DNA from: Carcharhinus amblyrhynchos
Taxonomy: Eukaryota
DNA: 64,000 bases
Direction of reading: 5' to 3'
Assembly (NCBI GenBank): GCA_965287045.1
Contig: OZ336885.1
Span: forward strand, 66,030,001-66,094,000
Part shown: piece after piece, positions 1 to 64,000 of the stretch
How the letters are laid out: each line of letters starts with the position of its first letter
Numbering within the stretch: the stretch's first letter is position 1
Made by a program: the position numbers and the translations under genes
The notes under the pieces: model-generated
The model's database searches: none
The model's input: the letters and a program-made list of their open reading frames with translations, nothing else
What the model was told of the DNA's origin: nothing

Positions 1-246
1 TGCGTAGAAAGAGAGTATTTTGAGCCTCCCGCTCCTCCTTGTCTATGAGGCGATTCTGCACTCGCCTACTAGCACAGCTCGTATTTTACGTAACCTACGG
101 GTACATCTATTGACGGTTGTCCATAGCGATCATTGCAGGTCTAAATATCGTGTCCCGTTATTAAACCTCTCACGTCCTGCAATGTTTTATTTCAATATAA
201 TGTTTCAAGTATCTGTGACGAATCTTTCTACTTTTCTTTGCCACAA

Positions 247-273
247 AATAATTGCGGAGAAATCTTCTCCAGG
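247..273 (+). pseudogene. Probable dead 27-nt micro-exon (E*LRRNLLQ)
   Basis: ttttctttgccacaa|AATAATTGCGGAGAAATCTTCTCCAGG|gtaatt. Tract, length and donor fit, but the acceptor is AA and there is an in-frame TAA. Confidence 0.35.
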
Positions 274-1469
274 GTAATTTATTTCAGTCATTTTTTTTTC
301 CCCTCAGTGTTTAGGAAAGAATTTGCGATATAATATCCCGACAGGGACGATACGCATAGTGAAGAGGATCTTTCCCACAGTATAATTTCAACGCAAGGCA
401 TTGTCATTTTTCATCTGGAAAAGTTATAAAATGAATAAAGAGTAATATATTCACTCTATAATAATTCAAGAGGCGATGTAGATTGAGAAATTGACCTCAA
501 ATTGTAAAAAGAAACATCAACTTAATATTACAAAGAACAACAAATGTGCGCAAAAGTGCAAGAGTTCTCAGGATATATCTTTGAATAGGGTGTGGAACGT
601 GTCGAAATATCTAATACATTTATGTTCGGTGGGCCACCTAAGACTGATACAGGAACATAATTCCTCACTTCACAGCGAACAGAATAGCAGGTGAAATAAA
701 TTGTTCATTCAGTGAAAGTCTGTGTACTCCAAGGGATCATTATCAGCAGGATAATTTTACAAATCTTACATCAGCAGAAAATATAATTCCAAGGCTACAA
801 AAATAAACCCGCGCACTATGCAACGATGTGCATCAAGATAAACTAGTACGAGCTCCCTAAACGCACAAAAGCTCAAGACAAGGGAGGCACGACAAAGAAC
901 ATGTCGGAAGGTCACTTGGACACCGTTGCCGTCTCGTTGGCCGATTTAATTTGAAATGAGGCTTCATGCATCTTCTTTATTAAGGATATCGCAAGCGGGC
1001 AATGCAAGTCTGACATTTCCACGAGGCAATGCTCTCTTGGTGTATCAAGTGATTCATATTTCAAATATAACAAACATATTGTTAATGTTTCGTTCATTCA
1101 AACATTTCCAGGGGCATATAGTGGCAATACAACGGCCAATAATTGCCATCAAATCTCCCTGCATTCGTTGGATTCTAAGGCAAAAACATCTGGTGTTCGA
1201 ATTATTTTACACATCAGACCATTTTTTTTTCTTTCCACGTATGAAGATTCGAACTTTCTTCGAACTAACATTCCATGTCGGTTGACATGGACATGTCAGA
1301 TTTTTTTTTTAAATCTGCTTTCTGTATCGACAAAGCAGAATATTCGAATAAGCAATCACTGTGTTCTCTCTAGCATATGACAGTTGGTTCACTAAAAGCT
1401 AGTTATGAAAATATCGAAACTCGATCACCAATCTCTGTAGGGTCAGGCCCTCATGATGAGCGAAAACTT

Positions 1470-1880
1470 TTTTTTATTTATCCATGAGTATTCGACGGAT
1501 TGGCTAGCAATTAATCGTCACCCCGACTTATCCTTACGAGTATGGTGACGAAATGACTCCTTTCAGTCCTGTAGTCTACAGGTTCAGGTACAACAATGTC
1601 GTTCTTTTGAAAAACATGTCAAATCTTAACCCAACAACAGTCATGTTTTTAGATCAGAATGTTGAATGTTTTGCAGGTGGAAGAAAAAATAAGAGTTTGC
1701 ATTCCCATGTATCTGCTGACCTTGTTATTTTCGATAGTTGTTGCCATCTGTTTGGAAGGATTTGCCTCAGTACCTATGTTGACGGTTTTCTTTGGATATT
1801 GTTAAATGGTGATGCTTCAGCTTTTTTCCTCTTTGGTGACAATGAAAGTGAATGCTTGATGTTGGACGGCTAAACTAGCA
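1470..1880 (-). mobile_element. Highly decayed LINE 3' region (same family as 34220-35620)
   Basis: Weak similarity to the 3' part of the element at 34240-34600. Confidence 0.35.
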
Positions 1881-2270
1881 AGTAACTTCAAACTTCAGGA
1901 ACGTAGACTGCAGATTAACAACATTGCATCACTTGAGTGCTGACCCTTGTGTATTCAACGTTTTACCACACTTTTCTTGGCATATGCACTTTTCTCTGAT
2001 TGGGACCTATCCTTTGGTATAAACCGCTGAGTATCTCACCATTTCCACAAAGTCCTTACAGCATTGCACGCACCCTATTTTCTTGGCGTTCAATTACTTC
2101 ATTATCATTAATTACTTCATTATTGTTTCCCCGTGCTTGATATTTCCAGCACGTGTTTCTTTTCCATACCCCATAGTTGTCGTTTGTATCCACATTCTAT
2201 GTTATAAAAGTTACTCGTTAGCTCGTGGTCAAATGAAGATGAAGGTGTTTCCGTCATTATATTTCTTTAG

Positions 2271-2297
2271 ATGCAAAAGTCGAAGACGCAGTTTCGG
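2271..2297 (+). CDS. Candidate 27-nt phase-1 micro-exon (xDAKVEDAVS)
   Basis: atttctttag|ATGCAAAAGTCGAAGACGCAGTTTCGG|gtaaat. Pyrimidine tract + AG, GT donor, 27 nt, open in phase 1, ends in G like the other members. Confidence 0.65.
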
Positions 2298-2436
2298 GTA
2301 AATAAAATGTCCAATGCATTATATTGACACGTTTCTTTTCGTTTTTTTTGCAATCTCACGACCATAAAATATTAAAATAATTCAACACAGAAACTGAACA
2401 TTTCGTTTATCCCAACTATTTTAAACAAAATGAGAT

Positions 2437-2502
2437 TTTATATATATGTATATGCGTGTGTGTGTGTGTGTGCGCGCGCGCGTGTGTGTGCCTGTGTGCG
2501 TG
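2437..2502. repeat. Compound (TA)n(TG)n(CG)n microsatellite
   Basis: Seen directly in the sequence. Confidence 0.9.
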
Positions 2503-4142
2503 CATTTGCGTTTGTGTCGTTGTGCAATGATCTGGAGTTTACAACATTAGAATATTCCAGAATGCACCGATAACGTTATGGTGTACCGATTGAAAAATAA
2601 CACAGAGGTGATGTTTTTAATGTTATGGAAAAGTGTAAGCTTGACTCTATTTCAATATTTATTTCAAGAACTGTTCTCGTCAGAAATATCTGAATAGACA
2701 AATCAGGTTCTCTCCTTGACTATGAGTCTTTGACAGACCACGAGTTCCGACGTTTACCTCTCCATATGCATTGATTTACTAGATTTGTTTATACAGTCAT
2801 ATTGTGTGTGGCTATGCATGATTTCCATTCAAATGTGCTGCTGGCTGAAGGACTTATGGATGTTTGCATCTGAGGGCATCACTGCTGACCTAAAGCTAGA
2901 GAGTCCACATAAGGAAAACAGAATTTCTTCGGAAAGGGAAAATGGTGATCTTTATTTTTTGTTCATTGTTGTTTTAGAAAGCTGAACAATGGCTTGATAT
3001 TCCGAAGTATACCTGTAACCGAATTCGAATCTGAAAAACTTTTTGGACGTCAGAACGTCTCCCCTGAGTTTTATTTGAGCAATTTATAATTCGTTTTGAT
3101 TGTCGCTCACAAGAAAACAAATATTTCACATTTCACTCATCAGAAAAAACAAAGTAAAATAGGTTGTAAGGTTATCGGATCTCTAAAACTTTTCATAACA
3201 GAGTGGTGTTGAGGCAAACATCAACCTGTACTGAAGGAACGTGGAAAATGCTCAGTCTATCATATTTTATTCTGAATCGTTAAGGCATTTAAACAAATTG
3301 CAGCCACAATTGTAGGCAGCAGTTTCACGCTGAGGCAAATAACTAGTAGCATGTATTGTTTTGCTAAAAACAGAATACTGCCATCCAACCGAACATGCTT
3401 TCTGCGCATCGTGTAAACGGGTTACATGATATCTGAGGTTCTATGACTGAAATGTGAGCAATGTTTTCTATATGTACAGCAGACTTACAAATCCTTTCAA
3501 AGCAAAGTTCACGTCTGATGTCGAAAGCAGACAAAGAATTGGTTGGCCGAAACGAGCCCGATTTTACAAAACGGAGAACAAAGAGCACAGCATTAGAACC
3601 GATTCTGCGATTGAAAAAATGTTTAGACAATAATCAGGGTCAAAATGCCTGACACGAATTTGAGCAAAGCTTGGTTACGTGTCATTTCTCTGTTTGCTGA
3701 TGCATTCTCGATGTCTCCAACAATCAGAGGACACTTGCAGAGTGCAGAGTGCTTTCGCTTCCCATGAATGGTGCAGTTAGACTCTAATCATATGTGTTCT
3801 TCTTGCAAATATCTTCTTGAATGTAAGATAAAATTATTCCTAATATGCCTTTGCCCAGCGATTGCTGTGTCATGTTTTCTCTCTGCCGAAACTCAAGTGA
3901 TATAAACGGCTTTCAACTGTTGATATCAGGCTTAATCTTATGTTCCAGGGAAAAAAAAATCCATGTTTGCCTGAGTTTGCCTAAAAATACAATTCATTCC
4001 AAAAAGTATTGTTACTAAAATGTGCACAAAAGTGAAACTGATGAAAGACCAACGATCACAATGTGCACGAACAACTACGGTTATGCAAGAGATTCAATGG
4101 ATATCGTTTTAACTATTTTTGCTATCTTTAAACTTATTTTAG

Positions 4143-4169
4143 ATCCCAGCAAAATTATTGAAGAAATGG
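4143..4169 (+). CDS. Candidate 27-nt phase-1 micro-exon (DPSKIIEEM)
   Basis: cttattttag|ATCCCAGCAAAATTATTGAAGAAATGG|gtaagc. Strong donor, open frame. Confidence 0.72.
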
Positions 4170-5265
4170 GTAAGCATAATATGTTTTAAAGTACCTTGTG
4201 ATCAATTTTCTCACAGCAGAAACATGAAAGCATTTATAAGAGAATAACAAGAGACAAGAGCATATAACTATTTGAGAACAATTTTCTCTTTGACTTTTTC
4301 AACATGGTGCTTGCAAAGCCTGAACAGAATACGGACTGCAGAAAAGAGAAATTTGCAGGGATTAACCTGAAAGGAGCGCGGCTTTTACGCAAGTGTTTCA
4401 ATGTTCTACATCCAGTCACTGGCCGACTGAATTTGTACAGTAGAATATCTGAATATTAAGTTAAATGCCAAAATAAACCCTCCCCTATTCTTTCAACCTG
4501 AAAGACCAAGACATTGCTATTTATTTTCTGGGTGGTTTCCTCTTATTATGAAATTTCGAGAAATTTTGGGGAAATTATTCGGACCTTCACTGTTTCAGTA
4601 GTTCCGTTGAGTAATGTGAACATGTGCAACCTTAACCCATCTTCAGAAATACTGGTACATCATTAAAATTGATTTGAGTTGGATCTTGTTCACTCAGAAT
4701 GTGATGAGAAGTTGGAATATACGATCAAGTGTTGCACTGGAATCCAGAATCACTGGATGATAATTCCCTTAGGGAGTATATGATTTAAAATTGGGCATGA
4801 GTTTGATGAACTGACATGATAAAGTGAAAAGTGGCAAAACTTCCGATATGTGTGGCGAATTGCAAGGTGGACAATTGGTTTATTTTCATGCATTTCTGTG
4901 AATTATGCTGTCTGATCCATTACTAGCAAGGGGTGAGTATTTACTTCTAACACTGAGAATAGATGGGCGAACGCTGGGCAAGACAAATTAATGCAGGGTT
5001 TTAGAGGAAATTGGTGGAAATGACTTTGTGAAAGACTCTAGTCTTCAGCAGATAGTGGGCCAATTTATTTTCAGATGTTCAGAACATAGAAATCAAATCC
5101 AATAGACTGTAGGTACAATTTGTAAGCCGACGCACACCGTTGAATGCCTGTGAAATATAGTTTATCTCAGCTCCAGTTTGTTTTGATTATTCTATTTCGC
5201 CAAAGAAGTAGAAGTTATAATGAAAATGCTATAGCTCTGGATTAATGGACATTTAATTGAATGGA

Positions 5266-5597
5266 ACATAAATAGATACCCTAGAATGCAGAAAGAGGCC
5301 ATTTGGCCCATTGAGTCTGCACCAACCACAATTCCACCCAGGCCCTACCCCATATCTACCTACTAATCCCTCTAAACTACACATCTCAGAACACTAAAGG
5401 TCTTTTTTTTAAGCATAGCCAATCAACTTAACTCACACATCCTTGGACTGTGGAAGCAAACCGGAGCACCAGGAAGAAACCCACACAGCCATGAGGAGAA
5501 CGTGCAAATTCCACACAGACAGTGAACCAGACAGGGAATCAAAACCAGTTGCCTGGAGCTCTGAAGCAACAGTGCTGATGCCTGTGCGACCGTGCCG
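5266..5597 (-). mobile_element. HE1-like tRNA-derived SINE
   Basis: The reverse complement gives ggcacggtcgcacag...gtgtggaatttgcacgttctcc...gggtttcttcctggtgctccggtttgcttccacagtccaaggatgtg with a LINE-like 3' tail. Several paralogs occur in the window. Confidence 0.85.
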
Positions 5598-6529
5598 TCC
5601 ATGGCATGGGAGTCCCAGACTTCCCTTTTCCAAACCGACTCATTTAGTTTGTGGGGTCGCAGATGATTTTCCCCATTTCCCAATAACGAAGAATAGATGT
5701 ATTGTTTTGCATAAAATTATCTGTTTCTGATATTAATTGAGCTAAATGCAAGTGTGTAAGAGACTTCAATATCTCAATCAGGAAAAAAAGGCCATCTTTT
5801 GGATTCAAAAACTCAGATGTAACAGTTTGTCTCATGTCATATTACTTAGAAGAGCAAGGCAACTGCATCACGTTCTTCAGGTCGAAAAAGTCATGCCCCA
5901 CAGAAATAGCCAAAAAATAAAATTATGATGTTGGTTTATTATTGAACGGATCATTGTCATCCTCATCTATTGACTGTTCCTAATGCTAATGACGTGAACA
6001 AAAAAAAACACATAAGCTGTCCTTAAGTTCCCCGTTGTGGCATAGCTTGTTAAACAGCATTTTCGTCCTTGTAGAACTGTAAGGCCACCAGCCACTAATT
6101 TGCGTAGCGTGGTAGTGAGGATTGGGGCGGGGTGGGGGGGTGGTGGTGGTGGTAGTGGTAGGGGTGGGGGAAGGGAGGGGTATGGGTATTGCAAAGTTGT
6201 AGAAAGCATATGCCAGTAGGGATATTAGGGCTCTAATACTCCCTACTGGCATATGCTTCCTACAACTTTTTTTTTGCTGTTGTCAAACAAATAATTATAT
6301 GCAATATTTGTAACAGAAACACAACATTTCAATGGACACGTTGAGAACGACGTGTAGAAAAATATTTCCATCAGTAACAACAAGAATTGCTTATATCCTC
6401 ATGATATTAGCTGGAAAGCCAACTGACGCATTCAATTGAGCATTTCATATGTAACGAAATGTCCGATTTGCTAAGTAGTGAAGGTCATTCTCGTTATCTT
6501 GCTTCGTGCGCATTACATAAAAATTGTTC

Positions 6530-7075
6530 AAACATCAAATTGTGGAGGTTTACAGAAGGGACACAAGCCCTTCGGCCCAATTTGTTCATGCTGCTCCTTC
6601 CTTTAACTTCTAAGCTAGTGTCAATTGCCCGTATTTGGCCCACATCCGTATGCACCCATCATGTCCATGTAACTATCTAACTGTTTTTTTAAAGTGAAAA
6701 TTGTACCCGCCAACTCTTCTAATTTCGAATTTCGGCAGCTTGTTCCAGACACTCACCACAGTCTATGTGAAAAAAAAACCGCCACTCTGGATCCTTTTGT
6801 ATCTCTCCCATCTCACCTTAAACCTATACCCTCTAATTTTAAACTCCCCTACCGTTTGGAAACTATATTGACTAATTTGCTGATCTGTGTCCCCTAATTC
6901 TATTGACTGCGATACAATCATCACAAAGCATTCTGAGCCCTAGAGAAAAAGTCCAGCTCTATTCAAACTCTCAAAACTCGATCCATCAAGTCCCGATAGC
7001 ATCCTAGCAAATCTTTTCTGTAGGCTTTCCAGTTCAATAATATCAATTCGATATTAGGGTGACCAGAACTGTATA
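6530..7075 (-). mobile_element. Decayed CR1-clade LINE 3' fragment
   Basis: Similar to the reverse complement of the 3' end of the CR1 at 47700-48200 (gcccttcggccc...actcaccac...gaccagaactg). Confidence 0.6.
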
Positions 7076-7611
7076 TCTTTAGAGTGTCAATCCGGCTCAT
7101 ATTATTGCTGTTTCTTCCAACTGGAAATGCAGTCCACTGAAAATCTCAAATGCATCCACCCGAAGGAAGTTAATTTTAAATCTTGCAGCACAACAAATTA
7201 TTCTGTCTGGAGTCAAGGCTGAAAAGAAACACTAACTGAATACCTGGCATGGGAAATCGATTCCGACAGTAGACATCAACATTAAGTATTATTAACTACT
7301 CATGATTTGGTCCGGGCTCGAGCAAGTATAGTTTCATGATAGGCACATTCAAGGTGTTTAACGACGGAAGTGCATTATATGATGTCAACCTGTCTTCGAA
7401 CTGCCGATCGTGTATTTTTCTTTGCTCTTCGCTGTGCATCAGTAAAGTCAAACACAAATGTTAGCAGACGTGTATTGGAATTAGGTACAAACGAATGTGT
7501 TCTAAATATGGAAATTGATCTTGCAGGCATCCTGTAGATAATACATTTCACTGTTATTTTTGTTTTGATATTGTTGATTCCTTTCTTCTGAGTTTTCTTC
7601 GCCTTATCAGC

Positions 7612-7712
7612 GTCTTCTTCTTCCTCGTCTTCTTCTTCTCCTTCTTCTTCTTCTTCTTCTTCTTCTTCTTCTTCTTCTTCTTCTTCTTCTTCTTCTTCTT
7701 CTTCTTCTTCTC
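7612..7712. repeat. (CTT)n microsatellite
   Basis: Long perfect ttc run. It explains the poly-K ORF at 7554-7742. Confidence 0.95.
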
Positions 7713-7942
7713 CCTTCTATCTTTTTCTTCTTTTGTTAACAATCAAGTTTGTTATACCTTACCTGATCTGTACTAATAATGTAGTTTGTTCCTTCGTTGC
7801 AATTGCACGTTGGTATAAGATTTATTTGATTGAAATAACTATCAGCAATCGTATTCAAGTCGTGAAAAAGAACTGTTATGCAAAAAAAAAGCAACGCTGC
7901 ATGGATATGACCAATGTTAATAACCTTTATATCTATCCGCAG

Positions 7943-7969
7943 TGAAATCTCTCGTTGAAAATGATAAAG
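7943..7969 (+). CDS. Candidate 27-nt phase-1 micro-exon (VKSLVENDK)
   Basis: ctatccgcag|TGAAATCTCTCGTTGAAAATGATAAAG|gtaatt. Open frame. Confidence 0.65.
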
Positions 7970-8056
7970 GTAATTCACACTTACGCACAAAATTCATGGA
8001 TCTCTATTAAATATAAGGTTAACAACATACTCTTGAACATAATTTAGATTGCGAAC

Positions 8057-8388
8057 CATAGAACACTACAGTGCAGAAAGAGGCCATTCGTCCCATCAAG
8101 TCTGCACCCAACACAAACAATAGGGCCCACCCAGGCCCTAGCATCATGTCCCTACATATTATACCCACTAATCCCCCTAATCTACACATCCTTGGACACT
8201 AAGGAACAATTTCTTAGCAAGGGCAATCAAGCCAAACTGCACATCTTTGCACTGTGGGAGGAAACTGGAGTACCCAGAGGAAACCCACGCAGACACGAGG
8301 AGAATGTGCAAACTCCACCCAGACAGTAACCCGAGCCGGAAATCAAACCCAGGACCCAGGAGCTGTGAAGCAGCAGTGCCACCGTGCC
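8057..8388 (-). mobile_element. HE1-like tRNA-derived SINE
   Basis: Minus strand has a ggcacggtggcac head, a B-box-like gggtttgatttcc, the conserved core and a catagaac tail. Confidence 0.88.
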
Positions 8389-9843
8389 AACCACAAATAT
8401 TGGTGATGAAGGCACAATTTCCATAACTTGGGTCATTAGCAGGTAAGCAAAGTGTGAAGTGTTTTTTCAGGGCATTACGTATTTTATTGGTGTATGTTAT
8501 CAGGGCTTACATTTTCCAGGAAAATATACTGCTCGATGGATGCGATTTATTTGCATGTCAGTCAATGCCATTCAGTTAAGTATATGACTGTAATTCGGTA
8601 GAAGAATAATACATTAATTATGATGTGTTCTCAGAAGCATGCCCCTGAACTTTTTTGTCGTTGCGTATACTCACAAATGTGCAATTGCTGAACTTATGTG
8701 CATGACTAATGACGGAAATTGTGTTGATGAAATATAAACGCAAGAATAAATATGAAATCACTAAAATCAATGAGATAATTTCAGTGTTGGCCCAAAAGGC
8801 CGACAATATTCTATTAATCGATGTACAAAACTATAACATGCTGATTCTATTCCACCATTGCATAAATGCTATTTTATGTATTTACGTGAAATGTCAATAT
8901 AGCAATACCATTTGAAATAGAAATAAGACAACCAAAAATAATAAGATATGCAATTTAGATTTTAGTGAGTTTTGATTTTTCATTAGTTCTATGCAAAATG
9001 TAGAATGCATTATAGAAGCAGCAAGGGAATGATTTGAATTGAACCACTGATTTGTGAGTTCAAATTAGGCGGAGAAACTCCAATATTTGTGTTTGTATCT
9101 TAAAAAAAACAAGTTGCGAATTAACAGAGCTGCGCAGCACCAATCATGTTTGGCTGCATAAACAGATGTTTATTCATTCCATTCGGAGAATAATATTTAG
9201 CAAATGCATAATGATATTAACTTCAAAACTAATAGGAGGAAGGCAGTTACTTAATATTAATCTCGCATTTATCGTGTTCCAGCATATATTGACTGGGAGA
9301 TTTTTGATGACACTTATAGATTCATTCAAAAAATGTTTGGCAGGTATTTGAAAATAAAATGGAGAGTCATGCTTTAAATCATGAATATGTTTGGCAACCC
9401 TCTCAAAACAAATTGCAGAACCAGGGTCAACAAATGTATATGTTGCTGTGTCCACACTGATTCGATGATTAAGTAACAGATAAATTGTATAAAGTATCAC
9501 ATTTAAAGAACAGTAAAGTCATTTGGTAACCATGCGTCAAAGGCCCGACAGTCTCCTCCAAAGTCGTGTTTCCACTAAGTTTCGAAAACAGTGTTGTGAA
9601 AATATTTTAATTAATGCACTGAGGGAGATATTTTTCCTTGCTGGGAAATTGCAAAACATCGCGTTAGCTGAACATTACGTATTTTTGATGCTATTGCAAA
9701 TGCACGCAACCGGGTGGTGTTGTATTGGAATGCGAATTACAATCCGTTTGTTTTGACAGCGACGAACTGTACCAATTGCTCAATTGTTTAAATGGAATAC
9801 ATTTTCACGATCTGATACTTGTACGCATGAAATTTCATTTCAG

Positions 9844-9879
9844 AAATTGGCAGTCTGAAAGCAGACCTGAAATATGCGG
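9844..9879 (+). CDS. Candidate 36-nt phase-1 micro-exon (EIGSLKADLKYA)
   Basis: ttcatttcag|AAATTGGCAGTCTGAAAGCAGACCTGAAATATGCGG|gtaaaa. Peptide resembles the exon at 60436. Confidence 0.7.
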
Positions 9880-10623
9880 GTAAAATAAATCATTGAGCGA
9901 GATGATGTTTTCGTCATGCTTAACACATTATTTAATATATTTCAAGTTGAAGTGACTCAGGTTGTGATGGTGAAAGTCTCCTTTGGAGCATAGTATTTAA
10001 TGACTAATCTGCCACTTTTTTTATTATTTAAGTGATGATTCATCCTGTTGAGTTTGATAAGAATATCAATCGCACGAGTTGCATTTCAAACGAGGTGTGC
10101 CTGTCCATTTCAGTAAAACTGAGATATATTTCCCCAATGCATACTCTGAACCTACAACAGCCGGGTATAAAAGCTGCATTACCAAAATTTTGGCGGAACA
10201 TATCAGATCAATGGTTTGTCTTCAGAAAACATTCTTTTCATTCACTCAATACAATGGATAATCATTATTTCATATTTCAATTCCTGGATTTCCGACCCTC
10301 ACTTTAACCTCTTTAGTAAATGACTGCTGCACCCTTCGTAATTGCTATGCCAGTAATCACACTTCGCACCAAGCTCAAAGAAAAGTGCAAGCATGGATGC
10401 AATGTGTTTTTGGAGCATTGTCCCAAAATAATATGGACGAATCTTGCCAAGCCATATACTTCCAATGCATGACCGAGTTTTGAAAAAGAGGAGCACTATG
10501 TTGAAAGTTTGATAACAACACGGATGAATGATTGGCATGGGTGAATGTTTCTGATTTATTCTGTCAATCTGTTTCGTTAAGAGTTATAGGAAAAGTGCAG
10601 GTCGGCTTTGTTCCTCTGGAATA

Positions 10624-10735
10624 GATGTGGAGTTGTCAGCCTTGAACTGGGATGGGTACAGTAAGAGCTCTCAGGACACTAGTTTAAAGTCCAGTAGATT
10701 TGTTTACAATCACAGCATTTGGAGTGACCTCTCCA
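10624..10735 (-). mobile_element. Decayed Penelope-like element 3' end
   Basis: gatgtggagttgtcagccttgaactgggatgggtacagtaagag resembles the reverse complement of 20895-20973. Confidence 0.55.
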
Positions 10736-11099
10736 ACTAAAAATATGTTCCCTGCATTTTTTTTATTTGTCCACAAGGCTCTGCAATGGACGCCGTGTAC
10801 TCTCCATTTATTTCCAACTGTGAACAGCAGATACAATTTTAATACTGGTAAACATTATTTCCCCCTTGGTGAAAACTTCATCTATGACTGTTAACAGCAA
10901 AACGCTGAATATTCATAAAATCAATAACAAAGTCATAATTTCCCCTTTGCCTCTCCCTCTGGCAAAATATCCCCTACATGAAATTGTTTTACTTAAGTTT
11001 GTTTACTCATGCCACAACTCGACTTACATTTACACAACAATGACGTTTCTGTTAAAGTCCACTGGCCGCCGCACTGTGGCGCCTGTTCGGCTACACCGA

Positions 11100-11292
11100 G
11101 GGAGAATTTAGCATGGCCATTTCAGCTAACAAGCCGGACTTTCTGTGGGAGGAGACCCGAAAATGTGCAGGAAACTTACGCAAACATGGGGAGAATGTGC
11201 AAACTCTGCACTGGCAGTGATCCAAGCCAGGAATCGAAACCGGGTACATGGCACTGTGAGACTATTGTGCTAATCACTGCGATCTCCTGCCA
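11100..11292 (-). mobile_element. Partial HE1-like SINE
   Basis: Core sequence gggagaatgtgcaaactctgcac...ggaatcgaaaccggg. Confidence 0.75.
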
Positions 11293-12098
11293 AAATGTCC
11301 CGTGAATTTGCAATAATTTCTGGTTGGTTGTATCTATTAATGCAATGTTTATCCTTTCATTCTAAAAAAAAACAAACGTTTACTCTGTTCGGAAATAGCT
11401 CTGTGGACGTTGTTTTTTAGTTAGCAACAACGTCTAACCACATTTAATGTTTTCTCCCGGACGCAATGAGAAATAGTGATGAATATTTTCAATTGTACTC
11501 TAATTTATAATTTAAAGTTTCTACGTATGTTGCTGTCAGCTGATGTCAGGCCATGGCAAAAGTGCTTAACATTGACACAATGTTTGTAAACGTGTATCTT
11601 ATATACATTTGTTTTCGTCATAAATCAAACATTGATTGTTAACGTTATTTGTAAGTAAGCAAAGGAAACTGTTCGGAGGTCTGTTGTTTACTCGATTTTT
11701 TTCCAAGATTTCTCCTTGGAAAATGTGAAAATACAGTCCTTTACGAATATGACGACTTCTAGAAACATTTATTTATGTAAAACTGCCTATTTCCTGCACA
11801 TGAGGGAGACATGACTAAGGAGTGTGTTTACCTGGCGATGCAGAAGATTCATAGACTACCTTTTGTTTTGTAAATTAGAACTCACTTGCCCAATGCGGCA
11901 TGATGCAGCGTAAATGCGCAAGCGTTAAATATTACTTGACGCCAAATTGACGAAAGCACATTTTCAAGGTTAAAGAAAATAGAATGAACCGTGCCGTTGT
12001 GTGGGGACCTGTGTTCTTACGGAAACGGAAATTAGCTCAGGCTGCGTTCTGAAATAGCCATTCTCAACGGTATTGAAAACATCATTATTTTCCTTCAG

Positions 12099-12125
12099 AA
12101 GTAGAGTTACGTGCATGGAATGCAG
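12099..12125 (+). CDS. Candidate 27-nt phase-1 micro-exon (EVELRAWNA)
   Basis: tttccttcag|AAGTAGAGTTACGTGCATGGAATGCAG|gtaatc. Open frame. Confidence 0.68.
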
Positions 12126-13259
12126 GTAATCAAAAGCATTACATTAACGGAAAATTCGAAACGGAAGTTGTATGTATTATACATAATTACAATTTATGAA
12201 CAAACAAATTCAATACATTTATACTTTGCGGTTGACGTGCAAGCTTTTATAATCACGAGGCTCAATGTCCTTTGAAAATTGGAGACAATCCAAATTCATT
12301 CACGTTCCTCCAAACTTTACCTCTCCTGACAGCCATGCAGCTGCGTTTCTTAGCCTCGTAAACAAGGCAGATGTTCCCTCCCAGGACCTTCTGGGTGGAG
12401 AATATGAAAGTCTCAGACTACACGATTGCATACATTGCTCCTACTCCCTTTAATTAAAAGTGATAATTTATTTTGAAACGATTATGACTTCTTCAGATTC
12501 GATGCAATGAGAAAGATGAACCGAGGATTGAAGATGCCATACCAACGCATAAACTGATCCTGCTCAGTAAAATCACATTTTCCTTCCCTTAGATTATTGA
12601 CAATTACGAAAAACTGAACTCTGGCCACGACATATGTACCCGATGCAAACACATGTTGAGACCAAACAGCCTTAATCTCCACACCTTTCTTATTTTTTTC
12701 TTTCAAAAAGAATTGGAAAACTACGTGAAAGATGATGGTGCATATACAGATACAACCTGAGGTGTATAATATTAGAGTTGGACGTATATAACTTCATTGA
12801 GCTCTCATTCACTACTGTCTGCCAGAGGACTTGTAGAAAACCAACAAACCAATGTTTAAATCTACTTCCGATAGACTGATTCACATCCCAAAACATTAAC
12901 CGTATTTTTTCTATCAAGCCCAGCAATCAAACACACAGGAAACATAAGTGAGAAACAATGGCCATGCCTGATGGAAAAGTTACAGCAATATTCCGTCGAC
13001 TTCCTTTGAAAGTATCACTCATGATAACTTAGAGACAATATAGTAAGAATGATGATCATTCAAAAAGTGAACAAAAATTGAATCCATGTACCTTTTCGTT
13101 TTTTTTTTGTCACATATATTACGAATGAAAAAAAAACAAAGAAAACTACAGCACAGGAACAGGGTCTTCCGTCCTTCAAGCCTGCACCGACCTTCCTGCC
13201 CGACTGAACCGAAACCTCTTATCCTTCCAGGGGTCACATATTTATATTTTCATCCTGTT

Positions 13260-13340
13260 TTACAACACGAGGTTAAAGTAAGCTGGTTTATTTGGAATCG
13301 TGAATTTTCGGAGATTTCACTCCTTCATCGGGTGAAATTC
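13260..13340 (-). mobile_element. Decayed Penelope pLTR fragment with mutated hammerhead core
   Basis: Minus strand reads ttcacccgatgaaggagtgaaatctccgaaaattcacg, a degenerate version of the motif at 20845-20884. Confidence 0.5.
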
Positions 13341-13954
13341 GAGATGGTCAACAATACTGGTCTAGCCAGCGAGACCAGCCAGTCAAAATAAATTTAATCA
13401 ATAAAATTAAATAAATAAATAATGAATTTTAATCTGTTAGGATATCAGATAGATCAGAGGGAAACGTAGGTTAAAAATAAAAGACAGACAAGTTGTATTG
13501 TTCCTTTGGCTGGCCAATGCCATTCATATGTGGCCCATTGTACACCATCAAATTTCAAAGCTACACGATTCGAGGAAAGCCCATCTGCTGCAGAGACCGT
13601 GAGCTCGGAAATAGAATAATTCTATGCCCTGATCAACAATCTCCCTAAACAATAAAATATCAGTACCTTTCCACAAACGGATCCACCCCACCCCACCCCA
13701 CCCCCGCCTCCAAATCTGACTCCTCATTCCTGATTGATTTTTTTCGTGTTTATTTCTCGCTCGAAATAACAATGCGTTTCCGCATAAAGAAACGATCAGA
13801 AAACGCTAAATTTGATTCACATCACGTACATTTGATGATTCGTAGTCAGGTCAATTTGCTAATTATGTTAGCTGTGATTCCACGCTGAACAATTCGATAC
13901 AACTGTGTCTTTTTTTTAAGACAATGATTCCAAAACACTTGTGTTTTATTTCAG

Positions 13955-13981
13955 AACTCCAAGCCCTTCGCGAAAAATTGG
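13955..13981 (+). CDS. Candidate 27-nt phase-1 micro-exon (ELQALREKL)
   Basis: tttatttcag|AACTCCAAGCCCTTCGCGAAAAATTGG|gtaagc. Strong splice sites, coiled-coil-like peptide. Confidence 0.75.
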
Positions 13982-15809
13982 GTAAGCATGATATATCAAT
14001 TTGCTTGTCAATCGGATTCATACTTTAGTTTCCAATAAATGTTTTTTGAAGCAAAGATTCATAATTGAATCCGAAAATTTTGCAAGCAAGTTTTCCTGCA
14101 AATTGTGAATGATTAGAGGTACCAGCAGTAAACTGAATTCTGCGACATGTCATACATGACCGAAATATATAGCGAATATAATTGCTCAGGTAGATTATCT
14201 ACCTTTTCTTCGTTTTAGAAAAAAAGTATCTCGCTGTCGCCATCATCTGGCAAGCGTATTTATGTTTAATCATGTTTTGCACCTGTATCACTTATGTGAT
14301 GTAACGATACAATCTGTTAAGAGTGAAATATACATTCTGTGCGATACCTTTAAGGATATAGTGTGCACAATTACAATAAACTGGATTGTAAAACATCAAT
14401 GACAAAAGTGCATTTAATGGAAGGAAAGCACTAAGTGAAAAAAAGTTCGAAAAATTATGTTCTGCTTTGTAGCTTCTACGAGATTAATTGTCAAAATTAA
14501 TTTCATTTATCTTTTAATAGAAATTCATGTCTACATTTGCATACATCTCTATATTTATATCCATGCATACTTCTGCGCGATGAAAGATCAATCGTCGTAA
14601 TGGCAGGGAAAGCTAAAAAATCATTTAAAACTGCTCGGATGTGGGAACACTGGATCAAAATAAGCATTTTTTTTTTCGTTTTGTCTTACGTGATGAATAG
14701 AAACCTTGACAAAGTATAGCATCACATGGTTTAAAGATACTTTTTTGAAGCAAAGACTGAAATCTTTTACAAACAGGTTAACTATCAGTTTGTCCAATAG
14801 AGAAGCCGGCTCCATGACTAATTTAGGTATAGTGAATGAGAAGGCACAATTTTCATTAATAGTGAGATAGTGGGTCAATACTAAGTGCCATACAATTCTG
14901 AACTGGATGACGGGTAATATAACACTTATGAGTAACATTTTACACGTATATAGGGTGGTAGTGAGAATTTAATTGTCTGCACATGGATGATTCGGAACTC
15001 CTGCAAGCAATGAAGACGTTTTATTTGAAGATGATTTGATAGTGTCACGAGCAGCCTTACATAACAACGCAATAAAGTTACTGTGAAACATATAGATATT
15101 CACTTGCACTATTATCCAAGGCTATTGGTCAACTCGTGGAAAAAGGGGCAGAGTGGCACAGTCGTTCTTGACTAGCGTAGGCGTAATAGAATGAATGGGG
15201 GCGTTCTGTGATCTAATTTGCTTCGTAACTGTAATGAAATATTTAAAATTTGCCAGAGGAGGTATGGTGGAATTGAGTCTCGTTGGCTTAAATAATGAGC
15301 TGCAAATAAAAGGTGTGTATTTCGTGTTCCAGAGCGACTTGGATTTTATGTAAATTCAGTGAGAAATGTTGGTGCCTAAGGTATCACAACTTCTAAGAAA
15401 GGAGGGGAAGAAATGCATTAGTTGTTGAATAACAACAAAATATTTATTAAGGAAGTCTTACAGTGCACTTGAGATATGTTCGGTTAGAATGTTGCAACTT
15501 TTTTTTTCTCGCAGAAACGGAACCCTTTTTTCTAGTGCTGTAACAGTGTTTTGAGTTTGAAAGTAATAGGACAGATAGGGTGAAACAAACTGTTGGACCG
15601 GGCTGCATGACCAAAATGTATCGGACATGTTGCCATGGGAAACATGACAAAATACCAGTATAGTTAGTATGGGGTCATGGATTTGCAATTCCTAACTTTG
15701 CTTGGAGCGAATATTTTCCTCCACAGACACAAATCAGGGGAAGGATAATCTCTGGAGTGGCGGGAAGTGAAGACAGTCTGATTTGAATATGAAGGCTGTG
15801 AAAGGGAGT

Positions 15810-17197
15810 GGAACATCATCCCAATGCTAAAGAAACGCAAAGTAGCGTGCCTTAATGACTGCAGCCCAGTGGCACTGACATTCATCATTATGAAGTACTT
15901 AGAAAAGCTCGTCCTGGCACGAATTTATTTTATTCTCCCGGACTGACTGGATCCACTACAGTTCGCCTACTGTTACAATGGGTCTTCAGGAGATGCCATC
16001 TCCCTGGCCCTGGAACTGAAATCTGGAACACCTCGATCACGAAGACAACCATGTCAGAATCCTATGTACATATGGTAGCTCAATCTCCATTATTCCCACA
16101 AAACTCATTTCCTAACTCCGTGGCCAGGGCCTGGGCTCATTCCTCTGTGATTGAATCCGGATTTCCTTAACACACAGACCACGATCAATAAGGATAGTAC
16201 AACACCTCCTCCACGATCATCCTCAGTAACCATGCAGAGGATTGATGTATTGTTAGCCCCATCCTATACTCCTTATACACCTATAACTGTGCAAGTAATT
16301 TCCCCGCCAATTTGACTTGTTTAAGTTTGCCAACGACACCACACTAGTGGTTTGGATCTTAAACAACACGAGGCAGTGTACAGGTATGAAATAGATAATA
16401 CGGTGATCTGGTGCAGCGACATTAATCCCTCCCTCAATGTCAGCACAACGAATGAGATTGTCATCGTATTCAGGAAAGGCAGAGGAGAACGTGTCCCTGC
16501 CTACATCAATGGGCATCTTGCAGGAAAGGTCGAAAATTTCAAATGTTTAGGTGTCCAGATCACCAACAATCTTTCTTGGTCCCCTCATGACGATAATACA
16601 ATTTAAAAAAAACACCACTACTTCTAATTTCTCAGAAGAATAAGTACCTTTGGCATGTCGCTACAACTCCTACTAACTTTTGCAGATGCAACATAGAAAA
16701 CATTGTCCTAACACTTGAATCACAGCCTGATATGGCTCCTGCTCTCTCCAAGGGCATAAGAAATTTCAAATGCTGTGAACGTCGCCCAATCCAGCATGAA
16801 AACCAGAATCCCTCTGATTCTGTCTACACTTCCTGCTGTCTCGGCAAAGCAGTCAGAGAAATTGCGCCCCCCCCCGCCCCCCCCCCCCCCCGCCCCCCGC
16901 ATCCTGGACATTCTCGCTCCCACATTCTTCCATCAGCAAATTATACAAAAGTCTGAAGTCACGAACCAAACGACTCAGTAACAGTTTCTTCCCTGCCTTT
17001 TGATTGGACCTGCCTTGCATTAACCTAGTCTTTCTCCGCACCCTCGCTATGACTTTAATACCACATACTGCACTCTCCCGTTTCCTTCTCTATGATTGGC
17101 TTGCTTTGTCGGTATTGTGCGCAAGAAACAAAACTTTTATTTTACATCATGCTAGAGCACATGTGACAGTAATAAATCAAATCAAATCAAAATCAAA
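15810..17197 (+). mobile_element. Decayed Rex1/Babar-like LINE (RT region + 3' end)
   Basis: Fragmentary translations IIPMLKKRKVACLNDCSPVALT, DPLQFAY, KFANDTT and FKCLGVQITNNLSWS. Ends in an (aatca)n tail and carries many stops and frameshifts. Confidence 0.8.
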
Positions 17198-17574
17198 TGA
17201 AAATGTTGAATGACCGTTCCTCTGTCTACATTTTATAAAGCACAAACAGAAAGCGAACTATGTCACGCAAAATGTTGTGCACATTGATGTTCGTTGTCCG
17301 ACTGTGAGGGAAACGTTGCTGGGTTTGAGATTGATTGCTGGAGTGTGAAGATTTCGGTCCGTCGCAAAATCAAAGTACATGAAGTGCAAAATGTGAAACA
17401 ACTTTGATGCCTAAAGATAGGTGCGATGTTACCCGACGATATAACAAGTTTTACTAAGAACTTGGCAACGCCAGATTGTTTGCCTTCTGTAATTTTGCAT
17501 TTGCCTTGTGTTGCTGTATTTTCCCACTTTCAGAATAGATACTTATTTAGTGCCTGACACGATGCTTCGAAGCA

Positions 17575-18248
17575 ATTATAGGGGATTAGATTTAATAGCT
17601 GTGGGTGATAGATAAATTGACAGTAGATAGCCTGGGAACGGTAGCCGATGAGGTGATAGGGTTTTTTCACCTTTCAGTTTCGTTTTGGCTGCAGCTTTGG
17701 AGGCAGTTTCAAAAGGAAGCTGGACAAGAATTCTCTGCCTTTCTCTGTTCTGTGTTGAAAAAAATGACCAGTTAGCTGAAAGAAAGGCTTGTTGCCTTAT
17801 TACAGTAACTGATTTATGATTTAGGGTTTTTGAGAGCAGTGATGACTGCAGGTTGTTCTGAGCATACAAGATCATTTGAAATCAGCATTCAACCCAAGGA
17901 ACGACATTCCAGTATCATGTGAGATGTACTCTGGTTAGAGTTTAATCTGTTTAAAGTGCTTTGTTTATTGGAGTTTGGTTGCAACTGGAGCAAATTAGAA
18001 ATATTTAGTAAGGATTATACACTATAGATTTTATTTTTTTTAGCTGTAACTGTTAAAAGTTCTTGCTATTTTTCTTGCTATACATTTTAAAAAGATTTTG
18101 TTTGATGAAACCTCCCTATTAGGTCTCTTGAATAATACCTCAAGCGAAATAACTCATGTCTATTCTAACAAAATTAAAGGTGTAAAACATATGTTTCAAG
18201 CTGGCATCATAAAAATTAACTTTTGAGTTTTTGACCTGAACAGTAACA
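17575..18248 (+). mobile_element. Possible solo LTR
   Basis: A ~670 bp block with LTR-like character ending in ...gtaaca. No intact TG start or target-site duplication was confirmed. Confidence 0.25.
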
Positions 18249-18289
18249 ATTGTTTGTGGCGTGATTGAACAATGGGCTCATGATTGACA

Positions 18290-18560
18290 CAGGTTTAAGG
18301 TGCTGGGGAGCAAGAACAGAGGAGATGTTAGGGGCAGTTTTTTCACTCAGAGGGTGGTGAGTGAATGGAATCGGCTGCCGTCGGTGGTGGTAAAGGCAAA
18401 CTCGCTAGCGTCTTTTAAAAGACTTCTGGATGAGTACGTGAGATTCAATGGTATTGGGAGTTACAGGTAGTTCTACGGCCTGGTAGGTATGGATACGATC
18501 GGCACAACTTGTGGGCCGAAGAGCCTGTTTGTGCTGTAGTGTTCTATGTTCTATGTTCTA
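18290..18560 (+). mobile_element. CR1-clade LINE 3' end
   Basis: tttttcactcagagggtggtgagtgaatggaat (FFTQRVV..WN motif), tgggccgaagagcctg and a (ttctatg)n tail. Confidence 0.8.
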
Positions 18561-20264
18561 ATCCCAGCATTTTTTTTTACGTGAAAATAATTCCAACTAT
18601 ACTTATGAGGCTGGAAAACATCGCAGATAACCTTTCATCTTAAATGGCAACAGATGCAACACCTTCAATACTTTGTAGCGGCACAAAATTTCTGTAGAAT
18701 ACAACGTATACAAAACATACATGAGTGACACACCAAAGTGTCGGGAATGGGTTCCTAATTCTCGACCGATGAGGTAGGCATATGGTGGAGCATAACATTC
18801 AGTTTGATTCAAACAATTTGAATTGAATGTGGTGTTATAAATCACGTAAAGGGAACACGAGGAATAAAAGAGCAGTCAGCAAAGTTGAACTGCAAAACGT
18901 GATTAAAGGATGAATCAGCACAGACTCAGTATGAGTCATACAATGATAATCCAGAACTGCCAAAATAGGCGCATCCCAATGCGTAATTAAATCAGAGCGG
19001 AGGACAGGAGTTATTTGTAACTTTTTTTTGAAGAATGCATTTAATAGTGAAAACAAAATATTGTAAATCACAGGGCGTAAAAGAATGTAGCGATTACCGA
19101 GGGATGACACAAATACTGAGATTTAAGGAGAAGCTAAAGTGCATGAAATGCGATCAACAACGAAAGATATAGTTGGTTAGAGCATATATAGACAACAAAA
19201 TTAAAAAGAAGAAAAAACAAAGTTAACATCGGTCCCTCAGGAATTACAGTTTCAGAAATGATTATGGAAAGCAAAGCGATGGCAGTTGAGTGAAGCAGAT
19301 ATTAACATCCGTGTCCACTACAGAGCATACAAGTAACAGGTCAAAAACAGTTGTAGATCAGGAATTGGAAGGGAGAAGGCAATCTTGCAGTCAGACTTTG
19401 CGATAAAACCTGCAGGCAGAGGATTACAAGTTCTGCACAGACTTCAATAATTCTGCAATTTCTGGATGATAAAAAATAAATAATAAAACAAAACTGATGG
19501 ATTAGATTTAATTTTCCTTAATTACCTAGATTTTGCATAACATCACAAGTTTCCAAACGTAACTCCTTATTTCAAAGACATTGGGAAACACAACGCCGGA
19601 TTTTACAGGCTGTTAAACGAACATGCAACATAGAAGATGTCAGTAGCGAAGATTATTGATGTAAGTTCAGGACAACAGAAATAGCTCGACGAAATCAGCA
19701 CAAGCAACGCCGTATTATTAAAATGAAAGCACTTTGATTCAGATTGTTAGAGACGATTGACAGAATGGAGTGTGCTCTTGATAAAAAGGAAGAGGGGGAT
19801 ACCATTGCACTCATTTTTTTTTCCCGGAAGCATTATGATAAGATGTTCATCAGAACTAACTGTGGGAAACGCAAGTTGACTGCATAAGACGCGACATATT
19901 TCATGGATTCAGGACCCACCAGCTCACAAAACACATTGAGTTAGTATCAATGTTTATTATTTCGTAAAGTAAGGATATGACGAGTGGTGGGCAATTAGGA
20001 TCAGTTTAGAGGCCAAGGCATTTTACGTGGTATTTCGATGCTTCAATAAAGGAGATGAATGTGTGACTGCCAAATCTAGTGATGATGCATTGATAGATAG
20101 GAATGTAAATTGTGAAACACGCGTAACGCGGCAACAGAGGGGCATGCCTTCTTGAAATGAATGAACAACGATCTCTGAATTTGAGGAAGACGTGAACAAA
20201 GATGAAACTGTCCTTGTGGGCAGGCAACACCAGGTTTTAGTCCAACCTATTTATTTGATAATAT

Positions 20265-20304
20265 ACTCACTAGCTTTCGGGGTTACCCCCTTCGTCAGGT
20301 GAAT
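20265..20304 (-). ncRNA. Minimal type I hammerhead ribozyme (inverted copy)
   Basis: Exact reverse complement of 20845-20884. Confidence 0.75.
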
Positions 20305-20844
20305 GGAGAGTTCTGGCCTCAGACAGAGCATATAAAGCACAGACAGTTTAGAGATTACTGATTAAAATGCGAATCCTTACACCTAACCTGCTGTTCAAGA
20401 CCTGAAGTGGCTGATAATGTGAGTGGAAGGAGCACTGATCACAGGTTACAGAGATGTGTATTGTCTCCAGACAGCACAGCAAGTGAGGTTCTGCAAACCC
20501 AGGCAAGTCACGGGGGTCACAGACAGTGCGACACGAACCCAAGACCCCTGCCGAGACCGTCCCCATGTGTGCGGAACCCGGCCACCAGTCCCCGCCCAGC
20601 GACTCTGATGAATGAACATCGCTCGACAGTCACCAGGCAAGACTGTTCCCTTCCTGTTGGCGAGCACTTCGGTGGTCACGGGCATTCGGCCTCTGACCTT
20701 CGGGTGGGCATTCTCCAGGGCGGCCTTCGCGACACGCGGCGGCGCAGCAGGTTAACAGCAGGTTAGGTGTAAGGATTCGCATTTTAATCAGTAATCTCTA
20801 AACTGTCTGTGCTTTATATGCTCTGTCTGAGGCCAGAACTCTCC

Positions 20845-20884
20845 ATTCACCTGACGAAGGGGGTAACCCCGAAAGCTAGTGAGT
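20845..20884 (+). ncRNA. Minimal type I hammerhead ribozyme
   Basis: attcac CTGACGA a gggg-gtaa-cccc GAAA gc TA gtgagt. CUGANGA and GAAA cores, helix II GGGG/CCCC, palindromic AGCU helix III, CUA cleavage triplet, helix I attcac/gtgagt. Confidence 0.75.
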
Positions 20885-22076
20885 ATATTATCAAATAAAT
20901 AGGTTGGACTAAAACCTGGTGTTGTCAGACTTTTTACTGTGTTTACGCCAGTCCAACGCCGGCATACCCACATCTTGTGGGCAGGAACAGTAAAGATAAA
21001 TTATTCCCTCAATTGTCGGAAATTACAAACTTCTGGCAGTTGCTGGTGTTTTGGTTAATCGCAAATACTTAGTCTACATGTGCAGCCAATGATTAGAATA
21101 CTTAACATATTGTTACCCTAAGGGAATAAGACACGTGACAGATAATGCTTCAAGCAAATCAGCCATTAGTGAGATCGCAATGTCATCATCTCATCTATGG
21201 AAAGGTGTATCTGTGTAAGAATCAATAGATAATGTTTACTGGTATAATGGCAGGAAAGAATGTACTGCCTTTTGAAGAAATGTTGGAGAGATTGTATTTG
21301 CATGCATCATAATTTTGCAAATGCGAGCATAATTTGATTGAAACATTTAAAATCCTGATGTGCATCATATGGCTGATATGGGCCTGATGCCATGTTTGGA
21401 AAAAACGAAACTAGTGATTACTACTGTTAACTAAGATGTAGCTGATATTTTTAATCTATCATAGTGCCATAAATCTATTGAACCCTGTTGCACAAGAGGC
21501 GGCGCAAGTAAAACCTCTGAGTAATTTAAGGCTGAGGTGGCTCAATTACTGATTGACAGGTTGTTGAAAGGTTATCTGGGTAGTCACTAATGTAGGCTAT
21601 GTTCCAACCTAATGACTAGTGGAGGACGCTATTGGAACAGAATCGCGTTTGCCAAGTCCGCCATCTCTGCTGTCTAACATGACAAGGCAACAGTTCCATG
21701 GAAATCGATAACTGGAAGAATGATCTCCAAGCAATCTAACATCCTATAGTGGAGCTTTATTGCCATTCCATTTGGGCAACGGGGGGTGGGGGGCGGGTAG
21801 CAATCAGGGAAATAACTGGCCAACAGAACATACGCAAATCAGGATGGGGACTCCCCATTACTTTCTAAATATGAATGCACCATAAGTGTTGAAATTAACT
21901 GAAATTCCGCGAAATTCACTGTTCATGATAGAACGAAATGGATATAGATTATGGATCTTTCAATTAAGAACATTTAAACCAATTAATTTAGAAATAATAG
22001 ATTTTACACGTGGATCATATCGAAAGTGATTGTGAAAAATATGATAACAGAATTTTGCAAAATTGTCCCCTGATTT

Positions 22077-22408
22077 GCACTGCTGCCTCACCATGCTACG
22101 GGCCAGAATACAATTCCAGCCTTGGGTCGCCGTTTGTGTGAATTTTGCACATTCTCCCGCTGTTTGTGCAGGTTTCTTCCAGGAGTCCATGTGTTGTCGT
22201 TTCCTCCCACAGTCCAAAGATGCGCAGGTTAGGTGGATTGGCCAAACTAAATTCTCTCTTAGAGTCCAAATTTGTGTAGGGCTGGGGAGTCAGTGGGGCA
22301 ATTGTGTGGGGTAATGGGGATAGTGCATTTGGGCAGGTGCTCTGTTAAAGAGTCGTTTTATTATCAGTGATCCGAATGACCTCCTTCTGCTCTGCAGGGA
22401 TTCAATGA
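22077..22408 (+). mobile_element. HE1-like tRNA-derived SINE
   Basis: gcactgctgcctcac...gccttgggtc...tttgcacattctccc...tttcctcccacagtccaaagatgcgcaggttaggtggattggcc. Confidence 0.85.
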
Positions 22409-24405
22409 ATGGATTGGAACAGTTTATCTTGTGCCCAAAAAAAGCGTGGCGAAACTGAAAATAAAAACACGTTTGAGATAGTCAAAGAACCAAGTACATG
22501 AACCAATACATGTGGCTTCAATTGATTTTCATGTTTTCAAGTAAGGCACCATCATTCGGATGGAAAGTACAATTAATTCAGCAACAATTAATTTTAGAAT
22601 GAAATGATAATTAATCAATGAAGAGGAAACAACTAACCAGAATCAGTGATTTTAACGCATGATAACATATTGTTTAGTGGGGAACAGTCAGGGTAATTTC
22701 TGAAACCCAAGCTATTCACATGTTTCAACAATGGCTCCATCTTATCTCTTTCCAAACTTGTGAACCATATCCAATTCGGTGGAAACGTGAGTCATGAGAG
22801 TGTGCAAGAACAATTCATGGAGAGTTTTAAAATTTCGGAAAGGGTATAATATCATTATGCATCACATAATGTGAATGTATGCGAAAAATAAACAGATTAG
22901 TAATTACATTATGTAATAATTGATAAGGGATTGAGAAGTAGTGACATGCGAAACAAGTTGTCTGTAATGGTTTTCGGGTCATTAACAATTGTGCACCATT
23001 GCACCACATTACTACAAAAGCATTCCGATATTCAGCTTCATTTCAATTGCATTTCTGATCAGAAGTAATAATGTTCTGTTGCATGTCTACTGAACCGCGT
23101 TGAAATGCGTATTTTATCACCATGCGTAAGTTTACCCTCCTTAATAATGGAAACAAAAAGTATGCCTGCAGTAAGAAGGAATAATGAATTGTGCCGTTGC
23201 CGGTAACTAATATGCAGAATTTTGTTAATGTCTGGCATCGGTATTGCACTTTTTTCTTCAAATGAGATGTTAACAAGCTGAAGCATGCAACGTTCATGTC
23301 GGATTCTGCAGTGCAGCAGTTGAAACGAGATTTCCTTCCTTTTGGACGGACTGAAGGTCCACAGTCTTACTATATAAGGTGCGTCCATGACGACTCAGAG
23401 AAACTCATTCCATATCTTGTTCAATCATTGCAATTTTCTCAATAGGAGAGCTCAAGTCACACGTACACTTTTAGATAGCAAGAATATCGTGGGATATTGA
23501 AGGAGGTAGAAAAATGATCGATGTGGATGATCAGTCTCAATCTAGGTGAATGGAGGAGTATAATCTTATTAAATCAACCTAATGTTCGAATTCACACTGT
23601 CACTTCACAAAATAAAATAAGCCTTTCAATAATGTGGAAAAAAAGGACTGGTCATTAATAAAGCACCATAGGCAAGAGTTGTAGCGTTTTTGTGAGATTG
23701 CAATTCTTATGATTTATTTGCTTTGTTTTAATTTTGAAGCAATAATGTAATCTTTACTGAAAATCAGGACGTTGCCAGGATTTTGGAATGTTTGCATTAT
23801 TTTATTTCCAATCTTCTTTAATAAATTAATCGAAATAGCAATTAGGAAAACATGCAGTGCTGAGAATGATATATGGGTAAAGTATGAAAGAAAACAATCA
23901 AGATTTGGATTCGGCAAGACAGCACTTCGAAGATGTCAAGATAAAATTAGCAGAACAACGGCATTGTTTCTGGTTCTACGTCTTTTGGATAACTAGCTAC
24001 TCATAAGGATCAGATTTTCTTTTTCCTTTGATTTCATTGCCCACAACCAGTTAACAAAATTTGGCCTTTTCCTGATTATTTGCATGCAAATACACAGAAA
24101 TATCTTTGTTGTAACCAGGAATTCTATACATCCATGCATGTTTTGTTGATTTGTATTTCACTAATGCTCAAATGTCCCGTTAGCGAACAGTTTTTTTGTA
24201 ATTTCCGATTACTTTCAGATTTCCTTAAACATATGCCAGATGATGTTGCTGTTATTTCCTTTTTTCTTTTTCATCTTCTGTACTTTTGTCTTTGTCTCCC
24301 TTCTCCCCCTCCTCCTCCTCCTCCTTCTTCTAGTTTTTCTTTGTCTTCTTCTTCTTTGTCCTCTTCTTTTTTCACGATTTCTTTTTGGTACGTCATTTTT
24401 TGCAG

Positions 24406-24432
24406 GCACATCACTGCTGGCAAAGGAAAATG
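24406..24432 (+). CDS. Candidate 27-nt phase-1 micro-exon (GTSLLAKEN)
   Basis: ttttttgcag|GCACATCACTGCTGGCAAAGGAAAATG|gtaagc. Preceded by a long CT-rich tract. Confidence 0.72.
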
Positions 24433-24639
24433 GTAAGCTACAAATATGCTACGTTGAAGCAATAGTGCTAGTTGGAAAGGCATGGTGATATCATGGTATG
24501 TTTTCAGATTTATGTAATCCATTTTTCTCAACAAATGAAAGCTCATTTTGACGCTTGGGGAACATTTGCCGCAGCTGAAATATTGATGATCATGTTGAGA
24601 ATTATGGTGATCTATCGGTAACACTGCTGCAAACTCGAA

Positions 24640-25290
24640 GTGGAAATGCTCAGGAGTTTCCAATTTCTAGGTGTGCAGTTCACCAACAACCTGACTTGAT
24701 TCTTCCATGCCGATGCTATAGATAACAAAGGCCATGAACGCCTCTTCTTTTTTTTTGTGGATAAGGTTATTGAACATGCCCACTACGATCCTCGCCAACG
24801 TTTATAGGTGCACCAAAAATAAAATCTTTTTCTGAGTGTATCATTGCTCGGTATGGCTCATGCTCTGCCCGAGACGGCAGAAGACTACAATGGGTCGTGA
24901 AAGAAGCACGGCTTATCACCAATACTAGCTTACAATCCATTAACTCCTTGGAAATGCAGCCACCAGAATCAATGACCCCGAACATCCCGGACATACTCTA
25001 CTCCACTGTCTTCTTTTGAGGAAAAATATAAAAATATATTTCTTTTAAAAAGTCTGAGGTCACAAACCTATCGATCAACAACATTTTCCCCGCTGTCATC
25101 GGACGTTCGAATGGACCGACCTTTTATTAAGTTGATCTTTCTCTACACCCGAACTAAGACTGTAACATTACAATCTGCTGCCTTTCCTTCCCTTCGTTAT
25201 GGACGGTCTGATTTGTCTGTATAGCACACAAGAAACAATACATTTCATTTTATACTAATTTATGTGACAATATATTTTAAATCAATTCAG
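24640..25290 (+). mobile_element. Rex1/Babar-like LINE 3' fragment
   Basis: Colinear with 16530-17197 (tttctaggtgtgcagttcaccaacaacctg ... gtgacaata). Confidence 0.75.
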
Positions 25291-28200
25291 ATCTCAATAT
25301 TTTATGTGATGATTGTGGAGGACGTGAAAGACGTGTTGTGAATGAAAGAAAACATGGACCTTGAGATGTGTTCTCACTAATCCACACGTTTTTGCTTACA
25401 ATATTAATGCTAAAAATGTATTAGTCTGTTTATAACGTGTAGATTTTGTGTCTCTCCCTCAATATGCAAAATTTGCCATTTGCAACTGTAATGACAAAAA
25501 TGTGAGACTTTGACAGTGTGCACCCCAACAGATGATCGAATGTGAAATCCTGGAGTATATTCTGCATTTGTTGGATGTTGTATTCGCAACCCAGGATCTT
25601 CAAAACTTTGAATTCAATCGCACAGGGAACTGTCCTCAATTATAAATTAAAAGTCTTTACTGCAGTATTGAATGCGTTCTTGTCAAGTTTGTGAATGAGC
25701 AAAAGAGATGGGAATGTAAGTGGTGAGAATAACAGAAACATTCCAAATTTGGAAATAAGCAGATTACTTGAATGCGCAGTAATATGACAGATGGAATAAG
25801 GTGCTCGGAAATGCAAGGTTCTGCATGTTTGTAGGGATACAAAGAAGATCAAGATTAGCTATTTGTACAAAGATTGCCGAAAACTGCAGCACTGAAGGAT
25901 TTGTATCCTTGCGAATTAAACACAAAAGCTCGTATTAAATTTGAGCAGATAATTTTAAAGGCCAATGGAATGCTTGTTTTTATTTCAAAGAGAATGGTGT
26001 AGAAAAATGGCATTTCTAATGTTGCAAAATAAACTGGTTGGAACACCCTTGAAATACTGTGAAAATTTTTATCTCAACTAAGAATACATAATATGCAACG
26101 TCAGTACATGCAGTTCAGCGAACGTCCAGCTAAATGAATTCGCTTATACAAGGATTTTCTTATGAGGCCCAATTGAATAGGTTTTCGTTGAAGGAATTGG
26201 AGGTCATACGCTTGTGAGGCAATCGTCTTGAGCCAACAAGCATTAGCAGGACGCATTACAGCATAAATGATGGAAGGGCAGCTCGCCACTTGAACAAGTG
26301 AAAGACGAGAATGTATACCTTCAGTGCAAGAACTTTTCATTTTAGACAGAGATGAGGAAAATGTTCTTCTTCTACAGAGTTAAACTGGTGAATTCGTCAC
26401 CACCGAGCATTGCAGAGGTGAGGGCGTTAAATAGTCTCGATATTTCGAGAACAGTTTTAATGATTAAAAATAGAGAGAGAGAGACTGCGATGAAGTGGAA
26501 AAGTTGAGTTAAGCATTATGTTATCAGATCACAGTTCAGTACACAGATCAGGTCATTATGTTAAATGTCACGATGACATTTAATTGCGGAGAAGATTCAA
26601 AGGGCCACATCTTCAAATTCCACTGTCTTGCCTCTTGGCTACAGTAAAAAAATACCTCGGTTCGTCCATATTTTATGCTATATACACCATACGGGGGAGG
26701 CTCATGTAGACATCTACATCATCTCATTAAAACTGCATGGACAGACATAAAATTTGTAGCAAGCTTTGGAGCATGCCAGCCATGGACTCCTCAATAATTA
26801 ATGAACATCCAGACTTCTGACCTGATAATCCATAACCGTTTTTCAGGAAGTATCTGATCATGTTAATGTCTAAGACATCTCCGTGGGGATTTCTTGTGTT
26901 GACTTCTTGGAACATATTATTCTTCTCCCACAACTTCAAGCATCCTCACTTGTGCTAGATCCGGCTCTGGTCACATATTAACCGACCGAGTTCGATTGGG
27001 GCCGTTCTTGCTTGCGTCCAAAATGCTATACAACATAAAATATTGTATTGACAATAAAATAAGAAACCCTCAGCTTCATGTAAGGAGCTCATCCCGCTTG
27101 TGTGTGCGTGCAGGAGGGCTGTGATTAGATCAGTGTCTGGCGAAACAGACAGAATTCAGCCGAATGAGTGAATGATTGTGTTAATATGAAGCAAAATAAT
27201 ACATCACGGAGCTGTCACACGCTATTTAACGCCTTGGATTGGAGTGAACAGATTTCAAAGAAAAGACGAGTGGGAAAATGGAAAAGTAATGTGGCCCGTC
27301 CAGTTGGACCTATTGGGTTTTAATATAATGTTGTGAGACTTCTTACACTGCTAGTCCTCCGGGCAGCGAGATCTACTGCCAACGTTGATGATCTGATAAA
27401 ATCATAGTGGATCTGATAAAGAACTTCAAATTTCAAAATGTCGATGTTGTTTCCCAGAAATTCGAAAGTTGAGAGAAGCTTCAGGAAACAAACGTAAGGA
27501 ACATGCGAGTGGTATTTTATCGAGCGTACATTTCACAAGTTGATGCGTATGGGTTTGAGTGAAGCGGCGACATGGGTTTATTTTTCACCAAAATGTAGGT
27601 CTTTTGCGATTATGATTTGTTGGTTTAAGAACCGGAAGCGCATTACAGTCGTGCCGAATTTGGCAGCTCTTTGCTTGGACTTTGTGAAAATATGGAATGC
27701 CCCTTTCCCATTTCAAAGCTACTGGGGGTTATATTGCAAGAGTGCCACTATATTTAAACAGTGCATCCATTGAAATGCATCCCTGCATTGTGGCAACAAT
27801 TGTACTTGAGTCATCTTTGGCAACCACGGCCCCTTTCCATGTGGAGAATAAAATATGACATTACTGTTACAACATGCTCCTTCACTAATATTGTAAGATA
27901 TTTAATTCACGGAACAACTAATTAAAATGTCTGATTGTCATTCATGATGCATTAGCTCGGAAGTATCCGTTCGCCTAACGGCGAACATTATTTTGTGATT
28001 AGTTTGTGGCAGATCCTCGAACAGCTATAATAAGTCGACTTGATCATGAAGAAAAAAGAAGCCTCTAATATTAGCTACAAAGAACAATTCACAACTGCAA
28101 AATTCCGCAAAGATTGTCTGAGTTAAAGCATACTTGGGACATAAAAATGACAACTAAATCTTGGCTGGAAATTCTGTTTGCTTTGCTATTGATATACAGG

Positions 28201-29226
28201 CTACGGATTCAGTGGCTCTACAAATAGTTGTCGTCAATCTTTCGTCCATTTCCTAACAAATCAGATATTCTCGAAAGTTGCTGGAGGCGCCTCATAGTCA
28301 AGCTTTAAAAATGGCACGTTAAAACATTCTCACTCTCCTCCCCCGATAGTCTCGTCGTCAAGGCAATAGCTCCCTGATCCCATTATGTGGCAAATACTAT
28401 ATTGAAATTGTGTGCAAAATTTCACATTCCAAATGGCAGTATGGTTCCTCACTGAATACATATCAATAAAACATTTCACCCAACTTTAATTGTTACATAT
28501 TCACTCTGATTAATTTCCAAATTTGTTCGTAAAAGATAATATGTTCAAGAAATTCGAAAATGTATTTTTCTTCCCTCAAATATTACATCATTCTGCCTTA
28601 ACAAGACTACCTAATTAATTGAAAAAAAATAGTATATGTTGATGGCGACTATAATGAAGAAGAACGAAGTTCTTGCAATACTGGAAAAGCACGGTCGCGG
28701 TTGGTGAAGTGGGATTTGGGTTGAAGGCCACATTATGTCAGGAACGTTCGTTATATAGAAGGGGTAACTGGTTTGAATCGTTTCTGCAGAAATATACTGC
28801 TACATTTCAATCAAAACAATTCAAAGTTTGCAATTCAATTTTGTTGAGGGACTGAGCAAATTCAGAATGAAAATTACTCCGACAATAGATTAGATTATAA
28901 CTTGAAAAAACAAGTCAATATGCATATTTATGAGAAGAAGGGTGAACATTGTTTGTCGTTGAAATACTTGTTCAATCATGGCGCGAGAAATGGCTTCCTT
29001 CTGCGTTCTGCCGATTCTGCATTATTTTTTGCATTTTATGTGATAACGGTTTCCAAATGTTGAACATCTCCACGAATGTATGGTGCACTTATACGTTTGA
29101 ACAACCTATTCGGTGTCCAACCAGGATTGGTAGACTTTTCCAAGATCGCCTTCTGGCATATTTAGTATGTGATTTTTGCATTTTTGCCCAGAAGTTCAAT
29201 ATGTCACTTTGCGTTTGTCTACGCAG

Positions 29227-29262
29227 GACTAAAGGAAATGAAGAACACTCTCAAAGAAAAGG
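29227..29262 (+). CDS. Candidate 36-nt phase-1 micro-exon, tandem unit 1 (GLKEMKNTLKEK)
   Basis: gtctacgcag|GACTAAAGGAAATGAAGAACACTCTCAAAGAAAAGG|gtatgc. Confidence 0.7.
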
Positions 29263-30306
29263 GTATGCCAAGCTAAGGCGCGGTTCAAGTTATGGCGCAA
29301 AATGATATGCTCAAGGAAGTTGACAATTAAGGATCCACGACTTCACGCCGTTTATAATTGAGTTCATCGGTCTAACTATCCGACTGAACTAAGTAAACGG
29401 ATGATCAAACAAAACAATCTACTTATTTTCCTGACTGTTGAGATAAAACTATCTTTCTCTTTTAGGAACAGAAAGAAGAACAGCGATCTGAGTTTCATAT
29501 CGCTATTAGAACATATGGGCGTGCAACGCCTCAACTCTTCATTCCTTCACCTCTTAGCGTCATACTTGCGGAAAGATGCAACAGCAAGAGGCAAATTGTA
29601 CACTCAATGAAGAAAAATTATGCCAATGATCAAGAATGTTATTTATTGAGTAAGACTAGATTTTTTTTTGGGGGGGGGGGGGGGGGGGCGCGGTGGGGGG
29701 GGGGGGGGGGGGGACGGTGGCGGAGTGCTCTGTACATTTCTTTTCTCAGAGACTGGTAGGGGGATTGACCTTTTCAAACTCGGGGGATGTGAGGATACAA
29801 TACATGGAGGAAGCACAGAGCCACTGCTGATGGAAAATGGCAACAAATGACAAATATTATCTGTAAGAGACTGAACAAGTCATAAACATTTGAGGCTTGA
29901 GAAGCAACCGTTTTGTTTTAGGAACTTCAAAATGTTTTGCTCGGAAATAAGGCTTCATAAAGCTGTTCAAGAGTAAATTGAATTACTGTTTGAAAAACTT
30001 TAAGAGACAGACTTAATGACAAAAGGCGATGTTTTGCTATCATTGAAATCTTTTTCAGACTTAGCGGGGAAAAACAATGCCTCCATCTGTGTTGAGCATT
30101 TTGCGTTTTATTTCTGTGATAATATTTTCCAATTGTTAAGCATCGCTGTGACGTCATGATTCAGTCATACGTTTCAACAAACGATCCAGTGTCCAACTTG
30201 GATTGGAAGTCAGTGCAATGTCGCCTTCTGACACATGCGCATTATGAATGTGACTTGTGTGTTTTGCACAAAATTTCAACCTGTCGCTTTGCGTTTCTCT
30301 GCACAG

Positions 30307-30342
30307 AAATAAAAGAAGTGAACGACGCGCTCAGAGAAAGCA
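30307..30342 (+). CDS. Candidate 36-nt phase-1 micro-exon, tandem unit 2 (EIKEVNDALRES), weak donor
   Basis: ctctgcacag|AAATAAAAGAAGTGAACGACGCGCTCAGAGAAAGCA|gtcggc. Aligns with the unit 1, 3 and 4 exons, but the donor is degenerate. Confidence 0.45.
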
Positions 30343-31319
30343 GTCGGCCAAGCCAAGAAGCGCTTCAAGCAATGGCTCAAAATGACATTTTCTATTATAC
30401 CTATATAGGTTCACAATTAGGAAAATGATACGATATGTGAATTTAACCATTTGAAAAAAAACTCATCAGCGTGCACTATCATACTGAAGCAAATTCTTAA
30501 ACCAATCAAAACCATTTTTCCACGGGCAGATGACAAAAGCCTTAATTTGTCTTTTCGAAACAGAAATGAAAGCAGGGAACTGAGTTTCAAGTAGCTGATA
30601 CAAAATGTAATGTCACCGCTTCAATTGCGCAATTAATTCAGTTCTCAGCGTCATGCATTCGGAAAGACATGCAGGCAAGAGGCAGAGTGTACATTGGATT
30701 GAAGAGGATTATGCCAAAAATCAAGAAAGATAATTTCGAGTTAGATTAGATTTGTGGGGCACTATGAAGCTTTTTTTTTCTTGTTGAAGACTAGGGGCAT
30801 TGAGTTATTCAAACTCATAGCAAGGGAGGAGAGAATAAAAAGAAGAAACATACGGCCACTGCTGATACAAAACGAGAACGAAAATGTCAGATATTGATTG
30901 TGATATACAGAACAACAAATGTGAAATTGACGTTTGAGAAGCAATCACTTTTGATTTAGAACTTCAACGTTATCTGTCGCGGAGTCAGGCACGTTAAAAC
31001 TATCCCAGACGAAGTTGAATTCATATTTGAAAACACAAAGCTGCAGATGACAAAGTACTTTCTATTGTTCAAATGCTTTTCCCAAACTTCGTGCGATGAA
31101 TGGCCCGCTTCTTTGCTCCGCTTATTCCGTTGTACTTGATTTTCTGTGATAACGTTTTTGAAACTTTAAACATCTCCACGAATATTGGTTTCAGTAAACT
31201 TTTGAATAATACCAAACAAAATTGGAAGGCGGGCCCATGTCGCCTTCCGGCGCATTTAGAATGTGAACTGTGTGTTTTACACAAATTTACACAATGTAAC
31301 ATTACTTTTCTCGAAGCAG

Positions 31320-31355
31320 GACCAAGCGAACAGGAGAACGCTCTCAAAGAAAGTG
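31320..31355 (+). CDS. Candidate 36-nt phase-1 micro-exon, tandem unit 3 (G/R-PSEQENALKES)
   Basis: ctcgaagcag|GACCAAGCGAACAGGAGAACGCTCTCAAAGAAAGTG|gtatgt. Confidence 0.62.
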
Positions 31356-31589
31356 GTATGTCAAGCCAACCAGCGCTTCAAACAACGGCTCGAAATGATA
31401 TTTTGTTTTGTGCGCGCAAAAGTTTACAATTAAGAATCCAGTGTGATACGTGAATTCAAACATTTTATAATTTAAATCGTCAGCGTGTCTATTATACTGA
31501 ACTAAATAAAATGAATTATTAAATCAAACTAAACTGTTTTTTTCTCTAGCGATGGGACTCGCCTACCACCTTCGAAAACCAAAAAAAAA

Positions 31590-31830
31590 ACATGTTGGGA
31601 ATTCTTAAGAGGCATGGCAGCAAAGGAAGGAACTGAAGTTTCCTTTCCAAATGACGCTTTGCCAATACTCTTTGAGAAAGGATCACCTGAAGTCGAAATG
31701 TCAACTCCTTTCTCCCGTTTTAGATGTTGTTGAACCTGCTGAGATCTTCCAGCATTTTCTCCATTGTTTTCAGATTCCAACATCCGCAGTAATTTGCTTT
31801 TATTTAAACTTCCTCCTTTCTGAACACACA
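31590..31830 (+). mobile_element. Short interspersed repeat inserted in tandem unit 3
   Basis: Extra ~240 bp absent from the other units. Contains gaacctgctgagatcttccagcattttc and a degenerate hammerhead-like gagaaaggatcacctgaagtcgaaatgtc. Confidence 0.5.
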
Positions 31831-32629
31831 CACACACAAACAGCAAACTGAGCTTCAATTAGCTGATGCAAAATTTCACGTGCACCTGTTCAACTGTACG
31901 AATACTTCAGCTGTGAGCGCCATGCTTTCGAAAAATGTGAAGACAAGAGGCAGAGCGTTATATGGATTAAGCAATAATAATGCCTAGGATCAGAAGCAAC
32001 AGTTTCGAGTCAAATTGTGTTTGCTGGTGCTCTATACATTTTTTTACTTGGTGACTAATCGGCGGGTTGAGTTATTAAAAATTATATGACGTGAGGGTAT
32101 TCTCAATGGGGGAAATACGCAGCCACTCTTGATGGAAAACGAGAAAGAAATCATCAGATATTGAGTGTAATCGATAAGAAAATAAACACATAAGCAATTG
32201 AGGTTTGAGGATCAAACTGTTTTTTTTTATCTAGGAATATTAATGTTTTCTGCCGGGGAATAAGACGAACACTAATCATGTGTAAATTGGATTAATATTT
32301 GAAACAAAAAAAAAACAGGAATATGCACATTATGGGGAGACGCCAGTATTATCTATTGTTTACATCCTTATTCGAACATGACACGAGATATTGTCTCCTT
32401 CTGGGGTGCTGCAATGACTGTTTTATTCTTGATTATGTGTGTTAACAGTTACCAAATGTTAAACATCTGCATGAATATAGGTTTCAGTTATATGTTTGTA
32501 CAAACTACCCTATGTCCCACCAAGATTGGAAGAGAGGTTTATGTTGCCTCCTGTTTCATAGGTATTTAGAGTGTGATTTGTGAATTTAGAGCGAAAGATT
32601 GACATGCCACTTTGTTTTTCTCTATGTAG

Positions 32630-32665
32630 AACTAAAGGAAATGAAGATGCTTCTGAAAGAAAATG
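32630..32665 (+). CDS. Candidate 36-nt phase-1 micro-exon, tandem unit 4 (ELKEMKMLLKEN)
   Basis: ctctatgtag|AACTAAAGGAAATGAAGATGCTTCTGAAAGAAAATG|gtatgc. Confidence 0.7.
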
Positions 32666-34219
32666 GTATGCCAAGCTAAGACACTGTTCAAACTAATGGG
32701 CGAGGTTATATTTTATTCTCACAGAAGTTTTCAATTAAGGATCCAAAATTATATGTGATTTGACACAGTTTGTAATTTGATTCATCAGCATGCCTGATCA
32801 TACTGAACTAAATGAAGAAATGAATAAACAAAGCAATGCCGTCCCCCACCCCCCCCCCCCCCCCCGCCACCCCCCACCACCCCCGATGGCACATGGGAGA
32901 AGATCTCCTTCCTCTTTTCAGAACAGAAAGAAAAACAGCAAACAGAGTTTCAATTAGCTAATGCAAAATTGTAACTTGCAATTACAGCCTCGTCTGTACG
33001 ATTACTTCAGTTCCGTGCGTCAGACTTTATGAAAGATGTAATGGGCAGAGGTAAGGTGCACACTGGATTAAGGAAAGCTATGCCGAGTATCAGGGACGAC
33101 AGTTATAGGCTTTAGATTGGATTTGTCTGATTATATATGTTTTTTTAGTCAAATGTCGGGATTGAGATATGCAAATACATTGGAAGCGAGGAGAGAATAA
33201 ATGTTGGAAACACAGAGCCACAGTTGATAGAAAATCAGAACAAAGCAACAAAGATTAATCTCAATAGTCAGTAAAATGCATAAGTATTTGACGTTTGAGG
33301 AGAAATCATTTTTGTTAGGAACTTCAAAATTATCTGCCGGGGAATACGGCTCATTAAAGCGATCTAAGAGTTTTTATTTTGGGGGGGTGGAGGAGCGGGG
33401 GGAAAGCAATCAATAGTATGCAGACTTACGAGCGGAAAACAGGGTATTGTTCATTTTTGAAATGTTTTTTTCCAATATGGCGTGGTAGTTGGCTACCTCT
33501 GTGCTCCGACCATACTCTTGTCTATAAGAGAATCCATAGAATCCATACAGTACAGAAGGAGAGAATTCGGCCCATCGAGTCCACCAACACAAGGCCACTC
33601 GAGCCCCTATTATTGATTTTATATGACATTTATATCCAAATGAAAACGATTACCATGAATACAAGGTTCAGGAAAGGTTTGAAAAACCTATTCAGTGCCC
33701 CACCAGGATTGTAGCGCAGGTCCAAAGGCGTCTTTTGGCACATGTGGATGTAAGCTGAGGCTGAATTCACTCTATGGCTGAGCTGCCATATTCAATTCGC
33801 CGCAGTCAAACTCGGTTTCCGACTACGCACTTCCTGTCCATTCTGGTCTTCACCAGTCATCTCCGTTCTTCGCCACCGGTTATCTTGCGACTTCGCTGAC
33901 CAGATCTGACTTTTTGCAACTTAAGATCCGTACCCAATTCGACACCCGTTGATCGAAAAGCTGGGCCCGTGAATTTAAAACCGAGAGCAGTCAGAATGCA
34001 CAGGAGGGAGGGAGCTGCCAATTGAGAGGTAGCGTCTGTAGTAGTAGTAGTGCAAACAGGATGGAGTGGAAACTGTGAAAAGTGCATAAAAGAGCACACA
34101 AAAGGCATAAAAGAGAATGACTGGTGGATAACTTTCCAGATTGGATAAGAGGTGATGGGGAGAGTTGAAGAGCAGGGAATTGCGAAGTGAGCCGGAAGCG
34201 GAGAGAGAATTATCTGCTG

Positions 34220-35620
34220 TGTCACGATCTGTCCTTTATTATTATTATTGATTCGTGGGGAATGGGCGACGTTAGTTTGCCAGCCTTAATTGCAGTCCAG
34301 AAGGTGCTGGTAACCTGCCTTCTTGAGTCGCTGCAATCCAGGTTCTGTGGGCTGACTCGCAAGGTCTTTATGGAGGGAATTTCATGTGTTTGACCCAGCG
34401 GTTGCAATAGAATGGTGATCTGTTTCCAATTCAGGATGTTGAGTGGCTTGCAGGAAACTTGCAGATTGTGGTGTTCCCATTCATCTGCCCCTCCCCCCGC
34501 CCCCACCCCCATCACCCAATGCCCTTCTATATCGAAGTGCTTAGGATTTTGATGATTGTTTTAGGATCTTTGGCGAAATGCTGAGTTTCATTTTGTAGCT
34601 CGTACAAACTGGAACTACTGATCGTCGGAGGTGGAGAGATTAAATATTTATAGATGTGATACCAACCGAGCGGACTGCTTTGTCCTGGCTGAGTGTTGTT
34701 GGATCTGTACTTATGCAGCCAATTGGGGAGTATGACGTCGCATTCCTGAATTGTGCCTTGCAGATGATCGGTGGTCTTTGGGAAGTCAGAAGTTGAGTTA
34801 GTCGGCACAGTACTCCTGACAGCTGATCTGCTCTTGTAACCACTGGATTTATGTGGTGTGTCCAGTTGAGTTCCCGGTCGATGATAACCCCAAGGATGTT
34901 GACAGTGAGGAATTCAATGATGGTTACACCATAGAAAAAGCAAGGGGCTGCGTTTTGAATAACTCTGATTGTCACTGTCTGATATTTGCGTAGCGTCAAT
35001 GTTTCTTGTTCCTTATTAGCCCAAGTTTGGATTTCATCCAGATCTTGTTGCATATGAACATGCTTCAGTATCTTTCGAGTCGCGAATCGTGCTGAGCATG
35101 ATACAATCATCGGCAAACACCCCCACTTCAGACTTTATAACAGAGTTAATGTCATTGATGAAGCAACAGAAGATTGTTGGCCCAAGGACAACACTGTGAG
35201 GAACTCCTGCAGGAACGCCCTGGAGCCGATATGACTGACGCTCCGCCACTACAACCATCGACATTTGCACCAAATATGATTCCAACCAGCAGAGTGTTTG
35301 CCCCCGACACCCTTTGACCACAGATTTGCTAGGGCTTACAGACACCACATCCGGTCGAATGAGGTCTTGATGTCGTCGGTTGCCACTGTCACATTGCCTC
35401 TGGTATTCAACTCTTTTGATCATGTTTGAAGAAAGGCCGCAATGAGATCAGGGGCTAACTGAACATGGCGAAACCCAAACAGGGCGTCACTGAGCAGATT
35501 ATTGCTGAGCAGGTGCTGCTTGATAGTACTATTGATTACGCCACCATCACGTTGCTAACGATCACGGGTAGATGGATTGGACAATAATTCGCAGGGTTGG
35601 ATTCACCTTTTTTTTGTTTC
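34220..35620 (-). mobile_element. Decayed CR1/L2-like LINE (RT domain + 3' region)
   Basis: ORF remnants GVPHSVVLGPTIFCCFINDI...FADDC and QQDLDEIQTWA...LGVIIDRELNWTHHI, with frameshifts. Confidence 0.8.
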
Positions 35621-38379
35621 TTTGTGCAAATGACTTATGTGTGCAATTTTCCATAAGTTTCTGTAGACAATTAAATTATTTGAAAAGCTTGTTGTGGTAT
35701 AGAGTATTGCAGTGGGCAAACTCATAAACCTGCACAAACATTATGAATAGCGTTGCCAACCTCTGTAGCATAAGCTTATAATTATTTAATGAACGGAATT
35801 AATGATTCTGTGGAACGGATTTCATTATTGAAAATAAATCTACTTTTGCACGCATCAATCAAGATATGCATTAGAAATGGTAAAAGATCAGTCATTGAAG
35901 AGACGTGAATTTCAGACAATTGCCTTTAGGTTGTATTTTTTTTGGCACGCCTTCCAATTGTGACTATTTATCATCCAAGAGTATTGTTGCATGATTTGCG
36001 TAGTGGAAAATAGATGGAAAAACAAATTAATTGTAAATCCTCACACTTGTTCATCTGTCATTTACTGAGGACGTCATTTATTTGCCCCGAAGTGGTATTA
36101 TGATCAAGTAATGAACAGTCGGTCTTAGATAAAACGATTATCCATTCTAGGGAGAGATACCAATGTACTTATATACCGTATACTTATACTTGTAACAGGA
36201 CACATCGTTTTTTGTCTGTGAAGTCCCCCATTTTATTTGTCATGGCATTTTATATTGTTTTCATGATCCGTAACTTTTTGTTTGCGCGCACGTTTTGTGT
36301 CACATGCAACTATCAGGCAGCCAACCCGAATATGTGAATTGTGTTGATTTATTTACAGAGGATCGGTTGTCCCAATGTTTGAAACGTTCGTTTCTCAGTA
36401 ATATATGCTCAGTTTTCTACTGAACACAACTTTCTTTGATTCATTACAAGGTACCGTTCTGGCAGTTGAACATCACTGCAATTTGTTTCATTTGATAAGC
36501 AAAAACAATTAATAGATGAGACTGTGAACAAATTGTAGAATTATAGAATTGAAACAGGTTTTGTGGAATGATTTGAAAAGATTTGTGAGGATATTCCGTC
36601 TGATACGTTATACTTCATCAGTTTGACGGCTTAAGGCTTTCTACACTACTGAGCCATGGCTGGGAAAACACGGAAGCTGGAGTCGAATGCAGTCGAGACC
36701 GATCAGTGCACGAACAGAATGATTTAGGCACGAACAGGGAACATCCTGCTGAACTGAAGGAGTGCAAATGCGAATGCTGACATGTTGACAAAGTGAAAAA
36801 AAGTATGGACTTATAAGACCATGGCATCGTATCTTTTGCCGTCATGGTCAACCATATATTGGAATCGTTATTTGTGCAAGTATAAGAAGAGAAAGGATGT
36901 GATTTCTAGTGAAGAATTCAGGTGATTGGACAGATCTGAGCTTTGTTGCCGATATTAACCAGCAGAACGTGGGCCTCAATGGTACACTTTGCTGGTGGTG
37001 ACATATGAGCGTACTTTCCCTCTTCATTCCGACAGTCCTCTTTCTTTTTTTCCTTAAATCTTCAGAACTCGAAGTGCAAATCTGATCGTAGATATTTGTA
37101 ATTCTGGCCACACTCAAGTTCCATGTGAAGCTCTTCGCATAATCCTTCAACTAACGCAATCGGCATGTCCTCGTTTTTTCTCACCAACATGTGTCCAAGA
37201 CACCTGAGATATTCTGCATTGTATCAAACAATCCCTGCGTCTTAAATACAGAAGTCTTGGCATGTTTTTTATTCATCTTTTCTAAATGAGACCGCAGAGA
37301 TCAATTCGACATAGCTACTGGCATTTTTCGGTCATTCACCATTCATATGTTTAGTATACACGGCTGCTTAAATTCAGAGGCATATTTAAAAATGTCATAA
37401 AAAAGAACGGTGCGTTCTACAAAAATGTGTGAGAAACACATATATCTCCATCTTGATTAAGGATTCTTAATTAAATGGCTCTGGAAATAACCCACAGGCT
37501 TTTGTCCCTTGGTATTTTAACTCGTGCCCGCATATTTAACCGTTTGCGTGTCTGTGTCCACAAATCACGATAACTTATACTTCTACATTACGAACATTCT
37601 CATGCCAGCGTGGTTTCGTTTAACACAGTAAAAGATATGTCTTCCTTCACAAGGATCCATGCTGCAAAATACGAGGCCAATGCCGCTCACATTCTGTAGA
37701 TATTCACTTAAATTAATTCAGAATATTCCGTCTTAATTATAACACCCACGTTGATACAATCTCTTACTGCCGTTTTGTTTTTCTTCTTATTGTTCTCTCA
37801 ACTCTCGAAGTTACACACTTTTAATCAGTACTGATTATGGGAAAGGACTAGACCTGTGGAAGCAAACTTGCCAACAATATAAAATGTCAATAAGCAATGA
37901 TGGTCCTTATTGTGTTTTCTATTCTGCCTCTAGCTTCCTGGGCAGCCCATGTATACTCTGCTGATTGCGCTTTCCGTCCAAACTCCTACAACGCTCCTGC
38001 ATGCATCACAGCGAATTGCCAGTTCTATGCATATACCATTTTTGTGTGATATTACAAAGGGTAAAATGGTGCCACATATTTTTGTGCCGCTGGCCTCCTA
38101 ATTTCACCTTACACCAGATTCGCCGAACTTCTTGCATTGTATATGTCACTTGAATATTCAGCGAGAGGAAAGACTCAAAGGTGACTGCAGTCAAACTTCC
38201 ACTTAATTCTGCAATTGTCTAATGTCAGTTACACAGAGATCAGTTTCTACGAAGAGAATGAATATTACACATTTTACTGCCTCATAATAAATTACAACAA
38301 TTTTAAACAACCGTTTGAGCATATGGTATTTGGGTTCACAGATAAATTAAGCCAGGCATTCTATGCATTTTAGTAAAGA

Positions 38380-38640
38380 ACAACTAACAATGAATTGTAC
38401 AGCACAGGAACAGGTCCTTCATCCCTCCAAATCTGTACCGATCTTGATGCCCGAACTAAACAAAATAACAAAAAAGAATCTGACCCTCCTTGGCCTGCAT
38501 CCCTCTACTCCCTTCCCACTCAGCTCCCTCTTAAATGTTGCTAATGTGCCTGATTTCAAAAACTCTTCTGGCAGCGCGTTCCAGTTAGACATACTTTCTA
38601 CGTGTTAAACTTCCCCGGACATCTCCCTCAAATTTTCCTC
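38380..38640 (-). mobile_element. CR1-clade LINE 3' fragment
   Basis: acagcacaggaacaggtccttc...ctctggcagcgcgttccag resembles other CR1 3' ends in the window. Confidence 0.55.
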
Positions 38641-39339
38641 ATCTCAAATGTATTGCTATATAGTTAAAAATTTAGCTTTATGTGCCGTGTTTTTTTTACC
38701 CTCTCACCATCATCTGTCGCTCTTCTTGTTTCTTTGAAACAGCATTTACTATGTGAAAATCATTTCACGCCAGCGAAACGCATTTCACCAAATGGAAATA
38801 ATGTGCGCCACGCTTAGTACGTCCCCCACAGTAAATAAATCTGAACTCATTCATTATCTGATGTCTCCTGAGCTACATCCGGTCCTTCAAGTCCTCAACC
38901 GAAATTTACGCTACAGTCAATGTAAGTTTGTAAAATACCAGAGCATTTTTTTTGCCTGAATATCCGATATGAACGATTTCGTGGTGCACAAGACGTTGGG
39001 AACGCGGTTCGTAACGCATGTTTGGGAAGGGATGGGAGCGCGAGGGTGTGGGGGGTGGGGGAGGTGGATGTTGCGGGGGGGTGGAATTATGTATATATTC
39101 TGACGATTGTCTGCAATAACTTCAGATTTTAGCATTCATTGGCTACTGCTGTTCAATACGTTATGAGTCTTTTGGTATTCCCCGCACGTTGTCTTTCAAA
39201 TACTCTCAAAATGGCTAGAATTAACTCCCAGAATCTGTATCCCACTCTTTCCAAATGCCCGAGGATTGCATTTTAGCACCTAATTACCTTTCTTTTGGTG
39301 GGGGGGGGGAGGGGGGGAAGAAATAAAAGTTCCCATGTT

Positions 39340-39845
39340 AACCAGCGTGTCACCCTGACAATGAGGGACAATTGAATTCGGCCGAACCAACTAACCCGCA
39401 CATCTTTGGGCGCCTGTTATAATGCTTCAAATGCGAAATGTCCGAAAGTACTCTCCAACACGCCGTGCAGCCTCCCAACTAATGACTCTCTCGAAACTAC
39501 CTGCTGCCTAGGGAAAAAAAACCGCATAATCAAATACCAATCCCCCTCCTGACATACTCTATTCCACGTTATTCCGAAACAAAAGGAAACGTTTGAGAAG
39601 TTGGAACAAACAGCTGAAGAACATCGCTTGCCCGCTGTGATCAGGCTTTTGTATGGACTTTGCTGGTATTAAGTTGACATTTAACTACACCATAGCTCAG
39701 ACTACATTGCACTATAACATGCTTATTCTATTTCCTTCTCTATGTACGGCAAGCACTGCCTCTACACCCCTCACTGAAAAAAAAATGCATTTCCCTTCTT
39801 ACTTATATACGTGACCATAATAAAAATTGAAAATCAAAATCAGTT
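39340..39845 (+). repeat. Left arm of inverted duplication (SINE fragment fused to Rex1-like 3' end)
   Basis: Reverse complement of 40495-41010, including the junction ctttgg(g/a)cgcctgttataatgcttcaa. Confidence 0.75.
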
Positions 39846-40494
39846 TGATTCGAATTTAGTTACCTCTTAAAACAAAATCAAATTGAAATAAAGGTCATAA
39901 AGTAGTGTTTGAATTAAGGCTGGTAATGAAAAAAAAACTTTCAAGGTCATGTCTTTATTTATAAATATAATTCTAACTATTTAATTGGGCGAACTGTTGG
40001 ATGAAATGACAACCAGGTACCTATCTAATTGGCGCATGTATTGTTTTAATGCCAGATGTCTGCATGCTAATATCAATTGAAGGAATCATTTAATAGCACT
40101 CTTAGACTCACCTTCAAAACAAATATAGTTCGCCTTTGTGGAAACTGCTCAGCCGAAGCTCCTACTTACGCCCCAAAGGAAATGCCAAACAAGTGATGGC
40201 ACTGTTCATGTTGATGGCAGGTCAAAAGCCAAATCAAGTTGTGTCTAAGGCGTGCATTGTACTGAATCAAACGTTCGTTCACGTCATGGTAAGTGAAACC
40301 ACTTTAAAGAATCACCCATTGCAGCAGTACGCCGTTCATTTAAAATGCCAATAATATGCTTGCTAGTACCTGCAGACATTTCAAAGTTGAGAAGTGATCT
40401 GAAATATCAAGGCAAGTAAATTATATATTTGCACATTTTTGGAATGTAGTGTATTCACTTCCCTGGGTTTTTTCGGCAACATTCTAAAAGAAAT

Positions 40495-41100
40495 GATTTT
40501 GATTTTCAACTTTTGTTTATTATTGTCACATGTATAATTATGCAGCGATTTTTTTTTTCATCGCCTGGTAAACAGACAGAGTATGCCATACATAGAGAAG
40601 GAAAGAAGAATGCGCCGGATAAAGTGTAATGTAATCTTAGCTAGCTGTAGATAAATATCAACTTAATACGAGCAAGGTCCATTCAAATGTATGAGCGTAA
40701 TGGGGAAGAAGCTGTTCTTCAGTCGTTTGCTGCATGTGCTCAGACTTTTGCGTATTTTTTTCTGGAATAACGGGAGGATAGAACATGTCAGGAGAGGGTG
40801 ATGTCTTTGTTTATGCTGGTTGCTTTTCCGAGGCAGCGGGCAGTGTCGAGACAGTCATTGGGTGGTAGACTGTATTGCGTGGTGGAGAGTAATTTCGCAC
40901 ATTTCACAATTGAAGCATTATAACAGGCGTCCAAAGATGTGCGGGTTAGATGTGTCGGCCGTGTGAAATTGTCCTTCATTGTCAGGGGGACTAGCTAGGG
41001 TAAATACATGGAATTATGGGGATAGGGCTAGGGTGGGATTGGGATCTGTGCAGATACGATGGGCCGAACAATCTCCTTCTACATTGTAGGATTATGCGAT
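40495..41100 (-). repeat. Right arm of inverted duplication (Rex1-like 3' end + SINE 3' part)
   Basis: See the left arm. The SINE portion continues to a tail near 41100. Confidence 0.75.
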
Positions 41101-41749
41101 GCTATAACAAAAGCTGTGAAGTGGAACGATCGGGAGACATTGCTATGATTTTCCTAGGTTCAGAACACGGGAAGGAACTTTCGTGCCAATATATTCAGGA
41201 GTGACATCAGGAAGCTATGCATTGAAAACCGTGCAGTGCAGTTTTATAACTGCCTGTGCCAATAAGCAGAAAATGACAATATTCTAACACAGACTTGCCT
41301 TTTCCATGATAATAAAGTCCCAGAGAATATTGCAGCAACTTAATGCTAAAATACTGGTTCAGGATAATCAAGTTGACAAATTTATTTCAATGGGCTGTTC
41401 CATTTTCTTTAGTATCGTGTTTATTAACAGGGCAGCTGTTTGATTCTGTAGCATACATGTTCAAATAAAAGCTTTTTGATATGCCTGATTTTTTTTTTCT
41501 CAGTGTTAAGCATGAATGCAGAAGTGTTGTTGTTTTGGAAATAAGTGCACTTTACATTGGTAAAAGTAAATCGCCCCTGTTCGTCAGCTTGTTTTATCCT
41601 GATACTAATTATTATCTCAGATATGTAATGTCAGCGTTCATGCAATGGTGAATAAAACAGTGTGTTCGCCTCATGAGCTTTTACAAAATAATTTGCTAAT
41701 CACAAATTAATATTCCCTTTAGTTACGAATGATGTTTTGGGGAATGGAA

Positions 41750-43570
41750 GTTTCAAGGGGTGCATGGCATACGCAGTTACTGAATGCATTTCCGTGTATA
41801 GTGTCCATTAACTATATAATTCCTAATGTCGAGTGTATGCTTTGTCGATTCACAGACGCCCACAAAATTGGTGGTTTGGTTATTAAAAAAGAATGAAATA
41901 CTTAGGTTACAGGATAATAAAAAGGAATTGGTTAGTGGGCAGAATATTGACAAATGAACATTAGCATTGATAAGTGTGAGGCGAAGCATTCTGGGAAGAC
42001 TATCTGCGCATTGCAATGACCATAATGAACGGTCAAATGTCAGGAACTACAGGGAGAGGACGAGTATGACCTTGCAGAACAGGCGAAAGATCTCGGAAGG
42101 CAGCAGGGTACGTTCAAAACATGGTTACGATTACGTTTGGGACACTGGGATTTCTTCGCCGAATCATAGCATAGAAGAGCAGGGGAAATATGAAAGAGCA
42201 GTGTGAAGTGCTGAATTGACCACTACTAGAGAATTGTGTACAACCCTGGTCCCTACACTGTCGGGAGACTATGACTTCACATGAAGCTTTGCAGAGGAAG
42301 TTCCCCAGGACGTTGTCTGCGCTGAATGTTCCAACTGGGAAAAAATAGTTGGCCAAGATGGCGCTATTTTGTCTGCCTCACAGAGAGCAATATGAAAGCA
42401 GATCCACTGGAATTTCTCACAATCGTAAGGGACATTGGTATGTCAGGAGGGAAAATAAAACACCACTCACAAGCGACGTCAATCATCAAAGAGTGGGGCA
42501 CAAATTTAAGACAAATAGATCATTTAGGTTGGATTCCAGTATTTTTTTTTCAACCCGAGCACAGCATAATTCTGCAACACAGTGACTAAATGTCTCTTTG
42601 AGACCGGAAATCATATAACATTAAAAAAGCGTTTAGATGAGCACTTGATGTATGATCAACTTCAACGCAATCGATCAAGGGCTGCACAGTGTGGTTAGGA
42701 TCGCAATGTGTTTGATGGGCAGAAAAGATAGAATCCACTGAAGGGTCTGTTTCTGTGGCATAACATTGAATGTCTCACAAGCAGAATACTCTGTCAAGTT
42801 AAAGCACAAGGGGTTACAGATAATACATTGTGATGGAAAACAAACTGTTTAACAGATAGAAAACAAAGAGTTGGCATGAATTGGTCATTTTCTCATTGGC
42901 AGTCAGTGACTGGTGGGGATCTGCAAGGATTTGTGCCACATCCCAACTGCTCACATTTTATATTAATGTTATGGAAGAACGAATTGGATGTGCCATCTTC
43001 AAATTTGCAGATCATAAAATGTCGAGCAGGACGGTGAGCTGAAAGGAAGATACAGAGTTGCTAGAACACAGTTCGGATGATTTGACTGTGTGGACATCGG
43101 CATGGCAGTTGCAGCATAATGTGGCATAATTGTGAGATTATTCACGTCAGTAACATTGATATGAAAAGAGATCATTACTCGAATGTTTGTTAATCTGGAG
43201 AGGCGGATACTTGGCGAAGCACTGGAGTCCTCATTCATCAGTCACTGAAAGTAAGAGCTTTGATGAGACCACATTTGGAGCACAGTGTGCAGTTTTGCTG
43301 TTCTTATCTGAGGAAGGATGCCCCTGAATAAGGGATAAATCTTTTAGAGACATTTCTTCATCCAGAGAGTGCTGGATGTATGCAATTCACGACAACAGAA
43401 TGTAGTTGACGCCAGAGCGTTCTCTGAACTCAAGATATAAGTATTGGGGCTAAAAGGATCAAGGAATATGTGAGAATGAGGATGTTGAATTTGATGATTA
43501 GCCAAGATCAAAATCTATGACAAAACAGGCTTGAAAGTGTGAGTGTCCTAGTCCTGTTTCAACATCTTTT
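41750..43570 (+). mobile_element. Two decayed CR1-clade LINE remnants
   Basis: Weak colinear similarity to the CR1 RT and 3' region (gacgcccacaaaattggtgg, gaccacatttggagcacagtgtgcagttttg). Confidence 0.55.
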
Positions 43571-43901
43571 TGTCGTATCGAGTGGGAATCAGGAGGCCAT
43601 ATAAAATTTGCAGAGGCAGAATTTGGACCGTACTTGAAGTATTGTATTTAGATCAGCACATACTACTTCAGGTAGGGTGCAGGTACACCTGACGCAGCAC
43701 AGGGGCGATAAAGAGTAATGTGCCTAATGATAAAAAAGCTGGTGTTGGGATGGTAGTTGGAGAGATAGGATATTTTGTACGTGACTGAATAAAAATGCTT
43801 GGGGGGTCAAGATCCGGCGAAGTATATGGAGATAAATGTTGAGAAGCCATTACAATTAACCGGACAATCAAGAACTAGGTGGTAGTGCTACAAATAAAGT
43901 A

Positions 43902-44664
43902 ATAAGAACATAAGAAATAGGAGCAGGAGTAGGCCATCCAGCCCTTCGAGCCTGCCCCGCCATTCAATAAGATCATGGCTGATCTGTCGCTGCTCAGTTC
44001 CACTTTCCCGCCCTCTCCCCATAACCCTTAATCCCCTCTCCTATCAAAAACCCATCAACCCGCGTCTTAAAAATATTTAGCGAGGCAGCCTCCACCACTT
44101 CAACGGGCAGAGAATTCCAGAGATTCACCACCCTTTGAGTGAAGAAGTTCCTCCTCAACTCCGTTCTAAACCGCCCCACTTTTATCTTGAGGCTGTGCCC
44201 CCTAGTCCTACTATCCTTTCTGAGCGGGAAGAGTCATTCCACCTCTATCCTATCCATCCCATACATCATCTTATACGTCTCAATGAGATCTCCTCTCATT
44301 CTTCTAAACTCTAACGAGTACAAGCCCAGTTTATTCAGCCTCTCCTCATAGCTCAACCCCCTCAACTCCGGTATCAGCCTAGTAAACCTCCTCTGCACTC
44401 CCTCCAAGGCCAAAATATCTTTGCGCAGGTGCGGCGCCCAAAAATGCACACAGTACTCCAGTTGCGGCCTCACCAATGCCCTATACAGCTGCAGCAAGAC
44501 CTCCCTACTTTTATATTCAATCCCCCTCGCTATGAAGGCCAGCATCCCATTCGCCTTCCTGACCACCTGCTGCACCTGCAAGCTGGGTTTTTGCGACTCA
44601 TGCACAAGGACCCCGAGGTCCCTCTGCACCGTCGCCTGCTGCAGTTTTTCGCCTCGTAAGTAAT
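43902..44664 (-). mobile_element. Young 5'-truncated CR1-clade LINE copy
   Basis: Near-identical reverse complement of 47475-48237, with ORF QRDLGVLVHES...LEYCVHFWAPHLRKD and an (ataagaac) tail. A possible 7-bp aagtaat TSD or microhomology lies at 43897 and 44658. Confidence 0.95.
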
Positions 44665-45039
44665 CAAAAAGTGGAACTACTTTGAGGACGTTATTTCCGA
44701 TCTTCCAAATAATGGTGTGTGCCAGGCGCTAACCTCCTCAATTGGTATTTAGCTACATTCGACTAAAGTATTCATCATGATTCGGAATTCTCCTTGAGAA
44801 TAGTCGATATACAATGAGGTGACACAATAGGAAAAAAGTTCTTTCAGGTAGCGGCTGCAGTCCAGATAGACTACATTGCCATCTTAAGCACCTTTAAAAT
44901 CCTCTGATTCCTTTGATATGTGATTCTCTCATTTTGCCACTATTTACCTGAAGAGCTCTATCTCACTTCACTATTTGCTGATCGGTGTTCAGGAAGGCTA
45001 CTTTTTGTTTTGTCCCTCTATTTGTTTCGTTCATTTAAA

Positions 45040-45720
45040 GTATTACTCAATGATTGCTCATCGCCAGCCCCATTGAAAAGATGGAGCTGAATTTAATTAT
45101 CCATCCACTACGGCTCACCTCTTGTAAATGCACCCACATTGTTTGTCAGAGGGGGAATTTCACGATTGTCGCATAACGAATGCAAAGAACAGCATTGCGT
45201 TCCCCGATGAAAATGGCGAGTGGAGACCATTTCGATGACCAGCAGAACGATCGTGCCCAGCTTTGCAAAACGCATTTCCGTTGCCCTCTAGATGGCAGTA
45301 AACGTGCTGTTGGAAGATGCTGACGAAGGAGGCATGTTGATTTCCGGGGGAACGTCCATTGGTCAGAAACAATTTTACAATTGTTTGTCGCGGGGAGCAT
45401 GGATAAAATACTTGTGAAAGAGGGACAAAAGAAGTGGGCTTCTTGGTCCATGATGTTTCCGAGCTTCGTCGGTCTCCTTGAAGATTCAATCATCCAGACA
45501 GCTGGGTAGAATACTATCACACTCCTGACATGTGCTTCGTAAATGTTGGACCGGATGACGGAGTCAAAAGCTGAGGAACCCCCGCAGTGTTCCTATCCTC
45601 TTGCTAATTTCACCACAATGTCTAGAAGGTGAACCCAGTTTAGTTACATATCAAAGGACACCCCCGAGCAGTTGTTGTTGCGGGATTCAACAATAGTAAC
45701 CAAATGAATTCCAAAGGAGC
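45040..45720 (-). mobile_element. Decayed LINE (family of 34220-35620), host of the young CR1
   Basis: gattgctcatcgccagccccattg ... gtgaacccagtttagttac is similar to 34260-34920. A probable continuation lies at 48250-49800. Confidence 0.45.
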
Positions 45721-45857
45721 GAATTTCGGATTTACTTCCGACGAGGTTTTCGTTAATTATGCTTTTATATTCGGGGAATGTATGTAAAAAAAAATGCATG
45801 GAGATATCGTTATGCAGTAATTAGTGAGCCTGGGAGAGATGACCTGCAGGATGACCT

Positions 45858-48237
45858 GCCGACGAGGGAGCGAGCTATCTTGGATCTGGTGCTATGTAAT
45901 GAGGCAGGTAGAATTCGGGACCTTGCGGTGAAGGATCCTCTTGGGGAGAGTGATCATTGTATGGTGGAGTTTCTGGTGCAGATGGAGGAGGAGAGAGTGG
46001 GTTCCCGGACACGCGTACTTTGTTTGAATAGAGGGGAGTGCGGTAAGATGAGAGAAGAATTGGCGAATGTGGACTGGGGGAGCGCGTTGGAGGGAGGGTC
46101 TGCTGAGGAGCAGTGGAGGATCTTTAAGGAGATCTTTCTTGGTGCTCAGCGGAAATTTATTCCGATGGTCAGAAAAGACCGTAGGAGGAGAGGTAATAAG
46201 CCGTGGATAACGAAGGAGGTGAAGGAAAGTGTTAAATTAAAAGCGGAGGAACTTAGAGTAGCTAAGAGTAGTGGGCGAGAAGAGGATTGGGAGAGGTTTA
46301 AATGTCAACAAAGACTGACAAAGAAGTTGATAAAGAAGAGTAGGAGAAACTATGAAGCTGGGCTAGCGCTTAATATAAAAAAAGGATAGCAAGAGTTTTT
46401 ATAAATATATAAAATGGAAGAGGCTGGCTAGGGTGAACGTTGGTCCTTTAGAGGATGAGAAAGGGGACCCAGTGGTAGGGGATGGGGATATGGCTAAGGT
46501 ATTGAATAAGTTTTTTGTTTCTGTCTTCACGGAGGAGGACGTGAATAATTTGCCGGGTGCTAGCGATGGAAAGGTGGTAGGACTGAAGGGTCTTAATGAC
46601 ATTACTGTTACTAGAGAGGCGGTGCTCGACAGACTGGAGGGGCTGATTGTGGACAAGTCCCCAGGACCGGATGGAATGCATCCGAGGGTTCTGAAAGAAA
46701 TGGCGGAGGTGATAGTGGATGCCTTGGTGGTTATTTTCCAGACGTCGCTGGATTCCGGGGAAGTGCCGGAAGATTGGAAAACGGCGAATGTTACGCTGTT
46801 GTTTAAGAAGGGTGCCAGGCAAAAGGCGGGGAATTATAGGCCGGTTAGTTTAACGTCTGTGGTAGGTAAAATGTTAGAATCCGTCATTAAGGAGGAAATT
46901 GCGAGGCATCTTGAAGGGAATTGCTTGATAGAGCAGAGGCAGCACGGTTTCATTAAAGGGAAGTCGTGTCTGACAAATTTACTGGAGTTCTATGAGGATG
47001 TGTCCAGGGCAGTGGATAGAGGAGAGCCGGTGGATGTGGTCTTTCTTGATTTTCAGAAGGCGTTTGACAAAGTACCTCACAAGAGGTTATTGCAGAAGGT
47101 GGATGCACATGGAGTTGGGGGTAGGGTGTTAGCGTGGATAGAGGACTGGTTGTCAAATAGGAGGCAGAGAGTGGGGGTCAACGGGTGCTATTCGGATTGG
47201 CGGATGGTGACTAGTGGAGTGCCCCCGGGGTCGGTGCTGGGGCCTCAGCTTTTTACCATTTATATAGATGATCTGGAGGAGGGAACCGAGTGTAGGGTGT
47301 CGAAATTTGCTGATGACACCAATATTGGTGGAACGGCAAATTGTGCGGAGGGTGTGGAGAGTCTGCAGAAGGATCTAGATAGGCTGGGCGAATGGGCCAG
47401 GAAATGGCAAATGGAATTTAATGTTGGCAAGTGTGAGGTGGTCCACTTTGGTAGGAATAATGGTAGGAAGGACTATTACTTACGTGGCGAAAAACTGCAG
47501 CAGGCGACGGTGCAGAGGGACCTCGGGGTCCTTGTGCATGAGTCGCAAAAACCCAGCCTGCAGGTGCAGCAGGTGGTCAGGAAGGCGAATGGGATGCTGG
47601 CCTTCATAGCGAGGGGGATTGAATATAAAAGTAGGGAGGTCTTGCTGCAGCTGTATAGGGCATTGGTGAGGCCGCAGCTGGAGTACTGTGTGCAGTTTTG
47701 GGCGCCGCACCTGCGCAAAGATATTTTGGCCTTGGAGGGAGTGCAGAGGAGGTTTACTAGGCTGATACCGGAGTTGAGGGGGTTGAGCTATGAGGAGAGG
47801 CTGAATAAATTAGGCTTGTACTCGTTAGAGTTTAGAAGAATGAGGGGAGATCTCATTGAGACGTATAAGATGATGAATGGGATGGATAGGATAGAGGTGG
47901 AGAGACTCTTCCCGCTCAGAAAGGATAGTAGGACTAGGGGGCACAGCCTCAAGATAAAGGGGGGCGGTTTAGAACGGAGTTGAGGAGGAACTTCTTCACT
48001 CAAAGGGTGGTGAATCTCTGGAATTCTCTGCCCGTTGAAGTGGTGGAGGCTGCCTCGCTAAATATTTTTAAGACGCGGGTTGATGGGTTTTTGATAAGAG
48101 AGGGGTTTAAGGGTTATGCGGAGAGGGCGGGAAAGTGGAACTGAGCCACGACAGATCAGCCATGATCTTATTGAATGGCGGGGCAGGCTCGAAGGGCTAG
48201 ATGGCCTGCTCCTGCTCCTATTTCTTATGTTCTTATG
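45858..48237 (+). mobile_element. Young 5'-truncated CR1-clade (HER1-like) LINE: endonuclease C-terminus + reverse transcriptase ORF2 with two frameshifts
   Basis: PTRERAILDLVL...SDH (APE end), KSPGPDGMHPRVLKE, NYRPVSLTSVVGK, QHGFIKGKSCLTNL, LDFQKAFDKV, GVPPGSVLGP and FADD. Has a (ttcttatg)n tail, higher GC and retained CpGs. Confidence 0.97.
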
Positions 48238-50068
48238 ATTCAAGATGCATAATTGAAAGCTCGAATGGCTCCCTCATGTACTGTAGGAACTATTTGATTG
48301 CATGATTGTGTAGCTGAACCACACTTTGCACGCTTCCCTCAGACCAACATAATCACCGGCTATTGCAGAATTGGAACATTGGCTGCTGCAACAACTGATG
48401 AGTCGTGAACCTTGCTTAACATAAACAAGTCATCGCCATCTGGCCTCAATATAAGTGGAAATCCATTGATTATGCAGCTGAAGGTGGCTGGCCTATTGCA
48501 CTTCTCTTCTTAATCATTTTCCAACGTTCAGAAACTGACACAATTCACCTCTCATCAAAACAATAATTAACATTTCTGCCAGGGAGATCTTAATTCAGAT
48601 GTGCTTCATGATTCCCATTGACGAAAGCTGAGCTAGGGCTCGAAGTTGCCATGTCGTTCAAACCTTCGCTTATGATCAAGTGTAATTATTCTCACCTCAT
48701 CTCTGGATTTTTTTTTAACCTTCAATCTATTGTTTTCCTGAGCCCGGAGCAGTGTTTCACTTGTGGGCCCCAAAAATAATGTCACTGAACATCATGGCTA
48801 AGCAAGCGGCGCTGGATGGTCTTTCTGATGCCTCCCATCACTTCGCCGCTGATGCAAATTAAACTGAAAGGACAGTATTTGTTTCGATTCTCGAATTCGA
48901 GTTTCTTGAGTGCAGCACATAACTGTAGAACGTTCATTTGACGGCTAGATGTCAGCCTTTTTTTGCTATATTGGAACAGCATAACTAAGGAGTCGGGTAA
49001 TTTGTGAGCACATGCCCTCTGTCCTGTTTTAGGTATATTGTCAGAACACACAGTCATTAATCATTTAGACGTGTACTGATATCATGTGCAGTGAATCAAA
49101 TTACTGGTCGATTAAAAATCGTGGCGCTCCAGAAAAGGCATAGTTTCATAATCCACACATCACCTTTGCCGTCTGCACGCTTCACTGAATCAATCTTGAC
49201 ACTTTGGATTGATGCTAACAACAACGTTGTCATTGCATTCGGCAAGAGGTTACCGATTTCAGTTGAATACCATTCTGCTGCACAACAAAATCGACAAAAC
49301 TTCCTGAGTACCCGGTCTTCAGTTGCTAGACCTTTTTTGTACTGGATCCATGTTATCGTAGTGTCAGTGCTACATAACAGAATAAATGGTTCGCACAATG
49401 TGAAGATTGGCCTCCTCAAGAAAACTGTGCACTCATCACTCCTGCCAATACTGTAACGACAGATTTATCTGTGACAGGCAGGTTATTGAAGAGTATGTAA
49501 CTCAATAATATTCTTACCCTCATCACCTGCTGCAGACACTATCTATTAATTATGTTATTTGGAACACGTCCCACCACGTCTGTTCAGGAATTGCTATGCA
49601 ACACTTGGTGTTGGTCAATGGATACTCAATTTTGAGTAATTGCGTCTTCACTCGCCTCCACGAAGTAGTAATCAGCATGGATTATTGCAGATTCATCACC
49701 TGAGAGCACATGCTACTCAGCAGAAAGTTGCCTTGCCTAAAAGTGATCTGCTCTTGTCAGTTTTGACAAGGTTCAGAGTTCACATTGATGACGATAAAGG
49801 CAGCACCCAAACGGCTGCATAAAATACTTCTTGGCCTGCAGTGAAATGCAGGTCACAAGAGGTGAGAAGGGAAATTTTCCTTTCCTGAAAGTAATTACAG
49901 ATGCAAAAACGGATAGAAACAGCTATGGGATTATTTGACAATAAGCAACTGTCAATCATACCCTAGCTTATTTAGGGTCAAGAAGCAGTCGTCGTCGCTT
50001 TGTGTTAACTCTGGTTGTATTCAGTATCTGATGCAATTCCTTATGTGGTACTGAAATGTTTGCAGATT

Positions 50069-50158
50069 ATGATCTTATTGAATGGCGGGGCAGGCTCGAA
50101 GGGCTGGATGGCCTACTCCTGCTCCTATTTCTTATGTTCTTGTTTCTTATGTTCTTAT
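50069..50158 (+). mobile_element. Extreme 3' fragment of the young CR1 family
   Basis: atgatcttattgaatggcggggcaggctcgaagggctggatggcctactcc plus a (ttcttatg) tail, matching 48162-48237. Confidence 0.92.
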
Positions 50159-51639
50159 TGCGGTATCTGGCCTTCATCAGTCGCGGAGTTGTTGTCATGA
50201 ACTCCACAATAATCTGAATTGTCTTTCGTACCAAATCGTTCACATCCACAAATGTGCTTTCAGAGGGACGTGAAAACTGAGAATGCCCTACAATGCCGCG
50301 AGTTCTGAAACGCCCGAAGTGGACTAATTCAAGAATACCACATTGCATACTGATGTCGCTGACGAATTCATACTGTTCGCCGGGAGCTATCTACATAATA
50401 ACAAAAAAAGAATAATGTGAATGTCATGGGAGGAATCTGCCAGTACCTGTTATTTCTAATTGGCACTTCAGTCAGCCGCTTCCCATGTGCTTCTTTCAAG
50501 TTCTGAATCGCTGTTAAAAACAGTAACTTCAAGCACTTTATTTTCAATCATTTCATTACAAAAGATATATTAATTGAATGTTAAAAAAGATCTTCATGTA
50601 ACAGCTCATGTTAATTTGTTTAAATATAAAAGTTATTCTTAAATAACAAATTGAAGAATGAATAAAATACAATTGCAACTGACCATATTGGTCTGAGTGT
50701 CTATGGCAGTGTAATATTCCAGGCCTCCTAATGAAAACAACATTCTTGCTCGTCTACTGCGATACGTATTAATATTGTAAGCTAAATCAATTATTGTTGC
50801 CTGCGTAACTTATCCTTCGAATCTGACTCATAGTTTGTGTGCATTTATTTTCAATAGTCAACAGTCCGTTCGAGCATTTTTGTTTGTTTTTGCTCAACGA
50901 TTAAATTTATGATGTTGTCGCCGTGTTTCGAAATTTCCTCCCCAAGTGCAATCGAATATTGCGCGTGAAATCCTCAATAATGGCAATCAAACACCTGCAT
51001 CTTACCTGTAACACCAGTCTTTTTTTTAGAACCAAGTCATGCAGAGAGCCACGTTTTCCAAATGTGTTTTATGTGCCTGTTCTTCTGGTGCCGAAGATCT
51101 GTCTGAATTTTTATTGTCTAAGATGTCGTGCAGTATAACATTTATTTGGTTTGCTGTGTACTCGTACAATCAGCAACGCTTATTTGCAGTGTTCTGTTTT
51201 TTTTTCTGAGGAGCTCAATATAGTTCATCTTCAAGGGATCACAATCAATTCGCAAAGTATTCCAGGTTTTACCTGGAGTGAATACATATTTTGTTCATAA
51301 TACTGAACTGATGGCCTCACATCACGCGGTTGATGCAATGTTAACTAATATTGCAACTACTCTTGCCAACAATGTAGCACATCTGCCACTGAGTGTGGTG
51401 AACAGTAGATCGGGTCTCATTGGCTTTAAAAAGTGAGAGGAAAAACGTGTATACTTTTTTTTTAATTTTCAGAAACTCATAATTTGAAAGATTGCCTAGT
51501 TGATAAAACTAATGACAATCACAAGGCGGATTGTTTTTCTTGTTATGTATACAATTTGTCTTAATGCAAGTGCACATGCATCAATCACATACATTTACTT
51601 TAAACGGAGTTACATGGTTTATCAGGCGATTGTTTGGTT

Positions 51640-51934
51640 AATATATTGGTGCCACAAGTAGGCTTATATAAATATTGCAATAAAGGTATTGTGGAAATCC
51701 CCAAGTCGCCACATTTTTTCTGCCTGTTCGAGTACACTGAGCGAGAATTTTGTATAGCCAATGCACCGAAGTTGCACATCTTTTGGAATTTGGGAGGAAA
51801 CCGGAAAACTTGAAGCAAAGCAACGTCGACATGCGGAGAAATCCAGACTCTGCACAGACAGTGGCCGAAAACAGAACCAAACCGTTGTCCCTAGCACTGT
51901 GTAACATCAATCCTAACCACACTGCCACGGTGCC
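51640..51934 (-). mobile_element. Diverged HE1-like SINE
   Basis: gcacatcttttggaatttgggaggaaaccgga...ctctgcacagacagtggcc...ctaaccacactgccacggtgcc. Confidence 0.7.
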
Positions 51935-53117
51935 TCTTTACTAATGTAACTTTTGGAAACGATGACTGAATCTGAATCATTGGCTCACAGATATGTTCAA
52001 CTGTTCGATTATTGTCAGCTTCACTTGATTATTTGACTTTTTTGACGTGATTGCTTGACTTCAATGTCTGCCATCTTAAATATATAGGTAATGTAATTAC
52101 TGAAGAAGTATGGTGGTTTCCTTCGTTAAATGCGCGTTGTATTATTACTTGTAGTAGGGTAAATGTTACTTGGCCACACCGTTTTCAAAATTGTTGCCTC
52201 TGATCTGCCCATTGTATATTGGTGGAAAAGAATCGTACGCAATTCTTTGGAGAAAGACTTCTTACGAACATTTATAAGTAGGAATATTAGACCATTTGAT
52301 TTCGAGCATTGTATTGTACCAGTATTCAGTAGTGTCTGAAAGTTTCATTCAAATAACTTGAATTTCAGAGGCATTATCCGTTTCCCTTAACTCGGTGAGC
52401 GCCCAGAAGAATGTTAATTAGAACATCGAGTATTCTGAAAGCTGGATCCAGAAGGAAAATAGAAGTTGGATCATATAAATTGCTCAGAATTGTTTCAGTA
52501 AACAATTTGCAAAAAAATGATCGTATGTGGTTTAGCTACGATTTTCCCTCTATGATCTTGACAAATTCATGTAGGAACACAACTTCTCAGTATGTACACT
52601 GGCAAGCGCTTTGGAATGGTCTGTTTTGAGTATGTTATGGAACATTCATGGAAACTGCTGCACATCTGGGCCAAATTTGCAAACCCGACAATAGGGCGGT
52701 ATTCGTTCGATTACATGCTGCAAGAATTATTAGTTATGTTGTGCCGAGGTCCATGCTTGCATTTATACTGTGATGAGCATTCAACGCAATAATCAAATTG
52801 GGCACTCACAACAAGTCTTTAAAAAACAACAAGCTTGTTTTTTTTTTCCTGCACTCGAATAATCAAGCAGCAAATGTCAACGTGTTACTTAGATTCTAAT
52901 TTTGCTTCTTATGCCTCATGCTATATGCGTACTTCCTTCCCTTCTAGCGGTGTAATGAAGTCCCTCTGAATGGTATCATTGCAAGTTTCACGTTTGTCAA
53001 AGTGATGTTGGAATTCTCTATTCGTACAAACAACTTGCACAACCCAAAACTTCCTTAAAATATACTCCAGCACGAAGAATTTGACGCGTTCGCTGAATAT
53101 TTACATTTCTCTTTCAT

Positions 53118-53360
53118 TTCATTTGGTTTGATTTCCAATCGTCAGATTTATTTGAGTGCAGTTAAACAAAACACACAGTTGTGGCACTTGTGCGTAATTC
53201 AAACAAAACAAAGTTCCTCCTAATACATAGAGGAAAATGAAAGAATAGGGTGCAATATGTAGTTTTACATTTAAAGCTAGGGTATAGAGACAAACATTTA
53301 AGATATGTCCTTTCAAAAGTCTGATTGCTGCAGGGATGAATTTGACTTTGATTCGGTTTC
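53118..53360 (-). mobile_element. Rex1-like LINE 3' fragment
   Basis: catagaggaaaatgaaag...ctgattgctgcagggatgaa matches the reverse complement of the Rex1-like 3' ends. Confidence 0.5.
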
Positions 53361-55044
53361 TGCATGACCTCAGAGTTGCCATGATGTCACTGATTAGCAA
53401 GTACCTGTCTATGATCAATATATTTCGTCTGTCTCTTTACCTCGATAAATAATATGTTTGATAAAAAACCGTGACTCTCCAATCGATCGTTGTCATTTTC
53501 TAATAGACGCCCACGGCTAAATTAAAATCATATTTACATTAATTTTATCTTTTTTTATTATTATTCAGATGTGAACAACAATCACAATCTACGAGTAGTT
53601 CATTAGTTTATGCATTATTGAGTGGTGTTTCTTGACATAGATACATGGTGTAATTATTACTTTTCCTTCATTTCGCATTTTGAGTATTGTGTCAAACTAC
53701 ACACTATTGACCATTAAAAAAATAATACGGCTTTACTTTAGTGACACCATGTTGAATTTATCTGGTCATATTACATTGTTTCAGAAGTGTATTGCAATTA
53801 ATATTACACTTCCATTTTATTAAATCGGTTATTGTTTAACTTATTAACAATCGTTTAACATAAAATTCCACGCTGCATCTCACGAGTTTTATCTAACTGG
53901 CCCAAATGTTCAAAAGGTGTCCATCACAGAATGTTAAAAACACGCATTGGAAATGTTAATTGATCACTTTTGCCACAAAAAAAGATGAAAAACAAAAATA
54001 AACAATGAGATCTTAGAGTGTAAGTTTGATCAGATCTTATGCCGGCATGTATGGATTTGTTCTGAAACATGAATTTTCCACTTATGTCACTTAGAACTGC
54101 GATACAATTGCAAAGTGCAATGTCCACATGCCATACTAACACTAACACCAAATTACTGGTTGTTTGGCTAACATTTTCCGTGCATGTTGTATTTCCTTAC
54201 TCTGGGAAAAAAATATAAAATTGTGATCAATGTCTCTGTGATTTCAACATTATTTCCGAACTTGTTCAAAACTCCGCTACTACAGGCCCACGGCTTATTA
54301 AGGCCACGGTAGCAATTACGTATGTATTTAAACGTATGCTGAACGAGAAAAAAAAAACGTGTTACACTGATCCAGATTTTAACAATTCTTGACGGTAGTT
54401 TATGGGGTTCGAAAACAGGTCTTAGGCACGAACATACATTAATGTTTTAGTGCTTTAATTTTTTTTTAGTCCATTTATCCAAACAACCATAGACTGCCAC
54501 CCCCCCCCCCCCCCCTCACAAACTGCCCATGATGACATTTATCTTCTTCCTTTGAATAGGAGTATGCTGCTTTCAACAATGATATTAAATTCAAATTGAA
54601 TTATTCCCTATCATTCTTCCCGATTAGATCCCTGTCTCATTTATACAATTCGGTGTCAAAGCAGTACGTTTATCGATTACATAACACATTGTTCCAAGAA
54701 AAGTTCACACATGCCTTCTACAATCTAATTCTCAGGCTACTGTTGCCAAAGTGATTGTTTCTTCCGTCAGAGTCTTTACGTTTTCTCTCTCACTGTGTGT
54801 TTTCCATTGCATTATATTGCAGTTCATCAGAACAATATATAGAAACACCCCATCATGTATCTTGCACAAACGTTGGGTGCCTGGCTATTATTATTTTGAT
54901 CAGAGAGAAATAGATGTCAAATAAAAAAACTCATAAAATCATGTCATGTACATTATGTAATAATCCTATAACATACAAAGATTCAAGAATAATAGTTGAA
55001 TAATAAATCAAATGGATGTTGAGTTTTTTTTGCATGGAACAGAT

Positions 55045-55420
55045 TTAGAACATAGAACATAGAGCACAGAACAGTGCAGCACAATACAGGCTTTTCGGCC
55101 CTCAATGGTGTGCCGATATATGCCCGAACCCAAGATAAAACTATCTCACTCCCCATCAATGTGCTGTGCTTCATGTACCTATGCAATAACCTTTTGGAAG
55201 CTCCTAAAGTGAATGATTCCACTACCACAGCAGGAAGTGCATTCTACACGCCAAGCACTCTCTGAGTAAAGAGTTTACCTGGGACATCCCTCCTATATCT
55301 CCTATCATGAACCTTATCGTTATGCCCGCTAGTGACAGTTACACCTACCCGAGGAACTAGTCTCTGAACGTCGATTCTACCTATCCTCCTCAAAATCTCA
55401 TAAACTTCTATTGAATCGTA
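55045..55420 (-). mobile_element. CR1-clade LINE 3' end
   Basis: (catagaa)n tail. Minus-strand peptide RRDVPGKLFTQRVLGV. Confidence 0.8.
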
Positions 55421-57063
55421 AGATGTTGGCAAACTTATATCAGCCAAGGTCACCATGTCATAAGCAAAGATTGCATCCAATGGAAGTTCATAGAACATCA
55501 CTGGAAATTAAATGTTTGTGACCTGCAAAATCGGCGAAACATAAAAACAATATTCAAGTGGGTAATTAGGCAGAGGGTGACATTGTATATTGGAATTTCT
55601 GCTTGATATGTTTCCAGTCATAAGGCACGAACCTACACTTTGTGATACATTCAGCATGGGGACATAATTGTTTTCTGGGAAACATCGATTAACACAATCC
55701 TTTTCCTCTGATCGTGATCTAATTCTGGAAAATTTAATTTTGGAAAATGGAAGTTTTCTAATTTGGAAAATGTAAGTTTTGCTCTATGATCTCAGCAAGA
55801 ACGAATTGGAGTAGGCACGTCAAACTAGCCAAGCTTCCACATCGTGCAACGGAATATGCCTAATCACAAGCCAACCTTAGCAGTTCTTTCTTTCTCTCCA
55901 TAAACATTAACTGAATTATCAGTAAATGTTGTCTCTCTCCAAGATCCTGCAAACCTTTTGCAGCTAATTTAAAGAGAAAGAACATGCGAATAATGCCAAA
56001 CAAATTTTGAATGCAAACACTTGCCTACTGACGAAGTTTCAGTCTATTTTACCATCGGATTTAAAGGTCATTTCACATTCGGTTAAGTGTGGTAACCTGA
56101 TAAACTATTTACAAAGCACAATTCCACCGAAAGTTTCCCATGTTCGTCTTCTTACATGTTCTCCAATTTTACGTAATTCTAATAAATTTTGCTAAAGCCT
56201 GCGCTGCCATAGACTCAACAAACTCTGGAGAAAGAAATGTGTTGAGGGAAGATTAGAAATCTTCCCAGTCAGTAAACTCGTTTTGGTATTAAAAGTATGG
56301 TTGATGGGGCGAGACGACATCATCTTACAACTTTGTTCACTGTTCTGCCTGATATTAATTAGCCTGAACCCGAAAAAAAAAGATTTCCATTGGGCAGGAA
56401 TAAAATCAGTGACTGGTGCAGTAATGTCTCCTTTTAACTGAGATCACATGATTAATTGTACTTCCCGATGTATAGAAAGTAAGGCAGCATTTCACACAAT
56501 CAAACATGATGGAATTGTACAATACTGAAGGTGAGCGTTTTTTCATTCTGTCCTTTGTCATACTCTCAGGAGACCATTCAAATATTTTAACTTCCTGATT
56601 CTTTGCTTCTTTGTTCACCCTAGCACATTGTACATCTGATTTATCCCGAAATGTGTATTCAATTTCCTTTCGGTATTTAATTTTCAACTGTCTACAGAAC
56701 CACTGCAGATAGTCACCTGATAGTAAATCATTAGCATCGGATCAATTCCACATTCCATAACCATCCAGTCTTCTTTTATCGAGAATGAGGTTCACTAGGC
56801 TGACTGCACAGGCACTGGCATTGCAGGTTAGAGGCAAAACCAATATAATTTGTTTGTTTTTGCCAGCGTACAGGTCATGTAGTTTTGCGAGGTGAAAACT
56901 GAACAAAATTGATGTAGGTTGTCCAAGCGGGTGCTTTGATTTCCAACATCCCATTATTATGTTTTGCATTCGCATTTGTTCAGAAATTTGCAATTTTGTC
57001 AACATAAAAGATGCGAACATAGTCGTGAATGTCAACTGTTTGATGTGCTTATTTTTCTTGCAG

Positions 57064-57081
57064 ATAGCAAATTAATTGACG
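57064..57081 (+). CDS. Candidate 18-nt phase-1 micro-exon (DSKLID)
   Basis: tttttcttgcag|ATAGCAAATTAATTGACG|gtaaaa. Strong acceptor and open frame, but the length differs from the other members. Confidence 0.45.
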
Positions 57082-57469
57082 GTAAAATGGCCATTTTCTA
57101 TGTTTCTTCCAACGCTACAAGAGCGCATTGTTCCGATGGTTTGGCTCTTCTGACATTCAGGTCGCTCCATAGAAGATTTGAGAGCTGCCAAAAAAAGGAG
57201 TAGATTTGTATACCATAACCTTCCTTCTTAGTTTCAATTTAATCTATCATAAATGCCCTACTCTAAGTATATGCTTGCCACATTTAATGTAATGACTTTA
57301 CAATATTATCATCTGGTTGTTGTCTCCCACATGATAACAAATGGCGATAGTCTTTTGCTCTGGTTGAACAAGTGCTCAATAATGAGGATTTCGTCAAGAT
57401 GGTATCAAGTAGAATTTATAAATCAAAGTTGTCTTTCCTTGGAGCTCTGTTTGCTATTTTCTTTTGCAT

Positions 57470-58000
57470 TCTGATTTGATTTTGATAGAATTTGACTTGC
57501 TATTGTCACATGTATTAGTATGCGGTGAAAAATATTTTTCTTACATATATACAGACAAAGCGTACCGTTCGGAGAGAAGGAAAGGAGAGTGCAGAATGCA
57601 TTGTTAGAATATTAGCTAGGGTGATGAGAAAGGTCAACTTAATGCGAGGCAAATCCTCTCAAATGTCTGATGGCCGCAGGGAAGAAGCAGTTTTTTTGTG
57701 TGTGGCTTGGTATGTGACATTGGACTTTTCATTTTTTTTTTCCCTGACCAAAGAAGCTGGAAGCAGTATGTCCGGGGTGGGTGGGGTCATTAATTATTCC
57801 GGCTAATTTTCCGAGACGGCGGGAAGGGCAGATAGAGAAGATAAATTGGAAGCCATTTTGCGTGATAGACCGGGCTTCATTCGCGAGCCTTTGTAGTTTC
57901 TTGCGGTCTTGGGTGAAGCAGGAGCCATTCTAATTGGTGACATAACCAGAAGTAATGCACTCTATCATGCATCTGTAAAGGTTGGTGAGTGATATCATCA
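57470..58000 (-). mobile_element. Rex1/Babar-like LINE 3' fragment
   Basis: (tgatt)n tail followed by tattgtcacatg...ggagagaaggaaagg...gcagggaagaagcag...gcaggagcca. Confidence 0.75.
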
Positions 58001-58819
58001 ATTCAATCCATGCAGTTATGAAACAAAAGTAATTTGCAGCGGGTATAAATTGAGTGAGAATTATAATTAACAGGAAATATCCGCATGTTCTCTATTAAAA
58101 TCACACATTCTATCTTGGGTTCATACTGCAAAACTAGTTTAGTTAGTTTTGACTGCACAACTGTCAAAAAAGCGTACCAACGCAATGGCATAGTTTTTTT
58201 TTTAAAACTTGACCTAAGAATGTCGATGCAGCTACGTTTTCACTACGTTTGTGAGTATCTTCTGCACCACTTCAGTAAAATAAACTCATTGACTTATTAT
58301 TGTGTCAAAATACCTTTGCACTTGAATAAATATTTAGCAATCATTTAAATTGCAATTCCGTCTCTACCAATTGATCACAAATATTGCTATAAGATGAAAT
58401 GAATCCCCTAACTCATTTCGGTACAACTAGTAAATAGTCTTGTTGATATAATCTGGGGGAATTTGTGAAGTAGACCATTGCATCGAAAACAAACAACAGT
58501 TTGCGCAAAATTATGCAAATAGTTAATTACACAGGAAACAAAATAGCTTGAATGTTGAGCGCGCTTGCACCAATGAAAATAAAGACATAAAGGCAAAATA
58601 ATATGCAGAAGCAATGCCAGCACTAAAAACAAACGTGTAAATTTTCAAAAGCGAGTTCTGGCATTAAGATATAGGGAGCTACATTTTGAGCTAGCACAGA
58701 TAATTACACACATTGAATGTCCAGAATAGCAAACAGAAGATGAAAAAAAAAGTTGAATTTTTTTTTAAGATTTTTTTTCCTGTGAATGAATCGATTTAGT
58801 TCATAAAGGAATATAATAC

Positions 58820-59022
58820 ATGCTCCTAATTCCTCCGATGTCCAGTGATCTGTGGGTTAGGTTGAATCGCCATTATAAAGTGTTCTTAAGTGTCAGTGGT
58901 AAATATGTGGGATTACAGGGAGAAGATCTGCGTGTGTTTGTTGCCAATCAACGTACCATATGCCGAATTGCCACTTTCTGAACTGTAGGCATTCTATTCT
59001 ATTCTATTCTATTCTATTCTAT
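58820..59022 (+). mobile_element. HE1-like SINE 3' portion with (attct)n tail
   Basis: gtgggttaggttgaatcgcc...gccgaattgcc followed by (attct)x6. Confidence 0.6.
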
Positions 59023-60435
59023 TGTAATCCAATCTATTATTTTCTGTCCTAGACAGATGATAAGATAATCTCGATCACGCCGATTCAGGAATGGGACAAA
59101 TTGCAATACGCTTTATCTTTAATTGTGCCCAGTCAATAGTTGATTGCAGAAAAAGAATAAGATATTTCCACAGTTGCGATGAAAGTTGAAGCTGGCTGTT
59201 TCACTCTGCTGCTTTGCAGTAAAATCAAGAGTTAATTCCACACAACATTGACTCCAATAATTATTTCGCTGTTTCCTTTCAAACAGCAGGAACTACGACA
59301 TCATCCAAGGCAATGTCTCTAATCGTCAGAGCTCACTTAACAATCAACTAGAAATCTACATTTTGTAAGCAGATGGTCAAATAATTTCCAATTACGGCAG
59401 CCGATCTGGTGAACATACAGATGCTATATTGGGTGCATGATTAGGATAGACCTAAGATTTCAATCCTCTATTATTGCTGAAAAAACACGAATTTGCATTT
59501 CCATCCAGAATGTTGCATGCAGGTGATCTAACTTCAACTTTCATTCTAACATAATTTTGATCCTGGTTTCGGAAGATTTTCTATCAGGTTTTTGGTTGTA
59601 TGTGTGATTGTGCCAATTTATTTGAATGCGGCGGAGCTGGAATTTTGCAGCCAATTTTCCTCAGTGACATTCCATTGGCGTTTGGAAAAGCTGAAGTACC
59701 TTAACTGGTACAGTATTTCCGGACTGTGCATTTTACGTAAAACCAACGCTTGTGTGGCAGGACAAGTTCATTTTCCCGTCAATTGCACCCCAAACCAATT
59801 GACCCTGGGAGATTCAACGATGTAAAACATGCTGCTCTTCGATTGCAGTTCATTATGTTTGTTGAGACTACTGTGCAACAAACATTGCTTGTCATTGCTC
59901 AACTCATTCCTGGATGTTGCGCAGCTCTTGGATCATGTCAAATTAAGGTTTACATCTGCAGAACAGATCTTGATAAAACAATTGAATATATATCTGCCAC
60001 CTAACAGATTCAATCCCATCAGATATTACATACCATGACTTTGTGGGGAAAAGTGGAGCGTAAAATTAGCTGCTGTTCTGATCCCTTCAGCTTTAGTTTG
60101 ATTTAAAAAAAAATCCTTTCCAGAAACAGGGACGATCTTCCTGCCAGAATGTCCCGACGCAACCAGAAAGAGGATCAGACGACCTCATTTCATATTGGTT
60201 TCAACTCGTCCTGGTATAGTACAGGATTCATTTTTTGCTCAGGTGCCGTGTTGTGACCGAGACGCAAACAAAGTTTCTTGCTCGGCGTGCCAGTGTCAAT
60301 TCACATAAAAGTTCAGCTGGTCGCTGTAGTATTGGGACAAGTCTATTGGACGCGAGGAAGCGAGGAATGAACATAATTTGAAACAGCATTGTGATCCTTA
60401 TATGTAGCATAAAACACGCCCGACTTTCGTTTCAG

Positions 60436-60462
60436 AACTTAGAACAGATCTTGAATACGCAG
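60436..60462 (+). CDS. Candidate 27-nt phase-1 micro-exon (ELRTDLEYA)
   Basis: ttcgtttcag|AACTTAGAACAGATCTTGAATACGCAG|gtaaaa. Paralogous to the exon at 9844. Confidence 0.72.
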
Positions 60463-63400
60463 GTAAAAAAAAATGCATTAGAATATTGTTTGAATATGAA
60501 ATTTGCCGTGTTCCCTGTATTGCAGTCTAAGAATACAATTTGCCTTCAATGATACGGGCAGGGGATAAATGAAGATCGGTGTATATAGTTCAATATATTG
60601 TACACTTCCATTTGAGGTAGTAATGCTATTGGCATTTCGCATCAGAAAATTCAGAAATTAAGCATTTCGACAAAATTGGCTGAATGCCCAACATTGCAAC
60701 AATAAATCAAGTGTGTACATGTTCATGTCGTTAAGTTAGAAATAATAATAGCAGCCGCCAACATATGACGCAACACCTAATAAGGGAATATTAATTCTGA
60801 ATCAACAGATACCCATTAAATTAAACATGAAATTAATGTTGATGCTTAACTTCATTCAACATAGTCCACAATGACCATATATGTTGATTTTACGTGAGGA
60901 CAACTGCTGGTCTCACTCTGCACGATAAATCAGCCGTCCAGCTAACTGAGTGTGTACCATTCTTCAAGTGTTGTTGTTGTTATGAATGTTATCGTATAAA
61001 CACTAGAGGTTTATGACTAAAGGCATTATGTTTTCATGTTTTACATTTTCATATGCATTGTTTTCTTAATGCATATTGTTGAGCCACCGGATCTCCTGCA
61101 ATTTGCTTAAACATTATGGGTCTATTTCACTGATAGACTGTACATTCCCTCGCCAATGTTGCAATAGCACACCAGAAACCCCAAGATGTTTTATGAAGCT
61201 AGAGGGGATGACATTTTTTTTTTCAATTTTGGCATAAATGTGAGTGAAGGATGTTATTAGTCATGTGTAGTTCCACTGACAAATTAGATATATGTCACCA
61301 AACGGATTTTGCTCATAACACGGTTAAGTATAAAATTAACAAGATAAAACAGTTTTACTCTCAACAATGGAACTTTCCCTGAAGAAGAAAACAAACATCT
61401 CTTAATTTCCAATGTTCCACAATGCGGTTCCAATGAAGCAGCATGGGTCACATAAACTGAAACTCCATCTTTAATCTATTTCATTTTGTCAGATATCTGA
61501 TTTTATGCCTATTGGCCCCGCAAAGGCATTGCTAATATTATTCCTTGCAGTCGTCTAAGCTACTTATGCACATTCAAATGTACCCCACGAAAGAAAATGT
61601 TATAGGAAATTAACTTAGTATTGTTCAATGCTGTTGAGTTGACACAACTTTGTAACTCTACAAAGCATGTTTTTACAGCCTCTTTCTTTGATTTAGTTAT
61701 CTGGTGAGGTAATTTGTGCGATCAAGCGCTGGTTTAAGAAGAAAAAATATTAGATTTCTTGTGAAGATGATATTTTTGTTCTCAGCTCTGTTTACAATGC
61801 GGAATTACAATGTGAGACCAATAAATTAACCTTACATTTAATCTGAAACTGAAATGGGTTTGATTAAGAAGACCGCATCATGTCCTAATGGGAGGACCAA
61901 GGCTTACAGAGGGAATAGGTGTGACACTTCTGTTTTGTAAGCTGTCGCATTTGTTCACTCTCTCTTTCTGTCTGGAGATTGATTGCCAGGAAATAGGTAC
62001 TGATTTCCGGAGATGCTCTGGAACTTGGAGGACTATTAGCCTGCACGTAAGCTTGCTGCCTGCTATCAGAACTTAAAGATTTGTTCCTTCTGGGATGAAT
62101 GCTGCTTACGTTGTAACAAAACGTGGTATCTGGCAGTTAAAAATTATATATTAACTTATCAAAGGATTTCACTTGATTAAAGTTCTAATGATTTCTGGTA
62201 TATTTAAACATTAAAGGACCAATCAGAAATTACAGGGGTCATGGTTCACTTTATGAGATATATTGGATTTTCTGATCTTGACGGTAATATTTGCTCCGCC
62301 AAATAAATAACAAGTCTACTTTCGTGTTTCATCAGCGTTTGTGACAAACTCACAATCCAAAGTGCGGATCCTCCCATATGGCTAATTGACAATGTTTCTG
62401 GTAGCATGGCACTGCACGTTCTAAAAGCCGCCATTCGAGTTTTGTTATTTACTATTATTTTATTTTTACTCTGGGTTTCAAAATGTATTGCATTATTTTT
62501 CAAAACATATTGTACTCGTTCCACTTCATGATGAGTAGAATTATCCATCGGTGAACTCGGTCTGAGAAGGCAATTATTCAAGCCTTTCCTCATTTGCAGT
62601 TCTGTATTTAAAATGTAGCCACAATTGCAACTGTGATACACGTCGAAAATATTTCCATAACCGTTCCTAAGCACGAAAAAAAAGTAGTTTCACAAATATT
62701 TGAGCAGCAAATGTTGAGTCCAAGAAAGAGACAAAAAAGGTGGTCAAAATTAAAAATAAACATTGAATTAAAAAAAAAATCTGATAACGCTACTATAGTC
62801 GAATTAAAAGTGATCCATCAAAAACTTCATTTTTGTTATGTTTTCAATTAGGTAATAAATCGAAACATCCCCAATGTACCAAAAGGCGCGGATGAGGAAG
62901 GAAAGAAAACCATACGATAGCTTTTTTCATTTATTAATGTACATGTGAAATGTCATTGTAAGTATATTGGAAATGAAACTAGTGAAAAGGGCAATTACAA
63001 ATCGTTATGTCAATTGCAAATATAACGTCAGGTTTGATAGATTTTGAACTTTTGTTGAAATTGTGACTTTCCTGACGAACAAATTGATAAAAAAAAAAGC
63101 AATAAAACATCATGTCCTGCCTCAAGCCTGCTTCTCATTGCAATTAGATCACGGCTGATTTAAGAAGCTATACCAAGTTTGCCCCACATAGCTACCTAGA
63201 CTTTTCCTGCTAATATCGTGCTGACTTCAATAAGATCACACATTATCCTCTTAACGTCGAGGGGAAAGAAAGCCTGCTTCGTTGAATATGTCCTTTTAAG
63301 CATAAAGACCAGATAGGATTATTGTAAACAGCCTTTTGGAAGTACATATAAAAACATCCACAGCCATGTTTCTCCCCTCTGCGTTCTCCTCTCTCCACTG

Positions 63401-63859
63401 CCTTTATCACACCATCAGGAAATTCAATCATATTTCGTAGGCATTACCGACCGATCAGGAATCAATGGTACCTATCTCGGATGAATTTCATTTTTACAAG
63501 GTTTCTGGACCCGACTCTTGAGTATCGAATTCAATAATTTTCCACAGCAGAACGGGTATTTGCTATAAGCCTAGGAGTCAGCTATAAAGCAATAGTGTTT
63601 TACTGCACAAAATAAAGTAATGCAAAACCACAGTCCTATGAAGGGTAGAGGCATTTCCCAACAATTAAACAAAAAAGAACTCATTCAGGGGATTATTTTA
63701 TCTAGATTTGGGTATATGAGCTTTACCACTGCTTTCATTACCAATCTCCAAAGAGCTCCTGCTGAACGATTCCTCCAGGGAGGCCAATCAGTTATTCCAC
63801 TTGCGTTCCTGTGGTACTCACACCCATTATCCCCCACGTCAGACTGCCATGGCGTGTTT

Positions 63860-64000
63860 CCTGCCCCGCCATTCAATAAGATCATGGCTGATCTGAAGTG
63901 GGTCAGTTCTACTTTCCTGCTTTCTCCCCATAACCCTTAATTCTCCTGTCTTTCAGAAACCTATCCATCCGTGATTTAAATATATTCAGGGAGGTAGTGT
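63860..64000 (-). mobile_element. CR1-clade LINE 3' region running off the window edge
   Basis: cctgccccgccattcaataagatcatggctgatctg is identical to 43951-43986 and moderately diverged beyond that. Confidence 0.85.

Follow-up and report, generated by a model that had tools for sequence, protein, structure and literature searches.

The question raised by this locus is whether a series of very short, splice-flanked segments on one strand of shark DNA belongs to a gene and, if so, to what kind of gene. The window, by which we mean the whole stretch of DNA analysed, comprises 64,000 nt of Carcharhinus amblyrhynchos (GCA_965287045.1, contig OZ336885.1, positions 66,030,001-66,094,000, forward strand). 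An initial annotation listed 13 such segments as symmetric phase-1 micro-exons of a hidden gene for an E/K/L-rich, helix-like peptide, and offered two identities for it: the expanded tail of an immune-receptor-like gene, or an undescribed micro-exon gene. Positions below are counted from the first nucleotide of the window, negative ones lying upstream.

Candidate micro-exons of the window

A de novo scan of the window for AG..GT segments recovered all 13 on the + strand; seven are 27 nt long, five 36 nt and one 18 nt, each is stop-free in phase 1, and 12 end in G, the exception (30307) ending in A. On generic splice scores only, the window holds eight stop-free 27/36-nt segments on the + strand and none on the - strand, the enrichment for which the initial annotation had proposed a scan of both strands; in 60 dinucleotide shuffles the mean was 0.43 and the maximum 3, and none of the 60 reached at least 8. 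From -500 to +400 kb, strict generic scores yield 24 segments of 27 nt and 25 of 36 nt on the + strand, compared with a mean of 1.69 and a maximum of 6 for other lengths between 9 and 60 nt (21 nt left out), and one segment of 27 nt and none of 36 nt on the - strand. These 49 segments were selected on splice scores with no content filter, and 46 are stop-free in phase 1, as against 18 in phase 0 and 26 in phase 2; the final G of 48 of them is in part a circular result, G being favoured by the donor matrix. A family model trained on 85 exons outside the window returned 10 + and no - candidates within it at scores of at least 18 (overlapping alternatives counted), 151 + and one - candidates from -500 to +400 kb at the same threshold (training exons included), and a single + candidate in 358 kb outside that interval. 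Chance picking of segments was rejected on these counts.

All features described here for the window lie on the + strand, and the window as a whole (1..64000) is an internal slice of an array that continues beyond both its ends. It begins within a 36-27-27-27 rhythm that spans exons at -2987, 2271, 4143, 7943 and 9844. The 27-nt exon at 2271..2297, which has moderate scores, takes the first 27-nt slot after the 36-nt exon at -2987. That at 4143..4169 carries an in-frame ATG plus G just before its donor and pairs with the 5'-most detected exon of a short sister gene, C16:63.149(-). The next 27-nt exon (7943..7969; family model, sister-gene alignment) is preceded at about 0.2 kb by an intronic (TCT)n pyrimidine tract (7613..7732), and a similar tract precedes the sister's matching exon; the 36-nt exon at 9844..9879 has a family-model score of 24.5 and also aligns with the sister gene. 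On splice signals, exons 2271, 7943 and 9844 have 1.2-1.5 minus-strand equals per 64 kb. Strong 27-nt exons follow at 12099..12125 and 13955..13981 (splice and family-model scores for both, sister-gene alignment for the latter) and at 24406..24432, which is preceded by a TCC/TCT-rich tract (24267-24404). A 27-nt candidate at 12711..12737 is doubtful; it falls outside the repeat order, and the sister gene offers no counterpart. Three exons are additional to the initial list: a 36-nt exon with final C at 27458..27493 (family model, sister alignment), a 27-nt exon at 36359..36385 with a strong acceptor, a weak donor and a close sister-gene match, and a 36-nt exon at 40376..40411 whose GC donor recurs in the aligned sister exon. 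Farther downstream lie a 54-nt phase-1 candidate (42384..42437) and an 18-nt exon (57064..57081), both with strong acceptors, and a 27-nt exon with strong splice signals (60436..60462).

Between approximately 29000 and 33750, a 1.0-1.3 kb exon-plus-intron unit is repeated in tandem, four copies bearing one 36-nt exon each and a fifth stopping before its exon; the array contains repeat families D2, D3, D5, D8, D9 and D13, and the D2 copies are 72-76% alike. The first exon (29227..29262) is found by the family model and by alignment of the copies, the second (30307..30342) has the final A and a poor donor (-5.6), the third (31320..31355) has a weakened heptad pattern, and the fourth (32630..32665) is supported by the family model and sister alignment. 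About 32 minus-strand segments per 64 kb equal exon 30307 in splice score, compared with 5.5 for exon 31320 and 3.9 for exon 29227. These three are individually weak and are supported mainly by mutual homology and coding content; exon 30307 is likely skipped or decaying. All four have kept a length of 36 nt without indels, while the flanking introns show many gaps.

The array and its terminal SPRY exon

The array runs on one strand from about -497 kb to +400 kb and contains about 180 phase-1 micro-exon candidates, with a median intron of 3.4 kb. It opens at about -496,937 with a block of 21-nt exons; the remark of the initial annotation that all lengths are multiples of 9 thus holds within the window and fails for the array. 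The 178 non-overlapping predicted exons (14 of 21 nt, 87 of 27 nt, 72 of 36 nt and five of 18 nt) join into 1,775 aa with no junction stop, 16 Pro and 47 Cys. The Fourier spectrum of this peptide peaks at 3.5 (power 43.5, compared with a maximum of 18.8 in 100 shuffles), and in exons chosen blind to content the hydrophobic residues are most frequent at positions 2, 5, 9 and 12 (36-nt exons) and at position 4 (27-nt exons). The hidden gene of the initial annotation, with its E/K/L-rich heptad coil, is borne out; for the 16 exons of the window alone (162 aa) the 3.55 peak has power 43.0 against a shuffle maximum of 52.7, so some shuffles exceed it. Collagen was ruled out, there being no Gly-X-Y and 2% Gly in the joined peptide.

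Exons of 36 and 27 nt alternate more often than expected (119 changes versus 78.6; 0 of 5000 shuffles as extreme), an order broken at 27.5-32.7 kb by five consecutive 36-nt exons. The alternation suggests selection to keep exons in register-preserving sets, because a heptad coil is thrown out of register when a single exon of 9 or 12 residues is lost. Free in-frame skipping, as first proposed, is safe for the reading frame, and annotated isoforms of relatives (predicted models) differ internally by 9, 6 and 7 residues; the alternation suggests, however, that register constrains it.

The B30.2/PRYSPRY exon that the initial annotation had suggested seeking downstream is present at +406,397..406,911 (+ strand, L057:2397), with a phase-1 start, 171 aa and a Pfam SPRY match (E=1.7e-12); PRY was undetected in this exon and fell short of the curated cut-off in two relatives. 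The best solved-structure match of the SPRY is TRIM58 (9e-17), and BTN3A3 is about equally close (1.1e-15). In a quick tree of 62 rows drawn from 175 (seven own, 168 fetched proteins), made up of family rows and of rows shorter than 700 aa that show a motif pattern for RING, B-box or Ig, 17 family SPRY rows (seven exons of this genome and 10 database proteins) form a single clade (SH-aLRT 100) on its own long branch, around which TRIM and Ig-bearing rows, labelled by motif patterns, are intermixed. The database proteins of the clade come, where named, from shark, ray, skate and chimaera, and the family goes back at least to the divergence of chimaeras from sharks and rays.

Annotated relatives couple a long coil to a family-type SPRY, with 945 aa in catshark (period 3.5) and 1,697 aa in chimaera, the tested stretch of the latter peaking at 3.7, within shuffles and with no clear heptad peak. 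Hydrophobic N-termini in two relatives, the skate and chimaera models, may be a signal or anchor, or intron read-in by gene prediction. Relatives carry names such as 'TRIM39-like', 'TRIM58', 'TRIM69-like' and 'zinc-binding protein A33-like', which presumably derive from the SPRY alone; since their database models are mostly short, TRIM-named pieces, the family may be largely mis-annotated. As a lead only, chordate proteins of 1,277, 1,579 and 1,802 aa are among the ESM Atlas clusters nearest the catshark relative; SPRY stands at 100% in them, neither Ig nor RING families are listed, and one bears the name 'isoform X51'. Word-indexed protein searches with the SPRY exon gave zero matches, an alignment search gave eight proteins, one of them from the family, and tblastn of relatives against the 1.26-Mb region matched solely the SPRY exon and LINE pieces. 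Listings and abstracts of the open literature showed no publication on the family, and an earlier description may exist; the main texts of PMC11979771 and PMC10751288 do not mention SPRY, B30.2 or butyrophilin, and the butyrophilins treated in the consulted part of PMC12841164 are the Ig-bearing kinds only.

Four contig sets over the last 10 kb of the gene run through its introns, and none of those shown joins one exon to another; they therefore act as DNA of related organisms and are uninformative on expression. One set has 18 differences in 1,016 bases over the terminal exon, as against 15-48 in seven intron pieces of 556-1,317 bases, which is a weak hint at most.

The undescribed micro-exon gene, the second option of the initial annotation, is the best fit. 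With a probability of roughly two in three, we read the window as part of an array of about 180 micro-exon candidates that covers 900 kb on one strand, ends in B30.2/SPRY and is likely spliced into one mRNA. The predicted product is a coiled-coil rod in the cytoplasm, about 1,800-2,000 residues long, that carries a binding head and lacks Ig, RING and B-box.

Sister genes and alternative readings

Further SPRY exons of the clade in this genome have micro-exons of their own: the flanks of six hold 41 sense versus six antisense candidates at scores of at least 14, and 27 versus one at scores of at least 18. One sister SPRY lies on C9 amid many ordinary B30.2 exons, and ordinary IgC-bearing B30.2 clusters sit on other contigs. 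The head-to-head sister has a 21-nt block, then 36/27 exons, then SPRY, with 29 - versus one + matches in 20 sampled 10-kb stretches. The large sister shows the complete 21-nt-to-SPRY order on one strand; the order of its 27/36-nt exons is not significantly correlated with that in the array gene (rho 0.24, p 0.23, n=27). One sister gene is likely about 1.7 Mb long.

The short sister bears on where the transcript starts. The 21 exons of its 5' end align best to the window, the first of them to 4143, with a score of 137, compared with at most 75 for other 30-exon stretches away from the window; order shuffles reach at least 137 in nine of 2000, and seven of the 21 find their best match inside the window, where 16 of the 163 exons lie. 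The two share the ATG-ending exon, the (TCT)n tract and the GC donor, and no same-strand family exon scoring at least 14 occurs over about 97 kb upstream of C16:63.149(-). All this would suit two tandem units, with a SPRY gene of about 400 kb starting at or just before the first exons of the window and the upstream 500 kb forming either a coil gene of its own that lacks SPRY or an optional 5' extension driven by a distal promoter. We regard this arrangement as unlikely, though it survives best among the alternatives. The alignment includes four low-scoring window exons added by hand; the 36-27-27-27 rhythm is continuous across the supposed border (-2987 to 9844); and the large sister has its full order on one strand, so that the short sister may be a 5'-truncated duplicate. 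A DNA comparison of -100 to +130 kb with the short sister yielded almost entirely repeats, with one weak collinear match over exon 27458.

A butyrophilin- or BG-like membrane receptor, with Ig and transmembrane exons farther upstream or too divergent and the array as a huge cytoplasmic tail, is improbable. The order of 21-nt exons, 27-nt exons and B30.2 resembles that in the part of PMC6790196 consulted on butyrophilins, 21-nt exons also occur in BG according to an excerpt of PMC4046983, the SPRY is about equally near BTN3A3 and TRIM58, and the chimaera relative has a hydrophobic stretch at its very start, with basic residues after it. The Ig exons sought upstream did not appear, however: none of the 168 ORFs taken from the + strand between -800 and -484 kb contained Ig, RING or B-box, in a screen that detected a V-set control at +459 kb and covered ORFs of at least 75-80 aa within single 10-kb loci, with a Cys filter (plus a Trp filter on the + strand) for two of three ORF sets. 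There is thus no Ig ORF within 300 kb upstream, although a neighbouring sister gene already begins on the opposite strand 97 kb upstream. BLAST of the upstream region against Ig-bearing B30.2 proteins gave no match, 61 of 63 ORFs in the bounded 97-kb interval upstream of the short sister contained no Ig, RING or B-box, no C2-set_3 was found on C16 (87 of 87 candidates scored), and the closest database relatives scanned lack Ig, RING and B-box. A genome-wide V-set search scored 150 of 1794 candidates and carries no weight on IgV absence. Hydropathy scans gave no convincing transmembrane exon, the true 5' end of the array not having been located. Of the receptor-tail proposal, the heptad micro-exons and the B30.2 exon stand, and the immune-receptor front end is not supported.

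A secreted fibrous protein, in which a signal peptide, coil and B30.2 form a structural gel or fibre, is more improbable still: the skate and chimaera models have signal-like N-termini and the coil has its 47 Cys, but no clear signal-peptide or first coding exon or start codon was found near the array start, the exon that likely opens the coding sequence of the short sister shows no hydrophobic core, and a contig-derived relative also appears to acquire a hydrophobic start through intron read-in. Least credible is a real gene whose window part has decayed and is mostly skipped, since weak donors (30307, 36359), lengths out of pattern (18 and perhaps 54 nt), tandem copies just 72-76% alike and content scores below those of flanking blocks are set against 16 of 16 retained exons that are stop-free and exact in length, four tandem exons held at 36 nt despite many intron gaps, and an exon order that agrees with the sister gene.

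The predicted rod and known systems

Under the single-gene reading, the array exons would be joined into one transcript in which each 21-nt exon encodes one heptad, a 36+27 pair gives 21 residues (three heptads), and the 36-27-27-27 unit, present in the upstream part and where the window starts, codes for 39 residues, or four heptads plus one 11-residue step. The rise of a coiled coil is about 0.148 nm per residue, and two or more chains of 1,775 aa may wind into a rod which, if unbroken, would measure up to about 260 nm. By analogy with butyrophilin heptad tails and the chicken BG zipper protein, which do so at small scale, it could serve as a spacer or scaffold holding paired B30.2 heads on a partner protein. 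Growth would have proceeded by tandem duplication of exon-plus-intron units, as visible at 29.0-33.7 kb, and symmetric phase would let surplus copies be skipped or decay without frameshift.

If the transcript is real, about 180 exons of at most 36 nt represent extreme micro-exon definition across introns with a median of 3.4 kb, and the gene with its sisters may occupy much of a 6-Mb stretch that is empty to ORF-based annotation. Length tuning of coiled coils by symmetric exons, and B30.2 heads without Ig or RING partners, become open to test. More speculatively, and with the odds against it, the genes of 0.5, 0.9 and about 1.7 Mb that lie next to one another on a single chromosome arm may represent a family of megabase-scale 'adjustable rod' genes of cartilaginous fishes that is so far undescribed. 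Each would have as many as a few hundred exons of 7, 9 and 12 residues, and the choice of promoter and the skipping of micro-exons would determine how long a cytoplasmic coil with B30.2 heads becomes (100-300 nm) and in which register it runs; these combinatorial isoforms would be neither butyrophilin nor TRIM, and the window would be an internal start point and a site of exon birth.

Butyrophilins have short heptad exons between the transmembrane part and B30.2, and isoforms without a heptad exon, as described in a part of PMC6790196. Like them (BTN1A1, BTN3A1/3A3), the array has 21/27/36-nt phase-1 heptad exons and a terminal B30.2/SPRY, with SPRY similarity at 1e-15; it differs in having about 180 micro-exons rather than a few, 36+27-nt units, a SPRY in a separate long-branch clade, and no IgV, IgC or transmembrane exon found in the upstream search. 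Chicken BG proteins have a membrane anchor and are not known to carry B30.2. An excerpt of PMC4046983 describes one IgV and a coiled-coil tail from a variable number (13-36) of small exons (21 or 24 nt), and a soluble tail form, the intestinal zipper protein, that regulates actin-myosin interaction. The long coiled-coil tail in many small exons is common to BG and the array, as is the 21-nt block, found here and in the large sister; the array has about five times more exons, mostly of 27/36 nt, a terminal SPRY, a span of about 900 kb and no IgV found upstream.

Enterophilins of guinea pig are cytoplasmic and combine an extended leucine-zipper region with B30.2, with no known RING or Ig; they are mammalian and several times shorter than the array protein. 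Enterophilin-1 binds sorting nexin 1, as cited in a consulted part of PMC13749957. The likeness, one of architecture rather than sequence, lies in a long predicted heptad region joined to B30.2, with neither RING nor Ig found, and enterophilin is probably an analogue, not an orthologue. TRIM proteins (TRIM58, TRIM39, TRIM21, pyrin) likewise place a coiled coil before PRY-SPRY; unlike them, the array has a far longer, micro-exon-coded coil and no RING or B-box found upstream or in the scanned relatives. Judged by its sequence, the system appears to be the heptad-exon/B30.2 design in a new variant, likely a single giant gene of cartilaginous fishes.

Micro-exons of the window

The micro-exon array is real. 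Scanning the window (G000:C16:66,030,001-66,094,000 of the 2.92-Gb assembly) without bias for AG..GT segments recovered all 13 of the plus-strand micro-exons described in the initial annotation, with starts at 2271, 4143, 7943, 9844, 12099, 13955, 24406, 29227, 30307, 31320, 32630, 57064 and 60436, and with lengths, phase and final base as described there. The expected enrichment of 27- and 36-nt segments was also observed: eight were found on the plus strand and none on the minus strand, against a mean of 0.43 in local dinucleotide shuffles, none of which (0 of 60) reached eight; these counts were made with generic, approximate splice matrices and an added stop-free filter. Five of the 13 (12099, 13955, 24406, 57064 and 60436) score higher at their splice sites than any of the 9,986 candidates on the minus strand across 900 kb, and those at 30307, 31320 and 29227 are weak when scored individually. 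The scan added likely plus-strand exons at 27458, 36359 and 40376, the last with a GC donor, and doubtful candidates at 12711, 33024 and 42384.

A unit of 1.0-1.3 kb carrying one 36-nt exon is present in the window as four copies and a truncated fifth. All four tandem exons are still 36 nt long with an open frame, and one has lost the donor consensus. Because a short sister gene (C16:63.149, minus strand), one of the other SPRY-terminated arrays in this genome, aligns a single exon here, we infer that the four are lineage-specific copies. Other elements in or near the window include a LINE-type retroelement within an array intron (45757-48236, plus strand; RVT_1 E = 9.8e-35), with an inverted, 97-98% complementary partial copy about 3 kb upstream (43897-44728, minus strand); a 171-nt perfect inverted repeat (20225-20395 and 20754-20924, 358 nt between arms), which is probably either a small transposon of recent origin or an assembly feature; and, in the intron just past the window, a gag-like ORF of 518 aa with a zinc knuckle (E = 4e-4; window 66,624-68,177, plus strand; L003:2624-4177 in local coordinates).

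Extent of the array and the encoded peptide

The sequence covered runs from 800 kb upstream of the window to 400 kb downstream of it. Between -500 and +400 kb, strict generic scores returned, on the plus strand, 24 segments that are 27 nt long and 25 that are 36 nt long (mean for other lengths, 1.69), versus one and none on the minus strand; phase 1 was open in 46 of these 49 plus-strand segments, against 18 and 26 in the remaining two phases. A family exon model trained on 85 exons, all outside the window, gave 151 plus-strand candidates and one minus-strand candidate over the same interval at a score of at least 18. At a score of at least 14 it called 178 non-overlapping exons from -496,937 to +399,697, one earlier candidate aside, of which about nine are expected to be false by the minus-strand estimate, weak true exons being missed. 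A block of 21-nt exons is followed by 27- and 36-nt exons, with gaps of 3.4 kb (median) to 29.8 kb (maximum). The downstream B30.2/PRY-SPRY exon that had been predicted is present at +406,397 (plus strand, phase 1), a terminal SPRY-domain exon of 171 aa (E = 1.7e-12). The next genes downstream are represented by an unrelated single-exon rhodopsin-family 7TM ORF (locus L059:5291-6214, minus strand) and, at +459 kb, a V-set Ig exon that looks nectin-like on inspection (locus L062:4878-5399, plus strand).

Joined in genomic order, the 178 exons encode 1,775 aa with no stop, comprising 16% K, 15% E, 14% L and less than 1% P. Hydrophobic residues recur in it with a period of 3.5 (power 43.5; maximum among shuffles 18.8). 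The window's joined exons alone (162 aa) peak at 3.55, which exceeds the shuffle mean, some shuffles being higher. Exons of 36 and 27 nt alternate (119 changes versus 78.6 expected; 0 of 5000 shuffles as high), which argues that exons are for the most part included jointly, in sets that keep the register, rather than skipped freely. In a content-blind set, hydrophobic peaks fall at positions 2, 5, 9 and 12 of 12-residue exons and at position 4 of 9-residue exons, and we interpret these as positions a and d of three heptads per 21-residue exon pair. Between -210 and -90 kb, the exons often form 36-27-27-27 units (39 residues, peak 3.55), a rhythm that the window's first eight exons carry on from a 36-nt exon at -2987. 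Another recent tandem duplication of several exons lies within the array at -85 to -42 kb (loci L034-L038), with three to four near-identical 36-nt exons and 27/36-nt partners that are Pro-containing and poorly helical.

Sister genes, relatives and the 5' end

The genome contains seven divergent SPRY exons of this family (E <= 4e-36; next match 5e-19), of which six lie on C16 between 60.4 and 66.4 Mb and the seventh on contig C9. Micro-exons of the same kind flank the six sister SPRY exons, with 41 in sense versus 6 in antisense at a score of at least 14. About 140 of the 150 matches that were scored are ordinary B30.2 exons, densely clustered on five contigs (C9 at 96-112 Mb, C41, C46, C53 and C73), which represent large TRIM and butyrophilin-like expansions and are accompanied by IgC-type exons on C46, C53 and C9.

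The window is where the short sister's 21 5'-end exons find their best alignment, the first of them falling exactly at 4143 (score 137, equalled or exceeded by 9 of 2000 order shuffles; four weak exons of the window had been included manually). For seven of the 21 the best match falls inside the window, which contains 16 of 163 exons. In both genes the first exon of the alignment ends in an in-frame ATG and the next is preceded by a (TCT)n tract; a GC donor is shared by one aligned pair of 36-nt exons. The alignment lends independent support to the exons originally picked and, together with these shared features, makes the window start a likely duplication border or internal promoter. At three places a 27-nt exon of one and the same class lies downstream of a TCT/TCC-rich tract (window 7613-7732 and 24267-24404; locus L160:3000-3300); such tracts might, speculatively, be splicing elements for micro-exon inclusion.

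Upstream of this gene, family exons on the minus strand start near -594 kb and extend outward, a 36/27 block preceding a 21-nt block. Twenty 10-kb samples from 63.83-65.17 Mb gave 29 minus-strand matches and one plus-strand match, 21-nt exons coming first and 27/36-nt exons lying closer to the SPRY exon at 63.736 Mb. Judged from these samples, the minus-strand exons probably belong to a head-to-head sister spanning about 1.7 Mb; alternatively, part of the region may be inverted. On the 5' side of its 21-nt block the head-to-head sister (C16 63.74-65.44 Mb, minus strand) carries a further 36/27 block, a counterpart of which was not seen in this gene.

The 5' ends of the two head-to-head genes likely fall within about 97 kb; between them, at about -576 kb, lies a retroviral env-like fragment (TLV_coat E = 7.5e-8; locus L085:3612-3923, plus strand). 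The short sister's array ends about 97 kb before the 3' end of the next gene. The initial annotation's immune-receptor-like reading is only partly supported: the heptad micro-exons and downstream SPRY domain agree with it, but its suggested upstream Ig exons did not appear; 168 plus-strand ORFs at -800 to -484 kb contained no Ig, RING or B-box, and the control was detected. These domains were likewise absent from the ORFs scanned on the minus strand of the head-to-head interval (86 of 92) and upstream of the short sister (61 of 63), those left out of the interval screens being repeat-derived or inside this gene. Searches near the array start gave no clear candidate for a transmembrane or signal exon, and the hydrophobic starts of two database relatives may be intron read-in. 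Given these negative screens, the best reading is a predicted cytoplasmic protein without Ig or RING.

A search with the SPRY domain against 1.84 billion representatives gave as its closest single-domain matches proteins that, where named, are from skate, catshark, electric ray, basking shark and chimaera, which would put the window in a cartilaginous fish. The relatives scanned (175-1,697 aa) comprise SPRY either with a coil or by itself; Pfam detected neither Ig nor RING in them, and they bear TRIM-derived or 'nuclear-pore anchor-like' names. In a quick tree, the 17 family rows fall together in a single clade (SH-aLRT 100, branch 1.51), in which this gene groups with C16:63.736 and 63.149 (support 97). 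Solved structures are about equally distant from its SPRY domain (TRIM58, 9e-17; BTN3A3, 1.1e-15). Annotated isoforms of three relatives, which are predicted models, differ from one another in internal stretches 9, 6 or 7 residues long, the same sizes as array exons.

Proposed function and comparison with known systems

PRY-SPRY domains have an established role in partner binding in TRIM21, pyrin and BTN3A. The array exons would be spliced into one mRNA, the product being a coiled-coil rod of up to about 260 nm whose B30.2 heads would bind a partner. The rod could act as a spacer or scaffold, like the BG zipper protein, which is described as regulating actin-myosin interaction (PMC4046983). 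The gene may have grown by duplication of exon units, symmetric phase making extra copies safe.

We found no description of this family in the literature listings searched. The nearest architecture is presumably that of the enterophilins. TRIM proteins differ in their RING and B-box, neither of which was found in the upstream screens. BG genes are alike in their many-exon tail but differ in having Ig, and butyrophilins, which share a heptad-exon tail and B30.2 (PMC6790196 and PMC12841164), differ in the same way. This gene is a variation on the known design of a heptad-exon tail joined to B30.2.

Follow-up and report, generated by a model that had tools for sequence, protein, structure and literature searches.

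How can a very short exon be multiplied, and what is kept of its copies once they diverge? This question is raised by a tandem array in the 64-kb window (the whole stretch of DNA that was analysed), in which a 36-nt segment recurs with its surroundings. We consider it probable, for the reading as a whole, that these segments are micro-exons of a gene encoding a helical rod, multiplied in an old tandem burst, and that splice sites, length and frame were then kept while the residues drifted.

Self-BLAST and nhmmer delimited four cassette units of 1.0-1.3 kb each, arranged head-to-tail in one orientation (Table 1) and homologous over their whole length, with a pairwise identity of 63-67%. The initial annotation had described four diverged units of ~1.1 kb, each with a 36-nt segment, many indels in the intron sequence and a fifth unit cut off near 33750 before its exon; all of this was recovered by these searches and by the alignment. 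The four-unit alignment contains 44 distinct internal gap blocks, and the spacing between successive 36-nt segments is 1080, 1013 and 1310 nt. The partial unit 5, interrupted by a short dispersed-repeat fragment (~33518-33608; repeat family D14), ends at 33751, which corresponds to ~29170 of unit 1 and lies ~56 nt short of the acceptor and exon position; the rest of this unit has no match elsewhere within the 64-kb window. Flank homology gives z-scores of 15-50 among the four cassette copies and of at most 4.7 in all other pairs; for the non-cassette exon candidates, the best z-scores among 66 pairs are 5.9 and 5.1, obtained with shuffles that destroy the splice-site consensus. The segment and its flanking intron sequence are homologous, head-to-tail and on the same strand, which is the arrangement of a tandem exon duplication.

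The units also carry features of their own. Unit 1 has a poly-G expansion near 29670-29713 and unit 4 a poly-C expansion near 32843-32884. An insertion of roughly 230-290 nt (~31540-31830) is private to unit 3; it is repeat-like and has a high depth in X1, a second DNA sample that is ~2-2.6% diverged from the window (run of unrecorded kind, share 0.37). Beyond unit 5, a decayed LINE-like reverse-transcriptase remnant occupies 35037-35447 on the minus strand (Pfam RVT_1, E 4e-4, below the curated cut-off), and X1 depth is high around it (34773-35906).

Table 1. Coordinates of the cassette array and of the exon candidates in the window (percentiles from a rough weight matrix)
Feature	Position	Strand	Remark
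36-nt phase-1 micro-exon candidate 1, LKEMKNTLKEK	29227-29262	+	acceptor 100th, donor 97th percentile
36-nt micro-exon candidate 2, IKEVNDALRES	30307-30342	+	acceptor 100th, donor 57th percentile
36-nt micro-exon candidate 3, PSEQENALKES	31320-31355	+	acceptor 94th, donor 98th percentile
36-nt micro-exon candidate 4, LKEMKMLLKEN	32630-32665	+	acceptor 99th, donor 96th percentile
Cassette unit 1, intron-exon-intron	28886-29973	+	~1.09 kb
Cassette unit 2	29974-31010	+	
Cassette unit 3	31011-32282	+	
Cassette unit 4	32283-33371	+	
Partial unit 5	33413-33751	+	nhmmer, E 1e-6 and 1e-15
Unrelated sequence adjoining unit 5	33752-35600		right boundary approximate; strand not assigned
27-nt phase-1 exon candidate	2271-2297	+	
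27-nt phase-1 exon candidate	4143-4169	+	weaker acceptor
27-nt phase-1 exon candidate	7943-7969	+	other two frames both with stops
36-nt phase-1 exon candidate	9844-9879	+	L[RK]xDL[KE]Y family
27-nt phase-1 exon candidate	12099-12125	+	
27-nt phase-1 exon candidate	13955-13981	+	
27-nt phase-1 exon candidate	24406-24432	+	
36-nt phase-1 exon candidate	27458-27493	+	directly upstream of array; flanks non-homologous to cassette
27-nt exon candidate, uncertain	36359-36385	+	chosen by eye; donor weak, 64th percentile
36-nt phase-1 exon candidate	40376-40411	+	GC donor; other two frames both with stops; L[RK]xDL[KE]Y family
27-nt phase-1 exon candidate	60436-60462	+	L[RK]xDL[KE]Y family

In all four copies, the 36-nt segment is preceded by YAG and followed by GT, and the alignment is gap-free there. 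Phase 1 is open in 4/4 segments and phase 2 likewise, while phase 0 is ruled out for the cassette exons by stops in three of the four copies. The AG, the GT, the exact length and the open frame reported initially therefore hold in every copy, with a second phase open too; the peptides given at that time correspond to the 36-nt segments except for their first residue, a split codon that is set by the upstream exon. There are six combinations of an AG and a GT, both invariant, at a distance of 9-200 columns, and just one of them, that delimiting the 36-nt segment, has a constant length in all four copies; a gap-free window of 36 nt is by itself not rare (135 out of 994 non-exon windows). With a rough, self-made weight matrix scored against the window's own sites, 7 out of 8 cassette splice sites reach at least the 94th percentile. 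The donor of copy 2 (GTCGGC) is weak, at the 57th percentile of the GT sites of the window vs. 96-98 in the other three, and this exon may be skipped or dead. Apart from this donor, every copy has the form of a symmetric, frame-preserving exon with its splice sites. The peptide of copy 3 opens with a proline.

The best independent evidence that the cassette segments are exons is a chain of ~15-18 phase-1 candidates of 27 or 36 nt that spans the window on the + strand and in which these segments sit. At a splice score of at least 4, the + strand holds six candidates of 27 nt and four of 36 nt, the other 47 lengths averaging 0.79, and neither of the two lengths occurs on the - strand; the 27-nt excess has a Poisson p of 0.008 after 49 lengths. 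In a frame-unfiltered scan of the + strand, phase 1 is open in 13/13 of the 27/36-nt candidates, phase 2 in 11/13 and phase 0 in 6/13. From open-frame rates, the chance of 13/13 is ~0.002, three of the 13 being mutual duplicates. Phase 2 shows stops in 4 of the 18 chain candidates and is disfavoured on these grounds as the putative reading frame; the four copies alone do not separate the phases. The chain members at 4143, 9844, 36359 and 40376 come from a relaxed, phase-1-filtered scan or were picked by eye. Those at 9844, 40376 and 60436 have L[RK]xDL[KE]Y in common, and each of them matches the other two best in a set of 4021 stop-free donor-anchored peptides. Neither the start nor the end of the host gene was found within the 64-kb window. 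The initial annotation had overlooked the chain.

Conceptual splicing of 15 candidates yields 155 codons with 0 stops, 43% E/K/R/D and 2 prolines; the hydrophobic periodicity of the product falls within the helical range (shuffle p = 0.03). The candidate exons would then encode a charged, leucine-rich helix. One 36-nt and one 27-nt exon together make 21 residues, i.e. three heptads. Four successive 12-mers break the heptad register, and the hydrophobic period across the four cassette copies is ~4.0, not 3.5; a canonical coiled coil that runs unbroken through the array is therefore not supported.

This break of register, the unequal donor strengths and the symmetric phase with lengths in multiples of three, which allow any subset to be skipped, are what would be expected if the copies were alternative exons, skippable or mutually exclusive, the use of a subset altering the length and register of the rod. 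We hold this doubtful, and it refines the preferred reading without excluding it. Introns of ~1 kb impose no steric exclusion, which counts against mutually exclusive use. In some transcripts of the chicken BG genes, tail exons are described as skipped or read through (PMC5043582). Mutually exclusive tandem duplicated exons are also known, but those described in PMC9741552 mostly keep their key residues and change conservatively, whereas the cassette peptides drift.

In a neutral simulation, the joint retention of AG, GT, length and open frame in all four copies has a p of 0.0019 (AG and GT kept, 0.028; frame open, 0.386; no indel, 0.160), under a star tree with intron-derived rates, for an ancestor taken as an already intact exon and a segment picked after the fact. 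This retention beyond neutral decay bears out the earlier proposal that selection keeps frame and length. The constraint does not extend to substitutions, so that half of what the initial annotation had named as its own refutation applies: exon identity (0.676) matches that of the intron (0.63-0.67), 415 of the 994 non-exon windows are as conserved as the 36-nt segments or more so, and identity is uniform along the unit, without a peak at the exon. Identity by codon position in phase 1 is 0.71/0.67/0.67. In this phase, pN is 0.324 and pS 0.29 (pN/pS ~1.1), for a neutral pN of 0.31 (5-95%, 0.22-0.41); phase 2 in the four copies gives a pN of 0.249 and a pS of 0.458, inside the neutral range, yet better-looking than phase 1. 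With 11 codons and ~6 synonymous sites per pair, this comparison is small; it gives no sign of purifying selection on the four cassette peptides.

Such equal divergence of exon and intron, with pN at its neutral expectation, would also follow if the gene were real but its cassette copies were mostly pseudo-exons, dead or seldom used, with a single functional ancestral exon and neutral decay of the others. The weak donor of copy 2, the proline of copy 3 and the exon lost from the fifth unit point the same way. The features retained in 4/4 copies and the strength of 7 out of 8 splice sites make this unlikely.

It is still less probable that diversifying selection pushes the four peptides apart. 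The phase-1 pN is slightly above pS, and selected variation is reported for the cytoplasmic tails of BG proteins (PMC5938342), but the observed pN falls near the centre of the neutral range and the sites are too few for either direction. As the exon is no more conserved than the intron and pN has its neutral value, the putative amino-acid sequence looks relaxed rather than diversifying: of the two options left by the initial annotation, the first stands, and no excess of replacement changes was found for the second.

K2P distances between units are 0.41-0.50, all six pairs being near-equally old, and no homogenisation was detected among the units (no 100-column block above 76% identity). These near-equal distances argue for an old burst and against the ongoing expansion of the array that had been supposed.

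The X1 sample behaves as genomic DNA, its contigs continuing through introns, and covers all four cassette exons. One contig (30042-31797) spans exons 2 and 3 and another (33496-34412) spans the unit-5 break; none of those listed crosses the whole array. Among 15 of the 58 X1 joints, none matches a predicted splice junction and none is in unit register. The joint 31760-32843 (skipping 1082) was rejected as a repeat insertion linked to the poly-C run, out of unit register. The sole X1 difference listed in the copy 2 exon, at 30329, is synonymous in phase 1. Depth is 5-9 in the repeat-free bins of the array, like in unique flanks, and reaches thousands at SINE/LINE fragments, a qualitative comparison. 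No further cassette copy was found by nhmmer in the 64 kb; Tandem Repeats Finder is blind to periods above 500. In Pfam, the 134/134 stop-free frames of at least 60 aa on the + strand gave no family-defining domain, and over these and 20 frames of the - strand only RVT_1 reached or neared significance, as expected of LINEs; matches to DUF2838, GLF, PIH1_CS and an acidic repeat were below cut-off. Rfam gave 0 matches over 24000-41000, and a protein search with a profile of 15 short exon-peptide rows, a weak test, had no match at E 10 in 1564 candidates. A satellite or transposon origin of the unit, with the AG..GT segment as a chance feature, might be suggested by the uniform identity without an exon peak but is highly improbable given the depth at the level of the unique flanks, the lack of extra copies in the window and of homogenisation, the lack of a transposon domain in the frames of the cassette units, and the window-wide chain.

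The following course of events would account for the array. The cassette segments would be symmetric phase-1 micro-exons of a large protein-coding gene on the + strand, probably of a shark or ray. The part of this gene in the window would consist nearly entirely of exons of 27 or 36 nt and specify a helical rod that is charged and rich in leucine. In an old tandem burst, one of the 36-nt exons would have been copied together with ~1.1 kb of flanking intron, through an initial duplication and then, presumably, unequal crossing-over; five or more units would have arisen, and one of these would have lost its exon. With 12 residues added per copy and no frame shift, the copies could be tolerated. 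Selection would afterwards have preserved the splice dinucleotides, the length and the open frame, the residues drifting about as fast as the introns. Such a rod is most likely a spacer or a dimerising stalk or tail, in which length and helical character may outweigh sequence. The copying mechanism is already known and is an ordinary route, as in the chicken BG immune genes. The locus is mainly an annotation lead, as a gene whose 27/36-nt exons extend across 58 kb or more is of a kind that pipelines miss. It would also be a neat evolutionary case: the duplicated exons retain their splice sites, length and frame while their residues diverge as fast as the intron, and the ~1 kb of intron copied along with them provides an internal neutral control.

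For the host gene, our leading guess, a tentative one, is the tail of a butyrophilin/BG-like receptor. Should the host prove to be such a receptor of a shark or ray, immune tails built from micro-exons would be known from cartilaginous fish as well, though with other exon sizes. We do not claim membership of this family: the exons are not of 21 nt, and the window is without an Ig or B30.2 exon. No Ig-V exon was found in the 134/134 + strand frames of at least 60 aa, the chain starting at 2271 and the gene possibly beginning upstream of the window; no B30.2 exon was found in the window, and the gene may run past 64000. Most butyrophilins have a C-terminal B30.2 domain, which BG proteins lack. 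A single hydrophobic phase-1 candidate (24334-24432) is probably spurious as a transmembrane exon, lying mid-chain within a TCT/CTC simple repeat. Three exon candidates, read as ancient paralogues, finish in LxYx. Two of them are followed by a further candidate, which brings V, I or L to position Y+3 and completes the ITIM pattern LxYxx[VIL] in 4/4 junction pairings tried. Most candidates start with L, I or V anyway. These exons could belong to an undescribed cartilaginous-fish receptor family with a tail of 9-/12-residue micro-exons, in which alternatively spliced cassettes act as a sequence-free module of length and register and inhibitory tyrosine motifs are completed at junctions, but this is a long shot; if true, splicing would set spacing and signalling motifs alike.

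Among known systems, mammalian butyrophilins have juxtamembrane exons of 21 and 27 nt in phase 1, few per gene; here, at least 15 candidates extend over 58 kb, in a window without a B30.2 exon. Helical or low-complexity spacers are also built from short symmetric exons in the stalks or necks of fish C-type lectins, scavenger receptors and C1q-domain proteins and in the micro-exon series of troponin T and triadin, which might by analogy be alternative types of host gene, by name only. Literature searches on 27-/36-bp small exons with coiled coil and exon duplication, and on shark butyrophilins, gave no matching paper and no such gene by title or abstract opening, respectively. In BTN3A, ERMAP and MOG, small juxtamembrane exons are described, with a predicted coiled coil between the membrane and B30.2 (PMC7348870). 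As in tandem exon duplication generally, exon and flanking intron were copied head-to-tail with the frame preserved; for the exons described in PMC9741552, alternative splicing is shown and key residues are conserved, whereas our putative exons drift at the intron rate. The chicken BG tail is described as long and helical, with tyrosine motifs, and as built from many tiny exons, each beginning with a codon split one-plus-two; BG1 has 13-21 exons with a four-exon repeat, and exon-block duplication is attributed to unequal crossing-over (PMC5938342, PMC5043582, PMC4046983). The array resembles it in split-codon micro-exons, predicted for 13/13 unfiltered 27/36-nt candidates, and in their multiplication, here probably by the same route. 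However, BG exons are of 21 nt (few of 18 or 24) and form clean heptads, whereas the frame-unfiltered scan gave no 21-nt candidate, the enriched lengths being 27 nt (9 residues) and 36 nt (12 residues) and the array period ~4. Chicken BG proteins combine this tail with Ig-V and transmembrane regions, for which the window holds no Ig-V and no clear transmembrane exon. Finally, BG1 repeats differ among living haplotypes, whereas the cassette array is old.

In self-comparison of the window, tandemly repeated units extend over about 28886-33751. When a profile built from the four full units was searched against the 64 kb, it recovered these units and two fragments of a fifth (33413-33517 and 33609-33751), with no further copy below an E-value of 0.36. 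As the initial annotation had proposed, self-comparison and alignment show one 36-nt exon candidate per full unit, with AG, GT and exact length kept. Six pairs of invariant AG and invariant GT lie at most 200 columns apart, and only the 36-nt segment is of equal length across all copies. The fifth unit was rightly described as truncated ahead of its exon position: it ends about 56 nt short of the acceptor position, and the sequence next to it is unrelated and contains a weak remnant of a reverse transcriptase. All four cassette exons and this break are also present in X1, a sequencing run of a second DNA sample, and an assembly artefact is therefore unlikely for these parts. The X1 contigs run across introns and diverge from the window by about 2-2.6% (45/1759 and 55/2730 letters); none of those listed spans the whole array.

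Exon candidates of the array and L[RK]xDL[KE]Y candidates of the window
Feature	Position	Strand	Remarks
36-nt exon candidate, unit 1	29227-29262	+	YAG before, GT after, gap-free
36-nt exon candidate, unit 2	30307-30342	+	YAG before, GT after, gap-free
36-nt exon candidate, unit 3	31320-31355	+	YAG before, GT after, gap-free
36-nt exon candidate, unit 4	32630-32665	+	YAG before, GT after, gap-free
Second possible exon, unit 1	29558-29590	+	
Second possible exon, unit 2	30649-30681	+	
Second possible exon, unit 3	31911-31949	+	
Second possible exon, unit 4	33024-33050	+	
L[RK]xDL[KE]Y candidate	9844-9879	+	invariant tyrosine
L[RK]xDL[KE]Y candidate	40376-40411	+	invariant tyrosine, GC donor
L[RK]xDL[KE]Y candidate	60436-60462	+	invariant tyrosine

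Then, we compared constraint on exon and intron. Between-unit identity is 0.63-0.67 in the intron and 0.58-0.81 (mean 0.676) in the exon; 415 of the 994 non-exon windows are conserved as much as the exon or more, and 135 are without gaps. Substitutions thus do not set the exon apart, while splice sites, length and frame do: AG, GT, absence of indels and absence of stops were jointly retained in only 0.0019 of neutral runs (200,000 runs, ancestor taken as an intact exon), in agreement with the proposal that selection keeps frame and length. In phase 1, the four copies display a pN of 0.324 and a pS of 0.29, with codon-position identities of 0.71, 0.67 and 0.67; the pN expected from the simulation is 0.31 (range 0.22-0.41). 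By these values, over very few sites, the cassette peptides bear no sign of purifying or of diversifying selection; of the suggestion that residues are relaxed or diversifying, the diversifying part is not supported. The conserved feature is the exon outline (AG, GT, length, open frame), not the residues. Against outline retention counts the weak donor of copy 2 (57th percentile), and against the phase-1 reading, phase 2, likewise open in all four copies with a lower pN/pS (0.249/0.458). Among the X1 differences listed, only position 30329 falls within an exon, a single site that leaves the phase-1 residue unchanged.

All six unit pairs lie at K2P distances of 0.41-0.50. Grouping units 1+4 against 2+3 is supported by 42 informative sites (alternatives, 28 and 18), and identity between units stays at or below 76% in every 100-column block. 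The array is an old, nearly star-shaped burst without recent homogenisation, and private insertions entered the units after it. Unequal crossing-over, the usual route for such tandem duplication, presumably produced the units. The array would be very old if the slow substitution rates described for cartilaginous fish (PMC8455134) apply.

The second possible exons end at a common site, AG|GC in units 1-3 and AG|GT in unit 4, whose GT donor outscores those of all other candidates. In units 1-4 they can take lengths of 33, 33, 39 and 27 nt that preserve the frame, and the peptides are weakly LRxDL-like (unit 2, rank 8/4021; unit 1, within the top 0.7%; unit 4, within the top 9%). Two or more exons may once have been part of the cassette, or unit 4 may have acquired one. 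A gap-free block (29466-29492, 30558-30585, 32922-32948), preceded by a pyrimidine tract and AG in units 1 and 4, has an E/Q/K-rich reading without in-frame donor and is possibly a dead 27-nt exon.

Across the window, and beyond what the initial annotation described, a scan for splice sites, scored by our own rough matrix, found, at a score of at least 4, six AG..GT segments of 27 nt and four of 36 nt on the + strand (0.79 per other length), and none of either length on the - strand; the 27-nt enrichment has a P of 0.008 after 49 lengths. Phase 1 is open in 13/13 of the + strand 27/36-nt candidates, in a scan without frame filter. The three L[RK]xDL[KE]Y candidates, 30 and 20 kb apart, are mutual top matches among 4021 donor-anchored peptides. 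Joined in order, 15 candidates, some less secure because they come from a relaxed phase-filtered scan or were picked by eye, give a stop-free reading of 155 codons with many E, K, R, D and L residues and a hydrophobic periodicity within the helical range (P = 0.03). The four cassette exons have a period of about 4.0, and a coiled coil of tandem 12-mers would therefore need a break at every junction. None of the 134 + strand frames of at least 60 residues contains a globular domain. The gene probably extends past both window ends. The 27-nt candidates 4143/13955 and 7943/24406 are consecutive and pair in register, within the top 3 of 91 pairs (donor-anchored identity 24/41, mean 14), a possible trace of an earlier duplication of a multi-exon block (27-27-27-36 twice), for which flank alignment gave no confirmation. 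Two other phase-1 candidates lie at 10354-10386 (33 nt, GC donor) and 10625-10660 (36 nt); the former ends like cassette exon 1, and its direct join to 12099 would make a stop.

Among other elements, two inverted copies of a repeat of about 520 nt (75% identical) lie on both sides of the 40376 candidate (39338-41003) and could loop it out from the pre-mRNA. A young LINE (43897-48236; RVT_1 E 1e-34 at 46379-47980) has its 3' end, about 760 nt, in inverted duplicate at 97.5% identity (43902-44664 vs 47475-48236). The 700-nt element at 20225-20924 carries perfect terminal inverted repeats of 171 nt and resembles a non-autonomous DNA transposon of recent origin. Three SINE-like copies (5272-5584, 8058-8379, 10997-11279) are spaced by 2804 and 2891 nt; self-comparison found no homology in the DNA between them, and the even spacing is therefore probably a coincidence. 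The SINE and LINE tails presumably resemble those of sharks and rays.

A symmetric phase-1 exon copied together with its intron would leave the frame unshifted, and every copy would add 12 residues to a helical spacer. Selection would purge frame-shifting or stop changes and tolerate residue changes; copies might also be lost (unit 5) or weakened (copy 2). Splicing, translation and the role of the rod are all presumed here. When joined to the next candidate, two of the three L[RK]xDL[KE]Y candidates form LxYxx[VIL], an ITIM-like motif, across the junction. That tyrosine motifs would be built at junctions, with a length module chosen by splicing, is improbable.

The candidates are reminiscent of the chicken BG tail, in which many split-codon micro-exons encode a coiled coil (PMC5938342), here only predicted. 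BG exon number varies from 13 to 21 via a four-exon repeat, ascribed to unequal crossing-over (PMC5043582, PMC4046983). Unlike the 21-nt BG exons, those here are of 27/36 nt, and the window yielded no exon of the Ig-V, transmembrane or B30.2 type; BG membership is therefore not assigned, and a butyrophilin/BG-like host gene is a tentative reading. A profile search with the short exon peptides, a weak test, gave no match. The array is real and old and probably consists of micro-exons; it adds one more case to the well-known process of tandem exon duplication (PMC9741552).
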